From an uncultured Fibrobacteraceae bacterium (GTDB lineage: Bacteria; Krumholzibacteriota; Krumholzibacteriia; LZORAL124-64-63): a stretch of 64,000 nucleotides of DNA. This document shows positions 1 through 64,000 of the stretch, piece by piece. Under the pieces are notes generated by a model. The model was not told where the DNA came from and did no database searches. It was given only the letters and a program-made list of their open reading frames with translations. Location: NCBI GenBank assembly GCA_964524645.1, contig CAZGEC010000009.1, positions 7,403-71,402 on the forward strand, written 5' to 3'. Positions within the stretch are counted from its first letter, which is position 1. Every line of letters starts with the position of its first letter. The translations under genes and the position numbers were made by a program.

Positions 1-2731
1 CGGTGAACCCGAAGATCCGCAGGGCCTTGACCATGTTGGGGCTCATGGGCTCGACCAGGTGCTGCTCCAGCTGGCCGCGGGCGACCAGGTCCTCGTACTC
101 GCGGGGCCGGTCCTCCTTCAGCTCCGCCAGGGGAACGCGTCCCGTGAAGATCACCGGATCCATGGGGAACTTGTCCGGCCGGAAGTGCGTGTTGAAGAAG
201 TGCACCGTGAAGATGAAGCCGGTGGCCAGCAATGCCTCGTCGGAGTGGATGATGGTCGCCACGTTGATGAACCAGCCCGGAAAGATGTGCGTGAAGAATT
301 CCGGGAACCAGAGCATCAGGCCCGAGAAGCCGATCATGCCCACGCCCCAGAAAACCGCGAAGTAGTCGAACTTCTCCCAGTAGGTCCAGCGGCCGTAGCG
401 GGGGCGCGGCCCCATGCCGATGAACCACCGCAGCGTCTGTCCGAACTCCTGCAAGTCGCTCCTCTTCGGCAGCATGGTGTCGGGCCCGGCGAGGAACGCC
501 CGCCAGGACAGATCCGCCTTCCGCTTGCGGTAGAAGATATCGATGATGTGCCGGCCGAAGTAGAAGAAGGTGATCAGCGCGCAGATCCGGTGGATGATTC
601 CCGCGCTCTGGAAGCCGCCCATCACATGGGACAGCCACTGTGCCCAGGGCAGGTACGAGAACTTCAGGGTCATGCCGGTCAGCGCCAGACCCAGGAAGCT
701 GATGATGACGAGGACGTGCAGGTAGCGGGGGAGGCGACCGAAGCGCCGGTACTCGAGGCCGGTCGATTCGCGGCGCAGCTTGCGCACGTGCCGCAGGGCC
801 TGGAACGAGCGGGGCAGCCAGAGCAGCGTGTGGATGCCGAAAAAGGCGAAGGTGCCCACCAGCAGGCCCGTCATCAAGAGCCAGGTCCAGTAGATGAAGG
901 GGTACTTGCGCCGGTCGTGATGGGTGGCGTGGGTCAGGTAGCCCGCGAACTGCCGGTGAGAGCCGGTGTGGCACTGGGCGCAGGTGGCCACGATGTTCTC
1001 GCGGGAAAGGGTCGAGTGCGGATCGTCCGGGGGCAGGATGTTGTGCGATCCGTGGCAGTCCTGGCACTTCGCGGTCTCGGTGTAGCCCAGCTTGACGACC
1101 TTGCCGTGGAAGGTCTCGAAGTAGGAGTCGGTGACCTTGGGATGGCAGTGTCCGCAGGTGTTGACGATCTCGCGCATGAAGCCCGCGGCGTCGGTCCGCG
1201 TGATCTCGTGCGAGGTGTGGCAGTCGTTGCACATGGGCAGCTCCACACCGTCCTCGGCGTGGCCGGTGAAGTGGGTGCTGCCCTGGAAGGTCTCGTAGAT
1301 GCCGCTGTGGCACTTGGCGCAGGTGGTGGCGATGTTGGCCCGGTGGATGCTGGAGTTGCGGTCGCTCTGCGGCAGCTCCTGGTGCGAGGTGTGGCAATCG
1401 GTGCAGGTGGCCGATACGACGAGGCCGCTCTCGCTGAGGGCCTTCCCGTGCACGCTGTGGTTGTAGTTCTCCACGACCCGTTGGACCGGGCCCTTGTAGC
1501 GCAGGTCGGCGAGCCCCCCCTCGCCGTGACATTCGGCGCAGAGGCCGGGGATGTTGCTCTTGTAGGTCGGTGACGCGAGATCGGTCTTCTTCTTGATGGT
1601 GTGCGTGCCGTGACAACGCTCGCAGTCCGGTGCGTCCGGGTCACCACTGGCCTGGAGCTGGCCGTGCGTGCTCGTCTGGTAGGTGGCCACCACCCCGGCG
1701 TGGCAGATGGAGCAGTCGACCTTGGGCACCACCGTGGCGCAAGGTCTGGCGTGGGACGGGGTGGCGCCGGTATGGCACTGGACGCAGGCGACCTGGCGAT
1801 GGGCCGAGTCCTGCAACTCGCCGTCGTCGACGTACAGGCTGGTGGTGGTCCCGTCGTGCTCGACTTGCAGGCCCGGTTCGGCGTGGCAGGACAGGCATTC
1901 CTGGTTGCTCATCCCCTCGCCGTAGAACACCCGGCGGGCCTTGTGAGGCTCGTGGCACTCGACGCAGACGGGGACCTTGTTGGGTTCCTTCTCCCAGAGC
2001 TCACCGCGGATCACCTTCTGGTGCACCTGCTCGATGCGCCCGTGGCAGACCTGGCAGGTCTTGGGCACGTTGTCGCGATAGATGGTCGAGCGCGGATCCG
2101 TGTGCGGCAGCACGTTGTGAGCGGTGTGGCAGTCGGTGCAGACGGCCGAGATGGTCAGGCCGCGCTTGAAAAGCCCCTCGCCATGGATGCTGAAGGAGTA
2201 GTGCGTGAGGATGCTGTCCTGGGGTATGTCGTAGAGCCGGGAGACGGGCGTCCCCTCCTTGTGGCAGCGCCCGCACATGAAGGGGATGTTGAACTTGGTC
2301 ACGCGCGAGGCGTCGTTCGTGGGGGGAAGAATGTCGTGGGCGCCGTGGCAGTCCCAGCAGCGCGGGGCCAGTCTCTCGCCGCGGGCCGCGGCCTGTCCAT
2401 GAAGGCTCTGCCGGTAGACCTCGGCCACGTCGTCGTGGCAGAAGGCGCAGTCCACCGGCGCCAGGTCCTCGGCGTGGGGGAAATCGCTGCCCACCAGGTC
2501 CTGGTGGCAGTCGACGCAGGTCAGGCCCGCCTGGCCGTGGATCGAGCTCTCGTACTTCGGCAGGTCCACGAAGAGCGAGACGACGCGGCCGTCCCGGTTC
2601 GTGGTCAGCTCGGTGTCCTCGTGGCAGACGAGACAGTCCCCGGCCTCCTGGCCGAGGACCCGCGATGCGCCGGAGATCAGCAGCAGGACGACCAGGAGGG
2701 CCGGAAGCCGTGAGAGACGGGAGCGGTTCAT
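1..2731 (-). CDS. Multiheme c-type cytochrome fused to a C-terminal cytochrome b-like membrane domain (CbcL-like). Partial: the C-terminus runs past the window start.
   Basis: Hand translation of the minus strand from ATG 2729-2731: MNRSRLSRLPALLVVLLLISGASRVLGQEAGDCLVCHEDTELTTNRDGRV..., a signal peptide followed by many CxxCH motifs (CLVCH, CVDCH, CAFCH, CWDCH; DCSICH at 1700-1717 is in the same frame). The last residues before position 1 (..LEQHLVEPMSPNMVKALRIFGFT) are heme-free, so the gene continues past the edge. Absent from the ORF track because it is incomplete. Same architecture as 16011..17906. Confidence 0.75.
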   Translation of the reverse strand, partial: MNRSRLSRLPALLVVLLLISGASRVLGQEAGDCLVCHEDTELTTNRDGRVVSLFVDLPKYESSIHGQAGLTCVDCHQDLVGSDFPHAEDLAPVDCAFCHDDVAEVYRQSLHGQAAARGERLAPRCWDCHGAHDILPPTNDASRVTKFNIPFMCGRCHKEGTPVSRLYDIPQDSILTHYSFSIHGEGLFKRGLTISAVCTDCHTAHNVLPHTDPRSTIYRDNVPKTCQVCHGRIEQVHQKVIRGELWEKEPNKVPVCVECHEPHKARRVFYGEGMSNQECLSCHAEPGLQVEHDGTTTSLYVDDGELQDSAHRQVACVQCHTGATPSHARPCATVVPKVDCSICHAGVVATYQTSTHGQLQASGDPDAPDCERCHGTHTIKKKTDLASPTYKSNIPGLCAECHGEGGLADLRYKGPVQRVVENYNHSVHGKALSESGLVVSATCTDCHTSHQELPQSDRNSSIHRANIATTCAKCHSGIYETFQGSTHFTGHAEDGVELPMCNDCHTSHEITRTDAAGFMREIVNTCGHCHPKVTDSYFETFHGKVVKLGYTETAKCQDCHGSHNILPPDDPHSTLSRENIVATCAQCHTGSHRQFAGYLTHATHHDRRKYPFIYWTWLLMTGLLVGTFAFFGIHTLLWLPRSFQALRHVRKLRRESTGLEYRRFGRLPRYLHVLVIISFLGLALTGMTLKFSYLPWAQWLSHVMGGFQSAGIIHRICALITFFYFGRHIIDIFYRKRKADLSWRAFLAGPDTMLPKRSDLQEFGQTLRWFIGMGPRPRYGRWTYWEKFDYFAVFWGVGMIGFSGLMLWFPEFFTHIFPGWFINVATIIHSDEALLATGFIFTVHFFNTHFRPDKFPMDPVIFTGRVPLAELKEDRPREYEDLVARGQLEQHLVEPMSPNMVKALRIFGFT

Positions 2732-3065
2732 GCGCGGCGGGCTCCTGATCCCGGTCGATGTCGGGAAGCTGCGAAACGCCTTGGGCCAGTCTCTTTTGCG
2801 ACCCTGCGGCTGTCAAACCTTCTCACGGTCTGGTCCACCCCGGCGGCCCGCCGATCCTCTGCGGCCGGTGGGGCCTGTTAAAAAACCAACCGAAAAGCTA
2901 GGTCATGGTGCGACTGAATTCAAGCTGTTTCCATAATGATTGATTGTGCCCGCGGGGACATGGCCGTCCCGGCCCCTCGCCGACCCTCTCCCATCTGGCT
3001 GCAGTCTTGCTCCCTTCCCGGTCAGCACAGGAAACCGAACGTTCTCGGGCTCAACAACTTGCAGG

Positions 3066-4472
3066 ATGACAGCCTCGATGCGGCGGACGTTGCAAATCGC
3101 GCTCTCCTGGTGCACTCTTCTTCTCCTCGCACTGCCGGCCGGCGGCCGCGCCGACAGCCATATCGGTCCGAGCCAGCCCGAACCCATCCGCCACGTCATC
3201 CAGCCTGGTGATACGCTGGTGCGCATCGCCGCGCTCTACCGCGACCGCACGGGGCACTATGCCTTGAACGATCTGGTGGCCGATCTGCGGCGCCGGAACG
3301 GTCTCGACTCGGACCTGCTGCGCCCCGGCCGCGAGCTGCTGGTGCCGCTCTGTCCGGCGGAGGAGCCCCCCGCGGTCCGGGAGCCCGTCGCGGGAGGGCG
3401 CGGGCTGCGCGGGATCTACCTGACCGCCCCCTTGTGCGGCAGCACCGCCGTCTTCGACGGCGTGGATCGCTTCGTGATGGTGGGGGGCAACGGCGTGGTC
3501 TTCGACGCCAAGGACATCGACGGCGGGGTCTCGTTTCCCAGCCGGCATCCCCTGGCGAGCTGGGGCAGGGGACGCCGTCACCCGGTCATCTCGGAGCTGG
3601 AGGGGCTGGTGCGGCGTCTCCACGCCCGGCGGCTCTGGGTCGTGGCGCGCATCGCCTGCTTCCTGGACGGTGACCTGGGGCGGGCCCATCCCGAGCTGGC
3701 GCTCACCGACAGCAGCGGTGCGCTCTGGGTTGAACGGGACCAGGTCTGGGTCGATCCGACCTCCCCGGCGGTGCGGAGCTACAACCTGACGCTCGCCTGC
3801 GAGCTGGCCGCCGCGGGAGTCGACGAGATCCAGTTCGACTACGTGCGATTCCCCACCAACGGCTGGCGGGGCGATGGAGGCGGCGACCTGCAGGAGGTGG
3901 CCGCGCGCCGCCGGCGGGTGATCACCGGCTTTCTGCGGGAGGCCGCCCACGCCCTGGCCGCCTACTCCGTGACGCTCTCGGCCGACCTCTACGGCGTCAT
4001 GGGCTGGGAGAGGGTGGCCGATGGCGCTGTCACGGGCCAGGACATAGCTGCCCTCGCCGGCTGCGTGGACGTGCTCTGTCCCATGGTCTACCCGTCGCAC
4101 TACGGACACGGTTTCAGCGGGGTGGCGCGCCCCGGCGATCATCCGGAGCAGTTCGTGGCCGAGGGATGCCGCCGCTTCGTCGACCTGGCCGCCGGTCGGG
4201 CCGTCGTGCGCCCCTGGCTGCAGGCCTTCCCCTTCGGGGCCAGCTCCTACGATGCCCGCTACGTGCGGGATCAGCTGCGGGGCGCCCGCGAGGCCGGTGT
4301 CGAGGGATGGTGCCTCTGGAATCCGGCCAGCCGCTACGAGGTGGCCCTGAACGCCCTGAAGCCGGCCGTCCCCTCCAGCCTCCTCGCTGCGGCCCGCTGG
4401 CGCCTGACCGCAGTGCTGGCCCTGCGGCTCGTGGCCTCGCCGCCGCTCCTGCAGCTCGACCGCGTTCCCTGA
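3066..4472 (+). CDS. Secreted LysM-domain protein with a putative glycoside-hydrolase-like TIM-barrel domain (DUF4015/COG1306-like)
   Basis: Signal peptide MTASMRRTLQIALSWCTLLLLALPAGG. LysM motif IRHVIQPGDTLVRIAALY. The VDEIQFDYVRFP and YPSHYGHGF segments are typical of the GH-like family. Start at ATG 3066 is in frame with track ORF 2940..4472. Confidence 0.6.
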   Translation: MTASMRRTLQIALSWCTLLLLALPAGGRADSHIGPSQPEPIRHVIQPGDTLVRIAALYRDRTGHYALNDLVADLRRRNGLDSDLLRPGRELLVPLCPAEEPPAVREPVAGGRGLRGIYLTAPLCGSTAVFDGVDRFVMVGGNGVVFDAKDIDGGVSFPSRHPLASWGRGRRHPVISELEGLVRRLHARRLWVVARIACFLDGDLGRAHPELALTDSSGALWVERDQVWVDPTSPAVRSYNLTLACELAAAGVDEIQFDYVRFPTNGWRGDGGGDLQEVAARRRRVITGFLREAAHALAAYSVTLSADLYGVMGWERVADGAVTGQDIAALAGCVDVLCPMVYPSHYGHGFSGVARPGDHPEQFVAEGCRRFVDLAAGRAVVRPWLQAFPFGASSYDARYVRDQLRGAREAGVEGWCLWNPASRYEVALNALKPAVPSSLLAAARWRLTAVLALRLVASPPLLQLDRVP

Positions 4473-4629
4473 AGCCGCCCCCGGCCCCTGCTCGCCGCCG
4501 CGCGCTGGACGCTGCCCGCACCCTGTGCCAAGATGCGCCGATGAGAGGAGCCCTTGACCGGGTCGCGATCCCGCGCCAGGTTTGAGCTTCCGCCCCCGGC
4601 CACCCGCCACCCCGACGAGGAACGTTCGC

Positions 4630-6552
4630 GTGCGATCCTACCTGCGCATGCTCGGGCTCATCCGGCCGTACCTGCCGCAGGTCGGGCTCTCGATCCTGTT
4701 CACGATCGTGTTCTCGGTGCTGAGCAGCTTCAGCGTCATGATGATCGAGCCGTTCCTGCGGACCCTCTTCGCGGACAACGTCCCGGTCGCCGCCGCCCAC
4801 CAGACCCAGCCCGTCCCCGCAGCGGCGGCGGCCGCGGACCCTTCCGGCGGAACGATGGCGACGCCGCCCGCCGGGCATGCGGAGCGGTCCGCCGGCGTGC
4901 AACAGAACCTCTCGGCTCCGGAACGGCTCAAGGCCCGGCTCCTGGAGCGCCTGAACCGGTTTCTCATGCGGGGCACGAAATCCCGGACCATCTGGCGGAT
5001 CTGCGTGGTCTTCTTCTTCATCTACCTGATCAAGAACGTGGCGGGCTACCTCGCCGCGGTGCTCATGACCTACGTGGGACAGCGGATCATCAAGAACCTG
5101 CGCGACACGCTGTTCCTCAAGCTGACGCGCCTGCCGCTCTCCTTCTTCCACCGGTATCGCGCCGGAGAGCTGATCAGCCGCGTGACCAACGACGTGCAGA
5201 TCGCCAACAAGTGCGTCAATGTCAGCTTCACCAACCTCGTGCGGGATCCGATCCTCATCCTCGCCTTCCTGATCGTGGCCGTGATCATCAGCTGGAGGCT
5301 GACCCTGCTGGCCGCCGCCGTGCTCCCGCTGACCCTCCTGGTGGTCGTGCAGATCGGCAAGAAGCTGCGCAAGTACAGCCACCGGCAGCAGGAGAAGCTG
5401 GCGAACCTGACCAGCATCCTGCAGGAGACGGTCTACGGGATCCGCGTGGTCAAGGCCTTCGCCATGGAGGCCTTCGCGGGGCGGAAGTTCCTGCGGGAGT
5501 CGGAGCGGCTCTTCCGGGACATCTTCAAGATCGCCCGGATGCAGCAGCTCAGCTCCCCGCTCACCGAGCAGCTGTCGACGGTGGCGGGCCTGTTCATCCT
5601 CTGGTACGGCGGCAACCGGGTCCTGACGGGCGAGGAGCTGGAACCGGGCATGTTCATCCTCTTCTTCGTCTGCATCTTCTCGCTGATCCATCCCATCAAG
5701 GAGCTGAGCCAGGTCAACAACGCCATCCAGGAGGGCATGGCCGCGGCGGACCGCATCTTCCTGGTGCTGGACGCCGAGCCCGAGGTGGGTCCGGAAGCGG
5801 GGCTGGCGGAGCCGGCGGGGATCCGCGGCACCGTGGAGTTCCAGGGGGTGAGCTTCGGCTACCTGCCGGGTGACCCGGTGCTGCGGGACATCGACCTCCG
5901 GGTGGAACCGGGCGAGGTGGTGGCGCTGGTCGGCTCGAGCGGCGCCGGCAAGTCCACCCTGGTCGATCTCATCCCGCGCTTTTACGAGCCGCAGGCCGGG
6001 CGCATCCTGATCGACGGCCGGGACATCCGCGAGATGCGGCTCCAGTCGCTGCGGCAAGCGATGGGGATCGTCACCCAGGAGGTCATCCTCTTCAACGACA
6101 CGGTGCGCGCCAACATCGCCTACGGGCTCGAGGGTGTGCCCGGCGAGGCGATCGAGGCGGCCGCCCGGGCCGCCAACGCGCACGATTTCATCCTGCAGCT
6201 GCCGGAAGGCTACGACACCTACATCGGGGATCGGGGCGTGAAGCTCTCCGGCGGGGAGCGCCAGCGCATCAGCATCGCCCGCGCCGTGCTCAAGAACCCG
6301 CCCATCCTGATCTTCGACGAGGCCACCAGCGCCCTCGATACCGAGTCCGAGCAGCTGGTCCAGGAGGCCATCGACCGCCTGGTGCGGGATCGCACCACCT
6401 TCGTCATCGCCCATCGTCTCTCCACCATCCAGAACGCGGACCGCATCTACGTCCTGCAGGACGGTCGCATCGTCCAGATGGGCAGCCATCGCGAGCTCCT
6501 GGCCGCTGGAGGACTCTACCGTGACCTCTACGAGCTGCAATTCCGTGGCTGA
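4630..6552 (+). CDS. ABC transporter, fused permease/ATPase (MsbA-like lipid/exporter family)
   Basis: Six-TM N-terminal domain. Walker A GSSGAGKST, ABC signature LSGGERQRISIARA, Walker B ILIFDEATSALD. Start is uncertain: GTG 4630 or ATG 4648. A low-complexity Ala/Pro insertion lies in the first periplasmic loop. Confidence 0.85.
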   Translation: MRSYLRMLGLIRPYLPQVGLSILFTIVFSVLSSFSVMMIEPFLRTLFADNVPVAAAHQTQPVPAAAAAADPSGGTMATPPAGHAERSAGVQQNLSAPERLKARLLERLNRFLMRGTKSRTIWRICVVFFFIYLIKNVAGYLAAVLMTYVGQRIIKNLRDTLFLKLTRLPLSFFHRYRAGELISRVTNDVQIANKCVNVSFTNLVRDPILILAFLIVAVIISWRLTLLAAAVLPLTLLVVVQIGKKLRKYSHRQQEKLANLTSILQETVYGIRVVKAFAMEAFAGRKFLRESERLFRDIFKIARMQQLSSPLTEQLSTVAGLFILWYGGNRVLTGEELEPGMFILFFVCIFSLIHPIKELSQVNNAIQEGMAAADRIFLVLDAEPEVGPEAGLAEPAGIRGTVEFQGVSFGYLPGDPVLRDIDLRVEPGEVVALVGSSGAGKSTLVDLIPRFYEPQAGRILIDGRDIREMRLQSLRQAMGIVTQEVILFNDTVRANIAYGLEGVPGEAIEAAARAANAHDFILQLPEGYDTYIGDRGVKLSGGERQRISIARAVLKNPPILIFDEATSALDTESEQLVQEAIDRLVRDRTTFVIAHRLSTIQNADRIYVLQDGRIVQMGSHRELLAAGGLYRDLYELQFRG

Positions 6553-7690
6553 TCCCCAGCGCCCCCTGCGCCTCGTCGTCACCAACACCAGCCGGAGCTG
6601 GGGCGGCAACGAGCACTGGGCGCTGCAGGTGGCGACGGGGCTGGCGGCGCGCGGCCACGCGGTGCTCTTCCTGTGGGGCGAGTCCGTGGTGGGAGAACGG
6701 GTGCGCGCGGCGGGGCTGCCCGAGAGGCGCCTGCGACTGTGGGCGGACGCCGACCTGGCCGGGCTGGCGCGCCTCGCTCGCTGCTGCACGGAACAGCGGG
6801 CCGATGCGCTGATCCTGACCCGCTGGCGGGAGTACCTGCTGGGCGGCCTGGCCGCCCGATTGGCCCGCACCCCGCTGACGGTGCTGCGGCTCGGGCTGCG
6901 GGTGGTGCCCCGGGACGATCTGAAGCGACGGCTCGTCTTCTGCCTGGCCGACCGGATCATCGTCAACGCCGAGGAGGTACGGGCGGCCCTGCTGCAGCGG
7001 CCCTGGATCCCGCCATTCAAGGTCCAGGTGATTCCCAACGGGCTGGACCTGCAGCGCTATCGCCCGGGCGGCGACCGGCGGCCCTTTCGCGCCGAGCTGG
7101 GCCTGCCGCCCGAGGCGCCGCTGGTGATCACCGTGGGTTCGCTGACCCCGCAGAAGGACCACGAGATGATGTTGCAAGCGGCGGCGCACGTGCTGCGGGA
7201 GGCGCCCCGGGTGCATTTCGCCGTGCTGGGGGAGGGTTTCCTGCGCTCCCGGCTGGAGGCTCGGGTGCGCGAGCTGGGACTGGCCGACCGTTTCCACCTG
7301 GTGGGCTTCCGCGAGGACGTGCGACCGGCCCTCGCCGCCGCGGACCTGTTCGTCCTCTCCTCCCAGAACGAGGGGATGGCCCGCGCTCTGCTGGAAGCAC
7401 TCGCCTGCGGCCTGCCGGTCGTGGCGACGGATGTCTCCGGCACGCGCGCGGCGGTGGAGAACGGCCGCAACGGCCTGGTGGTGCCGCCGCGGGATCCCGG
7501 AGGCCTGGCGGCGGCCCTGCTGCAACTGCTCGCGGATCCCGCCGCCCGCCGGCGCTGGGCCCGAACCTCCCGGCGGATCGCCGAGGAGCGCTTCGATGCC
7601 CGCGGCATGCTGGAGCGAACCGAGCAATTCCTGCGCGGATCTCTGGCCGCGAGGCAAAGAGCCATTGAGCGGGCTGCCCCGCTGGACTAG
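6521..7690 (+). CDS. Glycosyltransferase family 4 (RfaG-like)
   Basis: GT4 fold cues (WGGNEHWALQVATGLAARGH.. and EGMARALLEALACGLPVVATDV). The start (GTG 6521 or GTG 6545) overlaps the ABC transporter stop at 6550-6552, suggesting an operon. Confidence 0.75.
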   Translation: MTSTSCNSVADPQRPLRLVVTNTSRSWGGNEHWALQVATGLAARGHAVLFLWGESVVGERVRAAGLPERRLRLWADADLAGLARLARCCTEQRADALILTRWREYLLGGLAARLARTPLTVLRLGLRVVPRDDLKRRLVFCLADRIIVNAEEVRAALLQRPWIPPFKVQVIPNGLDLQRYRPGGDRRPFRAELGLPPEAPLVITVGSLTPQKDHEMMLQAAAHVLREAPRVHFAVLGEGFLRSRLEARVRELGLADRFHLVGFREDVRPALAAADLFVLSSQNEGMARALLEALACGLPVVATDVSGTRAAVENGRNGLVVPPRDPGGLAAALLQLLADPAARRRWARTSRRIAEERFDARGMLERTEQFLRGSLAARQRAIERAAPLD

Positions 7691-7747
7691 AGTGTCTACC
7701 CATCCGTATCGAGAGCAAACCGCAGATAGCACTCCAGGAGGAACTTC

Positions 7748-9247
7748 ATGAGTCTCTTCAGGCGCATTGATGGTGAGACCTGGGCGGAATACGGGCGGCG
7801 GCGCTTCACGATCCTGGCCCGGATCTTCTGGGCCAACGGGATGACCTCGGCTGGATCCATCATCATCGTGGTGACCCTGATCCTCCTGCTGGCGTTCATG
7901 TTCATCCACATCTACGACGTGGTGCTGAGGCGGCCGACTCATCCTTACGTCGGCCTGATCAGCTTCATGGTGCTGCCCGCCCTGATCGCCCTCGGGGCGG
8001 CGCTGGTCGGCGGCGGCCTGCTGCTCCGCCGGTGGCGGCGAAGGCGTGGCGTGCCGGAGCGCGAGCCGCTGCCCCTGGAAGGGGATCGGCTGCTGCGCCG
8101 CGGCGCGGTGATCGGCCTGCTGACGACCGTCTTCCTCGTTCTCTTCGGGACCTTCAGCTACGAGGCGTACCATTACACCGATTCCGTGGGCTTCTGCCTC
8201 AAGATCTGCCACCGGGTGATGCGCCCCGAGGGGGTGGCCTACTCGCGCTCGCCCCACGCCCACGTGGCCTGCGTCGACTGCCACATCGGTCCCGGTGCCT
8301 CCTGGTTCGTCCGCTCCAAGCTGTCGGGGCTGCGCCAGGTGTACGCCGTGCTCACCAACACCTACGATCGTCCCATCCCCGTACCGGTGCAGGACCTGCG
8401 ACCGGCCCGGGAAACCTGCGAGGTCTGTCACTGGCCCGCCAAGTTCCAGGGGGCCAGTCTCCGCATGACCCGGAACTACGAGAGCGACCGCGCGAACACG
8501 CCCACCGTCACGGCCCTGGTGCTGAAGGTCGGCGGCCTGCCGCGACCAGGAGCGCCGGCCACGGGCATCCACTGGCACGTGGACCCGCACAACGAGGTGA
8601 GGTACCTGGCCACCGATCGCGCGCGGCAGGACATCGTGGAGGTCATCCGTGACACTCCCGCCGGCGAGATCCGCTTCGTGCGCGAGGGGGCGGGGGCGGA
8701 CACGACCAAGGGGGAATGGCGCGTCATGGACTGCATCGACTGCCACAACCGCCCCACCCACATCTTCGACAGGCCCGGCGAGGCCGTGGACGCCGCGCTG
8801 GCCGACGGCCTGCTCGACCCGTCGCTGCCCTGGTTGCGCAAGGAAGGTGTGGCCGCTCTGCACGCCGTCACTCCCGGCGGCGCGACGGCTGACAGCGTGC
8901 TGGCCTGGCTCGTGTCCAGCTATCGCCAGGAGCACCCGGACGATCTTCCCGCCGTGCAGGATTCCCTGTCGAGAGCAGCCCAGGTGCTGGCCCGGATCCT
9001 CGAGGACAACGTCTTCCCGCACATGCGGATCACCTGGAACACCTACACCAGCAACATCTGGCACTTCGACGCCGACGGCGACCTGAGCAGCGGCGCCTGC
9101 TTCCGCTGCCACGACGAGGAGCACGTCAGCGCGCAGGGCGAGACCATCAGCCAGGACTGCGATCTCTGCCACACCCTGCTGGCCGATCACGAGGCGGACT
9201 GGACCGGGCTCAAGGGAATCCGGGAGGATTACCTGCGGCATCCCTAG
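7748..9247 (+). CDS. Membrane-anchored multiheme cytochrome c (NapC/NirT- or ImcH-like quinol dehydrogenase candidate)
   Basis: Two N-terminal TM helices (SIIIVVTLILLLAFMFIHIY; LISFMVLPALIALGAALVGGGLLL) followed by CVDCH, CEVCH, CIDCH, CFRCH, CDLCH plus one CxxxCH (CLKICH). AGGAGG RBS upstream. Confidence 0.75.
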   Translation: MSLFRRIDGETWAEYGRRRFTILARIFWANGMTSAGSIIIVVTLILLLAFMFIHIYDVVLRRPTHPYVGLISFMVLPALIALGAALVGGGLLLRRWRRRRGVPEREPLPLEGDRLLRRGAVIGLLTTVFLVLFGTFSYEAYHYTDSVGFCLKICHRVMRPEGVAYSRSPHAHVACVDCHIGPGASWFVRSKLSGLRQVYAVLTNTYDRPIPVPVQDLRPARETCEVCHWPAKFQGASLRMTRNYESDRANTPTVTALVLKVGGLPRPGAPATGIHWHVDPHNEVRYLATDRARQDIVEVIRDTPAGEIRFVREGAGADTTKGEWRVMDCIDCHNRPTHIFDRPGEAVDAALADGLLDPSLPWLRKEGVAALHAVTPGGATADSVLAWLVSSYRQEHPDDLPAVQDSLSRAAQVLARILEDNVFPHMRITWNTYTSNIWHFDADGDLSSGACFRCHDEEHVSAQGETISQDCDLCHTLLADHEADWTGLKGIREDYLRHP

Positions 9248-9294
9248 AATCGCGGCCGGGATGCCGGTCCGGCCGGAAGAAGGCAAGAAGTAAA

Positions 9295-9319
9295 GGGGGA
9301 CGGTCCCGGACCGTCCCCC
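9295..9319. terminator. Bidirectional hairpin between convergent cytochrome genes
   Basis: Inverted repeat gggggacggtc-ccg-gaccgtccccc (11-bp stem) in the 100-nt gap between the 7748..9247 (+) and 9349..11253 (-) genes. Confidence 0.5.
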
Positions 9320-9348
9320 GCGTGCGTGGGTCGAACGCGGTGCCCCGC

Positions 9349-11253
9349 CTACTTGAGCAGCAGCGTGGCCCGGGCCAGCTGCTTCGGCGCCAGCGACAGC
9401 GTGCTCTGCTGCAGGAGCTGTATCGCGTAGAGCGCGTTGTGCACCCCGCGGCTCCCGTCGTACTCCACGAAGAAGTAGTTGTAAGCCGCCTTGCGCTGCG
9501 CGAGGGTCGAGATCGTGATGTCGCCAATCGCGGTCCCGAAGTTGGCCACCAGGGCCGCCCGGTGCGCGGGGCTGTCGCTGGCATCCAGGATGGCGTCATA
9601 CAGGATCGTCAGAAGCCCCTCGACCTCCAGCTGCACGCCCTGGATGACCCCGTTGCCGTCGTAGTCCTCGGTGGCGCCAACCTCCGAGAAGCTCGTCACG
9701 GGTCCGTGGCATTGCGTGCAGGCGTCGAGCCTCGGCTCGAAGCCGTGGCCGGTGTAGACCGGATCGTCCTCCTCGGCCTGCATGTGGCAGGTGACGCAGG
9801 CGTTCTCGATCGTGACGTGGCTGGTGGAGGCGAACGGGAAGCCGGGGGCGACGTCCTCGTAGGCTCCCGTCCCGACCAGCATGTCCGCCTGATCGGAGTG
9901 GTGCGGGCCGAAGTGCTCGTCACCTTCGGTCAGCTGATCCTGGATGTCGGCCGGGCCCCGGCGTCCGTTGTGGCAGGCCATACAGAGTCGGCCCTCCCCA
10001 CCCAGCGACACGACGGTCCCATCCGGCAGGTGCGCGTCCGTGGAGGCGGCGGCGCGCAGCTCGACGTGATTGTCGGTGCCGTGCATGTTGTGACAGATCG
10101 CGCAGGCGAGGGCCGTGACGGAGTCGACGCTGGCCGGGTTCGCGAAGGCAGTGGGATCATTCAGGTAATGGTAGGCGTAGGTGCCGTTGTGGCATTTCTG
10201 GCAGAACGTGAGCCCCAAGGGATCCGTCAGCTCCGTGGAATGGCCATGGGCCGACTCCTGCCACTCCGAGTAGGTCGGATGATGCGGCCCGTTGTGGCAG
10301 ATGCCGCAGAGGGAGGCGTCGATGGTGACCGGCAAGAACGGCATGCCGTTGGATGGGTGCTCGCTGCCGGGACCGTGGCAGTTCTCGCACTGAACACCCC
10401 AGAGAGCCATGATTGGGATGTCGTCGAAGCCGCCGTTGTTGAGGGCCGGGTTGGCGTCGAGACCCTCGCTGCCCACCGTGTGGCAGATCAGGCAGTCGTT
10501 GTTGTTGCCCTGGCCGATGGCCTGCAGGGTCTGCACGGCTTGAGCATGGCTCGTGTTTTCCCAGGTGTCGTAGATGTCCAGGTGGCAGCCGCTGCAGTAG
10601 GCGACTCCCTTGTAGGACGGCTCGTCGGTCGGCGTGTAGGGCAGCACCGTTATCCCGATGCTGGCGGACCGCGTGTCGCCCGCGGCGTTCACCACCACGA
10701 CCTGGACGGTCGCACCGCCGAAGGGCACCGTGTCCGGGGCCTTCCAGACCACCGTGTCGGGTGTCACCTGCGTGAGCGTGCCCGCCGAGGCGGTCCAAGA
10801 ATAGACCAGTCCGCTGCCCACGGAGACGGCCGCGATGGTGCTCTTGTGCGCGATCACCAGCGTGTCCGCGCTGGCCGTCAGCTGCAGGCCGATCTCGACG
10901 CCGATGGCGATGGAGGCCGAGGCCGTCAGGTTGCCGCTCCCGCGGACGGTCACCGTGAGGAGATACACGCCGGGCTGGTCCGGCGCCGTCCAGACGGTCG
11001 AGCTGGCGGAAGCATCCTGGAAGCTGCCAGCGTCGGCGGTCCAGAGATACACCAGGTTCTCGCCGGCGGCGTTCACCGAGATGTTGACCGTTCCGCCCTG
11101 GGCGACGATCTCCTGCGAGGCCGTGATCTCGGAGACGAGAGGCTGGGAGCCGCCCGGCCCGCTGACTTCGTCGTCGTCGTCGTCACATGCCGCGATGGGC
11201 AACACGAGAGCCAGCAGACCCAGCATCAGGAGAGCGAGTTTCCACCTGTGCAT
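9349..11253 (-). CDS. Multiheme (about 9 CxxCH) c-type cytochrome lipoprotein with N-terminal Ig-like/PKD-like repeats (outer-surface cytochrome candidate)
   Basis: Lipoprotein signal MHRWKLALLMLGLLALVLPIAAC followed by an acidic DDDDDE stretch. Two Ig-like repeats (VYLWTADAGSF.. and VYSWTASAGTL..). Motifs CSGCH, CLICH, CENCH, CGICH, CQKCH, CAICH, CMACH, CVTCH, CTQCH. Confidence 0.8.
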   Translation of the reverse strand: MHRWKLALLMLGLLALVLPIAACDDDDDEVSGPGGSQPLVSEITASQEIVAQGGTVNISVNAAGENLVYLWTADAGSFQDASASSTVWTAPDQPGVYLLTVTVRGSGNLTASASIAIGVEIGLQLTASADTLVIAHKSTIAAVSVGSGLVYSWTASAGTLTQVTPDTVVWKAPDTVPFGGATVQVVVVNAAGDTRSASIGITVLPYTPTDEPSYKGVAYCSGCHLDIYDTWENTSHAQAVQTLQAIGQGNNNDCLICHTVGSEGLDANPALNNGGFDDIPIMALWGVQCENCHGPGSEHPSNGMPFLPVTIDASLCGICHNGPHHPTYSEWQESAHGHSTELTDPLGLTFCQKCHNGTYAYHYLNDPTAFANPASVDSVTALACAICHNMHGTDNHVELRAAASTDAHLPDGTVVSLGGEGRLCMACHNGRRGPADIQDQLTEGDEHFGPHHSDQADMLVGTGAYEDVAPGFPFASTSHVTIENACVTCHMQAEEDDPVYTGHGFEPRLDACTQCHGPVTSFSEVGATEDYDGNGVIQGVQLEVEGLLTILYDAILDASDSPAHRAALVANFGTAIGDITISTLAQRKAAYNYFFVEYDGSRGVHNALYAIQLLQQSTLSLAPKQLARATLLLK

Positions 11254-11581
11254 GATACTACCTGCCTGTTCGAGGAAGGAGTCTGGCAGTCGACCCAGGA
11301 AGAGCCCGTTTTCAAATTACCAAGTGCAATACTATGATATTTAGGGGAGCCATGTTCAAGCGAAATCTGCACAGTTAAGAAAACCATAATCAATTGCAAT
11401 TTCTTGTTCTCCAACCAGTTCCCGCAACATTGCCTTGACGGTGGCTTGGAGACCTGCTGTAATTCCCACTAATTGAATATGATCTGTCCCCGCCCCTGAA
11501 ACGACTTTTTCAGACAGCGGTGACACGATAACCTGGATTTGTGCTAGTGTCCAGCGAGATCAGCTGGTTGCGCGGGATGGG
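11254..11581. promoter_or_regulatory. AT-rich divergent promoter region between two cytochrome genes
   Basis: A 328-bp intergenic stretch of markedly low GC in a ~70% GC genome (e.g. ttcaaattaccaagtgcaatactatgatatttagg and cactaattgaatatgatctg), flanked by divergent gene starts. Confidence 0.4.
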
Positions 11582-12766
11582 ATGGTGAGTCCGGGCCAGA
11601 GACCGGAAAGGATGGGTGTCATGATGCGGCTGTCGACCTTCGTGAAATACGGGGCCACTTGCCTGGTGGCAACCCTGCTGCTCGCTGGTTGCGAGAGCGA
11701 TCTCGAGCCCCTGAACCTGCCCAGCGAACTGACGGTGCAGGAGACCTTCGTGGGAGCCGCCAAGTGCAGCGCCTGCCACCCGGGGAAGTACGCCGAGTTC
11801 CTGGAGAGCGGCCACGCCCACATCCTCAACCGCGTCGTGGGCGGGCAGCTGCCCGCCTATCCCTTCCGCGACGAAGTGCCCTTCCCGCTCCTGGCGGCGC
11901 CCGGCGGCAGCTCCGACGATGTGCTCTACGTCGTCGGCGGCTTCGGCTGGAAGGCGAATTTCGTGGGAACGGACGGCTACCTGATCACGGGCGACGCGAC
12001 GCAGTGGGACCTGGAGACGGGGGAGTACGTGGCCTATCATCCCGGCGAGCAGCTGCCCTACGACTGCGGCGCCTGTCACACCACCGGATACTCGCCCACG
12101 GGCCACCAGCTCGGCCTGACGGGGCTGGTGGGGACCTGGACCGAGGACGGAGTCAACTGCGAGGCTTGCCATGGACCGGGCTCCCTGCACGTGCTCAGCC
12201 AGAGCGGGGAGGACATTAACCTGGATCGCAGCAACGCTCTCTGCGCCCGCTGCCACTCGCGGGGCGTGCCGAATCACATCGTCGCTTATCCACCGGACAG
12301 CGAGGGCGACCAGTTCCTCGCGAACTACGGGCAGTTCGACGAGCTGCAGGCCAGTCCGCATCGCAACCTGACCTGTGTGTCCTGCCATGATCCCCATCTT
12401 TCCGCGAAGTTCAGTCCGGAGCAGGCCATCGAGATCTCCTGCACGACCTGCCACGAGGAGATCGAGATCTTCAACACCGGCGGCGGGGCTCACACCTGCG
12501 TGAACTGTCACCTGCCCTTCGCCACCCTGTCGGCGGTGAAGCGTTCGCCGTACCAGGCCGACGTCCGGACCCACATCTTCCGCATCAATCCCTCCGCCGC
12601 TGCCGAGATGTTCTACCAGGAGAACGGAAACTGGTACTCCCATGATTTCCTGACCACCAACTTCACCTGCCTCCGCTGTCACGCTTCCCAGGACCGGCAG
12701 TGGGCGGAGGAACATGCGGACGAGATCCACTCGGGCGAGAAGCGACCGTTCCTCGCGGGGAGGTGA
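11582..12766 (+). CDS. Octaheme c-type cytochrome lipoprotein
   Basis: Lipobox LLLAGCESD. Motifs CSACH, CGACH, CEACH, CARCH, CVSCH, CTTCH, CVNCH, CLRCH. Start may be an internal Met (MMRLSTF..). Confidence 0.8.
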   Translation: MVSPGQRPERMGVMMRLSTFVKYGATCLVATLLLAGCESDLEPLNLPSELTVQETFVGAAKCSACHPGKYAEFLESGHAHILNRVVGGQLPAYPFRDEVPFPLLAAPGGSSDDVLYVVGGFGWKANFVGTDGYLITGDATQWDLETGEYVAYHPGEQLPYDCGACHTTGYSPTGHQLGLTGLVGTWTEDGVNCEACHGPGSLHVLSQSGEDINLDRSNALCARCHSRGVPNHIVAYPPDSEGDQFLANYGQFDELQASPHRNLTCVSCHDPHLSAKFSPEQAIEISCTTCHEEIEIFNTGGGAHTCVNCHLPFATLSAVKRSPYQADVRTHIFRINPSAAAEMFYQENGNWYSHDFLTTNFTCLRCHASQDRQWAEEHADEIHSGEKRPFLAGR

Positions 12767-12769
12767 GCC

Positions 12770-13699
12770 ATGCCCCGGGCTACCACTCCCCAGCGGACCG
12801 CCATGGTCCTCGGCCTGGGCTTGCTGATCGGGTCGGCGCTGAGCGTCTTGGCCGCAGGCTGGACGCCGTACACGTCTCGCCTGACCCCCCCGGCGGGCGC
12901 GAAGCCGGTGGGGACCGAGACGTGCGAGATGTGTCACGACGATGTGGCCGCCTTCTTCGCCGGCACCGCGCACGAGACGGCGATCGTTCCCGGCACCACG
13001 GTGGGGCTCTGCGAGGCCTGCCACGGTCCCGGCAGCCTGCACGTGGATGCCGAGGGTGACGGCCCCATCTTTGGTCCCTCGGTTCTGGGCCAGCTCGTCC
13101 CCGACGAGCGGGCGGCCATGTGCCTGCAGTGCCATCGCGCCCTGGAGGGAGCCTGGTACAACGGTCCTCACGCCGGCACGGATGCCGACTGCGCCGCCTG
13201 CCACACCGACCGTGCCCATTTCGCCCATGGCGCGCAGTCGCCGGGCGCCTTCCGCCGCGGGGCCGACTTCTGCCTGCAGTGCCATCCCGAGAACGCGGCG
13301 GATTTCCGCCTGCAGTACCGGCATCCCGTTCTCACCGGTCAGATGGAGTGCACGGACTGTCACTCTCCCCACGGCACTTCCGATGACCGGGCGGCGTTTG
13401 CCGAAGATGGTCTCGTCTGCCTGCGCTGCCACGCGGAGATGGCGGGTCCGTTCGTCTTCGAGCACGAGCCCACGGCGGACGGGTCCTGCACTGCCTGTCA
13501 CCGGCCCCATGGGTCCCCCAACGACCGGCTGCTCACCCAGGACAGCAACAGTCTCTGCCTGAACTGCCACTACGAGCCGGCCTTTCCCGTGCTTGGAGGC
13601 GTGGATCACGCGGACTTCCTGGCCCAGCGGGCCCGCTGCTACGACTGCCACGCCGAGATCCACGGATCCAACCTGGACCCGAACCTACTCAAGCCCTAG
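12770..13699 (+). CDS. Periplasmic decaheme c-type cytochrome (MtrA/PioA-like)
   Basis: Signal peptide, then 10 CxxCH in 309 aa (CEMCH, CEACH, CLQCH, CAACH, CLQCH, CTDCH, CLRCH, CTACH, CLNCH, CYDCH). RBS gggaggtg upstream. Starts 4 nt after the preceding stop. Confidence 0.8.
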   Translation: MPRATTPQRTAMVLGLGLLIGSALSVLAAGWTPYTSRLTPPAGAKPVGTETCEMCHDDVAAFFAGTAHETAIVPGTTVGLCEACHGPGSLHVDAEGDGPIFGPSVLGQLVPDERAAMCLQCHRALEGAWYNGPHAGTDADCAACHTDRAHFAHGAQSPGAFRRGADFCLQCHPENAADFRLQYRHPVLTGQMECTDCHSPHGTSDDRAAFAEDGLVCLRCHAEMAGPFVFEHEPTADGSCTACHRPHGSPNDRLLTQDSNSLCLNCHYEPAFPVLGGVDHADFLAQRARCYDCHAEIHGSNLDPNLLKP

Positions 13700-13708
13700 G
13701 AGGTCGGC

Positions 13709-15724
13709 ATGGGCAGCTGCAAGGGGATGGGCAAGATGCTGGCAGCGAGGGTCCTCGTGGTCGCGGTGATCCTGCCCGTTGCGGGCGGCGCGCTCGCTGC
13801 CGAGTCGTCCTCCGGTGAGCTTGTTTACGGCACGCCCATCTACCCGTTCTGGTCGGCGCCCGGGGACAGCGTCGGCGTGGCGTCACGCTTGACCTGCGGG
13901 GCCGGACTGCTGGACGACCACGGCCGGGTGGATCGGCTGGCCGAGGACGAGGGGCTGGTGGACAAGGCCTGGGGCCGCCTGCTCTGGGACCGCCGCAACC
14001 TCGTCGGAAAGACCGATCACCTGGTCACCCACGGACAGTTCCGCAGCGACGACGAGATGTCCGGATGGGCCGACGTCCGCTTCAGCCGGACGGGGAAGGC
14101 CGAGTATCGCCTGCGCTACACCCGCCTGCTGGAATACGACGATCGCACCGCCGAGGATCCCTTCCTGCCGGCGGGTGTGGTCGGGGTGATACCGGGCCAC
14201 CCGCTCTTGCGCTGGGATCGCGTGGACTTCGCCTACCGGCGCGAGCTTCGCCCCGGCTGGAATCTGGAGGCCGGCTACGGCTACCTGGCCAAGGACGGCC
14301 GGCGGGCCGGGCTCTCCCGAGGCATTGTGGGGGCCGACCTGCTCTTCGGCCTGCCGGACGCCCTTGAGCGCGCCACCTGGACGCAGCGCGCCTACCTGGC
14401 CGGCGACGTCCTGTCGGGAGGGCTGACCGTGGACTGGCGCCTGAATCTCCAGGCGGACGGCGGCCGCCAGGTCCGGCACAGCACGTCGGCCCTGCCGGCC
14501 ACGCCGGAAGTGATCAGCGAGAGCCGGCGCGCCGCGGAGAACCGGACCTGGAGCCTCAACCTCGGTTCCACCTACACGGCCGGTCCGCGCTGGCTGCTCT
14601 TCGGGAGCTACGATTACCGGCAGCATCGCGCCGAACCGGAGGAGAGCCGCGGTCTGGCCGGCGGCCCGCAGCCGGGCAGCCGCCTCGTGGCGAACGACCT
14701 GGAGGCGGACGCGCGCATCCACACCGGCCTGTTCGGCGTCCTGTATCATCCGCGGCCCTGGTTGCGCGTGCGGCTGGCGGCGCGGCTGCAGAATCTGGAT
14801 CAGGTGAGCCTCGCGACCGCCGGCCGCCTCGACGAGCTGCTGGCCCGCGAGCACGGCAGCCTGGACCGCGAGCGCTTCCGCCAGGCTTACAGCCTGGATC
14901 TGAGCCACAGCGGTTTCCGGAACTCCCGTTACGGGCTGAACTACCGCTACGAGCGGAGCGACGAGCAGACCCACCTGCTGGAACTGGACGAGTACCTGGG
15001 CGGAAACGTCATCCTGCGCGCGCAGCAGAGCGACCGGGATCAGACGGTGCACGATCTGAAGCTCACGGGTCGCCGCCGGCTAGCGCGCGGGTTGTCCCTT
15101 CTGGCGAACCTGGGCTACCGGGCGGAGGACATCGATCAATCCAACGAGATCCGCGGCGGGCTCTACGCCCAGGGGAACCGGAGCTGGGGACGGTGGCGGG
15201 GCGAGATCAAGCTGCGCACGCGTCCGGTGCCGGAGTTCCACTGCGACGCGGGCTACCTCCTGCTGCGCGAGACCTTCGAGCGGGACGATCTGGAGGGCGC
15301 GCGGACGAGCTGGGACGCCGATCGCCTGTTCGCCACGGCGGCCTTCCTGCCCGATCCACGCCTCGCTCTCTACCTGAGCTTCAGCATCGGCTGGGAGGAC
15401 TACGACATCGAGGGAACGCTGCCGGCCGCGGCGAACGATCCGCTCGTCTACAACCCGGTGGAGTACGGGACACGCACCTACCGGCTGGCGCCGGCGGCCG
15501 TGCTGCAGCTGACCAGGAGCCTGTCGCTCGAGGGCGGGTACGAGCGCGTGCGCAACCGGGACTCCGTGGCCAATGATGGGGATCGCTGGCACGCCCGGCT
15601 GAATCAGCGGCTGGCCGAGAGCTGGACGTTGAGCGCCGGCTACCGCCGCTACGACTTCAGCAACCCTTACCGCGACGACTACGCGGCCGATCTGTACACG
15701 CTCTCCGTGACCACGGCGCCCTGA
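13709..15724 (+). CDS. Putative outer-membrane beta-barrel protein (MtrB/PioB-like porin candidate of a porin-cytochrome complex)
   Basis: Signal peptide MGKMLAARVLVVAVILPVAGGALAAE. 671 aa, heme-free, Cys-poor, with alternating hydrophobic/polar strand-like segments rich in Y/R/D/G. Sits immediately downstream of the decaheme gene with an AGGAGG RBS. Lacks the canonical C-terminal aromatic residue, so the assignment is tentative. Confidence 0.45.
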   Translation: MGSCKGMGKMLAARVLVVAVILPVAGGALAAESSSGELVYGTPIYPFWSAPGDSVGVASRLTCGAGLLDDHGRVDRLAEDEGLVDKAWGRLLWDRRNLVGKTDHLVTHGQFRSDDEMSGWADVRFSRTGKAEYRLRYTRLLEYDDRTAEDPFLPAGVVGVIPGHPLLRWDRVDFAYRRELRPGWNLEAGYGYLAKDGRRAGLSRGIVGADLLFGLPDALERATWTQRAYLAGDVLSGGLTVDWRLNLQADGGRQVRHSTSALPATPEVISESRRAAENRTWSLNLGSTYTAGPRWLLFGSYDYRQHRAEPEESRGLAGGPQPGSRLVANDLEADARIHTGLFGVLYHPRPWLRVRLAARLQNLDQVSLATAGRLDELLAREHGSLDRERFRQAYSLDLSHSGFRNSRYGLNYRYERSDEQTHLLELDEYLGGNVILRAQQSDRDQTVHDLKLTGRRRLARGLSLLANLGYRAEDIDQSNEIRGGLYAQGNRSWGRWRGEIKLRTRPVPEFHCDAGYLLLRETFERDDLEGARTSWDADRLFATAAFLPDPRLALYLSFSIGWEDYDIEGTLPAAANDPLVYNPVEYGTRTYRLAPAAVLQLTRSLSLEGGYERVRNRDSVANDGDRWHARLNQRLAESWTLSAGYRRYDFSNPYRDDYAADLYTLSVTTAP

Positions 15725-16010
15725 CCGGCCCGGGCCCGAAGCGGTGCGAGAATGGGGAGCCTGCAAGGTTCCCATACCGAAAGGGATGCAGCGCCCGCTC
15801 TGCCAGGAATTCCTTCAATGGCTTTCATTTAGGTCGAAGTCGGGCTTGCTTCCGTGGCTCGCCTGTTGCGCTTTTTAGCGACTGATTGATGGTCCGCGAG
15901 CCCGTCTTGCCTCCCTGGGGGCACAACAAATGAGACTTGCGGGGCAGCAGCGGCCCACGTCATCGGTGCGGGGACGGGGCGGAGCCGGTGCCCGGGAAGG
16001 GACCAGGAGC

Positions 16011-17906
16011 ATGCACCTCTGCTGGCGGATCCTGCTCTGCATGCTGCTGCTGGGACTCGGGGCCGAACAGGCCGCCGGGGAGAGCTTCACCGGCGAGGAC
16101 TGTGCCGCTTGCCATACGGGCTCCGGCGGTGACCCGCCGGAGGTGACGGCGGCCGACCTGGCGGGCGGTGTGCACGAGGGGCTGGACTGCACCGATTGCC
16201 ACGCCGGGATCGAGGAACTGCCGCACGCGGAGGCGCTGCCCGCCGCCGACTGCGGATCCTGCCATGCGGAGGTGGAGGAGACCTACCGGCAGCACGGGCG
16301 CGGCAAGGTGGGCGTTTCCCCCTTCGTGCCGGGCTGCGCCGATTGCCATGGCACCCACCGGATCCTGGCCATCCTGGACCGGGATTCCCCGGTGCATCCT
16401 CTCAACCTGCCGGGGACCTGCGGCCGCTGCCACGAGGACCAGACGTTCACCGAGCAGCTGAGCATCAAGTTCAAGCACCCCATCCGCGTCTACGAGCAGA
16501 GCGTGCACGGCCGCGCCACGGCCGGCGGCATCCACACGGCGGCTACCTGCAACGACTGCCACTCCACCGGCGGCTCGGCCCACATGATCCTGCCGCCCGG
16601 CGACTCCCGCTCCACCATCAACCACTTCAACATCCCCTACACCTGCGGCCAGTGCCACAACGGCATCGAACAGGACTACTGGGAAGGGATCCATGGCGAG
16701 CTGACTGCGCGCGGCGAGGTGGACTCGCCCACCTGCACGCACTGCCACGGGGAGCACGGCATCCTGCCCACGGCGGATCCACGCTCCCCGGTCAGTCCCT
16801 ACCGCCTGGCCGAAGCGACCTGCGCACCCTGTCACGAATCGGCGGCCCTCAACGAGAAGTACGACCTGCCCACCGGCCGGCTGCAGTCCTTCGTGGATTC
16901 CTACCACGGGCTGAAGAGCAAGGCCGGGGACAAGACCGTGGCCAACTGCGCTTCCTGCCATGGCGCCCACCGCATCCTGCCGGCGGCGGACCCGACCTCG
17001 TCCATCAATCCGCGGAACCTCCCGATCACCTGCGGCGCCTGCCATCCCGGCATCTCGCCCGACATCGCGCGGACGCCCATCCACGCTACCGCCACCGGCC
17101 TGCGCACGGGCTGGCCGCACTTCTTCCGGCTGCTCTACATCTGCCTGATCGTGGTGGTCATCGGCGGCATGGTGCTGCACTGGCTCATCGATCTCTTCCG
17201 GCAGATCCGCAACGTCCTGCAGGAGCGGCCCCAGGTACGTCGCATGGAGGCGGACGAGGTGATCCAGCACACGCTGCTGGCGGTCGCCTTCACGGTTCTG
17301 GTGATCACCGGCTTCTCGCTGCGTTTCCACGACGCCTGGTGGACCAACCTGCTCTTCGGCCGGGAGGGCGGCTACGCGGTCCGCGGCATCATCCACCGGG
17401 TCGCGGGGGTCCTGCTGCTCCTGGGAGGGCTATGGCACCTGCTGTTCCTTTTCACCGAGCGCGGGCGCGGCTTCGTGCGCGACATGCGGCCGCAGGCGGG
17501 GGACGTGCGACAGTTCTTCCAGATGATCCGCTACAACCTGGGGCGCACCGACGAGCAGCCGCAGATGGGCCGCTTCTCCTACGTGGAGAAGGCGGAGTAC
17601 TGGGCCCTGGTCTGGGGCACCGTGGTCATGGGGATCACCGGTCTCTTCCTGTGGTTCGAGAACCTCGCGGTCCGTCTCTTTCCCAAGGGTCTGCTGGACG
17701 TCTTCCTGGTCATCCACTACTACGAGGCCTGGCTCGCCTTCCTGGCGATTCTCATCTGGCACATGTACGCCACGGTCTTCAGCCCGCGCGTCTACCCCAT
17801 GAACCCCTCCTGGCTGACCGGCCGGATGCCGCGCCGCATGTACGAGGAGGAGCATCCGGGAGCCCTGCCGGAAGCGGCGCCGAGCAGGGAGCCGGACCCC
17901 GAATAG
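16011..17906 (+). CDS. CbcL-like protein: N-terminal multiheme (about 11 CxxCH) cytochrome c fused to a C-terminal diheme cytochrome b-like (HydC/FdnI-like) membrane domain
   Basis: Signal peptide MHLCWRILLCMLLLGLGAEQAAG. Motifs CAACH, CTDCH, CGSCH, CADCH, CGRCH, CNDCH, CGQCH, CTHCH, CAPCH, CASCH, CGACH. Then 4-5 TM helices with conserved His (HWLIDLF.., HTLLAVAF.., HRVAGVLLLLGGLWH.., VIHYYEAW..). ATG 16011 is in frame with track ORF 15930..17906. Confidence 0.8.
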   Translation: MHLCWRILLCMLLLGLGAEQAAGESFTGEDCAACHTGSGGDPPEVTAADLAGGVHEGLDCTDCHAGIEELPHAEALPAADCGSCHAEVEETYRQHGRGKVGVSPFVPGCADCHGTHRILAILDRDSPVHPLNLPGTCGRCHEDQTFTEQLSIKFKHPIRVYEQSVHGRATAGGIHTAATCNDCHSTGGSAHMILPPGDSRSTINHFNIPYTCGQCHNGIEQDYWEGIHGELTARGEVDSPTCTHCHGEHGILPTADPRSPVSPYRLAEATCAPCHESAALNEKYDLPTGRLQSFVDSYHGLKSKAGDKTVANCASCHGAHRILPAADPTSSINPRNLPITCGACHPGISPDIARTPIHATATGLRTGWPHFFRLLYICLIVVVIGGMVLHWLIDLFRQIRNVLQERPQVRRMEADEVIQHTLLAVAFTVLVITGFSLRFHDAWWTNLLFGREGGYAVRGIIHRVAGVLLLLGGLWHLLFLFTERGRGFVRDMRPQAGDVRQFFQMIRYNLGRTDEQPQMGRFSYVEKAEYWALVWGTVVMGITGLFLWFENLAVRLFPKGLLDVFLVIHYYEAWLAFLAILIWHMYATVFSPRVYPMNPSWLTGRMPRRMYEEEHPGALPEAAPSREPDPE

Positions 17907-17933
17907 GGCCGGGAGCGCGAGAGCGCCGCCGCC

Positions 17934-17968
17934 GTGCGGCCGCCGGGATCCCGGCGGCCGCACGCTTT
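17934..17968 (+). terminator. Rho-independent terminator after the CbcL-like gene
   Basis: GC hairpin gtgcggccgccggga-tc-ccggcggccgcac followed by gcttttc. Confidence 0.6.
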
Positions 17969-18074
17969 TCGGGACCTTGCAAGACCAGATTTCGGTCAAT
18001 CTCCCGCGGCGACCGGCCGATAAGGAGGAGGGGAAAGAACGGACGAGACTGCACCGGCTGAAAACTCAACCCGG

Positions 18075-21000
18075 ATGGATGTGATGGCGGTCATCGAACA
18101 GCTGCTCTACGGCTATCATGCGGAGTCGGGCCAGCCGGGTCGCACGCTGCTGGCACGCTCCCCCGGCGTGTCACAGGAGTGTGCCGCGGAGATCATCCGC
18201 TACTGCGAGGCCTGGGGCGGCATCCCCGTGGGTCACAGCTTCCGGCCCGCCCTGCTCTCGTTCCCGCTCCAGGGCGGCATACCTTCGCTGCCGGGTCGGC
18301 TCTTTGCGGTGATCCGCATCGCCGCCGCCAGCGAGGACGGGCGGGGAGCCGAGAAGCTGTCCGTCGGCCAGCTTCTGGAACTCGAATCTGCCGGCGTTCC
18401 GTCGGACGACTCGCCCGTGGTGGCGCCGATTCCTCTCTTCCACGCGGTGGTCCTCAGCGAGAGCGATTTCGCCGCCTTCGGCGAGAATCCCTACGCGCTG
18501 GCCCTCGAGAACATCTTCCTGGACCGCTGGGCACCCGGCCTCATCCTGGACCGACGCGAGGTGCACCCCGCTTCACTGGCTCCCCTGGTCTCACCGCTGC
18601 CCACCGAGAGCGACGTGGACCTGATCGGGGAGGCCCTGCGCCAGTACTTCGCGAAGGGCAAGCTGATCCTGCCGCTGACGGCGAGCGACGAGCAGAGCGA
18701 TCGCTTCCTGGCGCTGCTCGTGGCGGCGCTGCCGCTGCGCCTGAAGCGGGGGCTGCGCTTCGCCTCCTTCGCCGTGAGCGACGCCAACAGCTACACGCTC
18801 GCTGCCATCTACCGCGAGGGCCAGTCCTTCCGCGGCTGGCAGCGCCTGCTGATGGCCCACCTGCCGGGCACCATGAATCAGGAGGCGGAGCGTTACCTGG
18901 CCGCCGTGAAGCAGACGCTGGCCAGGAGCGACCTGCTCGGGCTGGAGAAGCTGAGCCGCCAGAACCTGGGGGAGATCCGGCTGCAGGCCGAGAAGCCGGC
19001 GGCCTCCTCACCGGGAGTGCTCGCGGCCACCATCACGTCTCGCGCTGCACCGGCGCCCGCGCCCACGCCCTGGGCCGCGGCGACCAGCGTGGCGCGGACC
19101 CCGAACGTCGGGCGGGGCCGGCCCGGCAGCAAGCCGGCCGCCCGGACGGGCTCCCACCGCCGTCCGGCTCGACGCCGCCCGGCCCGCCTGCCTGCAGGGC
19201 GCCGCCCGTCCTTTGCCTTCCTGATCGCCATGGTCCTGGTGCTGCTCCTCGCCGGGGCGGCCTACCTGCTCGGCACCCATGGGGGGAAGTGGTTCGCTGC
19301 ACGGCCGGCCGAGGAGGAGGAGACCGCCGGCGCCTCGCTGCTGGGTGTGATCGACGTCGGGGCTCTCTACGAAGCGGAGCTGAACGGCTTCCTGGATGCC
19401 CAGCTCGGCCAGGGAGGGAAGGCCAGCAGCAAGGGGGCGGCCAAGGCCCTTTCCGCCCTGCGGATCGGCGCCGCGGAGGATCTGGGACAGCAGGCCCGGC
19501 TGTTCGTGGACCTGGCGCACGAGGGGATCCAGCTGCCGGCCCGGCCGGAACGCGAAAAGGAGCGGCTGCAGGCGTTGGCCCAGCGCGGCGCTGTGATCGA
19601 GCACGAGATGCAGCGGCTGCTGCTGGCCTATTATGCCTTCGACAGCGGGATCCTCTGGCGCGATCTCGGTGACCTGGAGGAGCGGCGCCTCCAGGCTCGC
19701 TACGATTCGCTGGCACGTCGCCAGGGGGAGGCGCTGGCCAGGATCAGCCAGGAAATGGCCCTGACGGACGTGATGCCGGCCCTTCACGCGGCCAGCATGG
19801 AGGCTACGGGCATGTCGCAGCTCGTGACCCAGTTCTCGCGCAAGGAACGCGACCGCTCCTGGGTCGAAACGACCGAGAAGGCGGCGCAATCCCTGTCCGG
19901 GCATCGCCTGGCCCCGGGCACCGCGGCCTACCGGACCAGCGCCTTCCTGATGATCCGGTTGAAGCGCGCCGAGGACAGCGCCGGTTTCGGCCGGCTGGCC
20001 TTCGCCCGCGACTACGAGCAGCAGATCTGGCTGCCGGCAACCGTGCGGGAGATCCTGCCCGCCATGCGTAGCCATGCCGCCCGTTTCGGTAAGGAGGGCG
20101 TCCCGCCGCTCTTCACCGCCACGGTGGCCTTTTACGACGACCTGGAGCGCGTGCCCCAGGTGCTGGCGGCCGGATCCTCGGCCGAGATGTACGGCCTGAT
20201 CCGCAAGCTGGCCGACAGCCGGGCGCTGGCCTTCGATCCGGCGACCTACCAGGATCACGTGGATCGGCTGCGCACGGCGGCCGTGGCCGTTCTGCACGGT
20301 CGCGGGACCAATCCGCACGATCTGCCTTCCAACCTCTTCCCGGCCGGCGACCGCGAGACCACCCTGGCCTTCCTGCAGCTGTGTCGCAGCGGCGCCGCTG
20401 CCGAGGAGTGGGGGGAGGTGGCGAACCTGACCAGCGTGCCTTTCTTCGCCCGCTGGGCCGCCGCCGAGGCGCAGGCGGCCCGCCAGGCCCGGGTGCGCCT
20501 GCAGGGGAACTTCGACGAGGTCTACCGGGATCTCGGCCGCGCGGCTTCCAGCCTCGCCGGTCTCGCCGCCGCCGGCCAGGACTGGACGGGTTCCTACTTG
20601 AGCCTCCGCAAGGACGTGATCAGGGCGCTCGCGACCTATCGCACGCAGCTCGCGGGGGACTCCGGGCGCAGCGCGCAGCTGGCCCGACTGGAGGCCCTGG
20701 CGGCCCGTCTGGACAGTCCGCTGCCGCTGGTGCTGAAGGCCGTGACGGTCCGGCTGGGGGCCGGAGCCCTGACGGAGCCGACCCAGGTGATCCTGGAACT
20801 CCTGGCCGAGGACGGCCGCTCCCTCCTCCGCACGCCGGCCTTCGCGGTGGGCCCGTCCGCCCCCGCCGGCACGGGCTGGGTCGGCACCCAGGATCTGGAT
20901 CTCCAGATCCAGGTCCGGGCGGGCGAACGCCTGCGGGCCGTGCTCCAGCGCGCCGACGATCAGTCGGCGCTGCTGGTCACCACCTACGAGGCCGAGGGTG

Positions 21001-21152
21001 AAGCGGCCGTGCCCGGCGCCCTGACCCGCCCCTGCTGCGGCTCCGCCTCCGAGCCCGGCACGGATCCGGCGGAGGTCCCGGGCAGCGTCGCCTTCCGGCT
21101 GGACGAGGCGACCTGGCGCCAGCTGCAGATCCCGCTGCCCATCACCGAGTGA
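18075..21152 (+). CDS. Large hypothetical bitopic membrane protein (1025 aa)
   Basis: About 330-aa N-terminal globular region (MDVMAVIEQLLYGYHAESGQPGRTLLARSPGVSQE..), then a Pro/Ala/Arg-rich low-complexity linker, a single TM helix FAFLIAMVLVLLLAGAAYLLG, and a ~640-aa mostly helical C-terminal region. No recognisable catalytic motif. Confidence 0.55.
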   Translation: MDVMAVIEQLLYGYHAESGQPGRTLLARSPGVSQECAAEIIRYCEAWGGIPVGHSFRPALLSFPLQGGIPSLPGRLFAVIRIAAASEDGRGAEKLSVGQLLELESAGVPSDDSPVVAPIPLFHAVVLSESDFAAFGENPYALALENIFLDRWAPGLILDRREVHPASLAPLVSPLPTESDVDLIGEALRQYFAKGKLILPLTASDEQSDRFLALLVAALPLRLKRGLRFASFAVSDANSYTLAAIYREGQSFRGWQRLLMAHLPGTMNQEAERYLAAVKQTLARSDLLGLEKLSRQNLGEIRLQAEKPAASSPGVLAATITSRAAPAPAPTPWAAATSVARTPNVGRGRPGSKPAARTGSHRRPARRRPARLPAGRRPSFAFLIAMVLVLLLAGAAYLLGTHGGKWFAARPAEEEETAGASLLGVIDVGALYEAELNGFLDAQLGQGGKASSKGAAKALSALRIGAAEDLGQQARLFVDLAHEGIQLPARPEREKERLQALAQRGAVIEHEMQRLLLAYYAFDSGILWRDLGDLEERRLQARYDSLARRQGEALARISQEMALTDVMPALHAASMEATGMSQLVTQFSRKERDRSWVETTEKAAQSLSGHRLAPGTAAYRTSAFLMIRLKRAEDSAGFGRLAFARDYEQQIWLPATVREILPAMRSHAARFGKEGVPPLFTATVAFYDDLERVPQVLAAGSSAEMYGLIRKLADSRALAFDPATYQDHVDRLRTAAVAVLHGRGTNPHDLPSNLFPAGDRETTLAFLQLCRSGAAAEEWGEVANLTSVPFFARWAAAEAQAARQARVRLQGNFDEVYRDLGRAASSLAGLAAAGQDWTGSYLSLRKDVIRALATYRTQLAGDSGRSAQLARLEALAARLDSPLPLVLKAVTVRLGAGALTEPTQVILELLAEDGRSLLRTPAFAVGPSAPAGTGWVGTQDLDLQIQVRAGERLRAVLQRADDQSALLVTTYEAEGEAAVPGALTRPCCGSASEPGTDPAEVPGSVAFRLDEATWRQLQIPLPITE

Positions 21153-21289
21153 GCCACCGCCCGAAAGCAGCGGGGAGTCCGGCGGCAGCCGAACTCCCCG
21201 CTGCGCTTCCCTCTGCAACTCTTCCCGCGCGCGTGCGTAGATCCCGGCAGGCCGACCCGATCGCGACCGCATCAGGAGGAAGAACCGTG

Positions 21290-21889
21290 ATGGGAAAGAT
21301 CCCGCCCGCGCCGGCCGTCCTGCCGGCCTGCATGCTGATGCTCCTGGCCGCCCCCGCGCTGGCTGGCGCGCCCGACCGGGAAGACCCCGCCGGAATCGTC
21401 ATCACCGAGGACGGCGAGAACCTGATCCTGCGGCTCGACGAGAGACGCTGGCTCCGCATCAGGGAGGAAGACGGCGACGGCCGTGGTCAGACCGTGGAGA
21501 TCGATCTCTCACAGCTCGGTGCCGTGGTCCAGGACGCCATGGACGAGGTGCAGCAGGCTCTCCGCGGTCTCGACGAGCTGCAGCTCGATCTCCGCCTGGG
21601 CGCGGACCAGAACAGCATCCGGATCTTCGACGACCAGGACGAGGTCTTCCTGGACCTGGGGGACATGATCTCCGAGATCACCGGCAGCATCGCCGAATCT
21701 CTCGGCAATATGGACTGGGAGGGCACCCTCGACCGTGACGGGTTGCGCGAGCTGCGGCACGCGCAGCGCCTGCGGGACCGGCGGGACCAGGATCGCCGGG
21801 AGCTCGAAGAGAGCATCGAACAGATGAAGGATGAGATCGCGCGGCTGCAGCGGGAGCTGCGGCGGCTGCGCCAGCGCGATCGCCACTGA
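21290..21889 (+). CDS. Secreted acidic coiled-coil protein, hypothetical
   Basis: AGGAGGA RBS 9 nt upstream of ATG 21290. Signal peptide MGKIPPAPAVLPACMLMLLAAPALAGA. Acidic middle region and C-terminal heptad-rich segment (ELEESIEQMKDEIARLQRELRRLRQRDRH). Confidence 0.55.
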   Translation: MGKIPPAPAVLPACMLMLLAAPALAGAPDREDPAGIVITEDGENLILRLDERRWLRIREEDGDGRGQTVEIDLSQLGAVVQDAMDEVQQALRGLDELQLDLRLGADQNSIRIFDDQDEVFLDLGDMISEITGSIAESLGNMDWEGTLDRDGLRELRHAQRLRDRRDQDRRELEESIEQMKDEIARLQRELRRLRQRDRH

Positions 21890-21914
21890 TCGCGGCCGCC
21901 CCGCCGTGCCCGGG

Positions 21915-22646
21915 TCAGTCCTCCGGCGCGGGCGCGGCGAGGGGCAGCGCGAGCAGCTCCCGCGGGTCCCGGATGGTCCAGTCCGCCGCCGCGAACTCCT
22001 CCGGCGCGCCGAATCCGTAGAGACAGCCCACCGTCCTGGCTCCGGCACGCCGGCCCGCCTCGATGTCGTGGACCCGGTCGCCGATCACGACCGAACCCGG
22101 GAAGCGGTCGGCGATGTGCCGCACGATGCCGGCCTTGCTGCGGGCCAGGCGCCGGCGCACGGCCAGCTCGAGCGAGAGGGTCTCGGAGAAGAAGCGGCGC
22201 AGCCGATGGGCCGCCACGACGGCCTCGAAGTACGGAGCGTTGGCGTTCGAGATCAGGGAGAGGGGATGCCCGCGAGCCGCCAGCTCGCTCAGCGTCTTCT
22301 CGGCGCCCGCATAGAGTTCCGTCTCGCCGCGCTGCAAGGCCGCCAGCTCGGCGCGGGTCGAGCGGACCTCGAACTCGCCGATGAACCGATCCTGGATCTC
22401 CTCCGGCACCGTGCGCAGGTCGCAGGCCTCGCGATAGAAGGCGGGAGTCGGCAGGCCGATGGCCGCGGCGATGCGTCGCCGGTCGCGGCGCGGCACGGGC
22501 AGGTCGAAGTGCCGGTAAGCGGCGTCCAGCCCCTCGCCGACCGCGTCGATGACGGCATCCCGCGCATCGAGCAGGGTCCCGTCCATGTCGAAGATGAGGA
22601 CGACCTCCCGGGGTGGGTGGGCCGCCCCCGCTTCACTGCTCCGCAT
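21915..22646 (-). CDS. HAD-superfamily hydrolase (phosphoglycolate phosphatase-like)
   Basis: HAD motif I (VVLIFDMDGTLLD), motif II (LISNAN) and motif IV (IGDRVHDIEAG). Start ATG 22644-22646 overlaps the 3' end of the upstream SelW-like gene by 14 nt; an alternative start is at 22667. Confidence 0.7.
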   Translation of the reverse strand: MRSSEAGAAHPPREVVLIFDMDGTLLDARDAVIDAVGEGLDAAYRHFDLPVPRRDRRRIAAAIGLPTPAFYREACDLRTVPEEIQDRFIGEFEVRSTRAELAALQRGETELYAGAEKTLSELAARGHPLSLISNANAPYFEAVVAAHRLRRFFSETLSLELAVRRRLARSKAGIVRHIADRFPGSVVIGDRVHDIEAGRRAGARTVGCLYGFGAPEEFAAADWTIRDPRELLALPLAAPAPED

Positions 22647-22857
22647 CGAGGATGGCAAAGATCTCATCGTCCTCAGGAAATCGGTTCTGCTTCCTCTTGG
22701 AGAAGGTGAGCCGCCCGTTCACGACGACCTCGAACACGCCTCCACCGGAGGGGATCAGCTCCGGGGTGATCCCGTAACGATCCCGGATGCGTGCCGCCAG
22801 ACCTGCGGCACGTGGTTCGTAGTTTCAGACCCTGCAGTACTCGATGGAGATTTCCAC
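22633..22857 (-). CDS. SelW/Rdx-family selenoprotein (in-frame UGA = Sec at 22825..22827)
   Basis: Minus-strand translation from GTG 22855-22857, with a GGGAGGAA RBS 5' of it: (M)EISIEYCRVUNYEPRAAGLAARIRDRYGITPELIPSGGGVFEVVVNGRLTFSKRKQNRFPEDDEIFAILDAEQ*. A CxxU redox motif sits in an IEYC context, and GG(G)FEV.V.G.L.SK....FPE is the hallmark of bacterial SelW-like/Rdx proteins. Not in the ORF track because of the internal TGA. Lies in the 240-nt gap between HAD and tdh, on the same strand. Confidence 0.6.
22790..22812 (-). promoter_or_regulatory. Candidate bacterial SECIS hairpin
   Basis: On the mRNA, 13 nt 3' of the UGA: cgugccgc-aggucug-gcggcacg, an 8-bp stem with a 7-nt loop containing GGU, at the spacing expected for a bSECIS. 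Confidence 0.4.
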
Positions 22858-22908
22858 GGCTTCCTCCCGCTGCAGCGCAGATCCGCCGCCGTCCGGCGGC
22901 TCGCGGCC

Positions 22909-23889
22909 TCACCTGTAGAGCGTGCCCGCCGCCTTGCGTTTCTTCAGGTGTTCGAGCATGTCCCGGGTCATGCCGTCCAGATCCCAGCGGGGCCGCCAGC
23001 CCCACTCCTCGCGTGCGGCGGAGTCGTCGATCGAATTGGGCCACGAGTCCGCGATCTTCTGGCGGTCGTCGGGCTCGTAGGAGACCTCGAAGCCGGGAAC
23101 GTACTTGCGGATGGCGGCGGCTAGCTCGCCCGCCGTGAAGCTCATGGCCGCGTGATTGAAGTCGCAATGGTGCCGCAGCTTGCCGAAATCGGCCTCGGCC
23201 AGCTGGATGGTGCCGGCGATGGCATCGGGCATGTACATCATGGGCAGCCTGGTGTCCTCGCGCACGAAGCAGGTGTAGCGCCCCTTGTCCACGGCCTCGT
23301 AGTAGATGGCCACGGCGTAGTCCGTGGTTCCCCCGCCCGGCAGGGTCTCGTAGGAGATGATACCCGGATAGCGGAGCCCCCGCACGTCGAGGCCGAAGCG
23401 GCGGACGTAGTAATCGCCCAGCAGCTCGCCGCACACCTTGGTGACGCCGTACATGGTGGTCGGCTTGAGCACGCTCTCCTGCGGGGTGGCGTCCAGAGGG
23501 ACCCCGGCGCCCCAGACGGCGATGGAGCTGGGGATGACGATGCGCGCCATCTCGTACTTGAGGCCCAGCTCGAGGATGTTGAGCGTGCCGTCCATGTTGA
23601 CCCTCCAGCAGAGCTGGGGGTTCTTCTCGCCGACGGCGGAGAGGATGGCGGCCATGTGGTAGACCGTATCGATGGCGTACTTCTTCACGATCTCCTCGAC
23701 GCTCGCGATGCTGGTGACGTCGATGAAGTGGAAGGGTCCCGAATCCCGCAGCTCGGCGGAGGGCTCGGTCTTGCGGCCGGTGGCGATCACGTTCTCGGCG
23801 CCGAAGCGGCGACGCAGCTCCAGGGTCAGTTCCGAGCCGATCTGGCCCACGGCCCCGGTCACCAGGATCTTTTTCATCTCTTTCTTCAT
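22909..23889 (-). CDS. tdh: L-threonine 3-dehydrogenase (NAD-dependent epimerase/dehydratase family)
   Basis: MKKEMKKILVTGAVGQIGSEL Rossmann motif. YxxxK-type SDR-extended fold. Divergently paired with kbl. Start chosen at the Met just before the GxxGxxG motif. Confidence 0.8.
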   Translation of the reverse strand: MKKEMKKILVTGAVGQIGSELTLELRRRFGAENVIATGRKTEPSAELRDSGPFHFIDVTSIASVEEIVKKYAIDTVYHMAAILSAVGEKNPQLCWRVNMDGTLNILELGLKYEMARIVIPSSIAVWGAGVPLDATPQESVLKPTTMYGVTKVCGELLGDYYVRRFGLDVRGLRYPGIISYETLPGGGTTDYAVAIYYEAVDKGRYTCFVREDTRLPMMYMPDAIAGTIQLAEADFGKLRHHCDFNHAAMSFTAGELAAAIRKYVPGFEVSYEPDDRQKIADSWPNSIDDSAAREEWGWRPRWDLDGMTRDMLEHLKKRKAAGTLYR

Positions 23890-24109
23890 CGCCCCGCTCT
23901 CCTTTGCTGTCCCCCGCCTGTGCTCCGGACCGTCGCTGGACCCCGGAATGTAGTGGCCCCGGAAGTCGGAATCAACCCCGTAGAAGGGCGGCGCCCGCCG
24001 GCGTCCCGCCGCCGGCTCTTGACGCCGCCAGCGGCGCGGTCTATGGTATCCTCTCTTGCCGCAAGTCCGCAGCCGGCAATTCGTTGAGGACCCTGCCCAA
24101 GGAGCAGCC

Positions 24110-25351
24110 ATGTACGGGAAGATGAAGGAAGATCTGATCAAGGAACTCGCCGAGGTTCGTCAGGCGGGGCTCTATAAGGAGGAGCGGTACATCCATGGTC
24201 CCCAGGGGGCGGACATCGACGTCGAGTACCCCGAGCGGGCTCCCACCCAGGATGTCATCAACTTCTGCGCCAACAACTACCTCGGCCTGTCCAGCCATCC
24301 GCAGGTGCTCGAGGCGGCCCACACCGGGTTGAAGTCGCACGGCTACGGCATGTCCTCGGTGCGCTTCATCTGCGGTACGCAGGACATTCACCGCCAGCTG
24401 GAGCAGAAGATCTCCGCCTTCCTCGGCACCGACGACACCATCCTCTACTCGTCCTGCTTCGATGCCAACGGCGGCCTGTTCGAGGTCTTCCTGAAGGCCG
24501 AGGATGCCATCATCACCGACGCCCTGAACCACGCTTCCATCATCGACGGCATCCGTCTGAGCAAGGCCCAGCGCTACATCTACCAGCACAACGACATGGC
24601 CGACCTGGAGGCCAAGCTCAAGGAGGCCGAGGGAGCCCGCTACCGCCTGGTCATGACCGACGGCGCCTTCTCCATGGACGGCACCATCGCCCAGCTGGAC
24701 AAGATCTGCGACCTGGCCGAGAAGTACGACGCCCTCGTGGCCTGCGACGACAGCCATTGCACGGGCTTCCTGGGCAAGAAGGGCCGCGGCACGCACGAGT
24801 ACCGCAACTGCATGAAACGCGTCGACATCATCACCAGCACCCTGGGCAAGGCGCTGGGCGGAGCTTCCGGGGGCTTCACCTCGGGCCGCAAGGAGATGAT
24901 CGAGATGTTGCGCCAGCGCTCCCGGCCGTACCTGTTCTCGAACAGCCTGGCCCCCGTGGTGGTGCGCGCGGCCATCCAGGTCGTGGACATGCTCACCGAG
25001 ACGACGACGCTGCGCGACAAGCTGGAGTGGAACACCAAGTACTTCCGCGAGAAGATGACCGCGATCGGCTACGGCATCAAGCCGGGTGACCATCCCATCG
25101 TGCCGATCATGCTCTACAACGCCAAGCTGTCCCAGGACATCGCACGCGACATGTACTACGAGGGCATCTACGTGATCGGCTTCTTCTACCCGGTCGTGGC
25201 CAAGGGCCTGGCGCGGATCCGCGTCCAGCTCTCGGCCGCCCACGAGAAGGAGCACCTAGACAAGGCCATCGCCGCGTTCGAGAAGGTGGGCGGGAAGTAC
25301 GAGATCCTCGGCAAGACCAAGGACCAGATCATCGCCAAGTACGGCGAGTGA
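24110..25351 (+). CDS. kbl: 2-amino-3-ketobutyrate CoA ligase (glycine C-acetyltransferase)
   Basis: PLP-dependent class II aminotransferase motifs ([20 protein letters not shown] with the PLP lysine). [28 protein letters not shown] is a typical Kbl N-terminus. Divergent from tdh. Confidence 0.9.
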
Positions 25352-25377
25352 ATCCGGTGGCGGTCGGCCGGGAGCGG

Positions 25378-25407
25378 CAGGAAGGGCCCGCGCGCGGGCC
25401 CTTCCTC
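25378..25407. terminator. Bidirectional terminator hairpin between the convergent kbl and parA-like genes
   Basis: aggaagggcccgc-gc-gcgggcccttcct, a 13-bp perfect stem. Confidence 0.5.
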
Positions 25408-25448
25408 ATCGCCGAGCGCCTGACGGCGAGCGGCGGCCCGGACGCCCC

Positions 25449-26687
25449 TCAATGGTAACGGCCGTCGGCCTCGCGCTTGAGCCCCCAGCGCGGCTCGTCA
25501 CACTCGGCGTCGTCCCAGTCCTTCCCTTCCTCCTCCGCGAGCAGCTCGTCCAGGGACACCAGCTCGGGGACCTCCTCGCTCTCCAGGCCGCCGGAGAGGG
25601 CTCCGCTCGCCGCGGCTGAGGAGCGCAGCTCCGCCAGCAGATGCTCCATGCCGCGGGCGGAGCCAGCCTCGCGTGTCACCATGTCCCGCTCCTCGGTCGT
25701 CGCCTGATCGCGCTCCCGCTCATGTTCCGCCGCGGCGGCCTTCTGCGCGGCCGCGATGCGCCGCATGACCTGGCGGGCCATCAGCTCGTCCATCAGGTCG
25801 AAGTAGGCGCGGCTGCCGGCCGATCTGCGGTCGTAGATCACGGCCGGCTTGCCGCGCAGGGCCATCTCGGCCAGGCGGGTGGTCCGCGGGATGCTGGCGT
25901 TCAGGAGCTGTCCGGCATGGTCCTCGCTCACCCGCTCGGTCACGTGTCTGCTCATGCGCGTCCGCGCGTTGACCATGGTCAGGAACAGACCTTCCAGCCG
26001 CAGGCCGCTCCGGGACCGGGCGGAACCGGCCGGCGCGGTCTCGGCGTAGGCCGCCTCCTCGAAGGTGCGGATGAACTCCAGCAGGCGCGAGATGGAGATC
26101 CGGCAGAGCTCCTCCGCCTGGACGGGCACCAGATAGCTCTGGGAGGCGAGCAGCGCGGCCCGGGTGCAGGCGTTCATTCCGGGCGGACAGTCGATGAGGA
26201 TGGTGTCGTAGAGGTTGCGGGCGCGATCGATCTCGCTCACGAAGGTGTCGACTTTCTGCTCCATGTACCGCAGGTAGGTTTCTTCCTGGGCGAGGGTCTG
26301 GATGTTGGGCGTCACGAAGAAGAGGTTCTTCAGGGGCGTGGTGTACGCCATATGGATCAGGGGAGTGCCCTGCTCGAACATGTCGATCAGGCCACCGTCC
26401 AGATCCTCGGAATCGTAGCCCAGGGTACGGGCCACGCCGCACTGGGAGTCCACGCCCACGATCAGGACCGAGTGTCCGGAGAGGGCCAGAGCGGCGCCCA
26501 GGTTGACCGCCGAGGTGGTTTTGCCGACGCCGCCTTTCCGGCTCACCAGGCAGATGACCCGTGCGGAGAGGGTGTTCCAGGGAGTGCCCCGTTTCGGCTG
26601 CGGGGAGCCGGCGTCGCCGCCTTCGTTGCTGGTCTGCGAGGGCTCTGCGAGCCCGGATTCCACATCCTGTGGATCGTTGTCCTGCAT
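25449..26687 (-). CDS. ParA/MinD-family P-loop ATPase with a long acidic C-terminal extension
   Basis: Deviant Walker A VSRKGGVGKTTSAVNLGAAL. 412 aa with a ~130-aa C-terminal tail that ends acidic (EEEGKDWDDAECDEPRW). No partner parB nearby. Confidence 0.7.
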   Translation of the reverse strand: MQDNDPQDVESGLAEPSQTSNEGGDAGSPQPKRGTPWNTLSARVICLVSRKGGVGKTTSAVNLGAALALSGHSVLIVGVDSQCGVARTLGYDSEDLDGGLIDMFEQGTPLIHMAYTTPLKNLFFVTPNIQTLAQEETYLRYMEQKVDTFVSEIDRARNLYDTILIDCPPGMNACTRAALLASQSYLVPVQAEELCRISISRLLEFIRTFEEAAYAETAPAGSARSRSGLRLEGLFLTMVNARTRMSRHVTERVSEDHAGQLLNASIPRTTRLAEMALRGKPAVIYDRRSAGSRAYFDLMDELMARQVMRRIAAAQKAAAAEHERERDQATTEERDMVTREAGSARGMEHLLAELRSSAAASGALSGGLESEEVPELVSLDELLAEEEGKDWDDAECDEPRWGLKREADGRYH

Positions 26688-26940
26688 GGCAGCATCTCCT
26701 TCCAGCGATGAGCAGTGCCTCGTGCCATGGTTTTGAGGTTCGGAAAGGCGGATTTATAGCAGGGCTGAGGGGGATGCTCAAGCTCAATCTGCTGGATTCC
26801 GCCCCCGGCTTTCCCGGGGCCCGCAAATCGCATTTGTGCATCGCGTTCGACCCATTAACTTTCAGGGCAGCACGGCACCGGCGGCGGACGGGAGTCGGGG
26901 CCGCAGGCGCGCATCCGAGGTGCCGGAGGAGGCGAGAACC

Positions 26941-27423
26941 GTGGCGAGGACCGAGAAGATCGCCGTTGGCGGCATGCTGCAGACGCGGGGGCTGGTGCTG
27001 ATCCAGGTGCTGGGAGCCCGCAAGGGTCCCGGGGTGGCCGGACGGACCCTTTCGACCCTGGGGCGCAACGGCATCAACGTGATCGGCGTCGCGTCCTTTG
27101 CCGATATCCACGAGCTCGGCAACATCTGCTTCGCCATCAACAAGGACGACCTCGACCAGGCGCTGGGGCTGCTGCAGACCATCAAGGAGGAGATCCGCGC
27201 CGAGAAGATCGACTACCTGCGCAACTGCTGCTCGGTCTCCATCTATGGCCCGCACTTCAGCGAGCGGCCTTCCATCGCCGGCCGCATGTTCGACGCCATC
27301 GCCGAGGCCGGCATCGACATCCACATGATCAGCACCTCGATCTCCACGGTCTCCTGCGTCATCGCCGAGGAGCGGTTGCAGGCCGCGGTGGAGAAGCTGA
27401 AGGACTACTTCCTCGTGCCTTAG
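26941..27423 (+). CDS. Tandem ACT-domain regulatory protein (aspartokinase C-terminal-like)
   Basis: Two ACT-like beta-alpha-beta-beta-alpha-beta units (LIQVLGARKGPGVAGRTLSTLGRNGINVIGV.. and VSIYGPHFSERPSIAGRMFDAIAEAGIDIHMIS). Start GTG 26941 or ATG 26974. Confidence 0.55.
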   Translation: MARTEKIAVGGMLQTRGLVLIQVLGARKGPGVAGRTLSTLGRNGINVIGVASFADIHELGNICFAINKDDLDQALGLLQTIKEEIRAEKIDYLRNCCSVSIYGPHFSERPSIAGRMFDAIAEAGIDIHMISTSISTVSCVIAEERLQAAVEKLKDYFLVP

Positions 27424-27489
27424 CCCCTGGATCGTGCGTGCCTGGGCCGGGCCGGCCGCCGGCGAGGTGCTGATCCGCCCGGGATTCCC

Positions 27490-29160
27490 TCAGTAGCGGA
27501 ATCCGCTCGCGCCGATGAACTCCCGCAGCAGGGACGTCGGGGGCACCTGGGCCGAATCGATGGGCAGCAGCAGGGTCAGCAGCTCGACCAGGCTCCGGGC
27601 GCGACCGTAGTTGGGATCGTCGGGATCCACGGCGGCCAGGCGCGGCTCGGCCCACAGCTTCAGGACGCTCAGCTCGTACGCCAGCCCCGAGTTGAAGAAG
27701 ATGTCGGCGTTCTGCTGGTTGGGGAAGACGTACATCTCCTCGCCCCGGCGGACCTTGGGCCAGCGGCGCAGGGTCTCGGCCGCCGTGTAGCCGCGGAACT
27801 GGGCGTCGCGCACGATCCGGCGGAAGAGGCGGGTCAAGGTGGTGTGGATGTAGCTGTGGTTGTCGATGTTCATGTGACAGAGCGCCGAGACGTAGACGTG
27901 CAGCTTGTGCCGGGGGGCGATGGCGGGCGTGAGCGCCGGATCGAGGGCGTGGATGCCCTCGACGATGAGCGGATCGCCGGGGCGCAGGATCACCGGTTTA
28001 TCCTGCAGCTGGCCGTTCCCGCTGTGGAAGTCGTAGCGCGGCAGCTGCACCGGCTGACCTGCCATGAGCTTCTGCAGGTGCTCGTTGAAGAGGTCGATGC
28101 GGATGGCGCCGAGGGACTCGTAGTCGAAGTCCCCGTCGGCGTCCCGGGGCGTGGATTCGCGGTCCACGAAGTAGTCGTCCAGGGAGAGGGCGAAGGGATG
28201 GAAGCCCAGGACGCGCAGCTGAACGGCCAGCCGCTTGGCGAAGCTGGTCTTGCCCGAGCTGGAGGGCCCCGCCACCAGGACCAGGCGCCCGTCCCCGGGC
28301 AGCTCGCGCACCGCCTGGGCGCTGTTCACGATGACCCGCTCGTGCCGGGCCTCGCAGATCTGGATCAGCTCGGCGGCCCGTCCCTCCACCACGTAGTGAT
28401 TCAGGGAGCCCACGTCGTGGATTTCCAGCCAGTACATCCAGCGGGAGTACTCGCGCAGCGACTGCAGGAGCTTCGGCTGCGGCTCGAAGGCGGGCAGGGT
28501 CCCCGGATCACCCGCGAGGCTCGGCAGCAGGATGAAGCCCGGAGGCTCGGGCAGGAGCCGGAAAGCGTGCACGTGACCGGTCGCGGGCAGCTGCAGGCCG
28601 TAGAACAGGTGCTCGGTGCCTTCCATCCGGAACAGGGTCACGGTGTCCCGCCGCAGGTAGCGCGCCGTCCGGTAGCTGGTTTCCCGGCCCCGGCTCCGCA
28701 TCAGGCGCAGCAGCTCGCGCATCCCGTAGAGCCGCGGGGTCAGCGGTAGATTCTTGGCGATGAGCTGGCGCATCCGCACCTCGAGACCTTGCACCTCCTC
28801 GGCGGAGAGGGCCTGATCGCGCCGCAGCTCGCAGTAGATCCCGCTGCCGTAGCTGAAGTCGATGATCAGGTCGTGCGAGGGGAAGAGCTCCTCGGAGGCG
28901 GCCGCCAGCACGAAGCAGAGGGTCCGCAGCGAGGTGGAGTGGGCCTCCGGGTCGCTCAGCCGGATCAGCTCGATCCGTTCCCCGCCCCAGAGATGCTCGG
29001 CCAGATGGGTACGGCGGCCGTTGATCACGGCCAGGACCACCGGATCGGGGCCCCAGATGTCCTCGCCCCCGTCCCGCCGGAGGAGGTCGTGCAGGGCCAT
29101 GCCCGCCGTGATATCCCGCTTGCTGCCGTCGATCTCGACCCAGGGTTTTTCCTCGAGCAT
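27490..29160 (-). CDS. Uridine/cytidine kinase-family nucleoside kinase fused to an N-terminal TGS-like domain
   Basis: P-loop VLVAGPSSSGKTSFAKRL. The PRK/Udk fold follows ~250 aa of TGS/ThrRS-N-like sequence. Confidence 0.7.
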   Translation of the reverse strand: MLEEKPWVEIDGSKRDITAGMALHDLLRRDGGEDIWGPDPVVLAVINGRRTHLAEHLWGGERIELIRLSDPEAHSTSLRTLCFVLAAASEELFPSHDLIIDFSYGSGIYCELRRDQALSAEEVQGLEVRMRQLIAKNLPLTPRLYGMRELLRLMRSRGRETSYRTARYLRRDTVTLFRMEGTEHLFYGLQLPATGHVHAFRLLPEPPGFILLPSLAGDPGTLPAFEPQPKLLQSLREYSRWMYWLEIHDVGSLNHYVVEGRAAELIQICEARHERVIVNSAQAVRELPGDGRLVLVAGPSSSGKTSFAKRLAVQLRVLGFHPFALSLDDYFVDRESTPRDADGDFDYESLGAIRIDLFNEHLQKLMAGQPVQLPRYDFHSGNGQLQDKPVILRPGDPLIVEGIHALDPALTPAIAPRHKLHVYVSALCHMNIDNHSYIHTTLTRLFRRIVRDAQFRGYTAAETLRRWPKVRRGEEMYVFPNQQNADIFFNSGLAYELSVLKLWAEPRLAAVDPDDPNYGRARSLVELLTLLLPIDSAQVPPTSLLREFIGASGFRY

Positions 29161-29346
29161 ATCGGTGGCGTCCTCCCTGCGCGGTCACCGGCCGCGCGGG
29201 CCCAGGTTAGCAGAGTCGTGGCGGGCGTACAACGCACGCCCTATTGTATGGAGCGGGTTTGCCTGTGGACAACCCGCGCTACGGCTTGATATTGTGCCGG
29301 TCGCTGTGCTGGCGCAATGCTCATCTTCAGGCAAGGAGTGGCATCT

Positions 29347-30396
29347 ATGTACGGGATTGTCGGATACGGCTCGTACGTCCCCCGCTATCGGATCCGGGCC
29401 GAGGACATTGCCCGCCAGTGGGGGGCCGACGCCGAGGCCTACAAGAAGGGACTGCTGCTCGAGGAGAAGACGGTTCCCGGGCCCGACGAGGACACCATCA
29501 CCATCTCCGTGGCGGCCGCCCGGTACGCCCTGCAGCGGGCCGGCATCGATCCGCAGGAGATCGGCGCCTGTTACATCGGCTCCGAGAGCCATCCCTACGC
29601 GGTCAAGCCGTCGGGAACGGTCGTGATCGATGCCCTGGGTCTCGGCCCGGTGTGCCACGTGGCCGACTTCGAGTTCGCCTGCAAGGCCGGCACCGAGGCC
29701 ATGTTCGTGGCCTACTCGCACGTCAAGGCCGGCGAGATGAAGTACGCTCTCGGCATCGGCGCCGACACCAGCCAGGGAGCTCCGGGAGACGCGCTCGAAT
29801 ACACCGCCTCGGCCGGTGGCGCCGCCTACATCATGGGCGGTGACAACGTGGCGGCCGAGATCGTCTACACCTACTCCTACACGTCCGATACGCCCGACTT
29901 CTGGCGACGGGAGGGGGAGTTCTATCCCCGTCACGCCGGCCGCTTCACCGGGGAACCCGCTTACTTCCACCATGTCCTGAACGCCACGCGGGGCATCCTG
30001 GAGCTGAGCAGCATGAAGCCCGAGGATTTCCGCTTCGCCGTCTTCCACATGCCGAACGGCAAGTTCCCGCTGCGCGCCGGCAAGATCCTGGGATTCCGGC
30101 AGGAACAGCTGGAACAGGGCTGGGTGGTGAACCTGATGGGCAACACCTACTCCGGCTCCTCGCCCACCGGTCTGGCAGCCTGCCTCGACGTGGCCAAGCC
30201 GGGGGATCAGATCCTGGTCACCTCCTTCGGCAGCGGCGCGGGGTCGGACTCCTTCATCATCCGTTGCACCAAGCGCCTGGCCGAGATCCAGAGGAAGGCG
30301 CCGGCGGTCCGCGATCAGCTGGCCGATCGGCGCATCCACCTCGACTACGGCAAGTACGTGGCCTACCGCGGCAAGATCCGCATGAACGTCACCTAG
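29347..30396 (+). CDS. Hydroxymethylglutaryl-CoA synthase (archaeal/bacterial type)
   Basis: [16 protein letters not shown].. N-terminus. Active-site Cys segment [19 protein letters not shown]. Confidence 0.8.
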
Positions 30397-30410
30397 GGAA
30401 GGGGGGAAGC

Positions 30411-31568
30411 ATGAGAGACGTCGCTGTTGTCGGTGTCGGCATGACGAAGTTCGGCGAGCTGTGGGAGACCCCCTTGCGCGATCTCTTCGCCGAGGCCGCC
30501 CTTGCCTGCCTGAAGGACGCCGGGGTCGAGCGCGGGGAGGTCCAGTCCGCCTACATCGGCTGCATGTCCGGCGGGTTGTTCGTGGGACAGGAGCACCTGG
30601 CCTCGATCCTCTGCGATTACGCCGGCTTGAATCCCATGGCCGCCACCAGGGTCGAGTCCGCCTGCGCCTCCGGGGGCGCCGCCTTCCGCGCCGCCTGGCT
30701 GGAAGTGGCCAGCGGAGCCAGCGATTTCGTGCTGGCCGGCGGCGTGGAGAAGATGAACGACGGGGCCGATGCCACCTACTGTCTGGCCACCGCGGCGGAT
30801 CAGGAGTACGAGGTCTACCACGGGGTCACCTTCCCGGGCCTCTACGCCATGATCGCCAACGCCCACATGCACAAGTACGGCACCACCCCCCAGCAGCTGG
30901 CCGCCGTCGCGGTCAAGAACCACCACAACGGGACGATGAATCCCCACGCGCAGTTCTCGATGGAGATCAACATCGAGACGGTCCTGAAGGCGGTGCGCGT
31001 GGCCGAGCCGCTGGGTCTGTTCGATTGCTCTCCGGTCACCGACGGTGCGGCGGCTCTGCTGCTCTGCCCCGTGGAGGTGGCGAAGGAGCTCGGCAAGCCC
31101 CTCGTGAAGATCCTGGGCGCGGGAGCCGCCACCGATACCATCGCCCTGCACGACCGGGCCGACCTGGCCGCGATTCCCGTGGTGGGCCGGGCCGCGCAGA
31201 GGGCGTACGAGATGGCGGGGGTCAAGCCCAAGGACGTCGACTTCTGCGAGGTCCACGACTGCTTCACCATCGCGGAGATCGTCTGCACCGAGGAGCTGGG
31301 CCTGTTCGAACGCGGTCGGGGCGGGCCGGCGGCGGCCGAGGGCCTGACCGCCCTGGACGGCAAGCGGCCCGTGAATCCCTCCGGCGGGCTGAAGAGCAAG
31401 GGCCATCCGGTCGGCGCGACGGGCTGCGCGCAGCTCGTGGAGGTCTACCAGCAGCTGACCGGGCGCGCCGGCAAGCGGCAGATCAAGAGTCCGCGCCTCG
31501 GGCTGGCCCAGAACATGGGCGGTTCCGGCGGCAGCGCCACGGTGCACATCCTGGAGGTGAACCGATGA
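30411..31568 (+). CDS. Acetyl-CoA C-acetyltransferase (archaeal-type thiolase)
   Basis: [17 protein letters not shown]-terminus. Catalytic Cys in ESACASGG, with a C-terminal His/Cys segment. Confidence 0.85.
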
Positions 31569-31960
31569 TCAGCCCGAGGTACCACCGGGAAATCCCCCAG
31601 CGCTACCGTCTGGAGGCGGCCAAGTGCACGGGCTGCGGCAAGGTTCTTTTCCCGCCGCGCAAGATCTGTCCCCAGTGCGGGGGGGAGGCGTTTGCGCCGA
31701 CGGTCCTGCCGACCCGCGGCAAGGTCGTCACGCATACCACGATCTGGATCCCCCCGGCGGCCTTCGAGGACCAGAAGCCTTACGTGGTGGCCGTCGTCGA
31801 GCTGGAGAACGGCGTGCGCCTGACCTGCATGGTCGCCGACGCGCCGCCCGACGAGGTCACCATCGGCACCCCGGTCGAACTGATCTTCCGCCGGATCCAG
31901 AAGGAGTCCGCGTGGGGGGTCCTGCAGTACGGCTACAAGGCCCGGGTCATTCCGGCCTGA
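31565..31960 (+). CDS. DUF35 zinc-ribbon/OB-fold protein (scaffold of the archaeal thiolase/HMGCS complex)
   Basis: [20 protein letters not shown] Zn ribbon plus OB-fold. Start overlaps the thiolase stop (ATGA), indicating translational coupling. Confidence 0.8.
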
Positions 31961-31966
31961 GCGCCG

Positions 31967-31999
31967 GAACCGGCCGGATCCTTCCGGTTCCAGCGTTGC
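31967..31999. terminator. Hairpin between the convergent DUF35 and FmdB genes
   Basis: ggaaccgg-ccggatcctt-ccggttcc. Confidence 0.35.
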
Positions 32000-32062
32000 C
32001 AGTGAAGGGCGCCGCGGGCTCGTGCCCGCAGCGCCTGTCCGCGGTCGGGATGATCGCTGCGC

Positions 32063-32374
32063 TCAGTCCTGGCCCGAGCCGTCCGGCTTGATCTTGGGAG
32101 CGGGCTGCTCGGTCTTCCCGGGCTTCTCGTCGCCGGCCGCCGGGCTCGTGGCCGTGTTTCCACTGGTGGTACTGCTGGACGGGCCTGGCCTTACCTTGCG
32201 GGAATCGGTGGCGTAGAAGCCGGAACCCTTGAAGACCACGCCGACGCCGTTACCGACCAGGCGCCGGACCTTGCCCCGGCACTGCGGACAGCGTCGCCGG
32301 GGTGGATCGCTGATGCTCCGGAATTCCTCGAAGACGTTGCCGCACTTCAGACACTCGTACTCGTACGTGGGCAT
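32063..32374 (-). CDS. FmdB-family zinc-ribbon protein with a low-complexity C-terminal tail
   Basis: MPTYEYECLKCGNVFEEF...RRCPQCRG is the FmdB/CxxC..CxxC ribbon. Start at MPTYEY (32374) rather than the upstream Met in the track. Confidence 0.65.
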   Translation of the reverse strand: MPTYEYECLKCGNVFEEFRSISDPPRRRCPQCRGKVRRLVGNGVGVVFKGSGFYATDSRKVRPGPSSSTTSGNTATSPAAGDEKPGKTEQPAPKIKPDGSGQD

Positions 32375-32602
32375 GCTCTTGCACTCCTTGCGGGGGACGC
32401 CGGGCACTCCGTCTCCGATCCGAAATAAACGCCTGTTGCGTCCCGGCGTCGGGGTTCTAATATCGCTCCACGGTTCCATCGGCGCCAGCCCTTAGGCTCC
32501 GGCAGCCGGATGGCGCCGCGGCGATGGCAATTTCTGCCGGATGGCTTATATCACCTTGGACGACGGTTCCTGCGAAACCCACGCCAGGAAAGGAAGGTCG
32601 TG

Positions 32603-33625
32603 ATGGCGATACGACTGGGAATCATGGGCTTCGGCCGGCTAGGCCGGAACATGTTCCGCATCGCGTACGACAACCCGGATTTCGACTTCGTCGCGGTCAG
32701 CGACGTCGCGGACATCGAATCCCTGCGCTACCTGCTGCAATACAGCACCATCGAGGGGCGCTTCGCCGCGGAAGTCAAGCGGGAGGGCTCCTACCTGGTG
32801 GTGGGACCGCAGCGCACGCGGGTCCTGAAAGGGGCGCACCCCCGCGACATTCCCTGGGACGTGCTCGGGGTGGACGTCGTGCTCGAGGCCACGGGGCAGT
32901 TCCGACACCGCGCTGAACTGCAGTACCACCTGGACGGGGGTGCCAAGCGGGTCATCCTCTCGACGCCGGCCCTCGACGCCATCGACCGCATGGTGGTCAA
33001 TGGCGTGAATGACCGGGAGCTGACCGCCGCGGATCGGATCATCTCGGGCGGCAGCAGCTCCTGCCACGCGCTAGCGCTGGTCCTGAAGATCCTCCACGAG
33101 AAGGTGGGGGTGCGGCGAGCCTTCATGACCACGGTCCACGCCTACACCAGCGATCAGCAGCTGAGCGACACCGCCAAGCCCAGCCTGCGCTGGAGCCGCT
33201 CTGCCGCCCAGAACATCATCCCCAACCATAGCTGGGCGCCGCAGGCCGTGGCCGAAATCCTGCCGGCCCTGAGGGGCAAGATCTCCGGCATGGCGTTGAA
33301 CGTGCCCGTGCCCGCCGGCTCCAACATCGACCTGGTGAGCGAGCTGGAGAAGCCGCTGTCCGTGGACGAGGTCAACACGATCTTCCGGGAAGCCGCCGCG
33401 GGTCCCTACCGGGGGCTGGTGGCCTACACGGACGAGCCCATCGTCTCCAGTGACGTCGTCGGCAACTCCGCCTCGGTCCTGTTCGACGCCCAGGCGACGC
33501 TCTCCCTCGGCAACGGCATGATCAAGACGGTGGGCTGGTACGACAACGGCTGGGGTTTCGCGTACCGGATGCTGGAGCTGGCCCAGCTGCTGGGTCGGAC
33601 CATCGAGTCGCAGGAGGTGGCGTGA
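32603..33625 (+). CDS. GAPDH-family dehydrogenase, divergent paralog (catalytic-site variant)
   Basis: NAD-binding MAIRLGIMGFGRLGRN and TTVHAYTSDQ (His176) are conserved. Where the canonical SNASCTTNC would be, the sequence reads SGGSSSCHA, so Cys149 is replaced by Ser and a Cys is shifted +2. Confidence 0.7.
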   Translation: MAIRLGIMGFGRLGRNMFRIAYDNPDFDFVAVSDVADIESLRYLLQYSTIEGRFAAEVKREGSYLVVGPQRTRVLKGAHPRDIPWDVLGVDVVLEATGQFRHRAELQYHLDGGAKRVILSTPALDAIDRMVVNGVNDRELTAADRIISGGSSSCHALALVLKILHEKVGVRRAFMTTVHAYTSDQQLSDTAKPSLRWSRSAAQNIIPNHSWAPQAVAEILPALRGKISGMALNVPVPAGSNIDLVSELEKPLSVDEVNTIFREAAAGPYRGLVAYTDEPIVSSDVVGNSASVLFDAQATLSLGNGMIKTVGWYDNGWGFAYRMLELAQLLGRTIESQEVA

Positions 33626-34626
33626 TGAGAGTCGCGATCAACGGTTTCGGACGGATCGGCAGGGCCGTCTTCCGCCTCCTGAACAGCAAGGAGAACGTGA
33701 ACGTCGTCGCTGTAAACGACATCGCCGATCCCGCCGCCCTGGCCTACCTGCTGCGTCATGACACGGTGATGGGCCCCTTCCAGGGGTACGCCGAGATTGA
33801 GGGCGACCTCATGAAGACCCGCAACCAGCAGGTCAAGATGCTGCAGGTGGCGGATCCTCACGCGCTTCCCTGGCGCACGCTGGAGGCCGATTACGTCATC
33901 GAGTCCACCGGACGCTTCCGCAAGCGGGATCAGATCGCCACCCACCTGGAAGCCGGCGCGAAGAAGGTGCTGCTCACGGTGCCCGCCAAGGACGAGATCG
34001 ACGCCACCATCGTGATGGGCGTGAACGAGCACGAGCTGAAACCCGAGCACAAGATCGTCTCCAACGCCTCCTGCACGACGAACTGCCTGGCCCCGCTGGC
34101 CTATGTCCTGGATGCTGCCTTCGGCATCGAATACGGTCTGATGACCACCGTGCACGCCTACACCAACGACCAGCGCCTGGCCGATGTGCCGCATTCGGAC
34201 TGGCGGCGCGGGCGCTCGGCCGCAGAAAACATCATCCCCACGACCACCGGGGCCGCCCGTGCCGTGGGCAAGGTCCTGCCCCAGCTGAAGGGCAAGCTGG
34301 ATGGGATGGCCATGCGGGTGCCCATCCCCGATGGATCCATCGTGGACCTCGTCTCGGTTATGAAGCAGGAAGTAACGACGCAACAGGTCAAAGCGGCCGT
34401 GCGCGAGGCGGCCGGGACGGATCGCTTCCGCCGCATCTTGCGCTACTCCGAGGACCCGCTGGTCTCGAGCGACATCGTGGGGGATCCGCACTCATCCGTC
34501 TTCGACGCCAGCTACACCCAGGTGGTCGACGGCACCATGTTGAAGACCATCTCCTGGTACGACAACGAGTGGGGTTACTCCAACCGGGTGGTGGACCTGC
34601 TGGAGCTGATGGACTCCCTGGCCTGA
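33625..34626 (+). CDS. gap: Glyceraldehyde-3-phosphate dehydrogenase, type I
   Basis: MRVAINGFGRIGR, SNASCTTNCLAP, TTVHAYTNDQ, WYDNEWGYS. Start overlaps the upstream stop (TGATG). Confidence 0.9.
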   Translation: MRVAINGFGRIGRAVFRLLNSKENVNVVAVNDIADPAALAYLLRHDTVMGPFQGYAEIEGDLMKTRNQQVKMLQVADPHALPWRTLEADYVIESTGRFRKRDQIATHLEAGAKKVLLTVPAKDEIDATIVMGVNEHELKPEHKIVSNASCTTNCLAPLAYVLDAAFGIEYGLMTTVHAYTNDQRLADVPHSDWRRGRSAAENIIPTTTGAARAVGKVLPQLKGKLDGMAMRVPIPDGSIVDLVSVMKQEVTTQQVKAAVREAAGTDRFRRILRYSEDPLVSSDIVGDPHSSVFDASYTQVVDGTMLKTISWYDNEWGYSNRVVDLLELMDSLA

Positions 34627-34774
34627 GAAGGACGGGGAGCGGACCGGAGCGGGGGGTGCCGGCGGCAGGCCGGCCGCCTCCGCCTGCGCGGCGAGCGGAG
34701 CTACAGGCCATAATTTCGCAATAATCATATTTATATATATTTTGTTATTTCAGTCGACGCGTCGGGCGCTCGCT

Positions 34775-34802
34775 TGATAGAAACACATGCCTGTGGTAGA
34801 AT
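34775..34802 (+). promoter_or_regulatory. Near-consensus sigma70 promoter for secreted paralog A
   Basis: TTGATA -35 box, 17-bp spacer, then extended -10 TGgTAGAAT, inside an AT-rich island (ataatcatatttatatatattttgttattt). Confidence 0.5.
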
Positions 34803-34936
34803 AGCTGGAGCCGCTGGGGGAGAGGGAGTTGCCAGGAGGAATGCCGGATCCGGCTCCACACAGGCCGCTGCCGCAGGGTGCCCCGAGACGCATGTCTTCC
34901 CCCCGCGCGGCGGCAACACGCTGGGAGGTGCAACCC

Positions 34937-35671
34937 ATGCCCTTGCGAAGGACTCTGGTTCTCACGTGCTGCTGCGTCCTGGTGGCGTCCGGTGCCCTGG
35001 CCGGGAAGACACTTCACGTGCAGCGGCTGTCGGACGTCGAGGCGACGCTGCAGGCGAACGGGGGCCCGACCCGGCAGGATTGCCAGGTGGGCAACCTGAA
35101 CGTGCCCACCTACGCGATCACGGACTGGGCCTTCGGCGCCGAGGGGTACAAGTACCTCTTCCGGGCGCCGGCCACCTGTTCCTGTCCGGTGGGCTTTCGC
35201 CTGGACAGCATTCACCTGCTCATGCAGTTCGGTCCGGAGGACGTGCCCGTCGGCTTCGACGCCTTTGTCGACCTGGAGGAAGCGGTCTGGGACGACCTGA
35301 GCGGCTGCTACCTGCCGGGCGCCGAGCTGTGCACCTCGCTGGTCTACACGGTGCAGATCGATGCGGAGGGGCTGTTCGACATCTCCCTGCCCATCTTGGA
35401 GCAGTGCCAGTGCGCCGCCATCGGCTTCTGGTACTTCCTCTCCTTCCACTTCGTGAGCGAGTTCGGCGCGTCGGGACGTCCGGACCTGGTGGCCGACGGC
35501 ATGCCGCTGGGATGCCGTAGCTGGAACGACTACGGTTTCGGCTGGCAGGACCTGGTGAGCGATTTCGATTGGCCGGGCGAGATCCTGATGTACGCCGATG
35601 CGGCCTGCTGCGAGATCCCGGTGAGCGCCGAGCCGGGCACCTGGGGCAGCGTCAAGAGCCTTTACCGCTGA
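34937..35671 (+). CDS. Secreted Cys/Trp-rich protein, paralog A of a 3-member family with a conserved ...GSVKSLYR C-terminus
   Basis: GGAGGTG RBS. Signal peptide MPLRRTLVLTCCCVLVASGALAG. Shares the internal motifs G(F/Q)WG.., DY.F.W.D.. and the C-terminal GTWGSVKSLYR with 37183..37947 and 38194..38946. Confidence 0.65.
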   Translation: MPLRRTLVLTCCCVLVASGALAGKTLHVQRLSDVEATLQANGGPTRQDCQVGNLNVPTYAITDWAFGAEGYKYLFRAPATCSCPVGFRLDSIHLLMQFGPEDVPVGFDAFVDLEEAVWDDLSGCYLPGAELCTSLVYTVQIDAEGLFDISLPILEQCQCAAIGFWYFLSFHFVSEFGASGRPDLVADGMPLGCRSWNDYGFGWQDLVSDFDWPGEILMYADAACCEIPVSAEPGTWGSVKSLYR

Positions 35672-35757
35672 TACCGAGCCGGTCGGCCCCGACCTGAGAG
35701 CGAGGCGGGTGGGGAACTGCGCTCCCCGCCCGCGTCCGTCCGGAGTCCCGGCCCCGT

Positions 35758-36951
35758 TCAGGGGCCGACGTGCGCGGGCCGGAAGATGCCGAAGGCGCTC
35801 GTGAAGCCGTGCAAGTGAGTCGTTCCGCTCACCGGACCGATCTCCCCGTTGCAGAAGAAGCCGCCCAGAGGCACCTCGCCCAGGTGGGCACGAAAGCGGT
35901 TCGTGTCGTGATCGGGTACACCGTAGAGATGGAGCCCGCGTCCCAGACAGGAGAATAGCAGGGCGCCAGCCGCGGTCGGGGCGTCCGGATTCTCGGCGTA
36001 GCGGCGGAGCAGGTTCTCCAGATCCTCGGCCGAGGTCGCCGCGTCCCTCACGTGGAACTGCACCGTCTGTCCCTCCCGCAGCAGCTCGCCGACGACGAGG
36101 GCTCTGCTCTCGGTCTCCAGGCCCACGACATTGCGGATCAGGAACTCGCCAGGGCGCGGAGACGCGACGAACTCGTCCGTGAGCAAGCCCAGAAAGAGGG
36201 CCTGAGAGGCGAGTTTCCGGTCCCGGGCCGAAAGCCGGGGGACCAGGCTCTTGAGAGCCTCGAGGGCGGGCCGGCCGTCCAGCTCCAGCAGCAGGTTGCC
36301 GCGACAGCGGGTGATGTGCTGCGGCTGGCCGATGGGCCGACAGCCCTGAGCGACGATGGTGGTGATGTCGATGTTCCCGCTCAGGGCCAGGCCCACGGCT
36401 CCGGCCCGCTGCACGGCGTGGTCGACGAAGAGTAGATTCTCGCCGGGGCGCGTGGCACCGCTGGCCAGTCCGCCGATCTTGCGCCCGCTCGGATAGGCGT
36501 AGTCCAGCCCGGCCAGCAACCGGGGCACCGTGCAGCTGAACGGGTCGGCCAGGATCAGGAAGTGGGGCTGCGGTGTGGCGGGGATGCCGAGCGCATCCGT
36601 CCAGGCCCGCGGGCCGGCGTCGTCATCCGGCAGCCGTTCGTCGGTCAGCCCGAAGGGCGACACGGACACCCCGGGCAGCTCGGCGGCCACGAGCGATACC
36701 GCAGGACGCTGCTCGATCTCGTGAGCGCCGCCGATGACCCCCCCCGCCGTGCAGCCCAGCAGGTGGATGCACGGCAGCTCATCGCGCAGGAGAGCCGGTG
36801 CCTCGGTCAGGTCCGCCGCGTATTGCCCGGAGACGAAGAGAACGGCCAGGTCCACCGGATTCACCGGGAGGGCCGAGTGTATCGAGGCGGCGGCGCTGGC
36901 CACGGCCTCGGCCAGGCGGGATTGGTTGGCAATGGCCGACGCCCAGTTCAT
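35758..36951 (-). CDS. FIST-domain sensor protein (FIST_N + FIST_C)
   Basis: The C-terminal GGFFCNGEIGP motif is typical of the FIST C-domain. No TM segment or output domain. Start at MNWASAIANQ. Confidence 0.7.
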   Translation of the reverse strand: MNWASAIANQSRLAEAVASAAASIHSALPVNPVDLAVLFVSGQYAADLTEAPALLRDELPCIHLLGCTAGGVIGGAHEIEQRPAVSLVAAELPGVSVSPFGLTDERLPDDDAGPRAWTDALGIPATPQPHFLILADPFSCTVPRLLAGLDYAYPSGRKIGGLASGATRPGENLLFVDHAVQRAGAVGLALSGNIDITTIVAQGCRPIGQPQHITRCRGNLLLELDGRPALEALKSLVPRLSARDRKLASQALFLGLLTDEFVASPRPGEFLIRNVVGLETESRALVVGELLREGQTVQFHVRDAATSAEDLENLLRRYAENPDAPTAAGALLFSCLGRGLHLYGVPDHDTNRFRAHLGEVPLGGFFCNGEIGPVSGTTHLHGFTSAFGIFRPAHVGP

Positions 36952-37094
36952 TCCTCGCTCCCTGCGGGCCTGGCCGACGAGTTCCGGGTTCGATCCCCCA
37001 TTATAGTGCATTTCCCGGGGGCGGCCGCCGTCCCGGGGCGGCCAGGGTTGCCGGTGGCGATTTTTTACATATTATTCTGATCCAGGGCGGGGTA

Positions 37095-37124
37095 GTTGAC
37101 AGAAGGTCCGCTCTGTGGGACAAT
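37095..37124 (+). promoter_or_regulatory. Near-consensus sigma70 promoter for paralog B
   Basis: TTGACA, 17 bp, then extended -10 TGgGACAAT. An AT-rich island (ttttttacatattattctg) lies upstream. Confidence 0.5.
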
Positions 37125-37182
37125 CTTGATTGTCGTATTCCGATGGGGACAACCCGAGTTCCGTGTGCGAGGGGGATCCAAG

Positions 37183-37947
37183 ATGCGCGCATTGTTGCTC
37201 ATGATGCTGGTCGGGCTGCTCCTGGCGGCCGTGCCGGTGTCGGCCGCTGGCCCTCTGACCGCGGTGGACACCGGCAAGAGTACGCTGGCTGTTCCGGCGG
37301 CCAAGGTGAGCGACCTGGAAGTCTGGTGCCAGATGCCCGAGCTGACGGACTGGGCCAAGATCGCCAGCCAGATCGACACCGCCTATCCATTCGACGCCGG
37401 TGCGGCCGATGACTACGAGTCGCCCACGGACTACGCGATCACCGAGATCAAGTGGTGGGGTGGCCAGTGGAACTACGACGGCTATCCTGGAGCGGCACCA
37501 CCCTGTACGCCCGATTACTTCGTCATCACCTTCTACATGTACGACGGTTGTGCGCCGCCGAATCCGGCTCCCGTGGCACCCGACTACCTCCCGCAGAATT
37601 ACTTCCACCAGGAAGTGCTCACGATGTGGGACGAGACGGTGCTGGATCCGGGCTACGATCTCCGCGAGTACCGCGCCAACATCGGCCCGGTGCTGCAGGA
37701 CGCCGATCGCACGTACTGGATCGAGATCCAGGCGGGGCTGAACTTCGATTCCTGCGGTCAGTGGGGCTGGTTGACCACGCTGGATCCCGCCTGGGGCTGC
37801 CTCTTGCAGCGCGGCTTCCCGGTGCTGGGCCAGCCGTACTGGTCGGGCGACCCGGATGACAACGGCGTCGCCTTCTGCCTGTACTCGGATCGGACCGTGG
37901 CCGCACAGGGCCAAACCTGGGGAGCGATCAAGAACCTTTACCGGTGA
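37183..37947 (+). CDS. Secreted Cys/Trp-rich protein, paralog B (C-terminal QTWGAIKNLYR)
   Basis: Signal peptide MRALLLMMLVGLLLAAVPVSAAG. Roughly 60% identical to paralog C across QIDTAYPFD, WWGGQWN, PDYFVITFY.YDGC.PP.PAPVAPDYLP.NY, GPVLQDA, TYWIEIQAGLNF, GQWGWL, QRGFPVLG.PYW, AFCLYSD. Confidence 0.7.
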   Translation: MRALLLMMLVGLLLAAVPVSAAGPLTAVDTGKSTLAVPAAKVSDLEVWCQMPELTDWAKIASQIDTAYPFDAGAADDYESPTDYAITEIKWWGGQWNYDGYPGAAPPCTPDYFVITFYMYDGCAPPNPAPVAPDYLPQNYFHQEVLTMWDETVLDPGYDLREYRANIGPVLQDADRTYWIEIQAGLNFDSCGQWGWLTTLDPAWGCLLQRGFPVLGQPYWSGDPDDNGVAFCLYSDRTVAAQGQTWGAIKNLYR

Positions 37948-38105
37948 TCGACGGCCAGAGGCTTCAGGTTGGCGGCGAGGGACCCGGATCCCTCGCCGCC
38001 GCCTTGTTTTTGATTTTATATTCCCAAATAGATTATATCGTGAGCGCCCGCGGGTCGGCGAGGGGGCCGTCGCGATATCGGGGCATCTCTATAAGCTCAA
38101 ATTGA

Positions 38106-38133
38106 TTGACAAATTATCCTGTTTGTGGATAGA
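38106..38133 (+). promoter_or_regulatory. sigma70-like promoter for paralog C
   Basis: TTGACA, 17 bp, then tgtGGATAGAGT. Same TGTGG-then-minus-10 arrangement as the other two. AT-rich island upstream (ttgtttttgattttatattcccaaatagattatatcg). Confidence 0.45.
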
Positions 38134-38193
38134 GTCAACTCCAGTGCGGCAGAGTCTGCATGTCCACCGATGTATGCTAGAAAGGAGCCCACC

Positions 38194-38946
38194 ATGCGCA
38201 GTATGAGAATGCTTCTGGTTTCGGTCGTCTTGCTCGCCGTCGCTGCCGGTCCGGCGCTGGCCGTCGATATCACCGGGGTGCAGACCGGTACGAGCGACAG
38301 CCATGCCTCCTACACGACGGGCGTGCGCGACATCACGGTCTGGTGCCAGGTGCCCGAGCTGGTGGACTGGGCCAAGCTCTCGAGCCAGATCGACACCGCC
38401 TATCCCTTCGACTCGGGATGTGCCGAGGACTACGTGTCCGCGACGGATTACGCGCTCACCTACGTGCAGTGGTGGGGCGGCAACTGGAACTTCAGCACCC
38501 TGGCCCAGCCCGATTACTTCGTGATCACCTTCTACCAGTACAGCGGCTGCACGCCGCCCGATCCGGCCCCGGTGGCGCCGGACTACCTGCCGAACAACTA
38601 CTACTACCAGACGATCGTCACCGACTACTCCGTGGTCACCCTGGATGCCGCCAACTCCATTTACGAGTACGGCGCCGACATCGGTCCGGTCCTGCAGGAC
38701 GCGGGGGCGACCTACTTCATCGAGATCCAGGCCGGCCTGATCTTCAACCCCTACGGACAGTGGGGCTGGTTGTCCACCTCCGATCCGCGCTACGGCTGCC
38801 GTATCCAGCGCGGTTTCCCCTTGCTGGGCAACCCCTACTGGTATCCCGACCCGGACTACAACGGAACTGCGTTCTGCCTCTACAGCGACCAGTCCGTGGC
38901 CACGCAGGCCGAGACCTTCGGCGCGGTCAAGAGCCTGTACCGGTAG
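38194..38946 (+). CDS. Secreted Cys/Trp-rich protein, paralog C (C-terminal ETFGAVKSLYR)
   Basis: AAAGGAG RBS. Signal peptide MRSMRMLLVSVVLLAVAAGPALA. See paralog B. Confidence 0.7.
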   Translation: MRSMRMLLVSVVLLAVAAGPALAVDITGVQTGTSDSHASYTTGVRDITVWCQVPELVDWAKLSSQIDTAYPFDSGCAEDYVSATDYALTYVQWWGGNWNFSTLAQPDYFVITFYQYSGCTPPDPAPVAPDYLPNNYYYQTIVTDYSVVTLDAANSIYEYGADIGPVLQDAGATYFIEIQAGLIFNPYGQWGWLSTSDPRYGCRIQRGFPLLGNPYWYPDPDYNGTAFCLYSDQSVATQAETFGAVKSLYR

Positions 38947-39137
38947 TCGCCGCCATCGTCGCACACCACGAGCGGAGAGGCCCCCGGCCTCTCCGCTCGC
39001 TGCGATGGCACCGCGGGGACGGGGCCGCAATTTCGCGGGGACACGGAATCTTGTATACTTAGGCCCGGATGCTCTGGCGGCGGCCGCGCATCGACGCGCT
39101 GGTCGCCGAACTCCCGCGACCGTGAACCTGGCGCACC

Positions 39138-41192
39138 ATGCCGGGGAGGCTGATGCCCGTGACCCGTCCCTGCCAGCTCTCGATCCTCGCCGCGCTCCTG
39201 CTGCTCGGTGCCGCCCTGCCGGCGGGCGGCATACCGGTGCCCCTGGCGCCCGTTTCCAATGCCGCGCCCACCAATCCTGCACGCGCGCGGCGGCAAGCCC
39301 GCTACCTCGAGGCGGAGACCAAGATTCGCCGGGGCGCCGAATGGGCTCTCGCCGGGAAGAGCGCCGCCGGCGCCAAGACCGCGAACATGGACCTCTACGA
39401 CGTGCTCCACTACGACATCGACCTGGCGCTGAATCCCGCAACCCGGCAGCTCACGGGCTCGGTGACCACCACCGCGCGGGTGACGGGTGCGACCTTGACG
39501 GTGCTGGACCTCTACCTGCGGGCCAACATGGCGATCGGCTCCGCGCTGTCCGGCGGCAGTCCGACCACCTACAGCCGCGCCGGGGACGTCCTGAGCGTGG
39601 ATCTCGACCGGACCTATGCCGCGGGCGAGCAGGTGACGGTGCGGATCGATTACAGCGGCGATCCGGAGGGGAGTGCCTTCGACTGGGGCCAGCACGGCGG
39701 CCAGCCGTTGATCTGGACGCTGAGCGAGCCCTTCGGGGCTCGTGACTGGTGGCCCTGCAAGGATCTGAACTCGGACAAGGCCGATTCGGTGGACCTGCAC
39801 GTCACGGTGCCGGCGGGGCTGATCGTGGCCTCCAACGGCCTGCTGGTCGCGGCGGTGGACCACGGCGCCACCCGCACCTTTCACTGGCACGAGAGCCATC
39901 CCATCGCCACCTACCTGGTGAGCCTCGCCATTCATCCCTACGCTACCTTCTCCGGCTGGTACCACTACGCGCCCGGCGACTCCATGGAGCTGCAGTACTA
40001 CGTCGTGCCCGACCGCCTCGCCCAGTCCCAGGCCGCCTACGCCCCGGTCCCGGACATGCTGGCGGCCTTCGCGGGCGGCTTCGGGGAGTACCCCTTCGTC
40101 ACGGAGAAGTACGGCCATGCCCACTTCGGCTGGGGCGGGGGCATGGAGCACCAGACCCTCACCAGCCTGTACTACGGCGCCTACAGCGAGGGGGTCATCG
40201 CTCACGAGCTGGCCCACCAGTGGTGGGGCGACCTGGTGACCTGCGCCGACTTCCATCACATCTGGCTGAACGAGGGCTTCGCCACCTGGGCGGAGGCCTA
40301 CTGGCGCGAGCAGAACGAGGGGATGGCCGCCTACCACGACGAGATGGCGGACGCGGCCTACTGGGGTCCCGGCACCATCTACGTGGAAGACACCTCGAGC
40401 TTCGGCGCCATCTTCGACTTCGACCTGAGCTACCAGAAGGCCTCGTGGGTGGTGCACATGCTGCGGCACGTGCTGGGGGACGCGGACTTCTTCGCCGCCC
40501 TGCTGGCCTACCGGGAGCAGTACGCCTACGGGAGCGCCACCACCGAGCAGTTCCGCGACGTCTGCGAAGACGTCTCGGGCCAGGACCTGGATGTCTTTTT
40601 CCAGCAGTGGATCTACGGCGAGTACTTCCCGCAGTATCGTTACAGCTGGTACGCCGCGCCCGCGGGGGATTCGACCAGGGTGAGCCTCCTGGTGCAACAG
40701 GTGCAGACCGCGGCCGGCCTCTTCCGGATGCCGCTGGACGTGCGCGTCACGACCGACGAGGGGGTTTTCCCCTTCGCGGTGCAGAACGGCGAGCTGGCGC
40801 GGGCCTACGCCCTGAACGTGGCGGGCATGGTCCAGCAGGTGGAACTGGATCCCGAGCACTGGGTGCTCGCGACCGTCACCCAGGGGACGGTGGATGCGCC
40901 GGTGCTCGCCCGGCTGCGCCCGCGGCTGCTGCCGGCTTACCCCAATCCCTTCAATCCGGCGACCACGGTCCGCTTCGAGCTGCCCGCCCCCCAGGAGATC
41001 GCCCTGCGCCTGTACGATCTGCAGGGCCGCCTGGTACGCACGCTGGCGGCGGGGAGCTACGGTGCGGGTCCGCACGCACTGCCCTGGGACGGCACCGACG
41101 ACACCGGGCGCCGGGTCGCCTCGGGGACCTACGTCCTGCGCCTGGAGGCCGGCAAGACCCTGGCCGCCAGCAAGTTGACCCTGCTCAAGTGA
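39138..41192 (+). CDS. M1-family zinc aminopeptidase (aminopeptidase N-like) with a T9SS-type C-terminal sorting domain
   Basis: HELAHQWWGD...LNEGFATWAE is the HExxH(x18)E motif. GAMEN-like GGMEH. C-terminal PNPFNPATTVRFELP...YDLQGRLVRTL...WDGTDDTGRRVASGTYVLRL...LTLLK matches the Por_Secre_tail/FlgD-Ig-like domain. Confidence 0.85.
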   Translation: MPGRLMPVTRPCQLSILAALLLLGAALPAGGIPVPLAPVSNAAPTNPARARRQARYLEAETKIRRGAEWALAGKSAAGAKTANMDLYDVLHYDIDLALNPATRQLTGSVTTTARVTGATLTVLDLYLRANMAIGSALSGGSPTTYSRAGDVLSVDLDRTYAAGEQVTVRIDYSGDPEGSAFDWGQHGGQPLIWTLSEPFGARDWWPCKDLNSDKADSVDLHVTVPAGLIVASNGLLVAAVDHGATRTFHWHESHPIATYLVSLAIHPYATFSGWYHYAPGDSMELQYYVVPDRLAQSQAAYAPVPDMLAAFAGGFGEYPFVTEKYGHAHFGWGGGMEHQTLTSLYYGAYSEGVIAHELAHQWWGDLVTCADFHHIWLNEGFATWAEAYWREQNEGMAAYHDEMADAAYWGPGTIYVEDTSSFGAIFDFDLSYQKASWVVHMLRHVLGDADFFAALLAYREQYAYGSATTEQFRDVCEDVSGQDLDVFFQQWIYGEYFPQYRYSWYAAPAGDSTRVSLLVQQVQTAAGLFRMPLDVRVTTDEGVFPFAVQNGELARAYALNVAGMVQQVELDPEHWVLATVTQGTVDAPVLARLRPRLLPAYPNPFNPATTVRFELPAPQEIALRLYDLQGRLVRTLAAGSYGAGPHALPWDGTDDTGRRVASGTYVLRLEAGKTLAASKLTLLK

Positions 41193-41376
41193 TACCTGCC
41201 GCGGACGCTTGTCCCCGGTTCCGGGCCGCAACCTGTCGTTCCCCAAAACTGCGGGTTGTGCTACAATGCCCGCGGGGAGGACTTCGTCTGCCGCGGCAAC
41301 GGATTCTGCATAGCCAGGAACGCGCGTCGCGCCATCCGGTCCGGGGTCCCGCGACCCCATGAGAAAGGGTCCTGCA

Positions 41377-44300
41377 ATGAAGAGATTCGCCGTTTTCGCT
41401 CTTCTCCTGTCGCTGCTGGCCGGCGCCGTCGCCGCCCGTGCGGGCGAGCTGACTCCCGGCTTGCAGGAGCAGATGCGCGGTCTCGCCGACAATGACGAGC
41501 TGAAGGTGCTCGTGGTCATGAAGGACCGCGTCGACATCGGTGCCCTGGACTGGGAGCTGCACCAGGCCAAGGTGCCGCGCTCGCTACGCCACCAGCGCGT
41601 CCTGGAAAGCCTCCAGGCTGCAGCCGAGCGCGCGCAGGCCGACCTGCTGGCCGATCTGACGAGCAAGCAGGGAGCCGGCGGCGTGCGTGGCTGGACGCCC
41701 CACTGGATCGTCAATGGCGTGGTGGTGCGGGCAACCGTCGCGGCCATCCGCGAGCTGGCGGCGCGACCGGACGTCGAGCGCATCGAGGCGGATCTCGTGG
41801 TGGAGCTGATCGAACCCGTGGCCCAGGCCGCGGCCAAATCGGACAAGGGCATCGGCCTCTGCGACGGCGTGCACGCCGTCCAGGCGGACCGCGTCTGGCG
41901 GGAGCTCGGCGTCACCGGCGTTGGAGCGATCGTGGGCAACCTGGATACCGGCGTGGACGGAAGCCACCCCGCCTTCTCCGCGCGCTGGCGCGGGCACTTC
42001 GCGCCGGCGGAGCAGTGCTGGCTGGATGCGGCCGACTTCGGCGATCCCACGCCCGTGGACCACCACTATCATGGCACCCACGTCATGGGCACCATGACCG
42101 GCCTGGCCCCCGATGACACCATCGGTATCGCGCCCGGGGCGCTGTGGATCGCCAGCAACGTGATCAACCAGGGAACCGGCAGCGAGTTCGACAACGACGT
42201 CATCGCCAGCCTGGAGTGGATGGCGGACCCCGACGGGAACCCGGCCACCCTGGACGACGTGCCTGACGTGGTGCAGAACAGCTGGGGCGTGAACGAGGGC
42301 TTCAGCGGTTACTACGACTGCGACAGCCGCTGGTGGGACGCCATCGATGGTTGCGAGGCGGCGGGGGTGGTCCTGACCTGGTCGGCAGGCAACGAGGGCG
42401 AAGACGGCCCCATGACCATGCGCAGCCCCGCCGATCGGGCGGCCTCGCCCACCAACGCCTTCAGCGTGGGCTCGACGATCCGCGTGCCGCCGTACACGAT
42501 CAGCAGCTTCTCCAGCCGCGGGCCCTCGGGTTGCGGCGGTGAGTACGCCACGAAGCCCGAGGTGGTCGCGCCCGGCAGCGACATCTACAGCGCCCAGCCG
42601 GGCGGCGGCTACCAGTACCTGAGCGGCACCTCCATGGCCGGGCCCCACGTGGCCGGCGTGGTGGCGCTCATGCGCAGCGCCAATCCCGACGTAGACGTGA
42701 TCACCGTCAAGGAGATCCTGATGGCCACGGCCACGGATCTGGGCCCGGCCGGCGAGGAGAACACCTACGGACACGGTCTCGTCAATGCCTACGAGGCGGT
42801 GCTGGCGGTGATGGGCGGCCTCGGTGCCGTCGAGGGAACGGTCACCGACGCCAGCACGAGCCTGCCCCTGGCCGGTGTGCTGGTGCGTGACGTGGGCGGG
42901 TACAATACCCGCACCACCGGCGCCGACGGAGCCTACAGCATGGTGCTGACCGCCGGCGACCACACCCTGTCCTTCAGCGCCTTCGGCTACCTGGGCGACT
43001 CCAGGGTGTTCAGTCTGGCCGAGGCGGAGACGCTCACGTTGGACGTGGCCCTGGCGCCGGCGCCGACCGCCACGCTCTCCGGTCACGTCTACGATCCGGA
43101 AGGGGATCCGGTCGCGGGCGCCACGGTCACGGTGCTCGATACACCCCTGACGCCCGCGGTGACCGATCCGTCCGGCTACTACGAGATCGTCATGCCGACG
43201 GGGGCGACCTACGAGGTGCGCGCCCGCGCCAACGGTCTCGGCGCCGAGCAGGTCACCGTGGTCTTCGACGGCGACCTCGAGCAGGACTTCCACCTGCCCA
43301 TTCTCTACGCCGAGGACTTCGAGAGCGGCAACTTCCTCGTCTTCCCCTGGGAGATGAGCGGCGTCGCCGACTGGGTCATCGATACAGCCGATCCGTACGA
43401 GGGGGCCGATTGCGCCAAGTCCGGCGCCATCAGTCACAACCAGGAAACGGTCATGTCCGTGACCCTGGACGTCGTGGCGGGAGGCGATATCAAGTTCTAC
43501 TACAAGGTCTCTTCCGAGAGCGGCTACGACTACCTGCGCTTCTTGATCGACGGCTCCGAGGCCCAGAGCTGGTCCGGCACGGTGGCCTGGGCCCTCGCCA
43601 CCTTCCCCGTGGACGTGGGGACGCACACCTTCACCTGGAAGTACACCAAGGACGGCTCGGTCTCCAGCGGCAGCGACGCCGCCTGGGTGGACTTCGTCGA
43701 GTTCCCGACCATCGTCCCACCGCAGTATCCGCAGATGATCTGCTCGCCGCTGAGCTTCGAGGTCACCCTCGCCCCCGGGTCCTCGATGACCCGGCTGCTG
43801 TCCCTGGCCAACCACGGCGGGGCGGCTCTCGATTTCCTGGCCACGGTGGCCGAGGCCGTCAAGTCGCGGCCCGTTGCGACGGTCGGCAAGCCGGCCCCGG
43901 AGCTGCCCAAGGATGCGGTCGACACGCGGCCGGGCGTCGCCGCCGAGAAGGGAGCCGGCGGTCCTGATGAGTTCGGGTATTACTGGAAGGACAGCGACGA
44001 GCCGGGCGGACCGTCCTACGACTGGGTCGAGATCAACGGTGTCGGCAGTGTGGTCGGGTCCGGCGACGACTCCAACCACGGGCCCTTCGACATCGGTTTC
44101 CCCTTCCAGTACTACGGCGACTTCTACAGCAGCGTCCGGGTCTGCACCAACGGCTGGGTTTCCTTCACCTCCAGCTCCACCAGCTACACCAACAACCCGA
44201 TCCCGAACGCCGGCGATCCGAACAACCTGCTCGCCATCTTCTGGGACGACCTGAATCCCAACGACGGCGGCACCATCTACTACTACCAGGACACGGCGAA

Positions 44301-45039
44301 CGAGCGGTTCATCGTGGAATGGGACGGGGTGCCCCACTACTCGACCAGCCACAACGGGCCGCCGGTGACCTTCGAGGTGATCCTGAACATCGACGGCAGC
44401 ATCGTCTACCAGTACCAGACGACGGCCATCGTCAACGAGTGCACGGTCGGCATCGAGGACGCCGCGGGGGCCGACGGCCTGCAGGTGGTCTTCGATGCCG
44501 CCTACCTGCACGACGACCTGGCCATCCGCTTCGCCGCCGAGTCGCCCGTGCCCTGGCTGAGCCTGGATCAGCAGATCGGCACGGTGCCCCCCGGCGGCAA
44601 GCTCGATCTGCATGTCTTCTTCGACGCCGCGGACATGGCCGCGGGCAGCTATGCCGCCCGGATCCTGCTCGCCAGCAACGATCCCTCGGTCATCGCCATG
44701 GAGATCCCCGTGACCCTCCTGGTGGACGACCTCTCGGCGGCCGGAGAGGGGAGCATCCCGGAGATCATGACCCTGGAGACGCCTTACCCCAACCCGTTCA
44801 ATCCGCAGACGATCATTCCCTTCCGCCTGCCGCAGACCATGCGGGTGGAGCTGCGGATCTACGACCTGGCCGGACGCCTGGTTCGCACCCTGATCGACGG
44901 CCCGCGCGCGGCCGGCCCGAACCAGATCCTCTGGGACGGCACCGATGCCCGGGGTCGCTCCGTGGCCTCGGGTACCTACTACGCCCGCTTGATCGCCGGC
45001 GAGCAGGTCCAGGTGCGTCCCCTGGTCCTGGTGCGCTAG
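41377..45039 (+). CDS. Subtilisin-like (S8) serine protease, large multidomain, with a T9SS-type C-terminal sorting domain
   Basis: Catalytic triad DTGVD, HGTHVMGT, GTSMAGPHVAGV. Additional carboxypeptidase-regulatory-like/beta-sandwich modules. C-terminal PYPNPFNPQT..IYDLAGRLVRTL..WDGTDARGRSVASGTYYARL..LVLVR. Alternative start at 41359. Confidence 0.85.
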   Translation: MKRFAVFALLLSLLAGAVAARAGELTPGLQEQMRGLADNDELKVLVVMKDRVDIGALDWELHQAKVPRSLRHQRVLESLQAAAERAQADLLADLTSKQGAGGVRGWTPHWIVNGVVVRATVAAIRELAARPDVERIEADLVVELIEPVAQAAAKSDKGIGLCDGVHAVQADRVWRELGVTGVGAIVGNLDTGVDGSHPAFSARWRGHFAPAEQCWLDAADFGDPTPVDHHYHGTHVMGTMTGLAPDDTIGIAPGALWIASNVINQGTGSEFDNDVIASLEWMADPDGNPATLDDVPDVVQNSWGVNEGFSGYYDCDSRWWDAIDGCEAAGVVLTWSAGNEGEDGPMTMRSPADRAASPTNAFSVGSTIRVPPYTISSFSSRGPSGCGGEYATKPEVVAPGSDIYSAQPGGGYQYLSGTSMAGPHVAGVVALMRSANPDVDVITVKEILMATATDLGPAGEENTYGHGLVNAYEAVLAVMGGLGAVEGTVTDASTSLPLAGVLVRDVGGYNTRTTGADGAYSMVLTAGDHTLSFSAFGYLGDSRVFSLAEAETLTLDVALAPAPTATLSGHVYDPEGDPVAGATVTVLDTPLTPAVTDPSGYYEIVMPTGATYEVRARANGLGAEQVTVVFDGDLEQDFHLPILYAEDFESGNFLVFPWEMSGVADWVIDTADPYEGADCAKSGAISHNQETVMSVTLDVVAGGDIKFYYKVSSESGYDYLRFLIDGSEAQSWSGTVAWALATFPVDVGTHTFTWKYTKDGSVSSGSDAAWVDFVEFPTIVPPQYPQMICSPLSFEVTLAPGSSMTRLLSLANHGGAALDFLATVAEAVKSRPVATVGKPAPELPKDAVDTRPGVAAEKGAGGPDEFGYYWKDSDEPGGPSYDWVEINGVGSVVGSGDDSNHGPFDIGFPFQYYGDFYSSVRVCTNGWVSFTSSSTSYTNNPIPNAGDPNNLLAIFWDDLNPNDGGTIYYYQDTANERFIVEWDGVPHYSTSHNGPPVTFEVILNIDGSIVYQYQTTAIVNECTVGIEDAAGADGLQVVFDAAYLHDDLAIRFAAESPVPWLSLDQQIGTVPPGGKLDLHVFFDAADMAAGSYAARILLASNDPSVIAMEIPVTLLVDDLSAAGEGSIPEIMTLETPYPNPFNPQTIIPFRLPQTMRVELRIYDLAGRLVRTLIDGPRAAGPNQILWDGTDARGRSVASGTYYARLIAGEQVQVRPLVLVR

Positions 45040-45142
45040 CTTTTCGGCCTTCCCCCGGGAGCCCGCCGGCGCTAACGTCGTCGGCGGGCTCCCGCCCGCC
45101 GGATCTCCTCGCTCACGGGAGGCCGTCCTGCTCTACCTGATC

Positions 45143-46012
45143 GTGGCATCCTTGCTGTGGTCCTTCTCCTTCGGCCTGATCAAGGGGAACCTGAGCGGCT
45201 ACGATCCCCTGCTCGTCGCCTTTCTGCGCCTGGCGATCTCGGCGGCGGCTTTCCTGCCCTGGCTCCTGCGGACCCGGGTGGCGCCGGGACTGGCTGGCCG
45301 GGCGGCCGCGCTCGGGGCGCTGCAGTTCGGGACGATGTACGCCCTCTACATCGCTTCCTATCGCTACCTGCCGGCCTACGGGGTGGCCTTCTTCACCATC
45401 TTCACGCCTCTCTACGTCGTGCTCCTGGACGATCTCGCCCGCCGGCGCTGGGCCTCCCGCCACCTGCTGGCGGCCCTGCTGGCCGTGGCGGGCGGCGGCC
45501 TCGTGCTGGCGCGCGCGGCGACGGGAGGAAGCGCGGTGACCGGCGTCGTCCTGCTCCAGGGAGCCAACCTCTGCTTCGCGGCCGGCCAGCTCGGCTATCG
45601 CCATCTCGTGCGCGGCGCGGGGGTCGCTCGTCCGCCGGAGGCCGCGCTGCTGGGATGGATGTATCTTGGGTCCGTGGCCTGGACCGGGCCGCTGGCCCTC
45701 GTGCTCGGCCGGGGCGGCGCGCCAGGGGGTGGCGGCGCCTGGCTGGTCCTGCTCTACCTGGGCCTCGTGCCCACCGGACTCGGCTTCTACCTGTGGAACA
45801 AGGGCGCCGCCCGCGCGACGGCCGGCGCGCTGGCGGTCTGCAACAACCTGAAGATCCCGCTGGCCGTGCTGGTGGCCTGGCTGGTCTTCGGCGAGAAGGC
45901 CGCCTACGTGCGCGTCCTCGCCGCTCTGGTGATCATCGTGGCCGCCCTGTTCGTCGCCAACGTCCGCAGTCCCGTGGAGGAATCTGATCGTCTCGGTGCG
46001 GGAGGGAATTGA
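45143..46012 (+). CDS. EamA/DMT-family transporter
   Basis: Ten predicted TM helices in two EamA repeats. The true start is probably upstream of GTG 45143 ([11 protein letters not shown] looks like TM1) and may be non-ATG. Confidence 0.7.
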
Positions 46013-46013
46013 C

Positions 46014-47594
46014 ATGGTGGATCTGTCCTATCTGGGTATCGCGAACGTCGACGAGATCTTTCACAACCTGTCCACGCCGGCTCTCGTGGAGGAGGCGGTC
46101 CGCCGGCGGGAAGGCCACCTGGCGCACCTGGGGCCGCTGGTCACCCGCACCGGCCACTACACCGGCCGCTCGGCCGAGGACAAGTTCGTGGTGCGCGAGC
46201 CTGGCAGCGAGGAGAGGATCTGGTGGGGGCAGCACAACAAGCCGATGGAGCCGGAGCACTTCGAACGTCTCAGGATCCGCCTGCAGGCCTACCTGCAGGG
46301 ACGCGATGTCTTCGTCCAGGATTGCTACGCGGGGGCTGATCCCGAGTACCGCCTGCGAGTGCGGGTCCTCACCGAGACCGCCTGGCACAACATGTTCGTC
46401 CGCAACATGTTCATCCGGGAGCTGGACCGGGACGTCCTGGAGAAGTTCGAGCCGGACTTCACGGTCCTGCACTGCCCCAACTTCCAGGCCATCCCCGCGC
46501 TCGACAACACGCACAGCGAGGCCTTCATCCTCCTGAACTTCGGCGAGCGCAGCGTCGTCATCGGCGGCACCAGCTACGCCGGCGAGATCAAGAAATCCAT
46601 CTTCACGGTCATGAACTACCTGCTGCCCCAGCGCGGCGTGCTCGGCATGCACTGCTCGGCCAACAGAGGCGCCGGCGGCGACGTCGCCCTCTTCTTCGGT
46701 CTTTCCGGGACCGGCAAGACCACCCTCTCCTCGGAGGCCGACCGCGCCTTGATCGGCGACGACGAGCACGGCTGGAGCGACCGGGGCATCTTCAACTTCG
46801 AGGGGGGATGCTACGCCAAGGTCATCCGCCTTTCGGCGGAGGCGGAACCGGAGATCTACGAGACCACGCGGCGCTTCGGCACCATCCTCGAGAACGTGGC
46901 CATGCATTCGCAGACGCGGCACATCGACCTGGACGATGCCACGCTGGCCGAGAACACCCGCGCCGCCTATCCGATCACCCACCTGCCGAACATCGTGGAG
47001 GAGGGCCGGAGCGATCATCCGCACAACATCGTCCTGCTGACCGCCGACGCCTTCGGCGTCCTGCCGCCCATCGCCAGGCTCACCCCCGCCCAGGCCATGT
47101 ACCATTTCCTGTCCGGTTACACGGCCAAGGTGGCGGGCACGGAGCGAGGGATCACCGAGCCGAAGGCCACCTTCAGCGCCTGCTTCGGCGCGCCGTTCAT
47201 GGCCCTTCACCCCACGGTCTACGCCGATCTGTTCGGCAAGAAGATCGCCAAGCACGCCGCGAACTGCTGGCTGGTGAACACCGGCTGGACCGGCGGGCCT
47301 CACGGCACCGGGCATCGCATGGAAATCCGCCACACCCGGGCCATGCTGCGGGCCGCGCTCTCCGGACAGCTGGACGACGTGGGCTACCTGACCGATCCCA
47401 TCTTCAAGGTGGCGGTGCCGCAGCACTGCCCCGAGGTCCCGGCGGAGGTGCTGCAGCCGCGCGAGACCTGGCGGGACAAGGCGGCCTACGACGCGAAGGC
47501 GCGGGAGCTAGCCGGTCGCTTCGCCGAGAACTTCGCGCACTTCGCCACCGAGGCCTCGCCCGAGGTGCAGGCGGCGGGCCCGGTGGTGGGCTGA
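46014..47594 (+). CDS. pckA: Phosphoenolpyruvate carboxykinase (ATP)
   Basis: [11 protein letters not shown] kinase-1a loop, other PckA-specific segments, GGAGGG RBS. Confidence 0.9.
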
Positions 47595-47619
47595 TCCCGC
47601 CGCCGGCCACGACGACGGA

Positions 47620-47650
47620 GGGCGCGGCCCCCGCGGCCGCGCCCTCCCGT
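47620..47650. terminator. Bidirectional hairpin between convergent pckA and the prolyl oligopeptidase gene
   Basis: ggagggcgcggcc-cccgc-ggccgcgccctcc. Confidence 0.45.
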
Positions 47651-47672
47651 GAACCGGCAGCCCCGCCGCGCA

Positions 47673-49814
47673 TCAGTCCAGCTTCATCTCCAGCACCTTG
47701 CTCAGGAAGGCGTAGCGATCGGCCGTCTCCTGGATGATCATGGCCGTCGGCTTGCCGCCCCCGTGTCCGCTCTTGGTCTGGATGCGGATCAGGATCGGGG
47801 CGTCCCCGGCCTGGGCCGCCTGCAGGCGCGCGGCGTACTTGAAGCTGTGCGCCGGCATCACGCGATCATCGTGATCGGCGGTGGTCACCATCACGGCCGG
47901 GTACTTCTTGCCCGGTGCGATGTTGTGGTACGGCGAGTAGGCGTAGAGGGTGGGGAACATGTCCGGATCCTCGCTGCTGCCGTAGTCCGAGACCCAGGCC
48001 CAGCCGATGGTCCACTTGTGGAAGCGCAGCATGTCCATCACGCCCACAGCCGGTATGGCGGCGCCAAACAGCTCCGGACGCTGGTTGACCACGGCCCCCA
48101 CGAGCGTGCCCCCGTTGGAGCCGCCGTAGACGGCCAGCTTCGGCGTCGAGGTGTAGCCCTCCCGGATCAGGTACTCGGCGGCGGCGATGAAGTCGTCGAA
48201 GACGTTCTGCTTGTGCTTGAGCATGCCGGCCTCGTGCCACGTCTCGCCGTACTCGCCGCCGCCCCGCAGGTTGGCGGAGGCGAAGATCCCGCCCATCTCC
48301 AGCCAGGGCAGCAGGCCGGTGCTGAACTGCGGACCCAGGGGTATGTTGAAGCCGCCGTATCCGTACAGGATGGTGGGGCTGCTGCCGTCCCGGACCAGGT
48401 CCTTGCGGTGCACGATGAACATGGGAATCCGCGTGCCGTCCTTGCTGTGGTAAAACACCTGCTCGGTCTGGTAGCGGCTGAAGTCGAAGTCGATCTCCGG
48501 CTTGCGGAAGAGCGTGCTCGTTTCCGTGGCGAAGTCGTAGTGATAGATCTCCGAGGGATTCAGGTACGACGTGAAGACGTAGTAGGTGTCGGCGTCCTCG
48601 CGCCGGCCGGCGAAGCCCCCCACGCTGCCCAGCCCGGGCAGGGGGATCTCGCGCAGGAAGCTGCCGTCCAGGGCGTAGATGCGCACCTTGTTGACGACGT
48701 CGTGCATGGTGGTCAGCACGAAGCTGTCGTTCAGCATGGTGGCGCTTTCCAGCGGGTCTTCGCCCTCCGGGATCAGCGTTCGCCAGTTCGCGCGGTCCGG
48801 CCGCGCGGTGTCGATGGCGATCAGGCGGCTTCGGGGAGCGTCGAGATCGGTCTTGAAGTAGAAGACGCCGCCGTCATTGCCCACGAACTCGTAGCTGGCG
48901 TCGCAGTCGTTCAGCAGTTCCACGATCCGGCCGGATGGATCCTGCAAGTCCTTGTAATAGATGCGGTTCTCGGTGGCAGTTCCTTGCCAGACGTGCAGGA
49001 TCAGGTAGCGGCCGTCCTCGCTGACCCCGGCGCCGAAGCCCCAGTCCTTGTGATCGGGGCGCTCGTAGACGAGCCGGTCCTCGCTCTGGGGCGCGCCCAC
49101 CTCGTGCAGATAGACCTTCTGGTAGTAGTTGGCGTCCTCCAGCGCGTCGCCCTCCCGCGGCTCGTCGTAGCGGCTGTAGTAGAATCCCGAGGCGTCCGGG
49201 AGCCAGGCGGCCCCGGAGAACTTGCTCCACTCTACCTCGTCCGGCAGATCCGAGCCGGTGTCCACCCGGCGCACGTACCAGGTCTGCCAGTCCGAACCGC
49301 TGACGTTCTTGGCCCAGGCCAGGAGTTCGCCGTCCTCGCTCACGCTGAGTCCGCCCAGGGAGACCGTGCCGTCCTCGGACAGCCCGTTGGGATCCAGGAG
49401 CACGCGCGGCTCGCCTTCGCCGTCCTGGACGTAGAGGACGGCCTGGGGCTGCAGCCCGTCGTTCTTGAAGAAGAAGGTGTGGCCGGCCTTCTTGAAGGGC
49501 GTGCTGTAGCGCGTGTAGTCCCACAGCTCGGTCAGGCGCTGCTTGATCTTCTCCCGGGCGGGGATTCCCTCCAGGAAGCCGAAGGTCAGCGTGTTCTCGG
49601 CCGCGACCCAGGCCCGGGTCTGGTCGGAATCCACATCCTCCAGCCAGCGGTAGGGATCGGCGACCTTGGTGCCGTGGTAGTCGTCCACCTGGTCGACCTT
49701 CGCGGTCTCCGGGTAGAGGATGCCGCCGGATCCGGCGGCGAGCGAGCCGGGGGTCACGATCGCCCCTGCGATGAACAGGGTGGCCAGGGCGACAGCAAAC
49801 CGGGTCCTGAGCAT
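47673..49814 (-). CDS. Prolyl oligopeptidase (S9A) with signal peptide
   Basis: N-terminal beta-propeller, then an alpha/beta hydrolase domain with GGSNGG (Ser nucleophile) and a conserved Asp/His region. Signal peptide [27 protein letters not shown]. Confidence 0.85.
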
Positions 49815-49971
49815 GGGAGCCTCCTTCGACGGACGAGCATCGGGATCCTCGCACTAGATGGCTGCCGGGGCGGGAATTCGCAAGATGGTAGTATAGCCCA
49901 CGGGAGCGGCTTGCACCAGCCGCGGATTGTCCTTCCCGCCGGCCGGCGGCCGGTGCTACCTTGCAGGCAGC

Positions 49972-50667
49972 ATGAGGCCGAGCGAGCTGCAGGTCCTCTA
50001 CGAGGACAACCATCTGCTGGGGGTCGTCAAGCCGGCGGGCCTGCTGGTGCAGGGCGATCGCACGGGCGATCAGACGCTGCTGGAGATCGCCAAGGCCTGG
50101 CTCCGGCGGCGTTACGGCAAGCCGGGTCGCGTCTATCTGGGCCTAGTCCACCGCCTGGATCGTCCGGTTTCGGGCGTCGTGCTGTTCGCGCGCACCTCGA
50201 AGGCGGCCGGACGCCTGGCGAAGCAGTTCCGGGAAGGATCGGTTCGCAAGCTCTACTGGGCCGTGGCGGCGGGCGTCCCCGCACCGCCGGAGGGCGAGGC
50301 GGAGGCCTGGCTGGCCGGGCAGGCGGACGGGCGCGGCAGGACCCGCGCCGCCCTGCAGGCCTTCCCGGGAGCCCGCCAGGCGCGGCTCCGCTACCGGACG
50401 CTCGAGCGAGCCCCCGGAGCGGCCTGGCTCGAGGTGGAGCCCCTCACGGGGCGACGCCATCAGATCCGCGTCCAGCTGGCCCTGCTGGGTCACCCGATCC
50501 TGGGCGACACGAAGTACGGCGGACCACGGTGGTCGGCGGATCGCCGGATAGCCTTGCACGCGAAGTCTCTGGAGGTGGTCCATCCGGTGCGGGACCAGAA
50601 GGTCCTGCTGGTGGCGCCGCCGCCAGCCGACTGGCCCTGGCCGCCGCCGCAGGCGGGCGCGGGATAG
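49972..50667 (+). CDS. RluA-family pseudouridine synthase
   Basis: HRLDRPVSGVVLFA is the catalytic Asp motif. No S4 domain. Confidence 0.8.
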   Translation: MRPSELQVLYEDNHLLGVVKPAGLLVQGDRTGDQTLLEIAKAWLRRRYGKPGRVYLGLVHRLDRPVSGVVLFARTSKAAGRLAKQFREGSVRKLYWAVAAGVPAPPEGEAEAWLAGQADGRGRTRAALQAFPGARQARLRYRTLERAPGAAWLEVEPLTGRRHQIRVQLALLGHPILGDTKYGGPRWSADRRIALHAKSLEVVHPVRDQKVLLVAPPPADWPWPPPQAGAG

Positions 50668-50676
50668 GAGGAGCGC

Positions 50677-51336
50677 ATGCACACGACGAGACGGCGTACC
50701 CGGCGCCGGCGGCGGCGAGCCGTCCCGTGGCGGGCCGCCCTGCTGGTCGCCGTCCTGCTCGGCATGGGCGGCTGCGGCGCGGGCGACGTCGAGATCGCGG
50801 ACGGGCAGAGGCACCGGGGTGACATCACGCTCGCGGTGGGAAACGTGGACATCGGCAGCGACTGCATCGTCGAGGGTGGGGTATCGCTCCAGGCCGGGAA
50901 CGTCGACGTGGGTGATCGCACCCTGATCGAGGGGCCCGTCCAGGTCAAGCACGGGAACGTGGTCCTGCAGGAGGACGTTCAGGTCCCGGCCGTCACCGTG
51001 ATCGGCGGGACGATCGAGCTGGGCCGGGGCACGGTCGTGACCGGGCCCGTGCGGCTGACCAGCGGTCTGGTGAAGATCGGTGGAGCGCGGGTCGGCGGGC
51101 AGGTGCAGCTCGTCCGGGGCCGGCTGGAGGTGGACCGCGGCAGCGTGCTGGAGATGGGGCTGCGCGCCGTCAATCCCGGTTCCTCGCTGCGGGATTCCAC
51201 GTACGTTGTTATCAAGTCCGGAGCGCGCGTCGCGGGTACCGTGGAGGTCAGCGGTTCCGCACGCCTGATCGTCGAAACCGGAGCCGACACCGGCGAGGCC
51301 GATTTCACGGGAATCGCGCCCGGGGGCGGGCCGTGA
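50677..51336 (+). CDS. Putative lipoprotein with beta-helix-like repeats (bactofilin/DUF4097-like)
   Basis: Signal peptide plus LLGMGGC. Repeated G.V..G/V.V..G 20-22-aa units. Confidence 0.45.
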   Translation: MHTTRRRTRRRRRRAVPWRAALLVAVLLGMGGCGAGDVEIADGQRHRGDITLAVGNVDIGSDCIVEGGVSLQAGNVDVGDRTLIEGPVQVKHGNVVLQEDVQVPAVTVIGGTIELGRGTVVTGPVRLTSGLVKIGGARVGGQVQLVRGRLEVDRGSVLEMGLRAVNPGSSLRDSTYVVIKSGARVAGTVEVSGSARLIVETGADTGEADFTGIAPGGGP

Positions 51337-51397
51337 ACGACGGCGGCCCGCGCCCCGTGCCGATCCCCGGACTCCGCGGCGATAGGAAGGAGACGAC

Positions 51398-51901
51398 TTG
51401 CCCACACCGATCCGAGTTTCTCTCGTCTTGGCCTGCCTCGCCCTGGCGGTGACGGCCCCGGCCCGGGACGTCCGGGCCGCCGCGGCCGAGGACGGCATCG
51501 GTTGGCTCTCCTATCGAGACGGGCGAGCGAGGGCTCTCGAGTCGGGTCAGCTCCTGCTGGTCAACTTCACGGCCGACTGGTGCGTCTACTGCCGCAAGAT
51601 GAAGAAGGAGACCTACACCGATCCCGCCGTGATCGCCTTCGTGCAGGAGCATTTCGTGCCGGTGATGGTGGACACGCAGCGGGAGCAGCAGATCGCCGCG
51701 GAGTTCTACGTGCGGGGCCTGCCCACGATCTGGTTCCTGACCAGTGACGGGCAGCGCATCACGAACCTGCCCGGCTACGTCGACGCGCCGATGTTCCTGC
51801 AGGTCCTGCGCTACATCGCCAGCGGCAGCTACGAGCAGATGGATTTCAAGACCTTCCTCGATGCGGAGGACACACCCGCCGGCGGGGACACGGACGGATG
51901 A
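51398..51901 (+). CDS. Periplasmic thioredoxin-fold protein (WCxxC)
   Basis: Signal peptide. FTADWCVYCRKM is a CxxC active site in a thioredoxin-like context. Confidence 0.6.
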   Translation: MPTPIRVSLVLACLALAVTAPARDVRAAAAEDGIGWLSYRDGRARALESGQLLLVNFTADWCVYCRKMKKETYTDPAVIAFVQEHFVPVMVDTQREQQIAAEFYVRGLPTIWFLTSDGQRITNLPGYVDAPMFLQVLRYIASGSYEQMDFKTFLDAEDTPAGGDTDG

Positions 51902-53019
51902 TCCAGGTCGACGTGACGATCGTGGGGGGCGGCATGGTGGGCTGCGCCGTCGCCGCCGAATCCGCCCGCCGCGGCCTGCAGACGGTTCTGCTGGAGAAGG
52001 AACCCCGCCTCGCCTGCGGGGTCACCGCGCGCAACAGCGAGGTGGCCCACGGCGGCATGTACTATCCCACGGGCACTCTCAAGGCCCGCTTCTGTGTGCG
52101 CGGACGCCGCCTGCTCCAACAGTTCTGCGCCGAGGCCGGCGTGGAGTATCAGGAGACGGGCAAGCTCATCGTGGCCGTCGAGCCGGGTGAGGAGCCGGAG
52201 CTGGAGCGGCTGCTGGCCCTGGGACAGGCCAACGGGGTCGAGGATCTGCGGCTGCTCGGTGCGGCCGAGCTGGCGGGCCTGGAACCCCGCGTGCGCGCCG
52301 TGGCCGCCCTCTTCTCGCCCCGCACCGGCATCCTCGACGCCGAGGGGGCGGCGCGCGCCTACGGCGCCCTGGCGGCCGAGCGGGGCGCCCAGGTGCTGAC
52401 CGGGGCCGAGGCGTCCGGTCTCGCCCCGGATCGTGATGGCTGGCGCGTGGACGTGACGGCCGGCCGCCGGGAAAGCTGGTCGCACGCGAGCCGCTGGGTG
52501 GTGAACGCCGCCGGCCTGAACGCCGACCGGGTGGCCGAGCTGGCGGGCCTGGACGTGGATGCGCTGGGGCTGCGCCAGCACTGGGTCAAGGGCAGCTACT
52601 TCGCCGTCAGCCCGGCCAGAGCGGGCATGATCCGGCATCTCGTCTATCCCGTGCCGCCGGCCGACGGTTCCAGCCTGGGCGTCCACGTCTGCCTGGACCT
52701 GGCCGGTCAGCTGCGCCTCGGGCCGGATCTCGAACCGCTGGCGGAACGCCGCGAGGACTACGCGGTCGATGCGGATCGTCGGCACCATTTCTATGCGGGG
52801 GCGGTCCGCTTCCTGCCCTTCCTGCAGGAGGAGGAGCTGACCCCCTCCATGGCGGGCATCCGGCCCAAGCTGGCCACCCATGCCTTCGTCGACTTCGCCG
52901 TGAGAAGGGAGGAGGGAGACCTGGCGGGTCTGATCAACCTGATCGGGATCGACTCTCCGGGCCTGACCTCCGGGCCGGCTCTGGCCGAGTACGTGGGCAT
53001 CCTTCTCGAGGGGCGCTGA
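51898..53019 (+). CDS. FAD-dependent oxidoreductase, L-2-hydroxyglutarate oxidase/dehydrogenase-like
   Basis: VTIVGGGMVGCAVAAE is the FAD-binding GxGxxG motif. LhgO/YgaF-like length. ATGA overlap with the upstream gene. Confidence 0.7.
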   Translation: MIQVDVTIVGGGMVGCAVAAESARRGLQTVLLEKEPRLACGVTARNSEVAHGGMYYPTGTLKARFCVRGRRLLQQFCAEAGVEYQETGKLIVAVEPGEEPELERLLALGQANGVEDLRLLGAAELAGLEPRVRAVAALFSPRTGILDAEGAARAYGALAAERGAQVLTGAEASGLAPDRDGWRVDVTAGRRESWSHASRWVVNAAGLNADRVAELAGLDVDALGLRQHWVKGSYFAVSPARAGMIRHLVYPVPPADGSSLGVHVCLDLAGQLRLGPDLEPLAERREDYAVDADRRHHFYAGAVRFLPFLQEEELTPSMAGIRPKLATHAFVDFAVRREEGDLAGLINLIGIDSPGLTSGPALAEYVGILLEGR

Positions 53020-53050
53020 GCGCCGCCCGTCACCAGCCGAAGGGATCGCC

Positions 53051-53434
53051 ATGAAGGAGTACCTGAAGATCTCGCTGCTGCCCAAGGATACCAACATGTA
53101 CGGCTCCATCTTCGGCGGCGTGATCATGTCTCATCTCGACCTGGCGGGCGCGCACTGCGCCCGCGATTTCTACACGAACCGCTTCGTGACCAAGTTCATC
53201 CACGAGATGAGCTTTCTGCATCCCGTCTACGTGGGGGACCTGGTCGTCTACAACGCCGCGATCATCAAGGTCGGGCGCACCTCCGTGACGGTGCACGTGC
53301 AGGCGGAGGCGGAGCGGCTCGGCACCAAGGAGCTGCAACGGGTCACGGAGGCCCGGCTGGTGTACGTGGCCGTGGACGAGCAAGGTCGCAAGACTCCTCT
53401 CGTGTCGCGCGAGGGCATCCCGCCCCCGGCGTGA
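53051..53434 (+). CDS. Acyl-CoA thioesterase, hotdog fold (YciA-like)
   Basis: NMYGSIFGGVIMSHLDLAG hotdog motif, about 125 aa. Confidence 0.7.
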   Translation: MKEYLKISLLPKDTNMYGSIFGGVIMSHLDLAGAHCARDFYTNRFVTKFIHEMSFLHPVYVGDLVVYNAAIIKVGRTSVTVHVQAEAERLGTKELQRVTEARLVYVAVDEQGRKTPLVSREGIPPPA

Positions 53435-53450
53435 CCGTCCACCGCCCGGC

Positions 53451-54248
53451 GTGAGAGGGCAACGGAGGGGCCCCGTGTGGGAATACCTGCTGCTGATCCC
53501 CGCGATCGTCCTGTGCTGCCGCAGCATGGCAGCTCGCCGGCGGGCCCGGCGTCTGCTGCGCGAGACGCGTCCCGCCTGGCGGCGCTGCTACAGCCGCCGC
53601 AGCTTCCTGCGCCTGGGAGCGGGGGTGCTGGCCGCCGGTGTCCTGGCCTACAGCGGCGCCGACGAGGCCGTGGAGAGCTGGCACGCCCGCGCGGTGAGAG
53701 GCCGGATCAGCGACGCCCTGGCCACCCTGGGCAAGGTCTGGGGCGAGCGGGTCTGGTTCGGGGTCTGGGCCCTGCTGGCCGCCCTGGATGCCACCCTGCG
53801 CAGCAGCCCTCTCAGCCGCTGGGGCCGCGAGTCCTTCGTGGCCACGCTGGTGGGACTGCCCCTGCTCTGGACCACCCAGCGCGTTCTGGGCGGCGCACGG
53901 CCCGGAGCGCAGCCGCGGGGCCCGCGCTGGCGGCTGCTGGCCGATGACAAGTCGGCGTCCGGCCACGCCTTCATGGCCGCTGTGCCCTGGCTCACCCTGG
54001 CCCAGCGGCAGGGCGGATCGCTCGCGCGGATCCCGGCCCGCATCGCCTCCCTGCTGGGCGGCTGGTCGCGCCTGAACGACCGTATGCACTACCCGTCGCA
54101 GATCCTGCTGGGCTACCTGATCGCCTGGTCGGCGGTCGACGCCGCCCGCAAGGCGCGCGAGGAGAGGGAGGCGGGCGTGGCGGCCGTGACGCCGGCACCG
54201 GCCGCGGACGGCGATCCGCAGGTGGCCGCGCTGCCTCCGGAGTGCTGA
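53451..54248 (+). CDS. PAP2-family membrane phosphatase
   Basis: KSASGHAF and SRLNDRMHYPSQ match the PSGH and SRxxxxxHxxxD phosphatase motifs. Multiple TM helices. Confidence 0.6.
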   Translation: MRGQRRGPVWEYLLLIPAIVLCCRSMAARRRARRLLRETRPAWRRCYSRRSFLRLGAGVLAAGVLAYSGADEAVESWHARAVRGRISDALATLGKVWGERVWFGVWALLAALDATLRSSPLSRWGRESFVATLVGLPLLWTTQRVLGGARPGAQPRGPRWRLLADDKSASGHAFMAAVPWLTLAQRQGGSLARIPARIASLLGGWSRLNDRMHYPSQILLGYLIAWSAVDAARKAREEREAGVAAVTPAPAADGDPQVAALPPEC

Positions 54249-54260
54249 CGCGGGCAGGGC

Positions 54261-55508
54261 CTACTTCACCAGGGTCATGCGCCCGCTGCCGGTCCCGTCG
54301 CAGGTCACCAGACGGTAGAGGTAGATGCCCGAGGGCACCGGATCGCCGGCGGTCGTCGTGCCGCGCCAGGTGAGGGCCTGCAGGCCCGCCACGGCCACGA
54401 ACTCACGGTCGAAGACGCGGCGGCCGGTCAGGTCGTAGATGGTCAGGCTCGCCGGTCCCGACCGCACGGTCGCGAACGTGATGCTGGTGGCGGGATTGAA
54501 CGGGTTCGGATGGTTGCCCAGCAGCGTGAAGGCCGGCGCCTCGGGCACGGGGCTGAGATCCGGCTCGTCCATGCTCCAGACGTCCCCGTTGACCGTGTAC
54601 TCACCGTAGCCGTCGGTGCTGATCACGATGTGGCCGTTCACCACGGTCAGGTCCGCGGCCGGCAGGGTCCCGCCCGAGCCGGGCTCGGTCTGGTACACGT
54701 AGGCGCCGTAGGCGACCAGGCGGTCGAGAGTTTGCTGGTGGGGGTGGCCGTAGGAGTTGTTGCCCACCGAGATGATCGCGACCTCGGGGCGGGTCGCGTT
54801 CAGGAAGTTGGCGTTGCTGCTGGTGTAGGAACCGTGGTGGTTCACCTGGTAGACCTCGAGATCGCCGAGTTCCGGTCCCACGCTGCTCTCGATGTCGCGG
54901 TACGTGCTGTTGTTGATGCCGCTCAGGTCCCCCGCCTGCACGAAGTCGAAGTCTCCGCATTCCACGAGCAGGGTGACGCAGTAGTCGTTCTCCTCGTCGT
55001 CGAATGGGGGAGACAGCACGCCGTTCCCGTTGACCGCATAGCAGGTGGCCGTGACACCGTCTCCGAGGTCGATCACCTGGCCGTCCGTGATCGTGTGCCG
55101 CTTGGGCGCGACGGTGGCCGCGTAGGAGCTGTAGGTGGCGGTGGTGTAGCTCCAGCCACGATCGTAGACCGCCTCGTTGACACCCCGTGCCTGGTAGACC
55201 TCGTCCAGCCCGCCGATGTGGTCGGCGTGGTAGTGGCTGGCCACCATGTAGTCCACGGGCCCGATGCCGAGCGAGGCGAGGTAGGGCACGATGGTGCCCA
55301 GCCCCTTGCCGTTGTCCCCGCCGTCGAAGAGCAGGGTCCGGCCGCTGGACGAGATCACCAGGGTGGCGTCGCCCTGCCCCACGTCGAGGCAGTGGATGGT
55401 GACGCTGGCCATGGCGGTCGCGGCCAGCAGCAAGGGGAACAGGCCTAGCAGCCAGGCTGTTCGCAGCCGAGGGATTCGGGGACTGTCCAACGGGCGCACG
55501 GATGTCAT
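54261..55508 (-). CDS. Secreted MBL-fold metallo-hydrolase (ComEC-like beta-lactamase domain) with a T9SS-type C-terminal sorting domain
   Basis: IHCLDVGQGDATLV...SHYHADHIGG is the HxHxDH motif. Signal peptide. C-terminal NHPNPFNPATSITF..IYDLTGRRV..GIYLYRL..MTLVK. Confidence 0.75.
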   Translation of the reverse strand: MTSVRPLDSPRIPRLRTAWLLGLFPLLLAATAMASVTIHCLDVGQGDATLVISSSGRTLLFDGGDNGKGLGTIVPYLASLGIGPVDYMVASHYHADHIGGLDEVYQARGVNEAVYDRGWSYTTATYSSYAATVAPKRHTITDGQVIDLGDGVTATCYAVNGNGVLSPPFDDEENDYCVTLLVECGDFDFVQAGDLSGINNSTYRDIESSVGPELGDLEVYQVNHHGSYTSSNANFLNATRPEVAIISVGNNSYGHPHQQTLDRLVAYGAYVYQTEPGSGGTLPAADLTVVNGHIVISTDGYGEYTVNGDVWSMDEPDLSPVPEAPAFTLLGNHPNPFNPATSITFATVRSGPASLTIYDLTGRRVFDREFVAVAGLQALTWRGTTTAGDPVPSGIYLYRLVTCDGTGSGRMTLVK

Positions 55509-55591
55509 GGGAGGACCACCTTGTCGAGCAATGAGAACGCCCTGCCATTTAGCTGTGCCTAATATATTAACATCTTCCGGAGCGTAAAGAA

Positions 55592-55617
55592 AGGAGCCGG
55601 TCTTGCAACCGGCTCCT
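55592..55617 (-). terminator. Rho-independent terminator after the citrate synthase gene
   Basis: aggagccggt-cttgca-accggctcct; on the minus strand it is followed by a T-rich run. Confidence 0.45.
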
Positions 55618-55641
55618 GTCCCGCGAGCGGTGGCGGGGGCT

Positions 55642-56916
55642 CTACGGCACGTTCTTCTTTATCCAGTTCGTGGGCACGGACTTGGGCCGCTCGATGGGTG
55701 TGCCGATGGCCCGGTTGACGATCAGCTGGGAGCACATGCCCATGGCCCGGGAGATCGAGAAGAGCACCGTGTAGTAGGAGAACTCCCGCATCCCGTAGTG
55801 ATGGAGCAGGGCGCCGGAGCCCGCGTCCACGTTGGGCCAAGGATTCTTGGCCTTGCCCTGCTTCTTGAGGACCTCCGGCACGATAGTGAAGACCTGATCC
55901 ACCATCTTCATGACCGGGTCCTTGGGGAAGTGCTTCATGCCGAAGTCGCGGAAGGCCGTGAAACGCGGGTCGGTCACGCGCAGCACAGCGTGGCCGTAGC
56001 CGGGGATGACCTTGCCGCTGTTCAGGGTGTCCCAGGCGAACTTCTCCAGCTGCTCGTTGGTCGGCTCACCCTTGAACTTCTTCCGCAGGTCCAGGATCCA
56101 GTTCAGGCACTCCTGGTTGGCCAGGCCGTGCAGCGGGCCCGCCAGCCCGTTGAGGCCGGCCGCGACGGCGTAGTAGGGATCGGAGAGGGCCGAGCCCACC
56201 GTGTGGCAGACGTGCGCGGAGACGTTGCCGCCCTCGTGGTCGCAGTGCAGCACCAGGTAGAGGCGCATGCAGTCGGCGAACTCCCCCTTGGGATCCTTGA
56301 TGCCGAGCATGTGCGCGTAGTTCTTCGCCCAGTCCAGCCCCGGCTTCGGGGCGATGCGCTTGCCCTTCTTGAAACGCAGGCGATAGATGCCGGCGGCCAG
56401 GGTCGGCAGCTTCGCCAGCAGGTTCAGGGAATCCTCGAGGGTGGGCTTCCAGTAGTCGGTCTTCGGCATGCCCTTGTTGTAGGCCTTGACGAACTCGGAT
56501 TCCTTCTGCATGACCAGGATGCCGGTGTTGAACATGCACATGGGATGCGACGTGGCCGGCATCCCCTCCAGGACCTTCCACACGTAGGCGGGCACCTTGG
56601 CGCGCGCCGCCCAGTCCTTCTGCAGCGCCCGCCGGGAGCTGGCGTCCGGCAGCTCGCCGGTGCAGAGCAGGTAGAAGATGTCCTCGGGAGTCTTGTCGGT
56701 CAGCTCGCCGATCGGGATGTCACGGACCAGCAGGCCGCGGTCGGGAGGGACCTCGGAGGTGTCGCAGACCATGCACTTGACACCGCGCATGCCGCCGTAG
56801 GCCTGGGCCACGGTGCACTCGCTCAGGACCTTGTTGCCCTTCTCGCTGATGACGGCGCGGATCTCGTCCCGCCATACGGGGATTTTCTTGGCCAGGATCG
56901 CCTGCAGCTTTGCCAT
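55642..56916 (-). CDS. gltA: Citrate synthase
   Basis: Full-length CS with the conserved His/Asp region (GYGHAVLR, HCDHEGGNVSAH). GGAGGAG RBS. Start at MAKLQAIL. Confidence 0.9.
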   Translation of the reverse strand: MAKLQAILAKKIPVWRDEIRAVISEKGNKVLSECTVAQAYGGMRGVKCMVCDTSEVPPDRGLLVRDIPIGELTDKTPEDIFYLLCTGELPDASSRRALQKDWAARAKVPAYVWKVLEGMPATSHPMCMFNTGILVMQKESEFVKAYNKGMPKTDYWKPTLEDSLNLLAKLPTLAAGIYRLRFKKGKRIAPKPGLDWAKNYAHMLGIKDPKGEFADCMRLYLVLHCDHEGGNVSAHVCHTVGSALSDPYYAVAAGLNGLAGPLHGLANQECLNWILDLRKKFKGEPTNEQLEKFAWDTLNSGKVIPGYGHAVLRVTDPRFTAFRDFGMKHFPKDPVMKMVDQVFTIVPEVLKKQGKAKNPWPNVDAGSGALLHHYGMREFSYYTVLFSISRAMGMCSQLIVNRAIGTPIERPKSVPTNWIKKNVP

Positions 56917-57174
56917 ATCGTCTCCTCCGCGGGTCCGGGTCATCATTCAGGGGGCCGCCGCGGGCGGCCACCCGCCAATGTTCGAAGTTTCGCCATGCTA
57001 GTAAGAGCACGTTAAGAAATCAACAACTTCCTGGCCGGCCCGCCCATTTTTCAATGCGCGAGCACCACCACGCTGGCGAAACGTCATCCAGGCATTACTA
57101 TTGAGGGAGAAAGCAATGCAGCGAAGTCTTTGCCCGATGGCGGGTTCCGCGCCGGCCGTCAGGGGGAGGAGGCC

Positions 57175-57705
57175 ATGAGCGACGAAGTCAAGCTGTGTGT
57201 GGAGATCTTGGACCGGGCCATCGAGTTCGAGGAGGAGGGCATGCGCTTCTTCACCGAGCGTTCCGAAGGTGCGCCCTCGGCCCTGGAGCGTAACGTCTTC
57301 CGCTCCCTGGCCAAGGACGAGGCCGGCCACAAGGCCCACCTGGTGAAGCTGCGGACCGATCTGCTCCGGACCAACCAGATCGATTCGCTGACCCAGGAGG
57401 ATCACGAGCACCGGACCGCGCGCCAGATCTTCGAGAAGGCGCTGGAGGAGGCCGCGGATCCCTACCAGCCGGAGGCCGCGGAGCTGGAGATCCTCAAGGG
57501 GGCCCTGGAGGTGGAGCGGCGCGGATACCGGATGTACTCGGAGGCCGCCGCGAAGATGGACTCGGTCCGGGCGCGCGACCTGTTTCGGCACCTCGCCTCC
57601 GAGGAGCAGAATCACTACCAGCTCATTCACAACACCTACGAGTACATGTCCAGCCCCGAGGACTGGAACGGGTTCGACGAGAGCCCCATGCTGGACGGCG
57701 GCTAG
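57175..57705 (+). CDS. Ferritin-like diiron protein (rubrerythrin/erythrin-like)
   Basis: Two E(x)nExxH-like motifs (KDEAGHKAH, SEEQNHYQL) in a four-helix-bundle context. Confidence 0.6.
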   Translation: MSDEVKLCVEILDRAIEFEEEGMRFFTERSEGAPSALERNVFRSLAKDEAGHKAHLVKLRTDLLRTNQIDSLTQEDHEHRTARQIFEKALEEAADPYQPEAAELEILKGALEVERRGYRMYSEAAAKMDSVRARDLFRHLASEEQNHYQLIHNTYEYMSSPEDWNGFDESPMLDGG

Positions 57706-57775
57706 CCGCCTGCCGGGATTCCGCACTGCCGGCCGCCTCCCGCGGGGCGGCCGGTTTCGCGCGAGGGGAGACCTC

Positions 57776-58825
57776 TTGAGCAGCGACCGACGCACCGCCC
57801 GCGATTTCTTCCGCGGCGTGATTGCGCTGGCGGCCATGGCCACCGGAGGCAACCTGCCCTACCGCCGGCTCTGCCGCGAGTACGGTGCCGACCTGACCTG
57901 CAGCGAGATGATCGTGGCCGACAAGCTGGTGCGCGGCAGCCGCGCTGAGCGGCCGCTCCTGCGTCGGCACGCGAGCGAGGAGACCTTCGGCATCCAGCTC
58001 TGCGGGCGGTCCCCCGCGGTCATGGCGGCGGCGGCCCGGCTCGCCGCCGCGCAGGGAGCCCGCTTCGTCGATCTGAACTTCGGCTGCCCCATCGATCTGG
58101 TGGTCAGGCGCGGTGCCGGCTCTGCCCTGCTCAAGCGGCCGCGGAAGCTGGCGGAGATCGTGGCGGCCGTGCGGGAGGCGGTGGACCTGCCGCTCGCGGT
58201 GAAGATCCGGCTGGGCTGGTCGGAGCAGACCATCAACGCCGTGACCGTGGCCCGCTGCGTGGCCGAGGCCGGCGCCGACGCCATCGCCGTGCACGGCCGC
58301 ACCCGCGAGCAGCGTTACCGTCGCAGCGCGGACTGGGCGGCCATCGCGGAGGTGGCCAAGGCGGTGCCGATCCCCGTGCTCGGCAACGGGGACATCCTGA
58401 CGCCCTGGGATCTCTCGCGCTGCCTGGAGGGCACCGCCATCAGCTCCGTGCTGGTGGCGCGCGGCGCCCTGATCAAGCCCTGGATCTTCCGCGAGCTCAA
58501 GGCGGGGCGTCCCCTCGATCCGGACGTGCCGGCGCGCTGGACGATCATGCGGCGCTACTACGAGTACGCCAGCGAGTACTTCGGGGAGGACGAGAAGGGC
58601 CAGGGACGGGTCCGGCGCTTCCTGCTCTGGCACCTGGGATTCTGGCACCGCCATCGCGCCTGGACGGAGGCCGAGTTCACCGCCGCTCGCCCCGCGGCCC
58701 TCATCCAGCAGCGCGCCGCCTCGCCGGAAGCCGACGGGGACGCGTCGCTGCTGGCCAGCGCCGATCCCGCCGACCACGAGCGCATCTGGCAGCGGCTGCT
58801 TGACAGGGACTATCCCGCCGCCTAA
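57776..58825 (+). CDS. dus: tRNA-dihydrouridine synthase
   Basis: TIM-barrel Dus motifs (LNFGCP, catalytic Cys, AVHGRTREQ). Apparent TTG start. Confidence 0.8.
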   Translation: MSSDRRTARDFFRGVIALAAMATGGNLPYRRLCREYGADLTCSEMIVADKLVRGSRAERPLLRRHASEETFGIQLCGRSPAVMAAAARLAAAQGARFVDLNFGCPIDLVVRRGAGSALLKRPRKLAEIVAAVREAVDLPLAVKIRLGWSEQTINAVTVARCVAEAGADAIAVHGRTREQRYRRSADWAAIAEVAKAVPIPVLGNGDILTPWDLSRCLEGTAISSVLVARGALIKPWIFRELKAGRPLDPDVPARWTIMRRYYEYASEYFGEDEKGQGRVRRFLLWHLGFWHRHRAWTEAEFTAARPAALIQQRAASPEADGDASLLASADPADHERIWQRLLDRDYPAA

Positions 58826-58844
58826 GCTCGTCCGGCTGACAGTC

Positions 58845-59035
58845 CCACCCTCTCCGGGTGGGCGGCCCGGCCGATCCCTCGGAAGTCCGGTGCGAATCCG
58901 GCGCGGCCCCGCCACTGTGAGCGGTGACGAAAGCTGCAGGAGAGCCACTGGTCACCCGGCGTCACCGCCGGAACCGGGAAGGCGCAGCGAGTAGGACGAC
59001 CCGCGAGCCAGGAGACCGATCCCGGGCCCGATTGC
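58845..59035 (+). promoter_or_regulatory. Cobalamin (B12) riboswitch
   Basis: GGTGCGAATCCGGCGCGGCCCCGCCACTGTGA matches the conserved GGTGnnAAnTCC...CCCGCCACTGT core. GAGCCAGGAGACCGATCC matches the B12 box (GCCAGGAGACCkGCC). Sits directly upstream of a TonB-dependent receptor. Confidence 0.7.
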
Positions 59036-59062
59036 CACGACCTTCGCGGGCGAGGTGCGGCA

Positions 59063-61159
59063 ATGGCGGTCTCCACCGCTGTTTCGACTTCCGGAGCCGG
59101 TCTTCTGCGGGCAGCTCTTCCCCTCGCCTGCTGGTTGCTGCCGGGCAGCCTCTGGCTTGCGGCCGGCGACGTCCGGGCCGCCCCGGAGCCGATCTTCGAC
59201 GGCGGCGTGACCGATACCATCGTCGTCAGCGCGACCCGCCCCCTGACCCTGAGCTTTCCCGTGGCGCCGGCGGTGGTCACGGTGGTGCCCCTGGAGGAGG
59301 GGACCGGCGGCGCGGACCTGGCCGAGCTGCTGGAGCAGGTGGCCGGCCTGCAGATCCGCCGCTACGGCGGGCTGGGGGCTCAGGCGCTGCCCTCCATCCG
59401 GGGCTCGACCGCCGCCCAGGTGGCCATCCTGGTGGACGGTGTACCCCTGGCCGATGCCCAGGACGGCGCCGTGGACCTGGCCGACCTGCCCCAGGAGCGC
59501 TTCGCCAGGGCGGAGATCTACCGGGGGCTCGTGCCGGCCGCGACAGGTGGGCCGGGGGGCGCGGGCGCCATCAACCTGGTGACGCGCGAGGCGGCCGCGG
59601 GCAGCTCCCTGCGCCTCTTCACAGGCTCCTTCGGCGACCTGGGAGGCCGAATCTCCCACGATGCGCTGCTCGCGGGCGGTCGCCTGCGGCACCAGCTGAC
59701 CCTGCACGGGCGGCGCAGCGACCTGCGCTATCCCTTCCTGGATCACAACCAGACCCTGCACGATGAGAGCGACGACCGGGAACGAACCCGACGGAACGCC
59801 CAGTTCGCGGAGTACGGGGGCTTCCTGACCGAGGACTGGGATCCCGCCGGCCTGCGCTTGCAGGCCAGGGCGGGTTACCTACGGCGCGACGGCGGGCGGC
59901 CGGGACCGCTGGGTCACGAGAGCCCCCATGCCGCGGTCCGCCGGCAGCGCGGCGACGGTCACCTGAGCCTCCAGACGGCGAGCGGCCTGGTGCGTCTGGA
60001 CCTGATGGCCAGCAGCTGCGAGGAAAGGCTGCACGACGACCTGCAGGAGGTGGGCTGGGATCCCGCGGGCACCGTCCGCAGCCTGTCCAGCGAGATCTAC
60101 GCGCGCGGAGTGCTGGCGCCCCGGCTGGCCTTGCCGTGGTCCGGCCGCGACGGGCGCGAAGCCGAGCTGCAGCTGCGGGCCGGGCTGGACGGCCGGCGCC
60201 AGTGGTACCGCGAATCGCTGAACGGCGAGACGGATCCGCTGCGGGCGCGCACGAGCGTGACCGCCTTCGCGGAGGCGGACCTGGAGCTTCCGGCCACACG
60301 GCTCGTGCTCACACCGGGCTGGCGCTGGACGCGCGCCGAGGACAACTTCCCCGCGCTCGTCCCGCCCTGGATGCCCTGGCTCGAGGAGGAACCCCTGGCC
60401 GAACCGCACGTCGTGCAGGCGGTCACCCCGTCGCTCGGCGCGGTGTGGGAGGCGGTGCCGGGCCGCCTGCAGGCGGTCGCCCACGCCGCGCGCAACGTGC
60501 GCCTGCCCACCTGGGTCGAGCTGTTCGGGCACCGCGGCGGGATCGACGGCAACCGCGAGCTGCGACCCGAGACCATAAAGTCCTGGGATGCGGGCCTGCA
60601 GTGGCGTGATCCCCTGGAGGGCACACGCCTGCGGCTGGTCTACTTCCAGGTGCGCACCGCGGACGCGATTCTCTTCATCCAGAACAGCCAGCGCACCAGC
60701 CAGGCCTGGAACTTCGGGGCCGTTCGGACGAGCGGGGTGGAGCTGGAAGGCGCCCGCCGACTCCCCGGGAGGCTGCGCTCGACCCTGAACCTGACCTGGC
60801 AGCGGGCCCGCGACGACGGCCCCGATCCCGCCTATCACGGCAAGGAGCTGCCGTTTCTGCCGTCCCTGGAGGGCCGCCTCGCCCTGGACGCCTACTGGGG
60901 GGCCTGGCAGCCCGGCCTGGCGCTGACCTTCGAGGGGCACAACTTCCGCGATCGTTACAACGCGGTCGAGGAACGAGCGCCCCCCCGCACCCTGCTCAAC
61001 CTCAAGCTGGCCCGTAACTGGAGCCTGCCGGGGCGAGGCGGCGGGCGGCTGCTGACGCTGACCGCCGAGCTGATCAACACCACCGACAACGCGGTCTACG
61101 ACGTGGAGGGCTATCCCCTGCCGGGGCGCAGCTACCGTTTCTCCTGCTACCTGCGCTGA
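59063..61159 (+). CDS. TonB-dependent outer-membrane receptor (BtuB-like)
   Basis: Signal peptide. Plug domain (DTIVVSATR.., IRGSTAAQVAILVDGVPL). 22-strand barrel length. Follows the B12 riboswitch. Confidence 0.8.
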   Translation: MAVSTAVSTSGAGLLRAALPLACWLLPGSLWLAAGDVRAAPEPIFDGGVTDTIVVSATRPLTLSFPVAPAVVTVVPLEEGTGGADLAELLEQVAGLQIRRYGGLGAQALPSIRGSTAAQVAILVDGVPLADAQDGAVDLADLPQERFARAEIYRGLVPAATGGPGGAGAINLVTREAAAGSSLRLFTGSFGDLGGRISHDALLAGGRLRHQLTLHGRRSDLRYPFLDHNQTLHDESDDRERTRRNAQFAEYGGFLTEDWDPAGLRLQARAGYLRRDGGRPGPLGHESPHAAVRRQRGDGHLSLQTASGLVRLDLMASSCEERLHDDLQEVGWDPAGTVRSLSSEIYARGVLAPRLALPWSGRDGREAELQLRAGLDGRRQWYRESLNGETDPLRARTSVTAFAEADLELPATRLVLTPGWRWTRAEDNFPALVPPWMPWLEEEPLAEPHVVQAVTPSLGAVWEAVPGRLQAVAHAARNVRLPTWVELFGHRGGIDGNRELRPETIKSWDAGLQWRDPLEGTRLRLVYFQVRTADAILFIQNSQRTSQAWNFGAVRTSGVELEGARRLPGRLRSTLNLTWQRARDDGPDPAYHGKELPFLPSLEGRLALDAYWGAWQPGLALTFEGHNFRDRYNAVEERAPPRTLLNLKLARNWSLPGRGGGRLLTLTAELINTTDNAVYDVEGYPLPGRSYRFSCYLR

Positions 61160-61180
61160 GCGCGCGAAAGGACGGATCCC

Positions 61181-62605
61181 ATGGGCAAGCACCGCCTCCA
61201 ATCCGTCGCCCTGCTGTCCCTGCTGCTGCTCGGGGCCGTCGCGGCCCGGGCCGACTGGGACGAGTTCGTTCTGCTGACCAGCGACTACAGCACTGTGGGC
61301 TATGTCTGTTCCGTGCAGCGAGCGAGTCCCTGGACCCTCGCCATCGACCTCGAGGACATCCACCACGATGCCAGGGCACGCTGGCATGCGGGCCTCTACT
61401 ACGTGGTCAACGGCGGCGACGCCAGCAACCTGCAGATCATCGATCCGGCCGCCGGCTACCAGACGATCCGGCAGTTCAGCCTGGGCGCCGGCCGCGGCCC
61501 TTACGACATCGCCTTCCGCGAGGACGGGATCGCCTTCGTCTCCTGCTACGACACGCCGGAGCTGCTGAAGGTGGACGTGCAGGGCGGCCACGTGCTGGAC
61601 AGCTACTCGACGGCCCCCTGGGCCGACGCGGACGGGATCCCCGAGACCGGCTGGATGCAGGCGGTCGGCAACCGGCTGTTCGTCACCTGCCAGCGGCTGG
61701 ATCGCAACAGCTGGTACACCCCGGCCGGCAGCGGCTGTCTGCTCGTCTTCGACATGGCAGCCGAGGCGTGGGTGGATGCTGTCCCGACCACGCCCGAGAT
61801 CGACCCGGTCGCGCTGGGCGGCGAGGATCCCTACCCGCAGCTCGAGCTGAGCCGGGATCGCACGCAGCTGCGCGTGGGCTGCACGGGCTGGTACGGGCTG
61901 CTCGACGGGGGGATCGAGGTGGTAGACCTGGACGGCCTGACCAGCCTGGGCTTCGAGATCGACGAGGCGGAGCTGGGAGGCGACCTGCTGGACTTCGAGC
62001 GCGTGGGGACGGGCGACGTCTGGGTCGTCGTCAGCGATCCCAGCTTCCGGACCTCGATCCGCCGCCACGTCCGCGACATCCCCGGTGTGGAGGTCCTATA
62101 CCAGTCGGCGACCTATGGACCGGTCGACATCGCCTGCGACGGGGCCAGCCACGTGTACGCCTGCGACCGCACGCCGGGCCACGCCGGCCTGCGGGTCTTC
62201 GCGGCCGACAGCGGGGCTCAGCTGACCGCCGCGCCCATCTTCACGGGTCTGCCGCCGGCCTGGGCCGTGCTGCCGGTCGACGAGGCCCTCACCGCGGTGC
62301 CGCCCGGCGGCTCGCCGCCTCCGGAAGCCCGGCTGGTGCTGGAAGCTCCCTGGCCCAATCCGGCCAACCCCTTGCTGCAGCTGCGCCTGCGCGGACCAGC
62401 CGGTACGGCCGTACCCCTGCGCATCTACGACCTGCGCGGCCGCCTCCTGCGCACCGCCCTGGTGAGTCTGGATGCCGGAGGACAGGGGACCTACGTGTTC
62501 GACGGCCGGGACGACCGGGGCCGGCCCGTGCCCTCGGGCGTCTACCAGGCTCGGGCGGGAGAGGGGCCGGGAGCGGCGGCTCGCCGCTTCACCCTGGCGC
62601 GCTAG
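61181..62605 (+). CDS. Secreted YncE/YVTN-like beta-propeller protein with a T9SS-type C-terminal sorting domain (BtuG-like candidate)
   Basis: Signal peptide MGKHRLQSVALLSLLLLGAVAARA. Repeated propeller blades (YYVVNGGDASNLQIIDPAAG.., NRLFVTCQRLD..). C-terminal PWPNPANP...IYDLRGRLLRTA...SGVYQAR..FTLAR. Confidence 0.65.
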   Translation: MGKHRLQSVALLSLLLLGAVAARADWDEFVLLTSDYSTVGYVCSVQRASPWTLAIDLEDIHHDARARWHAGLYYVVNGGDASNLQIIDPAAGYQTIRQFSLGAGRGPYDIAFREDGIAFVSCYDTPELLKVDVQGGHVLDSYSTAPWADADGIPETGWMQAVGNRLFVTCQRLDRNSWYTPAGSGCLLVFDMAAEAWVDAVPTTPEIDPVALGGEDPYPQLELSRDRTQLRVGCTGWYGLLDGGIEVVDLDGLTSLGFEIDEAELGGDLLDFERVGTGDVWVVVSDPSFRTSIRRHVRDIPGVEVLYQSATYGPVDIACDGASHVYACDRTPGHAGLRVFAADSGAQLTAAPIFTGLPPAWAVLPVDEALTAVPPGGSPPPEARLVLEAPWPNPANPLLQLRLRGPAGTAVPLRIYDLRGRLLRTALVSLDAGGQGTYVFDGRDDRGRPVPSGVYQARAGEGPGAAARRFTLAR

Positions 62606-62690
62606 AGCGGCGGCGCAATCTGGCCATGCCAGCGGCCCGGGAAGCTGCTACCATGATCCGGCGAGCCAGGACCCAGCACGGGGAGCGATC

Positions 62691-63338
62691 ATGGCCAGGA
62701 TCTACACGCGTACCGGGGACCGGGGCGAGACGTCCCTGTTCGACGGGACCCGCACGGCCAAGTCCGACGAACGGGTCGATCTCTACGGCGAGCTGGACGA
62801 GCTGAACAGCCATCTCGGTCTCTGCGCGGAGCGGCTCCTGCGGGATAGCCGCGCCGGCGAGGTTGCCGCGGACGCGCGGGAAGGGAACGTGCAGGAGTCG
62901 CGCCTGCAGCTCTCCCTGCTGGCCTCCGCCCTGCTCACCCTGCAGAACGATCTCTTCGCGATGGGCGCGATCCTGGCCGACCCGCCGCGCTGCCGGGAGC
63001 TGGCGGACAGCGGTGGCCCGCTACCCTTCGACGCCGGGCCCCTGGAGAAGATGATCGACGGGATGCAGGACGAGCTGCCGCCGCTCCGGTCCTTCATCCT
63101 GCCCAGCGGCTCCGTGAACGCGGCGGCCCTGCACGTGGCGCGGACCGTCTGCCGCCGCGTCGAGCGGAAGGCCGTGGGTCTGTCCCGCCGCCAGCCGCTG
63201 CCGGCCCGGATCCTCGTCTACCTGAACCGCCTGAGCGATTACCTCTTCGTCGCCGCCCGCTGGGCCAACCATGTCCTGGGCCGGCCGGAAGCGACCTGGC
63301 CTCCCGCCGGGGAATCGCAGGAGGATCCCGCCCCGTGA
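62691..63338 (+). CDS. ATP:cob(I)alamin adenosyltransferase, PduO type
   Basis: MARIYTRTGDRGETSLFDG is the PduO-type N-terminal signature. Confidence 0.85.
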   Translation: MARIYTRTGDRGETSLFDGTRTAKSDERVDLYGELDELNSHLGLCAERLLRDSRAGEVAADAREGNVQESRLQLSLLASALLTLQNDLFAMGAILADPPRCRELADSGGPLPFDAGPLEKMIDGMQDELPPLRSFILPSGSVNAAALHVARTVCRRVERKAVGLSRRQPLPARILVYLNRLSDYLFVAARWANHVLGRPEATWPPAGESQEDPAP

Positions 63339-64000
63339 CGTCTGCGACCCCGGAGCGTCCCGTGCAGCGTGTCACGGCCCGCGAGCGCAACATCCTGCTC
63401 GTCACCGGGGTGGCGCACTTCCAGGCCCATCTCTACATGCTGGTCTTTCCCTCGCTGGCCCTGGCCCTGCGCACGGCCTTCGACCTGCCCCTGGACCAGG
63501 TGCTGGCGATCAGCTTCTGGATGTACCTGCTCTACGGGCTGGGAGCATTGCCGAGCGGCATCATCACCGATCTCTGGCGCCCGCGCGGCATGCTGGCGAT
63601 CTGCCTGCTGGGGATGGGGGCCTGCGCGCTGGCCGCCTCGCGGGCGGGGAGCCTGGGCCACCTGCGCTGGTCGCTGGCCGGCCTGGGACTGTTCGCCAGC
63701 ATCTACCATCCCGCCGGCATGGCCCTGATCAGCCGCGGGGTGGCCCGGCGCGGCTGGGCCCTCGGCGTCAACGGGGTCTGCGGCAACCTGGGCGTCGTGG
63801 CGGCACCCCTCCTGACGGGGCTGCTGGCCGTGGCTCTCGGCTGGCGCGCCGCCTATCTCGTCCTGGCCGCGCCGGCCCTGATCGGCGGGGTGCTGGTCCT
63901 CTGCCTGGATATCTCGGGAGAGGTGGAACCGCATATCCCGGTGCCGGCCGACCGCCGCACGCAGGGTCGGCGCGTGTTCTACTTCGCCCTGCTCTGCATG
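63335..64000 (+). CDS. MFS transporter (partial, continues beyond window end)
   Basis: GTG start overlaps the pduO stop. Several TM helices (LLVTGVAHFQAHLYMLVFPSLALAL..). No stop codon before position 64000. Confidence 0.55.
   Translation, partial: MTSATPERPVQRVTARERNILLVTGVAHFQAHLYMLVFPSLALALRTAFDLPLDQVLAISFWMYLLYGLGALPSGIITDLWRPRGMLAICLLGMGACALAASRAGSLGHLRWSLAGLGLFASIYHPAGMALISRGVARRGWALGVNGVCGNLGVVAAPLLTGLLAVALGWRAAYLVLAAPALIGGVLVLCLDISGEVEPHIPVPADRRTQGRRVFYFALLCM

What the first reader, a model, noticed from the sequence alone, without database searches (positions are those of the whole stretch)
1..17906. Multiheme cytochrome cluster that looks like a complete extracellular-electron-transfer conduit
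Within 18 kb there are six multiheme c-type cytochromes covering every cell compartment. Two are CbcL-type cytochrome c/b fusions (inner membrane): the partial gene at <1..2731 and 16011..17906. One is membrane-anchored and NapC/ImcH-like (7748..9247). One is a periplasmic decaheme (12770..13699). Two are lipoproteins (9349..11253 with Ig-like repeats, and 11582..12766). There is also a 671-aa heme-free putative beta-barrel (13709..15724). This matches the inner-membrane quinol oxidase, periplasmic carrier, porin-cytochrome and outer-surface cytochrome logic known from Geobacter (CbcL/ImcH/Pcc) and Shewanella (MtrCAB). It has not been established for lineages with T9SS-type sorting-domain secretomes like this one. 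The partial CbcL-like gene is missing from the supplied ORF track.
Basis: partly seen in the sequence, partly recalled or inferred. Interest (0 to 1): 0.8.

Follow-up and report, generated by a model that had tools for sequence, protein, structure and literature searches.

The report
Mtr-like extracellular electron transfer gene cluster
An uncultured, high-GC bacterium (probably Krumholzibacteriota) has six multiheme cytochrome genes and a porin gene that together look like a wire carrying respiratory electrons from the inner membrane to the cell surface; this is a divergent variant of the Shewanella/Geobacter systems, not a new kind of system.

Summary
All 62 CxxCH motifs found in any frame of the 64-kb window lie in six genes within 1-17906, which also hold one CxxxCH.

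- **Core operon (g7-g8-g9, 3- and 9-nt gaps).** g7 is an 8-heme lipoprotein. g8 is a decaheme of the MtrA/DmsE family (TIGR03508 above cut-off; MtrA 6R2Q_A, E 1e-36). g9 is a heme-free 671-aa protein whose confident model (pLDDT 83) is a 26-strand barrel, and its best PDB match is MtrB.
- **Barrel family.** It is rare: 47 representatives among 1.84 billion proteins. It is linked only transitively to the GSU2204 and MtrB/PioB families. In all 7 independent loci examined it follows a decaheme gene.
- **Surface cytochromes.** They are OcwA/OmhA-like, not MtrC-like. Acidic tracts follow the lipid-modified Cys, as in Bacteroidota surface-export signals.
- **Inner-membrane parts.** g5 has the ImcH architecture. 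g10 and g1 are CbcL/MtrH/MtoC-type c/b fusions that keep all four FdnI heme-b histidines.
- **Synteny.** A MAG with 40-79% identical proteins has the whole cluster, with identical heme counts.

The extracellular-electron-transfer reading is supported. The direction of electron flow is unresolved. Comparable clusters are already known in related lineages (Ignavibacteria), so the novelty claim is overstated. Verdict: a new variant of a known kind.

The parts
2..2731 (-). g1: CbcL/MtrH/MtoC-type fusion. A periplasmic domain with 19 CxxCH (an internally duplicated ~8-heme module) is joined to a C-terminal FdnI-like di-heme cytochrome b membrane domain. The C-terminal tail runs off the window.
   Evidence: TIGR01583 E 1e-5, residues 662-850; TM segments; 31% identity over 631 aa to g10, E 9e-90, with the four b-heme His aligned.
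7748..9247 (+). g5: ImcH-like inner-membrane cytochrome. It has three N-terminal TM helices, a CxxxCH directly after TM3, five CxxCH, and a NapC/NirT/NrfH-like region.
   Evidence: motifs at 150; 175, 224, 329, 451, 471. (PF03264 31.6 bits, above the 24.1 cut-off; NrfH E 6.5e-14). (3 TM); more than 7,400 homologues of ~490-500 aa, and 119 of the top 120 have exactly 5 CxxCH + 1 CxxxCH.
9349..11253 (-). g6: 9-heme lipoprotein with two N-terminal PKD/Ig-like repeats. The lipobox is IAAC followed by DDDDDE. Putative cell-surface cytochrome.
   Evidence: PKD, Cytochrome_C554; OcwA 6I5B E 3.7e-10; orthologues keep C-DDDD.
11254..11620 (.). AT-rich divergent intergenic region between g6 and g7; probable shared promoter region.
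   Evidence: (three of the four promoter-like sites in 1-19000 lie here). Consensus matches only.
11621..12766 (+). g7: 8-heme lipoprotein (LAGC followed by ESDLEP) in the 'mtrC position' immediately upstream of the decaheme gene. OcwA/OmhA-like fold; putative terminal surface cytochrome.
   Evidence: OcwA E 4.2e-13, OmhA E 4e-9; pLDDT 88.2; Foldseek top hits are OcwA, OmhA and MccA, with no MtrC/OmcA. (synteny). (conserved acidic tract).
12770..13699 (+). g8: MtrA/DmsE-family decaheme cytochrome. Putative trans-outer-membrane heme wire.
   Evidence: TIGR03508 196.3 bits, cut-off 192.2; GSU2203 family 186.6 bits. (MtrA 6R2Q_A E 1.4e-36). Starts 3 nt after the g7 stop.
13709..15724 (+). g9: heme-free outer-membrane beta-barrel, 26 strands in the model. 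Putative sheath for g8; MtrB-like in fold.
16011..17906 (+). g10: CbcL/MtrH/MtoC-type fusion. An 11-heme periplasmic domain, one linking TM helix, and a four-helix FdnI-like cytochrome b domain.
   Evidence: PF01292 59.4 bits; TIGR01583 E 6e-18; 5 TM. FdnI 1KQF_C E 2.5e-7, with His aligned at FdnI positions 18, 57, 155 and 169.

Best explanation
The region encodes a porin-cytochrome extracellular electron transfer (EET) pathway of the Mtr type in an uncultured bacterium, probably Krumholzibacteriota.

Proposed mechanism:
- Quinol in the inner membrane is oxidised by g5 (ImcH-like) and/or by the c/b fusions g10 and g1 (CbcL/MtrH/MtoC-like).
- Electrons pass along the long periplasmic heme domains of g10 and g1 (11 and 19 hemes) to the decaheme g8.
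- g8 is threaded through the 26-strand barrel g9 and carries the electrons across the outer membrane.
- At the surface they are handed to the lipoprotein cytochromes g7 (8 hemes) and g6 (9 hemes plus PKD domains). These reduce insoluble or extracellular acceptors such as Fe(III)/Mn(IV) oxides, humics or partner cells.

What is shown:
- heme motifs, domain families and the barrel fold;
- g7-g8-g9 operon spacing;
- obligate decaheme-barrel adjacency across the barrel family;
- conservation of the whole cluster in a diverged relative.

What is inferred:
- physical assembly of g8 inside g9;
- surface exposure of g6 and g7;
- coupling to the quinone pool;
- outward direction of flow, which I put at about 60% against 40% for inward or bidirectional flow.
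For: - **Heme motifs.** All 62 CxxCH motifs of the 64-kb window lie in the six genes.
- **g8.** It passes the curated DmsE/MtrA family cut-off and matches solved MtrA at E 1.4e-36.
- **Barrel family links.** 21 of 31 members hit the GSU2204 family, which one review annotates as an MtrB/PioB-family barrel (PMC13188914). 4 of 31 hit TIGR03509 MtrB/PioB.
- **Adjacency.** In L005, L006, L007, L008, L009, L010 and L013 the barrel gene directly follows a ~300-aa paired-CXXCH multiheme gene. Ten CxxCH were counted in six of these; L007 is truncated, with six visible.
- **Operon spacing.** g7-g8-g9 are 3 and 9 nt apart, in mtrC-mtrA-mtrB order.
- **g5.** It has the ImcH architecture as defined in PMC6295460.
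- **g10 and g1.** They have the CbcL/MtrH/MtoC architecture with His aligned at all four FdnI b-heme ligand positions. mtrH/mtoC genes are known to cluster with mtrAB/mtoAB (PMC6295460).
- **g6 and g7.** They are related to OcwA and OmhA, the cell-surface terminal reductases of Gram-positive iron reducers. They are lipoproteins with conserved acidic tracts after the Cys, like the Bacteroidota export signals SDDDD/SDDFE (PMC5080379).
- **Synteny.** The whole g5-g10 cluster recurs with identical heme counts in MAG GCA_976551135.1, at 40-79% protein identity.
Against: - There are no experimental data, and the organism is uncultured.
- g9 itself has no significant direct sequence match to MtrB/PioB. 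NCBIfam shows no TIGR03509 hit for it, and a profile of 31 family members finds nothing in the PDB at E<=10.
- g9 and its two closest relatives lack the C-terminal Phe found in most family members.
- No small soluble periplasmic cytochrome of the STC/PpcA type is in the cluster.
- The Asp at +2 of g6 would mean inner-membrane retention under the E. coli rule.
- Linkage of g5, g10 and g1 to the core is seen only in a sub-lineage where unrelated neighbours (DUF4015, MsbA, GT4) are collinear too. That synteny could be plain genome collinearity. In L005 and L006 the core is present without them.
- g7 also resembles the octaheme sulfite reductase MccA in fold.
Confidence: 0.75

Rival explanations
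1. The hardware is the same but runs inward. It would be an MtoAB/PioAB-type electron-uptake pathway (Fe(II) or mineral oxidation, or uptake from partner cells or electrodes), delivering electrons to the quinone pool through the CbcL/MtoC-like proteins.
For: The g8-g9-g10 arrangement equals mtoA-mtoB-mtoC of the Fe(II) oxidisers Dechloromonas aromatica and Gallionella capsiferriformans. CbcL/MtrH/MtoC homologues occur in both oxidisers and reducers, with no distinguishing feature (PMC6295460). Cyc2-type iron-oxidase genes have been reported in Krumholzibacteria MAGs (PMC7914226, PMC9769843). Searches give the gene order.
Against: By 2018, ImcH homologues had been found only in Fe(III) reducers (PMC6295460), and g5 has that architecture. 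From my own knowledge, not checked here: known MtoAB/PioAB systems usually lack dedicated surface lipoprotein cytochromes. This cluster has two, related to the terminal reductases OcwA and OmhA.
Confidence: 0.2
2. g6 and g7 are periplasm-facing (or inner-membrane-retained) multiheme enzymes that reduce soluble substrates such as sulfite, nitrite, hydroxylamine or tetrathionate. They would be fed by the g5, g10 and g1 quinol dehydrogenases. The g8/g9 pair would serve a separate role or only export.
For: The g7 fold also matches the octaheme sulfite reductase MccA (E 1e-10, TM up to 0.55). g6 and g7 have cytochrome c554/NrfA-clan similarity. g6 has Asp at +2, the E. coli inner-membrane retention signal.
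Against: g7 is only 381 aa, against about 660 for MccA. It has no CxxCK or Cx15CH active-site-type motif. It is spaced 3 nt from the decaheme gene, and its orthologue occupies that position in L005, L006 and L013. PKD domains and acidic post-Cys tracts fit surface exposure. The barrel family is always paired with a decaheme.
Confidence: 0.04
3. A chance neighbourhood of unrelated respiratory cytochromes with no functional unit.
For: g1 is separated from the rest by three unrelated genes. g6 is on the opposite strand. The inner-membrane genes are not next to the core in L005 and L006.
Against: 62 of 62 CxxCH motifs are concentrated in these genes. The g7-g8-g9 spacing suggests translational coupling. 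Decaheme-barrel adjacency is 7 of 7 across 28-42% identical barrels. Heme counts are identical in a relative with 40-79% identical proteins.
Confidence: 0.01

Closest known systems
MtrCAB of Shewanella (structure 6R2Q)
   Same: The gene order is surface lipoprotein cytochrome, then periplasmic decaheme, then barrel. g8 is a bona fide MtrA/DmsE-family decaheme. The g9 model has 26 strands like MtrB, and MtrB is its best structural match.
   Different: The barrel has no direct significant sequence similarity to MtrB (about 11-12% identity in the structural alignment). The 'C' component is an 8-heme OcwA-like protein of 381 aa, not a 10-heme four-domain MtrC. The inner-membrane partners are ImcH- and CbcL-like, not CymA. 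Surface export probably does not use the type II secretion route known for MtrC (that route is my own knowledge).
mtoAB-mtoC and mtrAB-mtrH clusters (Dechloromonas, Gallionella, Rhodoferax; PMC6295460)
   Same: A decaheme, a barrel and a CbcL-type c/b fusion lie in one cluster, as g8-g9-g10 do here.
   Different: Here an ImcH-like gene is also in the cluster; the 2018 survey found no mtrAB/mtoAB next to imcH. There is also a second, 19-heme c/b fusion. The host belongs to a different phylum.
Geobacter sulfurreducens GSU2203 (OmcK) / GSU2204 pair
   Same: These are the closest named families by sequence. g8 scores 186.6 bits on the GSU2203-family model. 21 of 31 members of the g9 family hit the GSU2204-family model (best E 2.3e-11). 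Both Geobacter genes are up-regulated with hematite and magnetite (PMC4070692).
   Different: Both scores are far below the curated cut-offs (325 and 350 bits). GSU2204-family proteins carry a CXXCH (and Sec in some), whereas g9 has no heme motif. The Geobacter pair is itself uncharacterised.
Geobacter ImcH (GSU3259) and CbcL (GSU0274)
   Same: The architectures match. g5: 3 TM, CX3CH, then CX2CH motifs, ~500 aa. g10 and g1: N-terminal multiheme c domain and C-terminal HydC/FdnI-type cytochrome b.
   Different: g5 has 6 heme motifs against 7 in ImcH. g10 and g1 have 11 and 19 against 9 in CbcL.
OcwA (Thermincola potens, 6I5B) and OmhA (Carboxydothermus ferrireducens, 6QVM)
   Same: g7 and g6 share sequence similarity (E 4e-13 and 4e-10) and, for g7, fold similarity with these cell-surface terminal reductases.
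   Different: Those are cell-wall or S-layer proteins of monoderm Firmicutes with 9 and 11 hemes. Here the relatives are lipoproteins of a diderm, paired with a porin-decaheme module. TM-scores are modest (0.41-0.46).
Geobacter Pcc (OmaB/OmbB/OmcB) and the Pcc clusters of Ignavibacteria
   Same: The same logic of porin, periplasmic cytochrome and outer lipoprotein cytochrome. They occur in Ignavibacteria, a lineage related to the one inferred here (PMC4245776, PMC7399161).
   Different: The Pcc periplasmic partner is an 8-heme protein and the porin is smaller. No similarity of g8 or g9 to these was detected or specifically tested.

Membership tests
MtrA/DmsE decaheme family (TIGR03508) | Score above the curated family cut-off; ten CxxCH in about 300 aa; Sec signal peptide | tested here: met
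   g8 scores 196.3 bits against a cut-off of 192.2, covering profile positions 1-257 of 258. It has 10 CxxCH in 309 aa. MtrA 6R2Q_A matches at E 1.4e-36.
MtrB/PioB decaheme-associated outer membrane protein (TIGR03509) | Significant match to the family HMM | tested here: not met
   g9 has no TIGR03509 hit at E<=0.1. Only 4 of 31 members of its family hit the model (best E 2.2e-7). A profile of the family finds no PDB sequence at E<=10.
MtrB/PioB decaheme-associated outer membrane protein (TIGR03509) | 26-strand plug-less barrel encoded next to a decaheme gene | tested here: met
GSU2204 family (NF041027) | Score above the cut-off of 350 bits; CXXCH-containing | tested here: not met
   g9 scores 16.6 bits (E 0.0026) and has no CxxCH. 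The relationship is remote only: 21 of 31 family members hit, best E 2.3e-11.
MtrC/OmcA outer-membrane decaheme family | Ten hemes in four domains (two split beta-barrels and two pentaheme domains; PMC7198977) | tested here: not met
   g7 has 8 hemes in 381 aa and g6 has 9 hemes. The g7 model matches OcwA, OmhA and MccA, and no MtrC, OmcA, MtrF or UndA entry appears among the 50 matches listed. The PF22113 hits are also given by g1 and g10, so they are not specific.
CbcL/MtrH/MtoC family (as defined in PMC6295460) | N-terminal multiheme c domain (3-23 CX2CH), C-terminal HydC/FdnI-like cytochrome b with conserved His ligands, 416-1034 aa | tested here: met
   g10 has 11 CxxCH, PF01292 at 59.4 bits, 5 TM helices and His aligned at FdnI positions 18, 57, 155 and 169. 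g1 has 19 CxxCH, more than 910 aa, and is a paralogue of g10 (E 9e-90) with the same His.
CbcL/MtrH/MtoC family (as defined in PMC6295460) | Direct sequence similarity to GSU0274, MtrH or MtoC | not testable with these tools
ImcH family (as defined in PMC6295460) | Three N-terminal TM helices, an atypical CX3CH next to TM3, 5-9 CX2CH, ~500 aa, a NapC/NirT-like region around TM3 and the first hemes | tested here: met
   g5 has TM helices at about 35-53, 68-86 and 115-133, CLKICH at residue 150, 5 CxxCH and 499 aa. PF03264 hits residues 123-208. The motif pattern is conserved in 119 of the top 120 homologues.
ImcH family (as defined in PMC6295460) | Direct sequence similarity to GSU3259 | not testable with these tools
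Sources name the homologues only 'NapC/NirT family cytochrome c'.
OcwA/OmhA-type surface multiheme cytochromes | Sequence and fold similarity to 6I5B and 6QVM | tested here: inconclusive
   Sequence E-values: g7 4.2e-13 and 4e-9; g6 3.7e-10. Foldseek ranks OcwA and OmhA first for g7, but TM is only 0.41-0.46 and MccA scores similarly.
Bacteroidota lipoprotein export signal (LES) | Acidic residues at about +2 to +5 after the lipidated Cys (SDDDD, SDDFE, K-(D/E)2; PMC5080379), plus demonstrated surface exposure | tested here: inconclusive
   The sequence feature is present and conserved: g6 has C-DDDDDE and g7 has C-ESDLEP, and orthologues have C-DDDD and C-E(S/D/E)D(L/I/V)(E/A)P. Whether this lineage uses the signal, and whether the proteins are actually exposed, cannot be tested here.

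The most novel reading that the evidence does not exclude
This may be a distinct Mtr analogue of Krumholzibacteriota and related lineages, with three differences from the Shewanella system.
- A deeply divergent barrel clade sheathes an MtrA-type decaheme.
- The MtrC role has been taken over by non-homologous OcwA-like lipoprotein cytochromes. These would reach the surface by the Bacteroidota-type acidic lipoprotein export signal, not by type II secretion.
- Giant membrane-anchored 11- and 19-heme CbcL-type proteins would span the periplasm and feed the outer-membrane wire directly, making soluble periplasmic shuttles unnecessary.
Probability: 0.3. Interest if true: 0.65.

Novelty: new variant of a known kind. 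Interest (0 to 1): 0.45.

Why it matters
Krumholzibacteriota and neighbouring candidate phyla are widespread in sediments. They have been tied to iron cycling only through HMM hits to OmcS and Cyc2 (PMC7914226).

A conserved cluster that runs from the quinone pool to the cell surface gives a concrete, testable genetic basis for mineral respiration or electron uptake in this group.

It also shows that marker-HMM surveys can miss such conduits. The barrel does not hit the MtrB/PioB model that NCBI uses for annotation (TIGR03509), and the outer cytochromes are not MtrC-like.

The swap of an OcwA-type cytochrome into the mtrC position illustrates modular evolution of EET systems. The acidic lipoprotein signal suggests a different route for placing cytochromes on the surface.

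Tried and rejected
- **Direct sequence links of g9 to solved structures.** phmmer and a 31-sequence profile against the PDB found nothing. Only fold comparison and transitive family hits link g9 to MtrB.
- **Locus search with the 31-sequence alignment.** It was repeated with 12 closer sequences.
- **Exact-sequence look-ups of P0001 and P0178.** Neither is on record, so the 137-kb NCBI source contig could not be retrieved, and the gene beyond g1 and the full genome were not examined.
- **MtrC/OmcA membership for g6 and g7.** Rejected. The PF22113 hits are generic for multiheme stretches.
- **DmsEFAB-type extracellular DMSO reductase.** Rejected because no molybdopterin or DmsAB gene lies in or near the cluster.
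- **TonB-dependent receptor reading of g9.** Rejected. There are no Plug or TonB_dep_Rec Pfam hits, only about 40-60 residues precede the barrel, and the model has 26 strands where these receptors have 22 (the receptor strand number is my own knowledge).
- **Promoter and terminator scans.** They give only weak consensus matches and were not used as evidence, apart from noting the AT-rich divergent region.
- **Taxonomy.** No rRNA or tRNA is in the window. The Krumholzibacteriota assignment rests only on the names of the nearest homologues and loci.


Full report
**1. What is in the sequence**

The window is 68% GC, so raw ORF lists are full of spurious frames. I called genes by third-codon-position GC and translated them.

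| Gene | Coordinates | Strand | Length | Heme motifs | Other features |
|---|---|---|---|---|---|
| g1 | 2..2731 | − | 910 aa visible | 19 CxxCH | start at 2731; C-terminal tail off the window |
| g5 | 7748..9247 | + | 499 aa | 5 CxxCH + 1 CxxxCH | three N-terminal TM helices |
| g6 | 9349..11253 | − | 634 aa | 9 CxxCH | lipoprotein, two PKD/Ig-like repeats |
| g7 | 11621..12766 (reader: 11582) | + | 381 aa | 8 CxxCH | lipoprotein |
| g8 | 12770..13699 | + | 309 aa | 10 CxxCH | signal peptide |
| g9 | 13709..15724 | + | 671 aa | none | signal peptide |
| g10 | 16011..17906 | + | 631 aa | 11 CxxCH | cytochrome b domain |

- A six-frame scan of all 64 kb finds 62 CxxCH motifs. All 62 are in these six genes, so the concentration is far from chance.
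- Between g1 and g5 lie three unrelated genes: DUF4015/LysM, MsbA and a GT4 glycosyltransferase.
- The rest of the window is ordinary chromosome: GAPDH, PEPCK, citrate synthase and peptidases with FlgD_ig/Por-type C-terminal domains.

**2. The outer-membrane core, g7-g8-g9**

- **Spacing.** g8 starts 3 nt after g7, and g9 starts 9 nt after g8.
- **g8.** It passes the curated cut-off of the DmsE/MtrA decaheme family (TIGR03508, 196.3 against 192.2 bits). It matches MtrA of the solved Mtr complex at E 1.4e-36 (6R2Q_A).
- **g9, by sequence.** It has no Pfam or NCBIfam assignment and no sequence match in the PDB.
- **Family size.** A word-indexed search found only three close relatives. An exhaustive phmmer scan of 1.84 billion representative proteins found 47 at E<=0.001. 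The family is rare.
- **g9, by structure.** With a 31-sequence alignment (A1), AlphaFold2 gave a confident all-beta model (pLDDT 83.2, pTM 0.78). I count 26 strands, merging two kinked ones. MtrB is a 26-strand barrel that sheathes MtrA (PMC7198977).
- **Remote sequence links.** A profile of the family still finds no PDB sequence. Scanning the 31 members one by one, 21 hit the GSU2204 family (best E 2.3e-11) and 4 hit TIGR03509 MtrB/PioB (best E 2.2e-7). [quoted passage not shown] Its neighbour GSU2203 (OmcK) is the second-best family for g8 (186.6 bits).
- **Conclusion.** g9 works like MtrB and is a remote relative. It fails the TIGR03509 membership test.

**3. Genomic association**

- The barrel gene directly follows a ~300-aa paired-CXXCH multiheme gene in every independent locus where the upstream DNA is available. 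These are L005 and L006 (MAGs labelled 'uncultured Fibrobacteraceae'), L007 (a Ca. Krumholzibacteriia MAG), L008, L009, L010 and L013. Barrel identity to g9 ranges from 28% to 42% where it was measured.
- Ten CxxCH were counted in six of these upstream genes. L007 is truncated and shows six.
- The g7 orthologue sits upstream of the decaheme in L005, L006 and L013. In L005 it is a 16-heme, 738-aa form. The g6 orthologue is divergently placed in L006 and L013.

**4. The outer cytochromes**

- **Lipoprotein signals.** g6 has IAAC followed by DDDDDE. g7 has LAGC followed by ESDLEP.
- **Sequence relatives.** Both match OcwA, the outer cell-wall cytochrome of Thermincola (6I5B; E 3.7e-10 and 4.2e-13). 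g7 also matches the S-layer undecaheme OmhA (6QVM; E 4e-9).
- **g7 family.** It is widespread (1,486 hits), about 360-390 aa and mostly 8 hemes. It is found in Krumholzibacteriia, Zixibacteria, Armatimonadota, Nitrospirota, Kosmotoga and Caldilineaceae, and is sometimes fused to collagen-like repeats.
- **g7 fold.** The model (pLDDT 88.2) matches OcwA, OmhA and the octaheme sulfite reductase MccA. No MtrC, OmcA, MtrF or UndA entry appears among the 50 matches listed. The MtrC position is therefore filled by a non-homologous cytochrome.
- **Acidic tract.** It is conserved after the lipidated Cys: C-DDDD in g6 orthologues and C-E(S/D/E)D(L/I/V)(E/A)P in g7 orthologues. It resembles the Bacteroidota lipoprotein export signals SDDDD, SDDFE and K-(D/E)2, which send lipoproteins to the cell surface (PMC5080379).
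- **Limits of this inference.** Krumholzibacteriota are placed in the FCB (Fibrobacterota-Chlorobiota-Bacteroidota) superphylum by PMC9769843. Use of this signal outside Bacteroidota is my inference. Under the E. coli rule, the +2 Asp of g6 would instead predict inner-membrane retention.

**5. The inner-membrane components**

- **g10.** It has a signal peptide, 11 CxxCH, a linking TM helix and a four-helix cytochrome b domain. Scores: PF01292 59.4 bits; TIGR01583 E 6e-18; E. coli FdnI 1KQF_C E 2.5e-7. Histidines align at FdnI positions 18, 57, 155 and 169. That these four positions are the heme-b ligands is from my own knowledge of the FdnI structure.
- **g1.** It is a paralogue of g10 (31% identity over 631 aa, E 9e-90) with an extra duplicated heme module and the same four His.
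- **Family fit.** Both fit the CbcL/MtrH/MtoC family as defined by Zhong and Shi: 3-23 CX2CH, 416-1034 aa, conserved His. Such genes are known to cluster with mtrAB/mtoAB (PMC6295460).
- **g5.** It fits that paper's ImcH definition: three TM helices, an atypical CX3CH next to TM3, 5-9 CX2CH and about 500 aa. 119 of its top 120 homologues share exactly 5 CxxCH + 1 CxxxCH.
- **Not tested.** I could not compare any of these directly with GSU0274 or GSU3259.

**6. Conservation of the whole cluster**

- In MAG GCA_976551135.1 (L013), g2 to g11 are fully collinear. Heme counts are identical (5+1, 9, 8, 10, 0, 11). Protein identities are 40% for the barrel, 51-57% for most proteins and 79% for g10.
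- Closer relatives (77-93% identity) show the same pieces on short contigs: L003, L004, L011 and L012.
- Caveat: the unrelated neighbours are collinear too. This synteny does not by itself prove that g5, g10 and g1 act with the core. L005 and L006 carry the core without them.

**7. Interpretation**

- **Best reading (confidence 0.75).** This is a porin-cytochrome EET pathway. Quinol oxidation is by g5, g10 and g1. Periplasmic transfer is possibly along the long heme domains of g10 and g1, since no small shuttle is encoded here. Outer-membrane crossing is by g8 inside g9. Delivery is to the surface cytochromes g7 and g6.
- **Direction.** It is unresolved. The ImcH-like gene and the two surface cytochromes favour reduction of extracellular acceptors (about 60%). 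The mtoAB-mtoC-like order and reports of Cyc2 in this phylum keep electron uptake alive.
- **Less likely.** A periplasmic soluble-substrate reductase reading is unlikely, and a chance neighbourhood is very unlikely.

**8. Novelty**

- Already published:
  - porin-cytochrome clusters in Ignavibacteria (PMC4245776, PMC7399161);
  - CbcL and ImcH homologues in Bacteroidetes, Ignavibacteriae, Gemmatimonadetes and Calditrichaeota (PMC6295460);
  - mtrCAB in a Gemmatimonadetes genome (PMC8805035);
  - mtrAB in Zixibacteria (PMC9769843);
  - OmcS and Cyc2 hits in Krumholzibacteria (PMC7914226).

- New here:
  - a rare, deeply divergent barrel clade that is not recognised by the MtrB/PioB model (TIGR03509);
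  - OcwA-like lipoprotein cytochromes in the mtrC position, with LES-like signals;
  - ImcH-like and two CbcL-like genes in the same cluster as the mtrAB-like pair, an adjacency not seen in the 2018 survey.
- Verdict: a new variant of a known kind. Interest is moderate.

Noticed in passing
window 58881-59016 (+) and ORF 58928-61159 (+): A cobalamin riboswitch (RF00174, 76.5 bits, E 4.5e-17) lies directly upstream of, and overlaps the called start of, a TonB-dependent receptor gene (Plug + TonB_dep_Rec). It is probably a B12-regulated BtuB-like transporter. The true start codon is probably downstream of 59016.
   Followed up: partly
window 18075-21152 (+): g11 is a 1025-aa protein with no Pfam hit and a single central TM helix (about 381-399). 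It lies directly downstream of the CbcL-like gene. A homologue (44% identity over 292 aa) occupies the same position in L013. It may be an accessory factor of the cluster or simply a syntenic neighbour.
   Followed up: partly
window 15700-15724 (C-terminus of g9); alignment A1: g9 and its two closest relatives end in ...TTAP or ...TTAR. 26 of the 28 other aligned family members end in Phe, the usual terminal aromatic of the outer-membrane beta-signal. The change is seen on three independent contigs, so it is not a sequencing error.
   Followed up: no
window 16011-17906 versus L013 16090-18015: The CbcL-like g10 is 79% identical to its L013 orthologue, whereas neighbouring cluster proteins are only 40-57% identical. 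This suggests unusually strong constraint or a more recent transfer of this gene.
   Followed up: no
window 2-2731 (-): The heme spacing in g1 shows an internal duplication of an ~8-heme, ~245-aa module: inter-motif spacings are 23, 30, 28, 45, 28, 30, 23 and then 24, 30, 28, 45, 28, 30, 25. The same module occurs once in g10.
   Followed up: partly
L005 5217-7433: In this related MAG the g7 orthologue is a 738-aa protein with 16 CxxCH and the same LAGC-ESDLAP lipoprotein start. It looks like a tandem doubling or fusion of the surface cytochrome.
   Followed up: no
window 9295-9319: A strong 11-bp GC-rich hairpin with a T-rich tail on the minus strand lies between the convergent genes g5 and g6. 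It is a likely terminator for g6 and possibly acts in both directions.
   Followed up: no
window 32429-33625 and 33454-34626 (+): Two tandem glyceraldehyde-3-phosphate dehydrogenase paralogues. The open reading frames as listed overlap, so the true start of the second is probably internal.
   Followed up: no
window 39126-41192, 41314-45039, 61160-62605 (+): An M1 peptidase, a 1241-aa S8 subtilase and a third ORF all end in a FlgD_ig-type domain. The first also has a sub-threshold Por_Secre_tail hit. This fits a T9SS-like C-terminal sorting signal in this organism. None of the cytochromes carries it.
   Followed up: partly

What the first reader, a model, noticed from the sequence alone, without database searches (positions are those of the whole stretch)
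1..2731. Two CbcL-like cytochrome c/b fusion genes bracket the cluster; one is truncated by the window edge
The fusion of a roughly 10-20-heme c domain to a HydC/FdnI-type diheme b domain is rare. It is the hallmark of the Geobacter low-potential quinol oxidase CbcL. Two copies (<1..2731 minus strand, and 16011..17906) suggest redox-potential-specialised paralogs.
Basis: partly seen in the sequence, partly recalled or inferred. Interest (0 to 1): 0.55.

Follow-up and report, generated by a model that had tools for sequence, protein, structure and literature searches.

The report
Two CbcL-like membrane cytochrome genes
The window really carries two genes that fuse a many-heme periplasmic cytochrome c to a membrane cytochrome b, but this design is common in uncultured bacteria, and the two genes are old, distinct family members that sit with an ImcH-like cytochrome and an outer-membrane conduit as a likely route for exporting respiratory electrons.

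Summary
Both genes are real and intact. p1 (window 2-2731, minus strand) has 19 CXXCH motifs, a linker helix and an FdnI-like b domain. Only 21 codons are lost at the window edge; a near-identical metagenome contig gives the full 931 aa. p2 (16011-17906) has 11 CXXCH motifs and the same type of b domain. All four FdnI heme-b histidines are present in both and invariant in 120/120 homologues of each.

The fusion is not rare: it was already surveyed in 15 phyla, with 3-23 hemes. Here I found 2,390 cluster representatives and at least 502 species genomes with the p1-type (CbcL-type) b domain.

p1 is a genuine CbcL-type protein. Its b domain is 45% identical to a Desulfuromonas CbcL orthologue, it has six TM helices, and it carries 10 extra N-terminal hemes. 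p2 belongs to a separate clade (24% identity, five TM helices). They are ancient paralogues, not a local duplication.

"Bracketing" is loose: three unrelated genes separate p1 from the cytochromes. An ImcH-like gene, an MtrA-family decaheme and a putative porin lie between p1 and p2.

p1-type, p2-type and ImcH-like genes recur together across at least six major lineages, which makes a multi-branch quinol-oxidase gateway plausible. Specialisation by redox potential remains untested.

Verdict: new members of a known kind.

The parts
2..2731 (-). p1: 19-heme cytochrome c fused to a CbcL-type diheme cytochrome b. 910 of its 931 codons lie in the window.
   Evidence: The full length was recovered from L001/P0121.
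968..2650 (-). p1 periplasmic c domain (aa 28-588) with 19 CXXCH motifs. It contains an internal tandem repeat of a roughly 7-heme unit.
   Evidence: One search gives the motif positions. One search shows residues 55-268 versus 301-513 are 38% identical (E 3e-46), and the motif spacing 23/24-30-28-45-28-30 occurs twice.
2..898 (-). p1 membrane part (aa 612-910): linker helix TM0, then FdnI-like TM1-TM4. The sixth helix is mostly cut off by the window edge. The heme-b His codons are H672 (716-718), H714 (590-592), H829 (245-247) and H844 (200-202).
   Evidence: each His invariant in 120/120 homologues; helices; FdnI is the top fold match.
16011..17906 (+). p2: 11-heme cytochrome c fused to an FdnI-type diheme cytochrome b. 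It is 631 aa, complete, and has five TM helices.
17106..17855 (+). p2 membrane part: TM0 (aa 366-399) plus the PF01292 domain. The heme-b His codons are H420 (17268-17270), H462 (17394-17396), H569 (17715-17717) and H584 (17760-17762).
   Evidence: One search gives the residue-by-residue alignment to FdnI H18/H57/H155/H169. One search shows each His is invariant in 120/120 homologues.
7748..9247 (+). ImcH-like inner-membrane cytochrome. It has three N-terminal TM helices, one CX3CH motif and five CXXCH motifs, and an NrfH/NapC-like segment.
   Evidence: Motif spacing 25-49-105-122-20 matches the ImcH table in PMC6295460. It is conserved next to the p2 orthologue in L003.
9349..11253 (-). Predicted lipoprotein with a PKD domain and 9 CXXCH motifs; a candidate surface cytochrome.
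11582..12766 (+). Predicted lipoprotein with 8 CXXCH motifs.
12770..13699 (+). DmsE/MtrA-family periplasmic decaheme cytochrome.
   Evidence: TIGR03508 scores 196.3 bits against a cut-off of 192.2. One search shows 10 CXXCH motifs.
13709..15724 (+). 671-aa secreted protein with no haem motifs and no family match. It is a putative outer-membrane porin partner of the decaheme cytochrome (inferred from position only).
   Evidence: Searches gave no hits. It sits directly after the MtrA-like gene.
18075..21152 (+). 1025-aa protein with a single TM helix and no known family. It is conserved directly downstream of the p2 orthologue in a relative.
   Evidence: 41% identity over 99% of its length in L003.

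Best explanation
p1 and p2 are two anciently diverged members of the CbcL/MtrH/MtoC kind of inner-membrane bc-cytochrome. The host is a Krumholzibacteriia-like bacterium.

Each protein has a signal peptide that exports a bis-His multiheme c domain to the periplasm. A linker helix (TM0) then returns the chain to the cytoplasm, and a four-helix FdnI-type bundle binds two b hemes stacked across the membrane. These points are shown by sequence and fold.

The mechanism is inferred by homology with FdnI and from the Geobacter literature. Menaquinol is oxidised at a site near the cytoplasmic-side heme b, and its protons are released to the cytoplasm. Electrons cross the membrane through the two b hemes into the 19-heme (p1) or 11-heme (p2) wire. 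They then pass to periplasmic and outer-membrane cytochromes.

In this window those downstream partners would be the MtrA-family decaheme, a putative porin and two lipoprotein cytochromes. Together with the ImcH-like NapC/NirT-type cytochrome, p1 and p2 would form alternative exits from the quinone pool for extracellular electron transfer. The most likely direction is outward, to Fe(III)/Mn(IV) minerals, humics or partner cells.
For: Architecture and haem ligands:
- Searches give the domain layout and align p2 H420/H462/H569/H584 with FdnI H18/H57/H155/H169.
- One search shows all four His are invariant in 120/120 homologues of each family.
- Searches show FdnI (1KQF_C) is the top solved fold for both models.

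CbcL relationship:
- One search compares p1 residues 316-929 with a Desulfuromonas thiophila CbcL orthologue. They are collinear and 35% identical (E 4e-123), and the b domains are 44.6% identical.
- That orthologue's nine heme motifs match the published G. sulfurreducens CbcL positions.
- p1 has six TM helices and a TM0 His, as described for CbcL.
- p2 forms a separate clade.

Selection:
- Heme counts are conserved: 110/120 p1 homologues have 19 motifs, and 119/120 p2 homologues have 11.

Context:
- An ImcH-like gene, an MtrA-family decaheme, a putative porin and lipoprotein cytochromes lie between the two genes.
- A relative keeps the order p1 | DUF4015 | imcH-like | p2 | 1020-aa gene.
- In 28 of 81 genome loci from several phyla, p1-type, p2-type and ImcH-like genes lie within 10 kb of each other.

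Literature on mechanism: PMC6295460, and the preprints 10.1101/2022.08.31.506072 and 10.1101/2023.05.03.539133.
Against: - No experiment exists for these proteins or for any close relative.
- The quinone site, the direction of electron flow and the physiological acceptor are all inferred.
- The c domains are modelled poorly (pLDDT 36-68), so heme-wire geometry is unknown.
- The 671-aa 'porin' has no detectable homology to MtrB or any solved protein.
- p1 is monocistronic, 5 kb from the other cytochrome genes, and separated from them by polysaccharide-related genes. Its functional link to the cluster therefore rests on synteny in other genomes.
- The MtrA/porin module is absent from the closest relative examined (L003), so it is not an obligatory partner.
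- CbcL-family members also occur in Fe(II) oxidisers (MtoC), so outward flow is not proven.
Confidence: 0.72

Rival explanations
1. p1, p2 and the ImcH-like protein are quinol oxidases tuned to different acceptor redox potentials, like ImcH (> -0.1 V), CbcL (to about -0.2 V) and CbcBA (below -0.21 V) in Geobacter sulfurreducens. This refines the best explanation rather than excluding it.
For: - Three different inner-membrane cytochromes that resemble quinol oxidases are encoded within 18 kb.
- The same three types are co-located in 28 of 81 loci from several phyla. This argues for non-redundant roles.
- p1 keeps the TM0 His that Joshi et al. (10.1101/2021.04.15.440034) proposed might underlie potential gating of CbcL. 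In p2 that position is His or Tyr.
Against: - Nothing in the sequence gives a midpoint potential.
- Co-location would equally fit different partners, different quinones, opposite directions or a single complex.
- In Geobacter the three genes are not clustered. CbcBA, the third Geobacter oxidase, is stated to share no sequence homology with CbcL and was not compared with p2 here.
Confidence: 0.3
2. The proteins run in reverse. They would be quinone reductases that take electrons from outside the cell (Fe(II), cathodes, partner cells), as proposed for MtoC in Gallionella and Dechloromonas.
For: - CbcL/MtrH/MtoC homologues occur in both Fe(III) reducers and Fe(II) oxidisers, with no distinguishing sequence feature (PMC6295460).
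- p2 sits directly after an MtrA-like decaheme and a putative porin, the position MtoC/MtrH holds in mtoAB/mtrAB clusters.
Against: - An ImcH-like gene is part of the conserved core. ImcH homologues had been found only in Fe(III) reducers, with none in metal oxidisers.
- The rest of the window looks like a protein-degrading heterotroph: secreted M1, S8 and S9 peptidases, and PEPCK.
- No carbon-fixation or Cyc2-type genes were seen in the window.
Confidence: 0.12
3. p1-type, p2-type and ImcH-like proteins are subunits of one membrane supercomplex, or act in series, rather than being parallel alternatives.
For: - In many genomes the three genes abut and run in the same direction, with overlapping stop and start codons. 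This is typical of complexes.
- The p1-type protein is naturally split into c and b subunits in about 25 loci, which shows the parts can assemble in trans.
Against: - In this window and in L003 the three genes are in separate transcription units. p1 is divergent and distant, and a strong hairpin follows the imcH-like gene.
- 32 of 81 loci have the p1-type gene alone within 10 kb.
- Each protein already contains a complete path from quinone site to heme wire.
Confidence: 0.1
4. They are what the automatic annotations call them: gamma (cytochrome b) subunits that anchor a formate dehydrogenase, hydrogenase or thiosulfate reductase.
For: JGI names for the homologues include 'formate dehydrogenase gamma subunit', 'cytochrome b subunit of formate dehydrogenase' and 'thiosulfate reductase cytochrome b subunit'. 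The best solved homologue is FdnI.
Against: - No molybdopterin, FeS or NiFe subunit gene lies next to either gene here or in L003.
- Scores are far below the equivalog cut-offs (65.5 against 115.85 bits for p2, and 25.7 for p1).
- The fused multiheme domain occupies the periplasmic face, where FdnH/FdnG would dock.
Confidence: 0.03

Closest known systems
Geobacter sulfurreducens CbcL (GSU0274) and its Desulfuromonadales orthologues
   Same: Same domain order: signal peptide, bis-His multiheme c domain, linker TM, then an FdnI/HydC-type diheme b domain.

p1 also shares the six TM helices and the five TM histidines (TM0, TM1, TM2 and two in TM4). Its b domain is 44.6% identical to the D. thiophila orthologue, and its last nine hemes plus the b domain are collinear with the whole of CbcL.
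   Different: p1 has 19 hemes rather than 9. The 10 extra N-terminal hemes arose by tandem duplication of a roughly 7-heme unit. p1 lies in a 19-heme subclade found mainly in FCB-group phyla, Acidobacteriota and Planctomycetota.

p2 has 11 hemes, five TM helices and only 24% b-domain identity. It falls outside the CbcL-type clade.

Neither protein has any functional data.
MtoC / MtrH (Gallionella, Dechloromonas, Rhodoferax)
   Same: Same fused c/b architecture. The genes lie beside mtoAB/mtrAB-type decaheme-plus-porin genes, as p2 lies directly after an MtrA-family decaheme and a putative porin (PMC6295460).
   Different: In the closest relative (L003) p2 has no MtrA/porin neighbours, so the adjacency here is a local insertion.
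E. coli formate dehydrogenase-N gamma subunit FdnI (PDB 1KQF chain C)
   Same: Four-helix diheme bundle with all four His ligands aligned. It is the top fold match for both models.
   Different: - Sequence identity is only about 20%.
- There is one extra residue between the two TM4 histidines (15 versus 14).
- There is an extra N-terminal TM helix, and in p1 a C-terminal one.
- The periplasmic partner is a covalently fused multiheme cytochrome rather than FdnGH.
- The presumed direction is quinol oxidation rather than quinone reduction.
Geobacter CbcBA (separate b subunit plus a c subunit with a C-terminal TM anchor)
   Same: In about 25 genomes the p1-type protein is split in the same style. 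A 19-heme c subunit keeps a C-terminal TM helix containing a conserved His, and a separate b subunit follows. It is also presumed to be a quinol oxidase for extracellular electron transfer.
   Different: CbcB is reported to share no sequence homology with CbcL and to have four TM helices with three His. In the window, p1 and p2 are fused proteins.

Membership tests
CbcL/MtrH/MtoC bc-cytochromes (architecture-defined superfamily, Zhong & Shi 2018) | N-terminal periplasmic domain with multiple CXXCH motifs (3-23 reported), preceded by a signal peptide | tested here: met
   p1 has 19 motifs and p2 has 11. Both have hydrophobic N-terminal signal sequences.
CbcL/MtrH/MtoC bc-cytochromes (architecture-defined superfamily, Zhong & Shi 2018) | C-terminal multi-TM domain homologous to HydC/FdnI diheme cytochrome b | tested here: met
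   p2 hits PF01292 (E 5e-16), TIGR01583 (E 6e-18) and 1KQF_C (E 6e-7). For p1 the link is weak by single sequence (TIGR01583 E 1e-5). It is supported by hhalign to the p2 family (probability 100%) and by a Foldseek top hit to 1KQF_C with TM-score 0.74.
CbcL/MtrH/MtoC bc-cytochromes (architecture-defined superfamily, Zhong & Shi 2018) | Conserved TM histidines able to ligate two b hemes | tested here: met
   p2 H420/H462/H569/H584 align with FdnI H18/H57/H155/H169. The p1 equivalents are H672/H714/H829/H844. All are invariant in 120/120 homologues.
CbcL sensu stricto (Geobacter GSU0274 orthologue group) | b domain groups with Desulfuromonadales CbcL to the exclusion of other FdnI-like domains | tested here: inconclusive
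   p1 lies inside the broad CbcL-type clade (44.6% identity; clade support 131/200), but in its own 19-heme subclade (200/200). p2 lies outside that clade; the p2 clade has 197/200 support. These are NJ trees only. G. sulfurreducens itself is represented by a D. thiophila orthologue that was reconstructed across a frameshift.
CbcL sensu stricto (Geobacter GSU0274 orthologue group) | Nine-heme c domain; six TM helices; five candidate heme-ligand His (one each in TM 1-3, two in TM 5) | tested here: not met
   p1 has six TM helices and the five His (H634, H672, H714, H829, H844), but 19 hemes. p2 has 11 hemes and five TM helices, and its first-helix His is only 83/120 conserved, with Tyr in the rest.
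CbcL sensu stricto (Geobacter GSU0274 orthologue group) | Required for extracellular electron transfer at or below about -0.1 V; potential-gated | not testable with these tools
   This needs genetics and electrochemistry.
Formate dehydrogenase gamma subunit (FdnI/FdoI equivalogs) | Score above the NCBIfam equivalog cut-off, with adjacent fdnGH-type catalytic genes | tested here: not met
   TIGR01583 scores 65.5 bits (p2) and 25.7 bits (p1) against a cut-off of 115.85. No catalytic subunit genes lie nearby.
ImcH family (neighbour gene 7748-9247) | [quoted passage not shown] | tested here: met
   Three TM helices; CX3CH plus five CXXCH motifs with ImcH-like spacing; NrfH model E 6.5e-14 over residues 126-229. 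No direct alignment to Geobacter ImcH was made.

The most novel reading that the evidence does not exclude
The window is a loosened copy of a conserved, multi-phylum inner-membrane 'gateway'. Its three components are an 11/13-heme p2-type bc-cytochrome, a 19-heme CbcL-type bc-cytochrome (fused or split into c and b subunits) and an ImcH-like cytochrome.

The three genes are often co-directional and abutting, which looks like an operon. I saw this in Zixibacteria, Acidobacteriota, Bacteroidota, Ignavibacteria, KSB1 and Woeseiaceae, and more loosely in a Krumholzibacteriia relative.

If the module is a functional unit, it gives cells three graded or differently partnered exits from the quinone pool. 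That would make the Geobacter 'redox-potential gearbox' an ancient, widespread design. [quoted passage not shown] I found no paper in the searchable library that describes this triad.
Probability: 0.3. Interest if true: 0.6.

Novelty: new member of a known kind. Interest (0 to 1): 0.35.

Why it matters
These genes are the likely entry point of a complete electron-export chain in a Krumholzibacteriia-like bacterium, a group with no cultured metal reducers. The chain runs from quinol oxidases through a periplasmic decaheme and a putative porin to surface cytochromes.

The genes themselves are ordinary members of a known family, so they do not change the picture of how such proteins work. What is useful is the context.

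- The 19-heme CbcL-type gene, the 11/13-heme p2-type gene and an ImcH-like gene travel together across many phyla.
- The 19-heme protein exists in both fused and split forms.

Both observations give concrete, testable handles on two questions. One is why electroactive bacteria keep several inner-membrane quinol oxidases. The other is what the first transmembrane helix and its conserved histidine do. The results also show that the database names ('formate dehydrogenase gamma subunit') are misleading for thousands of proteins.

Tried and rejected
- **Exact-sequence look-ups failed.** I looked up the DUF4015 protein (guessed start) and P0001 to extend the contig. Neither was on record. The look-up of P0121 succeeded instead.
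- **No full Geobacter CbcL sequence.** The alignment in the supplement of PMC9129911 is machine-read and garbled. Using its fragments as bait returned only six short Desulfuromonadales b-domain fragments. I therefore rebuilt a D. thiophila CbcL orthologue from L002 across a frameshift and used that as the reference.
- **The genome-contig scan did not reach Geobacter or MtoC/MtrH.** The best 80 loci were all closer relatives of p1, so p2 versus MtoC/MtrH stays untested.
- **p1 does not reach FdnI by sequence against the PDB.** Neither the single sequence nor the 42-sequence profile hit it. The link needed profile-profile and fold comparison.
- **Two gene and bootstrap errors were corrected.** My first GC3-based gene call put a spurious minus-strand ORF at 7057-7686; the real gene is a plus-strand GT4 glycosyltransferase at 6521-7690. 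A first bootstrap run with Kimura distances gave NaN values and was discarded and redone.
- **Other dead ends.** The listing of cluster members gave no organism names. The putative porin has no Pfam, NCBIfam or PDB sequence match. Literature searches for the triad or for '19-heme' proteins found nothing specific.
- **Readings rejected.** A recent local duplication is ruled out by 30% b-domain identity and separate clades. An anchor for formate dehydrogenase or hydrogenase is ruled out by the absence of catalytic genes. A frameshifted or pseudogene fusion is ruled out by two assemblies and by conserved orthologues of the same length (110/120 for p1 and 119/120 for p2 also keep the same heme count).
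Full report
**Observation**

The window is 68% G+C.

On the minus strand an ORF starts at ATG 2731 and runs without a stop to base 2, giving 910 codons. It has a hydrophobic signal sequence and 19 CXXCH motifs between residues 33 and 588. Several hydrophobic helices follow after residue 612.

On the plus strand, 16011-17906 encodes a complete 631-aa protein. It has a signal sequence, 11 CXXCH motifs (residues 31-345) and five hydrophobic helices. I call these proteins p1 and p2.

p2 is identical to database protein P0001. p1 is 100% identical over all 910 residues to P0121, which is 931 aa. P0121 is encoded on a 6.7-kb JGI metagenome contig (L001) that differs from the window at 3 of 3,156 overlapping bases.

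So only 21 codons are lost at the window edge, and they form most of a sixth transmembrane helix. An independent assembly shows the same uninterrupted c-b fusion.

**The b domains**

p2 matches Pfam PF01292 (E 5e-16) and formate dehydrogenase gamma TIGR01583 (E 6e-18, far below the equivalog cut-off). It also matches E. coli FdnI, PDB 1KQF chain C (E 6e-7).

In the printed alignment, p2 H420, H462, H569 and H584 fall on FdnI H18, H57, H155 and H169. From my own knowledge of the Jormakka et al. 2002 structure, these are the ligands of the cytoplasmic-side and periplasmic-side b hemes. There is one extra residue between the last two, so the spacing is 15 instead of 14.

p1 alone reaches FdnI-type models only weakly (TIGR01583 E 1e-5). 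Its profile does not find FdnI in the PDB by sequence. Three other results make the link:
- p1 aligns with p2 through the whole membrane part (BLASTP E 2e-89).
- The two family profiles match with probability 100% and E 1.7e-96.
- The AlphaFold models of both proteins have confident b domains and poorly modelled c domains. Both give FdnI as the top solved fold, with TM-scores of 0.75 and 0.74 normalised to FdnI.

The p1 equivalents of the four histidines are H672, H714, H829 and H844. In alignments of 120 homologues per family, all four are invariant in both families.

**How rare is the fusion?**

It is not rare. Zhong & Shi 2018 (PMC6295460) had already catalogued 138 CbcL/MtrH/MtoC homologues. 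They came from 15 phyla, with 3-23 CXXCH motifs, lengths of 416-1034 aa and mostly six TM helices.

My searches point the same way:
- Each protein has at least 120 cluster representatives at 58% identity or better, with the same length.
- 119 of 120 p2 homologues have 11 motifs, and 110 of 120 p1 homologues have 19.
- An exhaustive HMMER search with the p1 b domain found 2,390 50%-identity representatives at E <= 1e-3, of which 384 were at E <= 1e-30. In most full-length hits the b domain sits at the C-terminus of a 400-1126-aa protein carrying up to 22 heme motifs.
The best 80 were in Krumholzibacteriia, Zixibacteria, Eisenbacteria, Acidobacteriota, Bacteroidota, Ignavibacteria, Planctomycetota, Gemmatimonadota, Omnitrophota, KSB1 and Woeseiaceae.

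The closest named relatives of both proteins are Candidatus Krumholzibacteriia MAGs.

**Relationship to CbcL**

I could not obtain the G. sulfurreducens sequence directly. OCR fragments of it, taken from a paper supplement, led to Desulfuromonadales b-domain fragments. Those led in turn to the Desulfuromonas thiophila locus L002, where cbcL is split by a frameshift in the assembly.

The rejoined 614-aa protein has nine CXXCH motifs at 32, 57, 81, 104, 128, 156, 184, 227 and 255. The published G. sulfurreducens CbcL positions are 34, 57, 82, 105, 129, 158, 186, 229 and 257. It is therefore a valid CbcL orthologue.

p1 residues 316-929 align collinearly with the whole of that protein (35% identity, E 4e-123). 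The b domains are 44.6% identical (E 8e-95). For p2 the figures are 25% overall and 24% for the b domain (E 4e-23). p1 and p2 b domains are 30% identical to each other.

In neighbour-joining trees rooted on FdnI, the p2 family and the p2-type neighbours from other genomes form their own clade (197/200 bootstraps). p1 falls inside the large clade that also holds the Desulfuromonas CbcL. That clade has 131/200 support, and the 19-heme subclade has 200/200.

p1 also shares CbcL's six TM helices and its five candidate ligand histidines, including one in the first helix (H634, invariant). Joshi et al. discuss this His as a possible basis for potential gating. p2 has five helices, and its first-helix position is His in 83 and Tyr in 37 of 120 homologues.

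The c domain of p1 is an internal duplication. Residues 55-268 and 301-513 are 38% identical (E 3e-46), and the motif spacing 23/24-30-28-45-28-30 occurs twice. p1 is thus best described as a CbcL-type protein with about ten extra N-terminal hemes. p2 is a member of a distinct, older sister family.

**Context**

All six multiheme genes of the window lie within the first 18 kb. Downstream of p1 (on L001) are unrelated genes on the other strand or without cytochrome features, so p1 is effectively monocistronic.

Between p1 and p2 the genes are:
- a DUF4015/LysM protein, an ABC exporter and a GT4 glycosyltransferase;
- an ImcH-like cytochrome (7748-9247), with three TM helices, a CX3CH motif plus five CXXCH motifs in ImcH spacing, and an NrfH-like segment at E 6.5e-14;
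- a convergent lipoprotein with a PKD domain and 9 hemes;
- a lipoprotein with 8 hemes;
- a DmsE/MtrA-family decaheme that scores above the TIGR03508 cut-off;
- a 671-aa secreted protein with no family, which I take from its position to be the porin.

p2 follows the putative porin. After p2 comes a 1025-aa single-TM protein with no family.

In a relative (GCA_976551315.1, 74-77% identical proteins) the order is p1 | DUF4015 | imcH-like | p2 | 1020-aa protein. The conserved core is therefore imcH-like, p2 and the unknown protein, with p1 divergent nearby. The MtrA/porin/lipoprotein module (and the ABC exporter and GT4 genes) are insertions specific to this genome. 'Two copies bracket the cluster' is therefore only loosely true.

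**A wider pattern**

I examined 81 loci centred on a p1-type b domain. Of these:
- 28 also carry a separate p2-type gene (11 or 13 hemes, 35-76% identical b domain) and an ImcH-like gene within 10 kb;
- 12 have only the p2-type gene;
- 9 have only the ImcH-like gene.

In Bacteroidota, Ignavibacteria, Zixibacteria, Acidobacteriota, KSB1 and Woeseiaceae the genes are often co-directional and abutting, most often in the order p2-type, p1-type, imcH-like.

In about 25 loci the p1-type protein is naturally split just after the first TM helix. One gene encodes a 19-heme c subunit that keeps that helix and its His. A separate gene encodes a 281-344-aa b subunit. The fusion itself is therefore a variable trait.

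In Zixibacteria RBG-1, the ImcH homologue listed by Zhong & Shi (G0778) lies next to the p1 orthologue (G0777 = P0223). No Zixibacteria entry appears in their CbcL/MtrH/MtoC table. I found no paper in the searchable library that describes this triad.

**Mechanism**

The following points are shown: export signal, heme-binding motifs, membrane topology consistent with FdnI, the four b-heme ligands, and homology to CbcL.

The following points are inferred from FdnI and from the Geobacter literature. Menaquinol is oxidised near the cytoplasmic-side heme b. Protons are released to the cytoplasm, and electrons cross the membrane through the two b hemes into the fused heme wire. From there they pass to periplasmic and outer-membrane cytochromes. 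Such a step does not add to the proton-motive force, but it allows reduction of low-potential acceptors.

Outward electron flow is favoured for two reasons. The ImcH-like partner belongs to a family whose homologues had been found only in Fe(III)-reducing bacteria. The rest of the window also looks heterotrophic. Inward flow, as proposed for MtoC, is not excluded.

Whether p1, p2 and the ImcH-like protein divide the work by redox potential, as ImcH, CbcL and CbcBA do in Geobacter, cannot be decided from sequence.

**Verdict**

These are new members of a known kind. The modest added value is the conserved three-gene neighbourhood and the fused/split polymorphism.

Noticed in passing
window 7748-9247 (+): An ImcH-like inner-membrane cytochrome: three TM helices, one CX3CH plus five CXXCH motifs, and an NrfH-like segment. 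It sits between the two CbcL-like genes and is conserved next to the p2 orthologue in a relative. An MtrA-family decaheme gene lies about 3.5 kb downstream (12770), with two lipoprotein cytochrome genes in between. Zhong & Shi 2018 reported that no mtrAB/mtoAB genes are adjacent to imcH.
   Followed up: partly
L012, L014, L025, L026, L029, L032, L036, L043, L055, L062, L064, L079, L080 and others (81 loci in all): p2-type (11/13-heme), p1-type (19-heme) and ImcH-like genes recur together within 10 kb in 28 of 81 loci from several phyla. They are often abutting and co-directional. I found no description of this triad in the searchable literature.
   Followed up: partly
L025 7882-10825; L026 7004-9885; L029 7891-10819; L036 7849-10819; L043 7938-10819; L062 7939-10810; L080 4739-7652: In Bacteroidota, Ignavibacteria and Acidobacteriota the 19-heme CbcL-type protein is split into two overlapping genes just after the first TM helix. 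One encodes a c subunit with a C-terminal TM anchor that keeps the conserved His (HTLLWLPR). The other encodes a separate 281-344-aa b subunit. This resembles the CbcA/CbcB arrangement.
   Followed up: partly
window 9349-15724: A four-gene Mtr/Pcc-like module: two lipoprotein multiheme cytochromes, an MtrA-family decaheme and a 671-aa putative porin with no detectable homologues in Pfam, NCBIfam or the PDB. It is present here but absent at the same place in relative L003, so it looks like an insertion.
   Followed up: partly
window 18075-21152 (+): A 1025-aa protein with a single TM helix (about aa 374-404 of the protein, counted from the ATG at 18075) and no Pfam or NCBIfam match. It is conserved directly downstream of the p2 orthologue in L003 (41% identity over 99% of its length). 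Its function is unknown.
   Followed up: no
p1 H634, H728, H849 (window 830-832, 548-550, 185-187, minus strand); p2 H476 (17436-17438), H358, H615: Further invariant histidines lie near the cytoplasmic side of the membrane domain, in addition to the four FdnI-type ligands. Both families also have 15 rather than 14 residues between the two TM4 ligands. They could belong to the quinone or proton site, or to an alternative heme ligation as speculated for CbcL.
   Followed up: no
window 9295-9319: A strong 11-bp G+C-rich hairpin followed by a T-rich tail. It lies between the convergent imcH-like gene and the lipoprotein cytochrome gene, and is probably a bidirectional terminator.
   Followed up: no
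L002 about 3960-4040 (Desulfuromonas thiophila genome): The cbcL orthologue is called as two genes (434 + 179 aa) because of a frameshift near codon 425. This is either an assembly error or a pseudogene.
   Followed up: no
window 39126-45039: Secreted M1 and S8 peptidases with C-terminal FlgD_ig-like domains, plus an S9 prolyl oligopeptidase at 47673-49853. These fit a protein-degrading heterotroph of the FCB group.
   Followed up: no
window 6521-7690 (+): A GT4 glycosyltransferase gene that overlaps the end of the ABC exporter gene. A minus-strand ORF at 7057-7686 with high GC3 is spurious.
   Followed up: yes

What the first reader, a model, noticed from the sequence alone, without database searches (positions are those of the whole stretch)
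12770..15724. MtrA/MtrB-like (PioA/PioB-like) porin-cytochrome pair
A 309-aa secreted protein with 10 CxxCH motifs is followed 9 nt later, with its own RBS, by a 671-aa signal-peptide-bearing, Cys-poor, heme-free protein of MtrB/PioB size. This gene order is diagnostic of porin-cytochrome modules. The putative barrel lacks the N-terminal CxxC of MtrB and lacks a C-terminal aromatic residue, so it may be a new barrel family.
Basis: inference. Interest (0 to 1): 0.7.

Follow-up and report, generated by a model that had tools for sequence, protein, structure and literature searches.

The report
Divergent MtrAB-like outer-membrane electron conduit
A ten-haem cytochrome gene followed by a gene for a 26-strand outer-membrane barrel is a distant, so far unannotated relative of the Shewanella MtrAB "insulated wire". 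It sits in a 10-kb haem-protein cluster of an uncultured, probably Krumholzibacteria-like bacterium, so the kind of system is well known and only this branch and its surface partners are new.

Summary
12770..13699 encodes a secreted 309-aa protein with 10 CxxCH. It passes the NCBIfam DmsE/MtrA decahaem cut-off and matches crystallised MtrA (E 1.4e-36). Nine nt later, 13709..15724 encodes a haem-free, signal-peptide-bearing 671-aa protein.

This second protein hits no curated MtrB/PioB model. It belongs to a small family: 51 cluster representatives among 1.84 billion proteins.
- Some family members do reach Pfam MtrB_PioB.
- The family profile aligns with crystallised MtrB over 548 columns (hhalign 94.8%, E 5e-8). 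A TonB-receptor control scored 0.3%.
- The AlphaFold model (pLDDT 85) is a plug-less 26-strand barrel. Its best PDB match is MtrB (Foldseek E 6e-17).

The decahaem gene directly precedes the barrel gene at every related place where upstream sequence is held. So this is a divergent MtrB branch, not a new barrel family. MtrB's CxxC is replaced by a conserved WxxxGD motif.

The surrounding genes complete a pathway:
- an 8-haem lipoprotein and a PKD 9-haem lipoprotein, both OcwA-like rather than MtrC-like;
- a CbcL/MtoC-type protein;
- a protein with ImcH-like layout.

The most likely function is trans-outer-membrane electron transfer, probably outward. The direction is inferred, not shown. This is a moderately interesting new variant of a known kind.

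The parts
7748..9247 (+). Inner-membrane multihaem protein (499 aa): three N-terminal hydrophobic helices, a NapC/NirT/NrfH-like region, 5 CxxCH plus one CxxxCH (CLKICH). The layout resembles ImcH. Candidate quinol oxidase.
   Evidence: Pfam Cytochrom_NNT 1.7e-7. NCBIfam NrfH 6.5e-14, below its cut-off. Motif count. Three hydrophobic segments at 35-53, 68-86 and 115-133. ImcH layout as described in PMC6295460. Direct homology to ImcH was not tested.
9349..11253 (-). 634-aa lipoprotein (lipobox ...PIAAC) with a PKD domain and 9 CxxCH. Candidate cell-surface cytochrome, transcribed divergently from the operon.
   Evidence: Pfam PKD, Cytochrome_C7, C554 and MtrC/MtrF II-IV domains. 9 CxxCH. Best PDB sequence match is OcwA, 6i5b_A, E 3.7e-10. 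Conserved at 54-55% identity in the same position and orientation in L008/L012 and L010.
11254..11581 (.). AT-rich divergent intergenic region between the PKD-cytochrome gene and the three-gene operon. Presumed regulatory or promoter region.
   Evidence: Sequence. GC falls to 0.60 in the 11000-11999 bin against 0.67-0.71 around it. Sigma-70-like consensus matches at 11309-11338(+) and 11553-11525(-), which are only consensus matches.
11582..12766 (+). Up to 394-aa lipoprotein (lipobox LLLAGC; the real start is probably at Met11-15) with 8 CxxCH. Candidate extracellular partner, occupying the position of mtrC.
   Evidence: 8 CxxCH and N-terminus. Pfam MtrC/MtrF II-IV domain 7.3e-11 over residues 286-377 only, plus C7 and C554. 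Best PDB match is OcwA, 6i5b_A, E 4.2e-13 over residues 54-241. Conserved directly upstream of the decahaem gene in L008/L012, L009 (two tandem copies) and L010. The stop lies 3 nt before 12770.
12770..13699 (+). MtrA/DmsE-family decahaem c-type cytochrome (309 aa, Sec signal peptide).
   Evidence: TIGR03508 196.3 bits against a cut-off of 192.2, aligned 48-303 to profile 1-257 of 258. PDB 6r2q_A (MtrA) E 1.4e-36, aligned 44-302 to 59-325. 10 CxxCH and 21 His.
13700..13708 (+). 9-nt spacer. The GGAGG ribosome-binding site overlaps the TAG stop of the decahaem gene, which suggests translational coupling.
   Evidence: Sequence ...aagccctaggaggtcggcatg.
13709..15724 (+). Haem-free 671-aa outer-membrane protein. 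Signal peptide, a disordered N-terminus carrying a conserved WxxxGD motif (WSAPGD, residues 48-53), then a plug-less 26-strand beta-barrel (residues 60-669). Divergent MtrB-like sheath.
15930..17906 (+). CbcL/MtrH/MtoC-type inner-membrane protein (658 aa): 11 CxxCH in the N-terminal half fused to a HydC/FdnI-type b-cytochrome membrane domain. Candidate quinol oxidase or quinone reductase.
   Evidence: Pfam Ni_hydr_CYTB 1.3e-15 over 445-620, plus multihaem domains. NCBIfam formate-DH gamma 6.6e-18. PDB 1kqf_C E 6.2e-7. 11 CxxCH. Five C-terminal hydrophobic segments. Family layout and its linkage to mtrAB/mtoAB are described in PMC6295460. A 33%-identical homologue lies in the cluster of L005.

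Best explanation
12770..13699 and 13709..15724 encode the core of an MtrAB-type trans-outer-membrane electron conduit.

How it most likely works:
- The decahaem cytochrome is exported by Sec and matured in the periplasm.
- It is threaded into the lumen of a 26-strand, plug-less beta-barrel. The barrel insulates its haem chain and holds it across the outer membrane.
- The 8-haem lipoprotein encoded 3 nt upstream, and probably the divergently transcribed PKD 9-haem lipoprotein, sit on the cell surface. They exchange electrons with the last haem of the embedded cytochrome.
- The flanking protein with ImcH-like layout and the CbcL/MtoC-type protein connect the quinone pool to the periplasm.

The most likely direction is outward, that is respiration of insoluble Fe(III)/Mn(IV) or other extracellular acceptors.

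Shown here: homology of the cytochrome to MtrA, remote homology and fold match of the barrel to MtrB, conserved gene order, and the domain make-up of the neighbours.

Inferred: physical insertion of the cytochrome into the barrel, surface location of the lipoproteins, quinol oxidase roles, and direction of electron flow.

The confidence of 0.8 is for the conduit itself. Outward direction alone I put at about 0.55-0.6.
For: Cytochrome:
- TIGR03508 above its cut-off.
- E 1.4e-36 to MtrA of the crystallised MtrCAB complex, aligned nearly end to end with the non-motif His positions matching.
- 21 His for 10 haems.

Barrel:
- Confident model of 26 strands and no plug, with short first strands and a small helix between strands 1 and 2. 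The MtrB crystal structure has the same features: 26 strands, first four shorter, helix in the loop between strands 1 and 2 (PMC7198977).
- The family profile aligns with MtrB at 94.8%, E 5e-8, over residues 38-659. The same profile scored 0.3% against the window's own TonB receptor.
- 12 of 38 family members hit Pfam MtrB_PioB in register, and 20 of 38 hit the GSU2204 family, which a review describes as an MtrB/PioB-family barrel.
- A distant member is named MtrB/PioB family by NCBI.

Linkage:
- The decahaem gene directly precedes the barrel gene in L003, L004, L005/L006, L008/L012, L009, L010 and L011.
- The four-gene layout (PKD cytochrome, 8-haem lipoprotein, decahaem, barrel) is conserved in L008/L012 and L010.
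- Spacers of 3 nt and 9 nt with an overlapping ribosome-binding site.

Pathway context:
- CbcL/MtoC-type genes are known to cluster with mtrAB/mtoAB (PMC6295460).
- The surface-candidate cytochromes have lipoboxes and match OcwA, a cell-surface terminal reductase (PMC6703420).
Against: - No experiment and no complex prediction was possible, so insertion of the cytochrome into the barrel is inferred from homology and synteny only.
- The window's barrel itself reaches no curated MtrB/PioB model.
- A family-profile search of PDB sequences with HMMER found nothing.
- The barrel lacks the CxxC whose first Cys is needed for Fe(III) reduction in S. oneidensis (Wee et al. 2014, as cited in PMC12175506).
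- It also lacks the usual C-terminal aromatic residue.
- Direction of flow cannot be read from sequence. CbcL/MtoC relatives occur in both reducers and oxidisers.
- The taxonomic assignment rests on relatives that are only 35-42% identical.
Confidence: 0.8

Rival explanations
1. Same machine, opposite direction. It would be an MtoAB/PioAB-like conduit that takes electrons from extracellular Fe(II), minerals, cathodes or partner cells into the periplasm, with the CbcL/MtoC-type protein reducing quinone or passing electrons to oxidases.
For: - The barrel family lacks the CxxC motif entirely (0 of 38). That motif was described as a signature of metal-reducing Gammaproteobacteria (title of Wee et al. 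2014, cited).
- CbcL/MtrH/MtoC homologues occur in Fe(II) oxidisers as well as reducers, with no distinguishing feature found (PMC6295460).
- Krumholzibacteria MAGs were enriched in an O2-limited iron-fed reactor, carry cyc2 and oxidases, and were proposed as possible Fe(II) oxidisers (PMC7914226).
Against: - From my own knowledge, not tested here: MtoAB and PioAB modules have no dedicated surface cytochrome.
- Here two lipoprotein multihaem cytochromes related to the surface terminal reductase OcwA are conserved with the module.
- An ImcH-like protein together with a CbcL-like protein is the Geobacter reducer arrangement.
- Mtr-type conduits are reversible in principle, so this is a difference of physiology, not of mechanism.
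Confidence: 0.25
2. A DmsEF-like arrangement. The MtrAB-type core would feed an extracellular catalytic reductase that acts on soluble substrates such as nitrite, hydroxylamine or sulfur or nitrogen oxyanions, rather than a mineral reductase.
For: - The best NCBIfam model is the DmsE family.
- The N-terminal halves of both lipoprotein cytochromes match OcwA and cytochrome c554.
- OcwA belongs to the NrfA/octahaem enzyme lineage and reduces nitrite and hydroxylamine in vitro (PMC6703420).
Against: - OcwA's nitrite turnover is very slow (about 1 per min), and it is regarded as a terminal reductase for solids and electrodes.
- No molybdoenzyme of the DmsAB type lies in the window's cluster.
- I did not identify a catalytic (non-bis-His) haem site in the 8-haem protein.
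Confidence: 0.1
3. The 671-aa protein founds a new barrel family unrelated to MtrB that became associated with a decahaem cytochrome independently. A weaker form: it is a generic porin that merely neighbours the cytochrome gene.
For: - No hit to PF11854 or TIGR03509 for this protein.
- Only 3 word-sharing homologues in 5.8 billion proteins.
- No PDB hit by phmmer or by HMMER profile.
- Close relatives are annotated 'hypothetical protein'.
Against: - Full-length, in-register hhalign match to MtrB (94.8%, E 5e-8, 548 columns), with a negative control at 0.3%.
- In-register sub-threshold to threshold Pfam MtrB_PioB hits in 12 of 38 members.
- Same strand number and same N-terminal peculiarities as crystallised MtrB.
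- MtrB is the top structural hit by two methods.
- The cytochrome gene is invariably adjacent at identities down to 21-27%.
Confidence: 0.05

Closest known systems
MtrCAB of Shewanella (crystal structure 6R2Q, S. baltica OS185; PMC7198977)
   Same: - Gene order: surface lipoprotein cytochrome, periplasmic decahaem, barrel.
- The decahaem is a clear MtrA homologue (E 1.4e-36).
- The barrel is predicted with 26 strands, short N-terminal strands, a small helix in the loop between strands 1 and 2, and no plug.
- MtrB is the best structural match and a significant profile match.
   Different: - About 11% identity to MtrB in the structural alignments, with no hit to curated MtrB/PioB models.
- WSCKGC of MtrB is replaced by W-x-x-x-G-D (WSAPGD).
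- The C-terminus ends in Pro, not an aromatic residue.
- The upstream lipoprotein has 8 haems, not 10. It matches OcwA/c554-type modules and only part of an MtrC domain II/IV, so it is not an MtrC/OmcA-family protein.
- A second, PKD-domain 9-haem lipoprotein is present.
- The host is an uncultured FCB-type lineage. A 2022 survey found MtrCAB only in Proteobacteria, Acidobacteria and Gemmatimonadetes (PMC8805035).
OmcK (GSU2203) / GSU2204 pair of Geobacter sulfurreducens (NCBIfam NF041028 / NF041027)
   Same: - The window's decahaem scores 186.6 bits on the GSU2203 model over nearly its full length.
- 20 of 38 barrel-family members hit the GSU2204 model (best 2.3e-11), more than hit MtrB/PioB models.
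- A review describes GSU2204 as an MtrB/PioB-family barrel (PMC13188914).
- Both Geobacter genes are induced with iron-oxide minerals (PMC4070692).
   Different: - Scores lie far below both curated cut-offs (186.6 against 325; 16.6 against 350).
- The GSU2204 family is defined as CXXCH-containing, often with selenocysteine. The window's barrel and all 38 family members have no CxxC at all.
- The Geobacter pair is itself uncharacterised.
MtoAB / PioAB Fe(II)-oxidation conduits
   Same: A decahaem MtrA homologue plus an MtrB/PioB-superfamily barrel. Association with a CbcL/MtoC-type inner-membrane protein.
   Different: - From my own knowledge, not tested here: those modules have no dedicated surface cytochrome, and PioB/MtoB barrels are larger (around 800 aa).
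- The window has two conserved lipoprotein cytochromes and a 671-aa barrel.
- Not compared directly by sequence here.
Geobacter porin-cytochrome complexes (OmaB-OmbB-OmcB, ExtABCD and others)
   Same: Same logic of a periplasmic cytochrome, a porin and a surface lipoprotein cytochrome. The inner-membrane partners (CbcL, ImcH types) are of the Geobacter kind.
   Different: The periplasmic component here is an MtrA homologue with 10 haems, and the barrel is MtrB-like. From my own knowledge, Pcc porins are smaller and unrelated to MtrB. Not tested here.
OcwA of Thermincola potens (6I5B), cell-surface terminal reductase of a Gram-positive bacterium
   Same: It is the best solved sequence match of both candidate surface cytochromes (E 4.2e-13 and 3.7e-10).
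   Different: - OcwA has 9 haems and is not lipid-anchored to an outer membrane or coupled to a porin.
- The matches cover only part of each window protein.
- The window proteins carry lipoboxes, and one carries a PKD domain.

Membership tests
DmsE/MtrA family decahaem c-type cytochrome (TIGR03508) | Whole-protein score at or above the curated cut-off, full-length alignment | tested here: met
   196.3 bits against a cut-off of 192.2; residues 48-303 on profile 1-257 of 258. The margin is small.
DmsE/MtrA family decahaem c-type cytochrome (TIGR03508) | Ten CxxCH motifs, enough His for bis-His ligation, Sec signal peptide, about 300-350 aa | tested here: met
   10 CxxCH, 21 His, 309 aa, hydrophobic N-terminus 11-29. 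Aligned with MtrA 6r2q_A at E 1.4e-36.
DmsE/MtrA family decahaem c-type cytochrome (TIGR03508) | Sits inside its partner barrel across the outer membrane | not testable with these tools
MtrB/PioB family outer-membrane barrel (Pfam PF11854, NCBIfam TIGR03509) | Hit to the curated family model at its gathering or curated score | tested here: not met
   No PF11854 or TIGR03509 hit at E <= 0.01 for the window protein. 12 of 38 relatives hit PF11854 (best 9.6e-10) and 3 of 38 hit TIGR03509. Among the ten scanned singly, only P0047 (21% identical to the window protein) passes the cut-off, at 24.1 bits against 23.
MtrB/PioB family outer-membrane barrel (Pfam PF11854, NCBIfam TIGR03509) | Detectable homology to a bona fide MtrB | tested here: met
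   hhalign of the 38-sequence profile against S. baltica MtrB: 94.8%, E 5e-8, 548 columns, 39-631 against 38-659. Control against a TonB receptor: 0.3%.
MtrB/PioB family outer-membrane barrel (Pfam PF11854, NCBIfam TIGR03509) | 26-strand antiparallel barrel without a plug domain | tested here: met
MtrB/PioB family outer-membrane barrel (Pfam PF11854, NCBIfam TIGR03509) | Encoded directly downstream of an MtrA-type decahaem gene | tested here: met
   9-nt spacer in the window. Same order in L003, L004, L005/L006, L008/L012, L009, L010 and L011.
Shewanella-type MtrB (metal-reducing Gammaproteobacteria) | N-terminal CxxC motif | tested here: not met
   No CxxC in the window protein or in any of 38 family members. 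hhalign places WSAPGD opposite MtrB WSCKGC.
GSU2204 family CXXCH-containing (seleno)protein (NF041027) | Score at the curated cut-off and a CXXCH motif | tested here: not met
   16.6 bits against a cut-off of 350. No CxxCH. 20 of 38 relatives give sub-cut-off hits.
MtrC/OmcA family surface decahaem cytochromes (for 11582..12766) | Ten haems in a four-domain fold (two split barrels, two haem domains); lipoprotein | tested here: not met
   8 CxxCH in at most 394 aa. The PF22113 match covers only residues 286-377 and half of the profile. The best solved match is OcwA, not MtrC. The lipobox is present.
CbcL/MtrH/MtoC family (for 15930..17906) | N-terminal multihaem c domain (3-23 CxxCH) fused to a C-terminal HydC/FdnI-type b-cytochrome with 4-6 membrane helices | tested here: met
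   11 CxxCH in residues 58-372. Ni_hydr_CYTB over 445-620. FdnI 1kqf_C E 6.2e-7. Five hydrophobic segments. Definition from PMC6295460. No direct alignment to CbcL itself was made.
ImcH family (for 7748..9247) | Three N-terminal membrane helices, a NapC/NirT-like segment, 6-10 haem motifs | tested here: inconclusive
   Three hydrophobic segments, a Cytochrom_NNT hit, and 5 CxxCH plus 1 CxxxCH fit the description in PMC6295460. No ImcH sequence or model was available for a direct comparison.

The most novel reading that the evidence does not exclude
This would be an old, separate branch of the MtrB/PioB/GSU2204 barrel superfamily that current annotation and iron-gene surveys built on curated MtrB/PioB-type models would miss. 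It is typical of Krumholzibacteriota-like and other uncultured lineages. An MtrA-type wire would be coupled not to MtrC but to OcwA/c554-type lipoprotein cytochromes. That makes it a hybrid of the 'Gram-negative' conduit and the 'Gram-positive' terminal reductase, giving these poorly known sediment bacteria a complete, self-contained route for mineral respiration or electron uptake. The conserved WxxxGD motif would functionally replace the MtrB CxxC.
Probability: 0.35. Interest if true: 0.55.

Novelty: new variant of a known kind. Interest (0 to 1): 0.4.

Why it matters
Porin-cytochrome conduits are how outer-membrane-bearing bacteria respire minerals and electrodes or take up electrons. Surveys of who can do this rely on curated MtrB/PioB and MtrC models.

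This barrel and its closest relatives (35-86% identical) escape those models and are annotated as hypothetical proteins. The capacity would therefore be missed in Krumholzibacteria-like lineages, which have been linked to iron cycling only through OmcS and Cyc2 hits.

The locus also shows an MtrAB core combined with OcwA-type surface cytochromes. This bears on how modular extracellular electron transfer pathways are.

It offers a natural MtrB variant without the CxxC motif, whose role in Shewanella is still unresolved.

The gain is incremental. It widens the known sequence space and host range of a well-understood machine, and does not reveal a new principle.

Tried and rejected
- AlphaFold with only the three close sequences gave a meaningless model (pLDDT 26.7). 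Only the 38-sequence alignment worked.
- The word-indexed homologue search found just three proteins, even when given the 38-sequence profile. The exhaustive HMMER search was needed.
- phmmer and HMMER-profile searches of PDB sequences with the barrel found nothing. The MtrB link appeared only with hhalign and fold comparison.
- The first genome-contig scan with the three-sequence alignment found nothing. The 38-sequence alignment had no stretch conserved enough to search with. The 11-sequence alignment worked.
- The exact-protein look-up of the barrel found no contig on record. The decahaem's contigs were only 1.4 kb, so the source sample remains unidentified beyond JGI 3300031692 and SRR9700623.
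- The afdb50 fold library was not available.
- No tRNA or rRNA marker lies in the window, so taxonomy rests on relatives' record titles and shared neighbours.
- Recent horizontal transfer: no compositional signal, since the cluster's GC (0.66-0.71) equals that of the flanks. Not pursued further.
- TonB-dependent receptor or LptD-like identity for the barrel: rejected. There is no plug or N-terminal domain, the hhalign control was 0.3%, and Foldseek scores were much weaker.
- I recalled an S. oneidensis MtrB sequence from memory, used only as a probe to pull the true 6r2q_B sequence out of the PDB tool. The comparison uses the sequence printed by the tool.

Full report
**1. The observation**

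The window is 68.5% GC. Real genes stand out by GC3 of about 0.85-0.93.

- 12770..13699(+) has GC3 0.85 and encodes 309 aa. It has exactly ten CxxCH motifs, 20 Cys, 21 His and a Sec-type hydrophobic N-terminus.
- Its TAG stop overlaps a GGAGG. Nine nucleotides later, the ATG at 13709 opens a 671-aa frame with GC3 0.90.
- That product has a signal peptide and no CxxCH or CxxC. It has three Cys, one of them in the signal peptide, and ends in ...SVTTAP.

What it did not mention is that the preceding gene, 11582..12766, ends 3 nt before 12770. That gene encodes an eight-haem protein with a lipobox (LLLAGC). The unit is therefore three genes in the order surface-type lipoprotein cytochrome, decahaem, barrel. 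This is the mtrC-mtrA-mtrB order.

**2. The cytochrome**

- It passes NCBIfam TIGR03508 (DmsE family decahaem) at 196.3 bits against a cut-off of 192.2, over the whole profile.
- It scores 186.6 bits on the Geobacter GSU2203 (OmcK) model, far below that model's cut-off of 325.
- phmmer against PDB sequences gives 6r2q_A at E 1.4e-36, aligned 44-302 to 59-325, with the non-motif histidines in register.
- 6R2Q is the S. baltica MtrCAB crystal structure and chain A is MtrA (PMC7198977). The 'cystathionine beta-synthase' label in the PDB copy is a mislabel.

Membership in the MtrA/DmsE family is met.

**3. The barrel, by sequence**

The protein hits no curated MtrB/PioB model. It gives only faint Porin_4, YaiO and GSU2204 matches and has no PDB sequence match.

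The word-indexed search of 5.8 billion proteins returned only itself and two relatives at 86% and 77% identity, both named 'hypothetical protein'. An exhaustive HMMER search of 1.84 billion cluster representatives, using a profile of these three, found 51 representatives with E <= 1e-3. Of these, 25 were at or below 1e-30, and most are 610-700 aa long. The family is small but real.

Scanning 38 members one by one gave:
- 12 hit Pfam MtrB_PioB (best 9.6e-10), 15 hit OMP_b-brl and 9 hit Porin_4.
- The MtrB_PioB hits are in register with the profile.
- 20 hit the NCBIfam GSU2204 family (best 2.3e-11) and 3 hit TIGR03509 MtrB/PioB.
- NCBI names the distant member P0047 (Ca. Tectomicrobia) 'MtrB/PioB family', while the closer P0011 (Ca. 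Krumholzibacteriia) is 'hypothetical protein'.

I obtained the true 6r2q_B sequence from the PDB tool and ran hhalign of the 38-sequence profile against it. The result was 94.8% probability, E 5e-8, 548 aligned columns, with family positions 39-631 against MtrB 38-659. The same profile against the window's own TonB-dependent receptor gave 0.3% over 46 columns.

The alignment puts the family's conserved W-x-x-x-G-D (WSAPGD in the window) opposite MtrB's W-S-C-K-G-C. None of the 38 members has a CxxC, and 29 have the WxxxGD motif.

**4. The barrel, by structure**

With three sequences AlphaFold failed (pLDDT 26.7). With 38 sequences it gave pLDDT 84.9 and pTM 0.79. The features of that model are:
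- A signal peptide and a disordered stretch up to about residue 57, then 26 beta-strands from 60 to 669. Two of these are interrupted by two-residue breaks that I count as bulges.
- The first five strands are short (10-13 residues). The later strands are 13-26 residues, longest in the middle of the barrel.
- A small helix (74-81) lies between strands 1 and 2.
- There is no plug or extra domain.

The MtrB crystal structure is described in the same terms. It has 26 antiparallel strands, the first four shorter than the rest, and a small helix in the loop between strands 1 and 2 that caps a solvent channel (PMC7198977).

A 26-strand barrel with no domain of its own to fill it needs an occupant. 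The adjacent decahaem is the obvious one.

**5. Conserved linkage**

- The genome scan found relatives in two 'Candidatus Krumholzibacteriia' MAGs and two MAGs titled 'uncultured Fibrobacteraceae'.
- tblastn of the window's proteins against all fetched loci, together with the gene tables, shows an MtrA-like gene immediately upstream of the barrel gene at every place where upstream sequence is held. These are L003, L004, L005/L006, L008/L012, L009, L010 and L011. Barrel identity there falls as low as 21-27%.
- The wider layout is kept in L008/L012 and L010: the PKD 9-haem lipoprotein on the opposite strand, then the 8-haem lipoprotein, the decahaem and the barrel.
- L009 has two tandem copies of the 8-haem gene.
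- L005 (Ca. Tectomicrobia) also carries a CbcL-like gene (33% identity) and NapC-like cytochromes in its cluster.
- In L008 the cluster is flanked by M1 and S9 peptidases and PEPCK. The same genes occur 24-32 kb downstream in the window.

This shared neighbourhood supports a Krumholzibacteria-like origin of the window. That assignment is inferred, not proven.

**6. The rest of the cluster**

- 15930..17906 encodes 11 CxxCH fused to a HydC/FdnI-type b-cytochrome domain. This is the CbcL/MtrH/MtoC architecture, which is known to cluster with mtrAB/mtoAB in several species (PMC6295460).
- 7748..9247 encodes three membrane helices, a NapC/NirT-like segment and six haem motifs, one of them CX3CH. 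This is an ImcH-like layout, but I could not test homology to ImcH directly.
- The two lipoprotein cytochromes match OcwA (6i5b_A) best among solved proteins, at E 4.2e-13 and 3.7e-10.
- OcwA is the cell-surface terminal reductase of Thermincola. It is structurally unrelated to MtrC, OmcA and UndA and related to NrfA, c554 and octahaem enzymes (PMC6703420).
- The 8-haem protein also has a partial MtrC/MtrF domain II/IV match.

In total about 44 c-type haem motifs lie between 7748 and 17906. The GC content of the cluster equals that of its flanks, so there is no compositional sign of recent transfer.

**7. Mechanism**

The best-supported reading is an MtrAB-type insulated wire. The decahaem is held across the outer membrane inside the 26-strand sheath. 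It receives electrons from the quinone pool through the CbcL-type and ImcH-like proteins, possibly via unidentified periplasmic carriers. It passes them to lipoprotein cytochromes on the surface.

Shown: homologies, predicted fold, synteny and domain content.
Inferred: insertion of the cytochrome into the barrel, surface localisation, and direction.

I favour outward flow at about 0.55-0.6, for two reasons. Dedicated surface cytochromes are conserved with the module, and the inner-membrane pair is of the Geobacter reducer type. However:
- the family lacks the CxxC that marks the metal-reducing gammaproteobacterial MtrB;
- CbcL/MtoC relatives serve both directions;
- Krumholzibacteria have been proposed as Fe(II) oxidisers as well as reducers (PMC7914226).

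**8. Comparison with what is known, and novelty**

The pair works like MtrAB. The cytochrome is a family member. The barrel fails the curated family models but is a remote homologue with the same predicted fold. I therefore file it as a divergent branch of the MtrB/PioB/GSU2204 superfamily. It is neither a member of PF11854 or TIGR03509 in the strict sense nor a new barrel family.

- A 2022 survey found MtrCAB in only three phyla: Proteobacteria, Acidobacteria and Gemmatimonadetes (PMC8805035).
- In the library I searched, Krumholzibacteria had been linked to iron cycling only through OmcS and Cyc2 hits.
- Large homology-independent surveys already report hundreds of unclassified multihaem neighbourhoods with candidate porins (PMC11475568). 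Finding another one is therefore not surprising.

What is new:
- an unannotated barrel clade;
- the WxxxGD-for-CxxC replacement;
- the pairing with OcwA-type instead of MtrC-type surface cytochromes.

Verdict: new variant of a known kind, interest about 0.4.

**9. Unexplained**

- The window's barrel and its two nearest relatives end in Pro or Arg, whereas 33 of 38 members end in Phe. The stop codon follows directly, with no sign of a frameshift.
- The role of the WxxxGD motif is unknown.
- The family is closer to GSU2204 than to MtrB by NCBIfam counts, although it has no haem motif. This deserves a proper phylogeny.

Noticed in passing
window 18075..21152 (+): A 1025-aa ORF with gene-like GC3 (0.89), 168 nt after the CbcL-like gene. 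It has no Pfam or NCBIfam hit and one central hydrophobic helix (381-399). It is not found next to the cluster in any related locus. Function unknown. The 246-aa ORF 21149..21889 that overlaps its end by 4 nt also has no family.
   Followed up: partly
window 58881..59016 (+) and 59063..63338: A cobalamin riboswitch (76.5 bits, E 4.5e-17) lies directly upstream of a TonB-dependent receptor gene (59063..61159). A 474-aa protein with a FlgD_ig-like tail and a cob(I)alamin adenosyltransferase gene (62472..63338) follow. This is an ordinary B12-uptake and salvage operon.
   Followed up: no
window 32510..33625 and 33622..34626 (+): Two tandem glyceraldehyde-3-phosphate dehydrogenase paralogues overlapping by 4 nt.
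   Followed up: no
window 39138..41192, 41359..45039, 61181..62605 (+): An M1 peptidase, a 1226-aa S8 subtilase and a 474-aa protein all end in a FlgD_ig-like domain. This may be a shared C-terminal sorting or secretion tail of the kind common in FCB-group bacteria.
   Followed up: no
window 13709..15724, last codons (15713..15724): The barrel ends in ...TTAP, and its two closest relatives end in TTAP and TTAR. 33 of 38 family members end in Phe. TGA follows directly, so this is not an obvious frameshift.
   Followed up: partly
window 7748..9247, residue 150: The first haem motif of the NapC/NirT-like segment is CLKICH (CX3CH) rather than CxxCH.
   Followed up: no
L009 5238..7394: In this relative, two tandem paralogues of the 8-haem lipoprotein gene (52-55% identical to the window's) precede the decahaem and barrel genes.
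   Followed up: partly
L005 10281..12644 and L006 3699..6062: In the Ca. Tectomicrobia relative, a xanthine-dehydrogenase-type molybdoenzyme gene (Ald_Xan_dh_C, MoCoBD_1/2; 787 aa) follows the barrel gene after 295 nt. This recalls the DmsEF-DmsAB logic. It may be coincidence.
   Followed up: no
L008 1..2417 and 10136..11313, against window 39138..49814: M1 and S9 peptidases and PEPCK flank the cytochrome cluster directly in the Krumholzibacteriia MAG. In the window they lie 24-32 kb downstream. The neighbourhood is shared but has been rearranged or expanded.
   Followed up: partly
PDB entry 6r2q chain A (tool output): The local PDB table names 6r2q_A 'Cystathionine beta-synthase' and 6r2q_B 'Uncharacterized protein'. 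According to the paper, they are MtrA and MtrB of the Mtr complex.
   Followed up: yes
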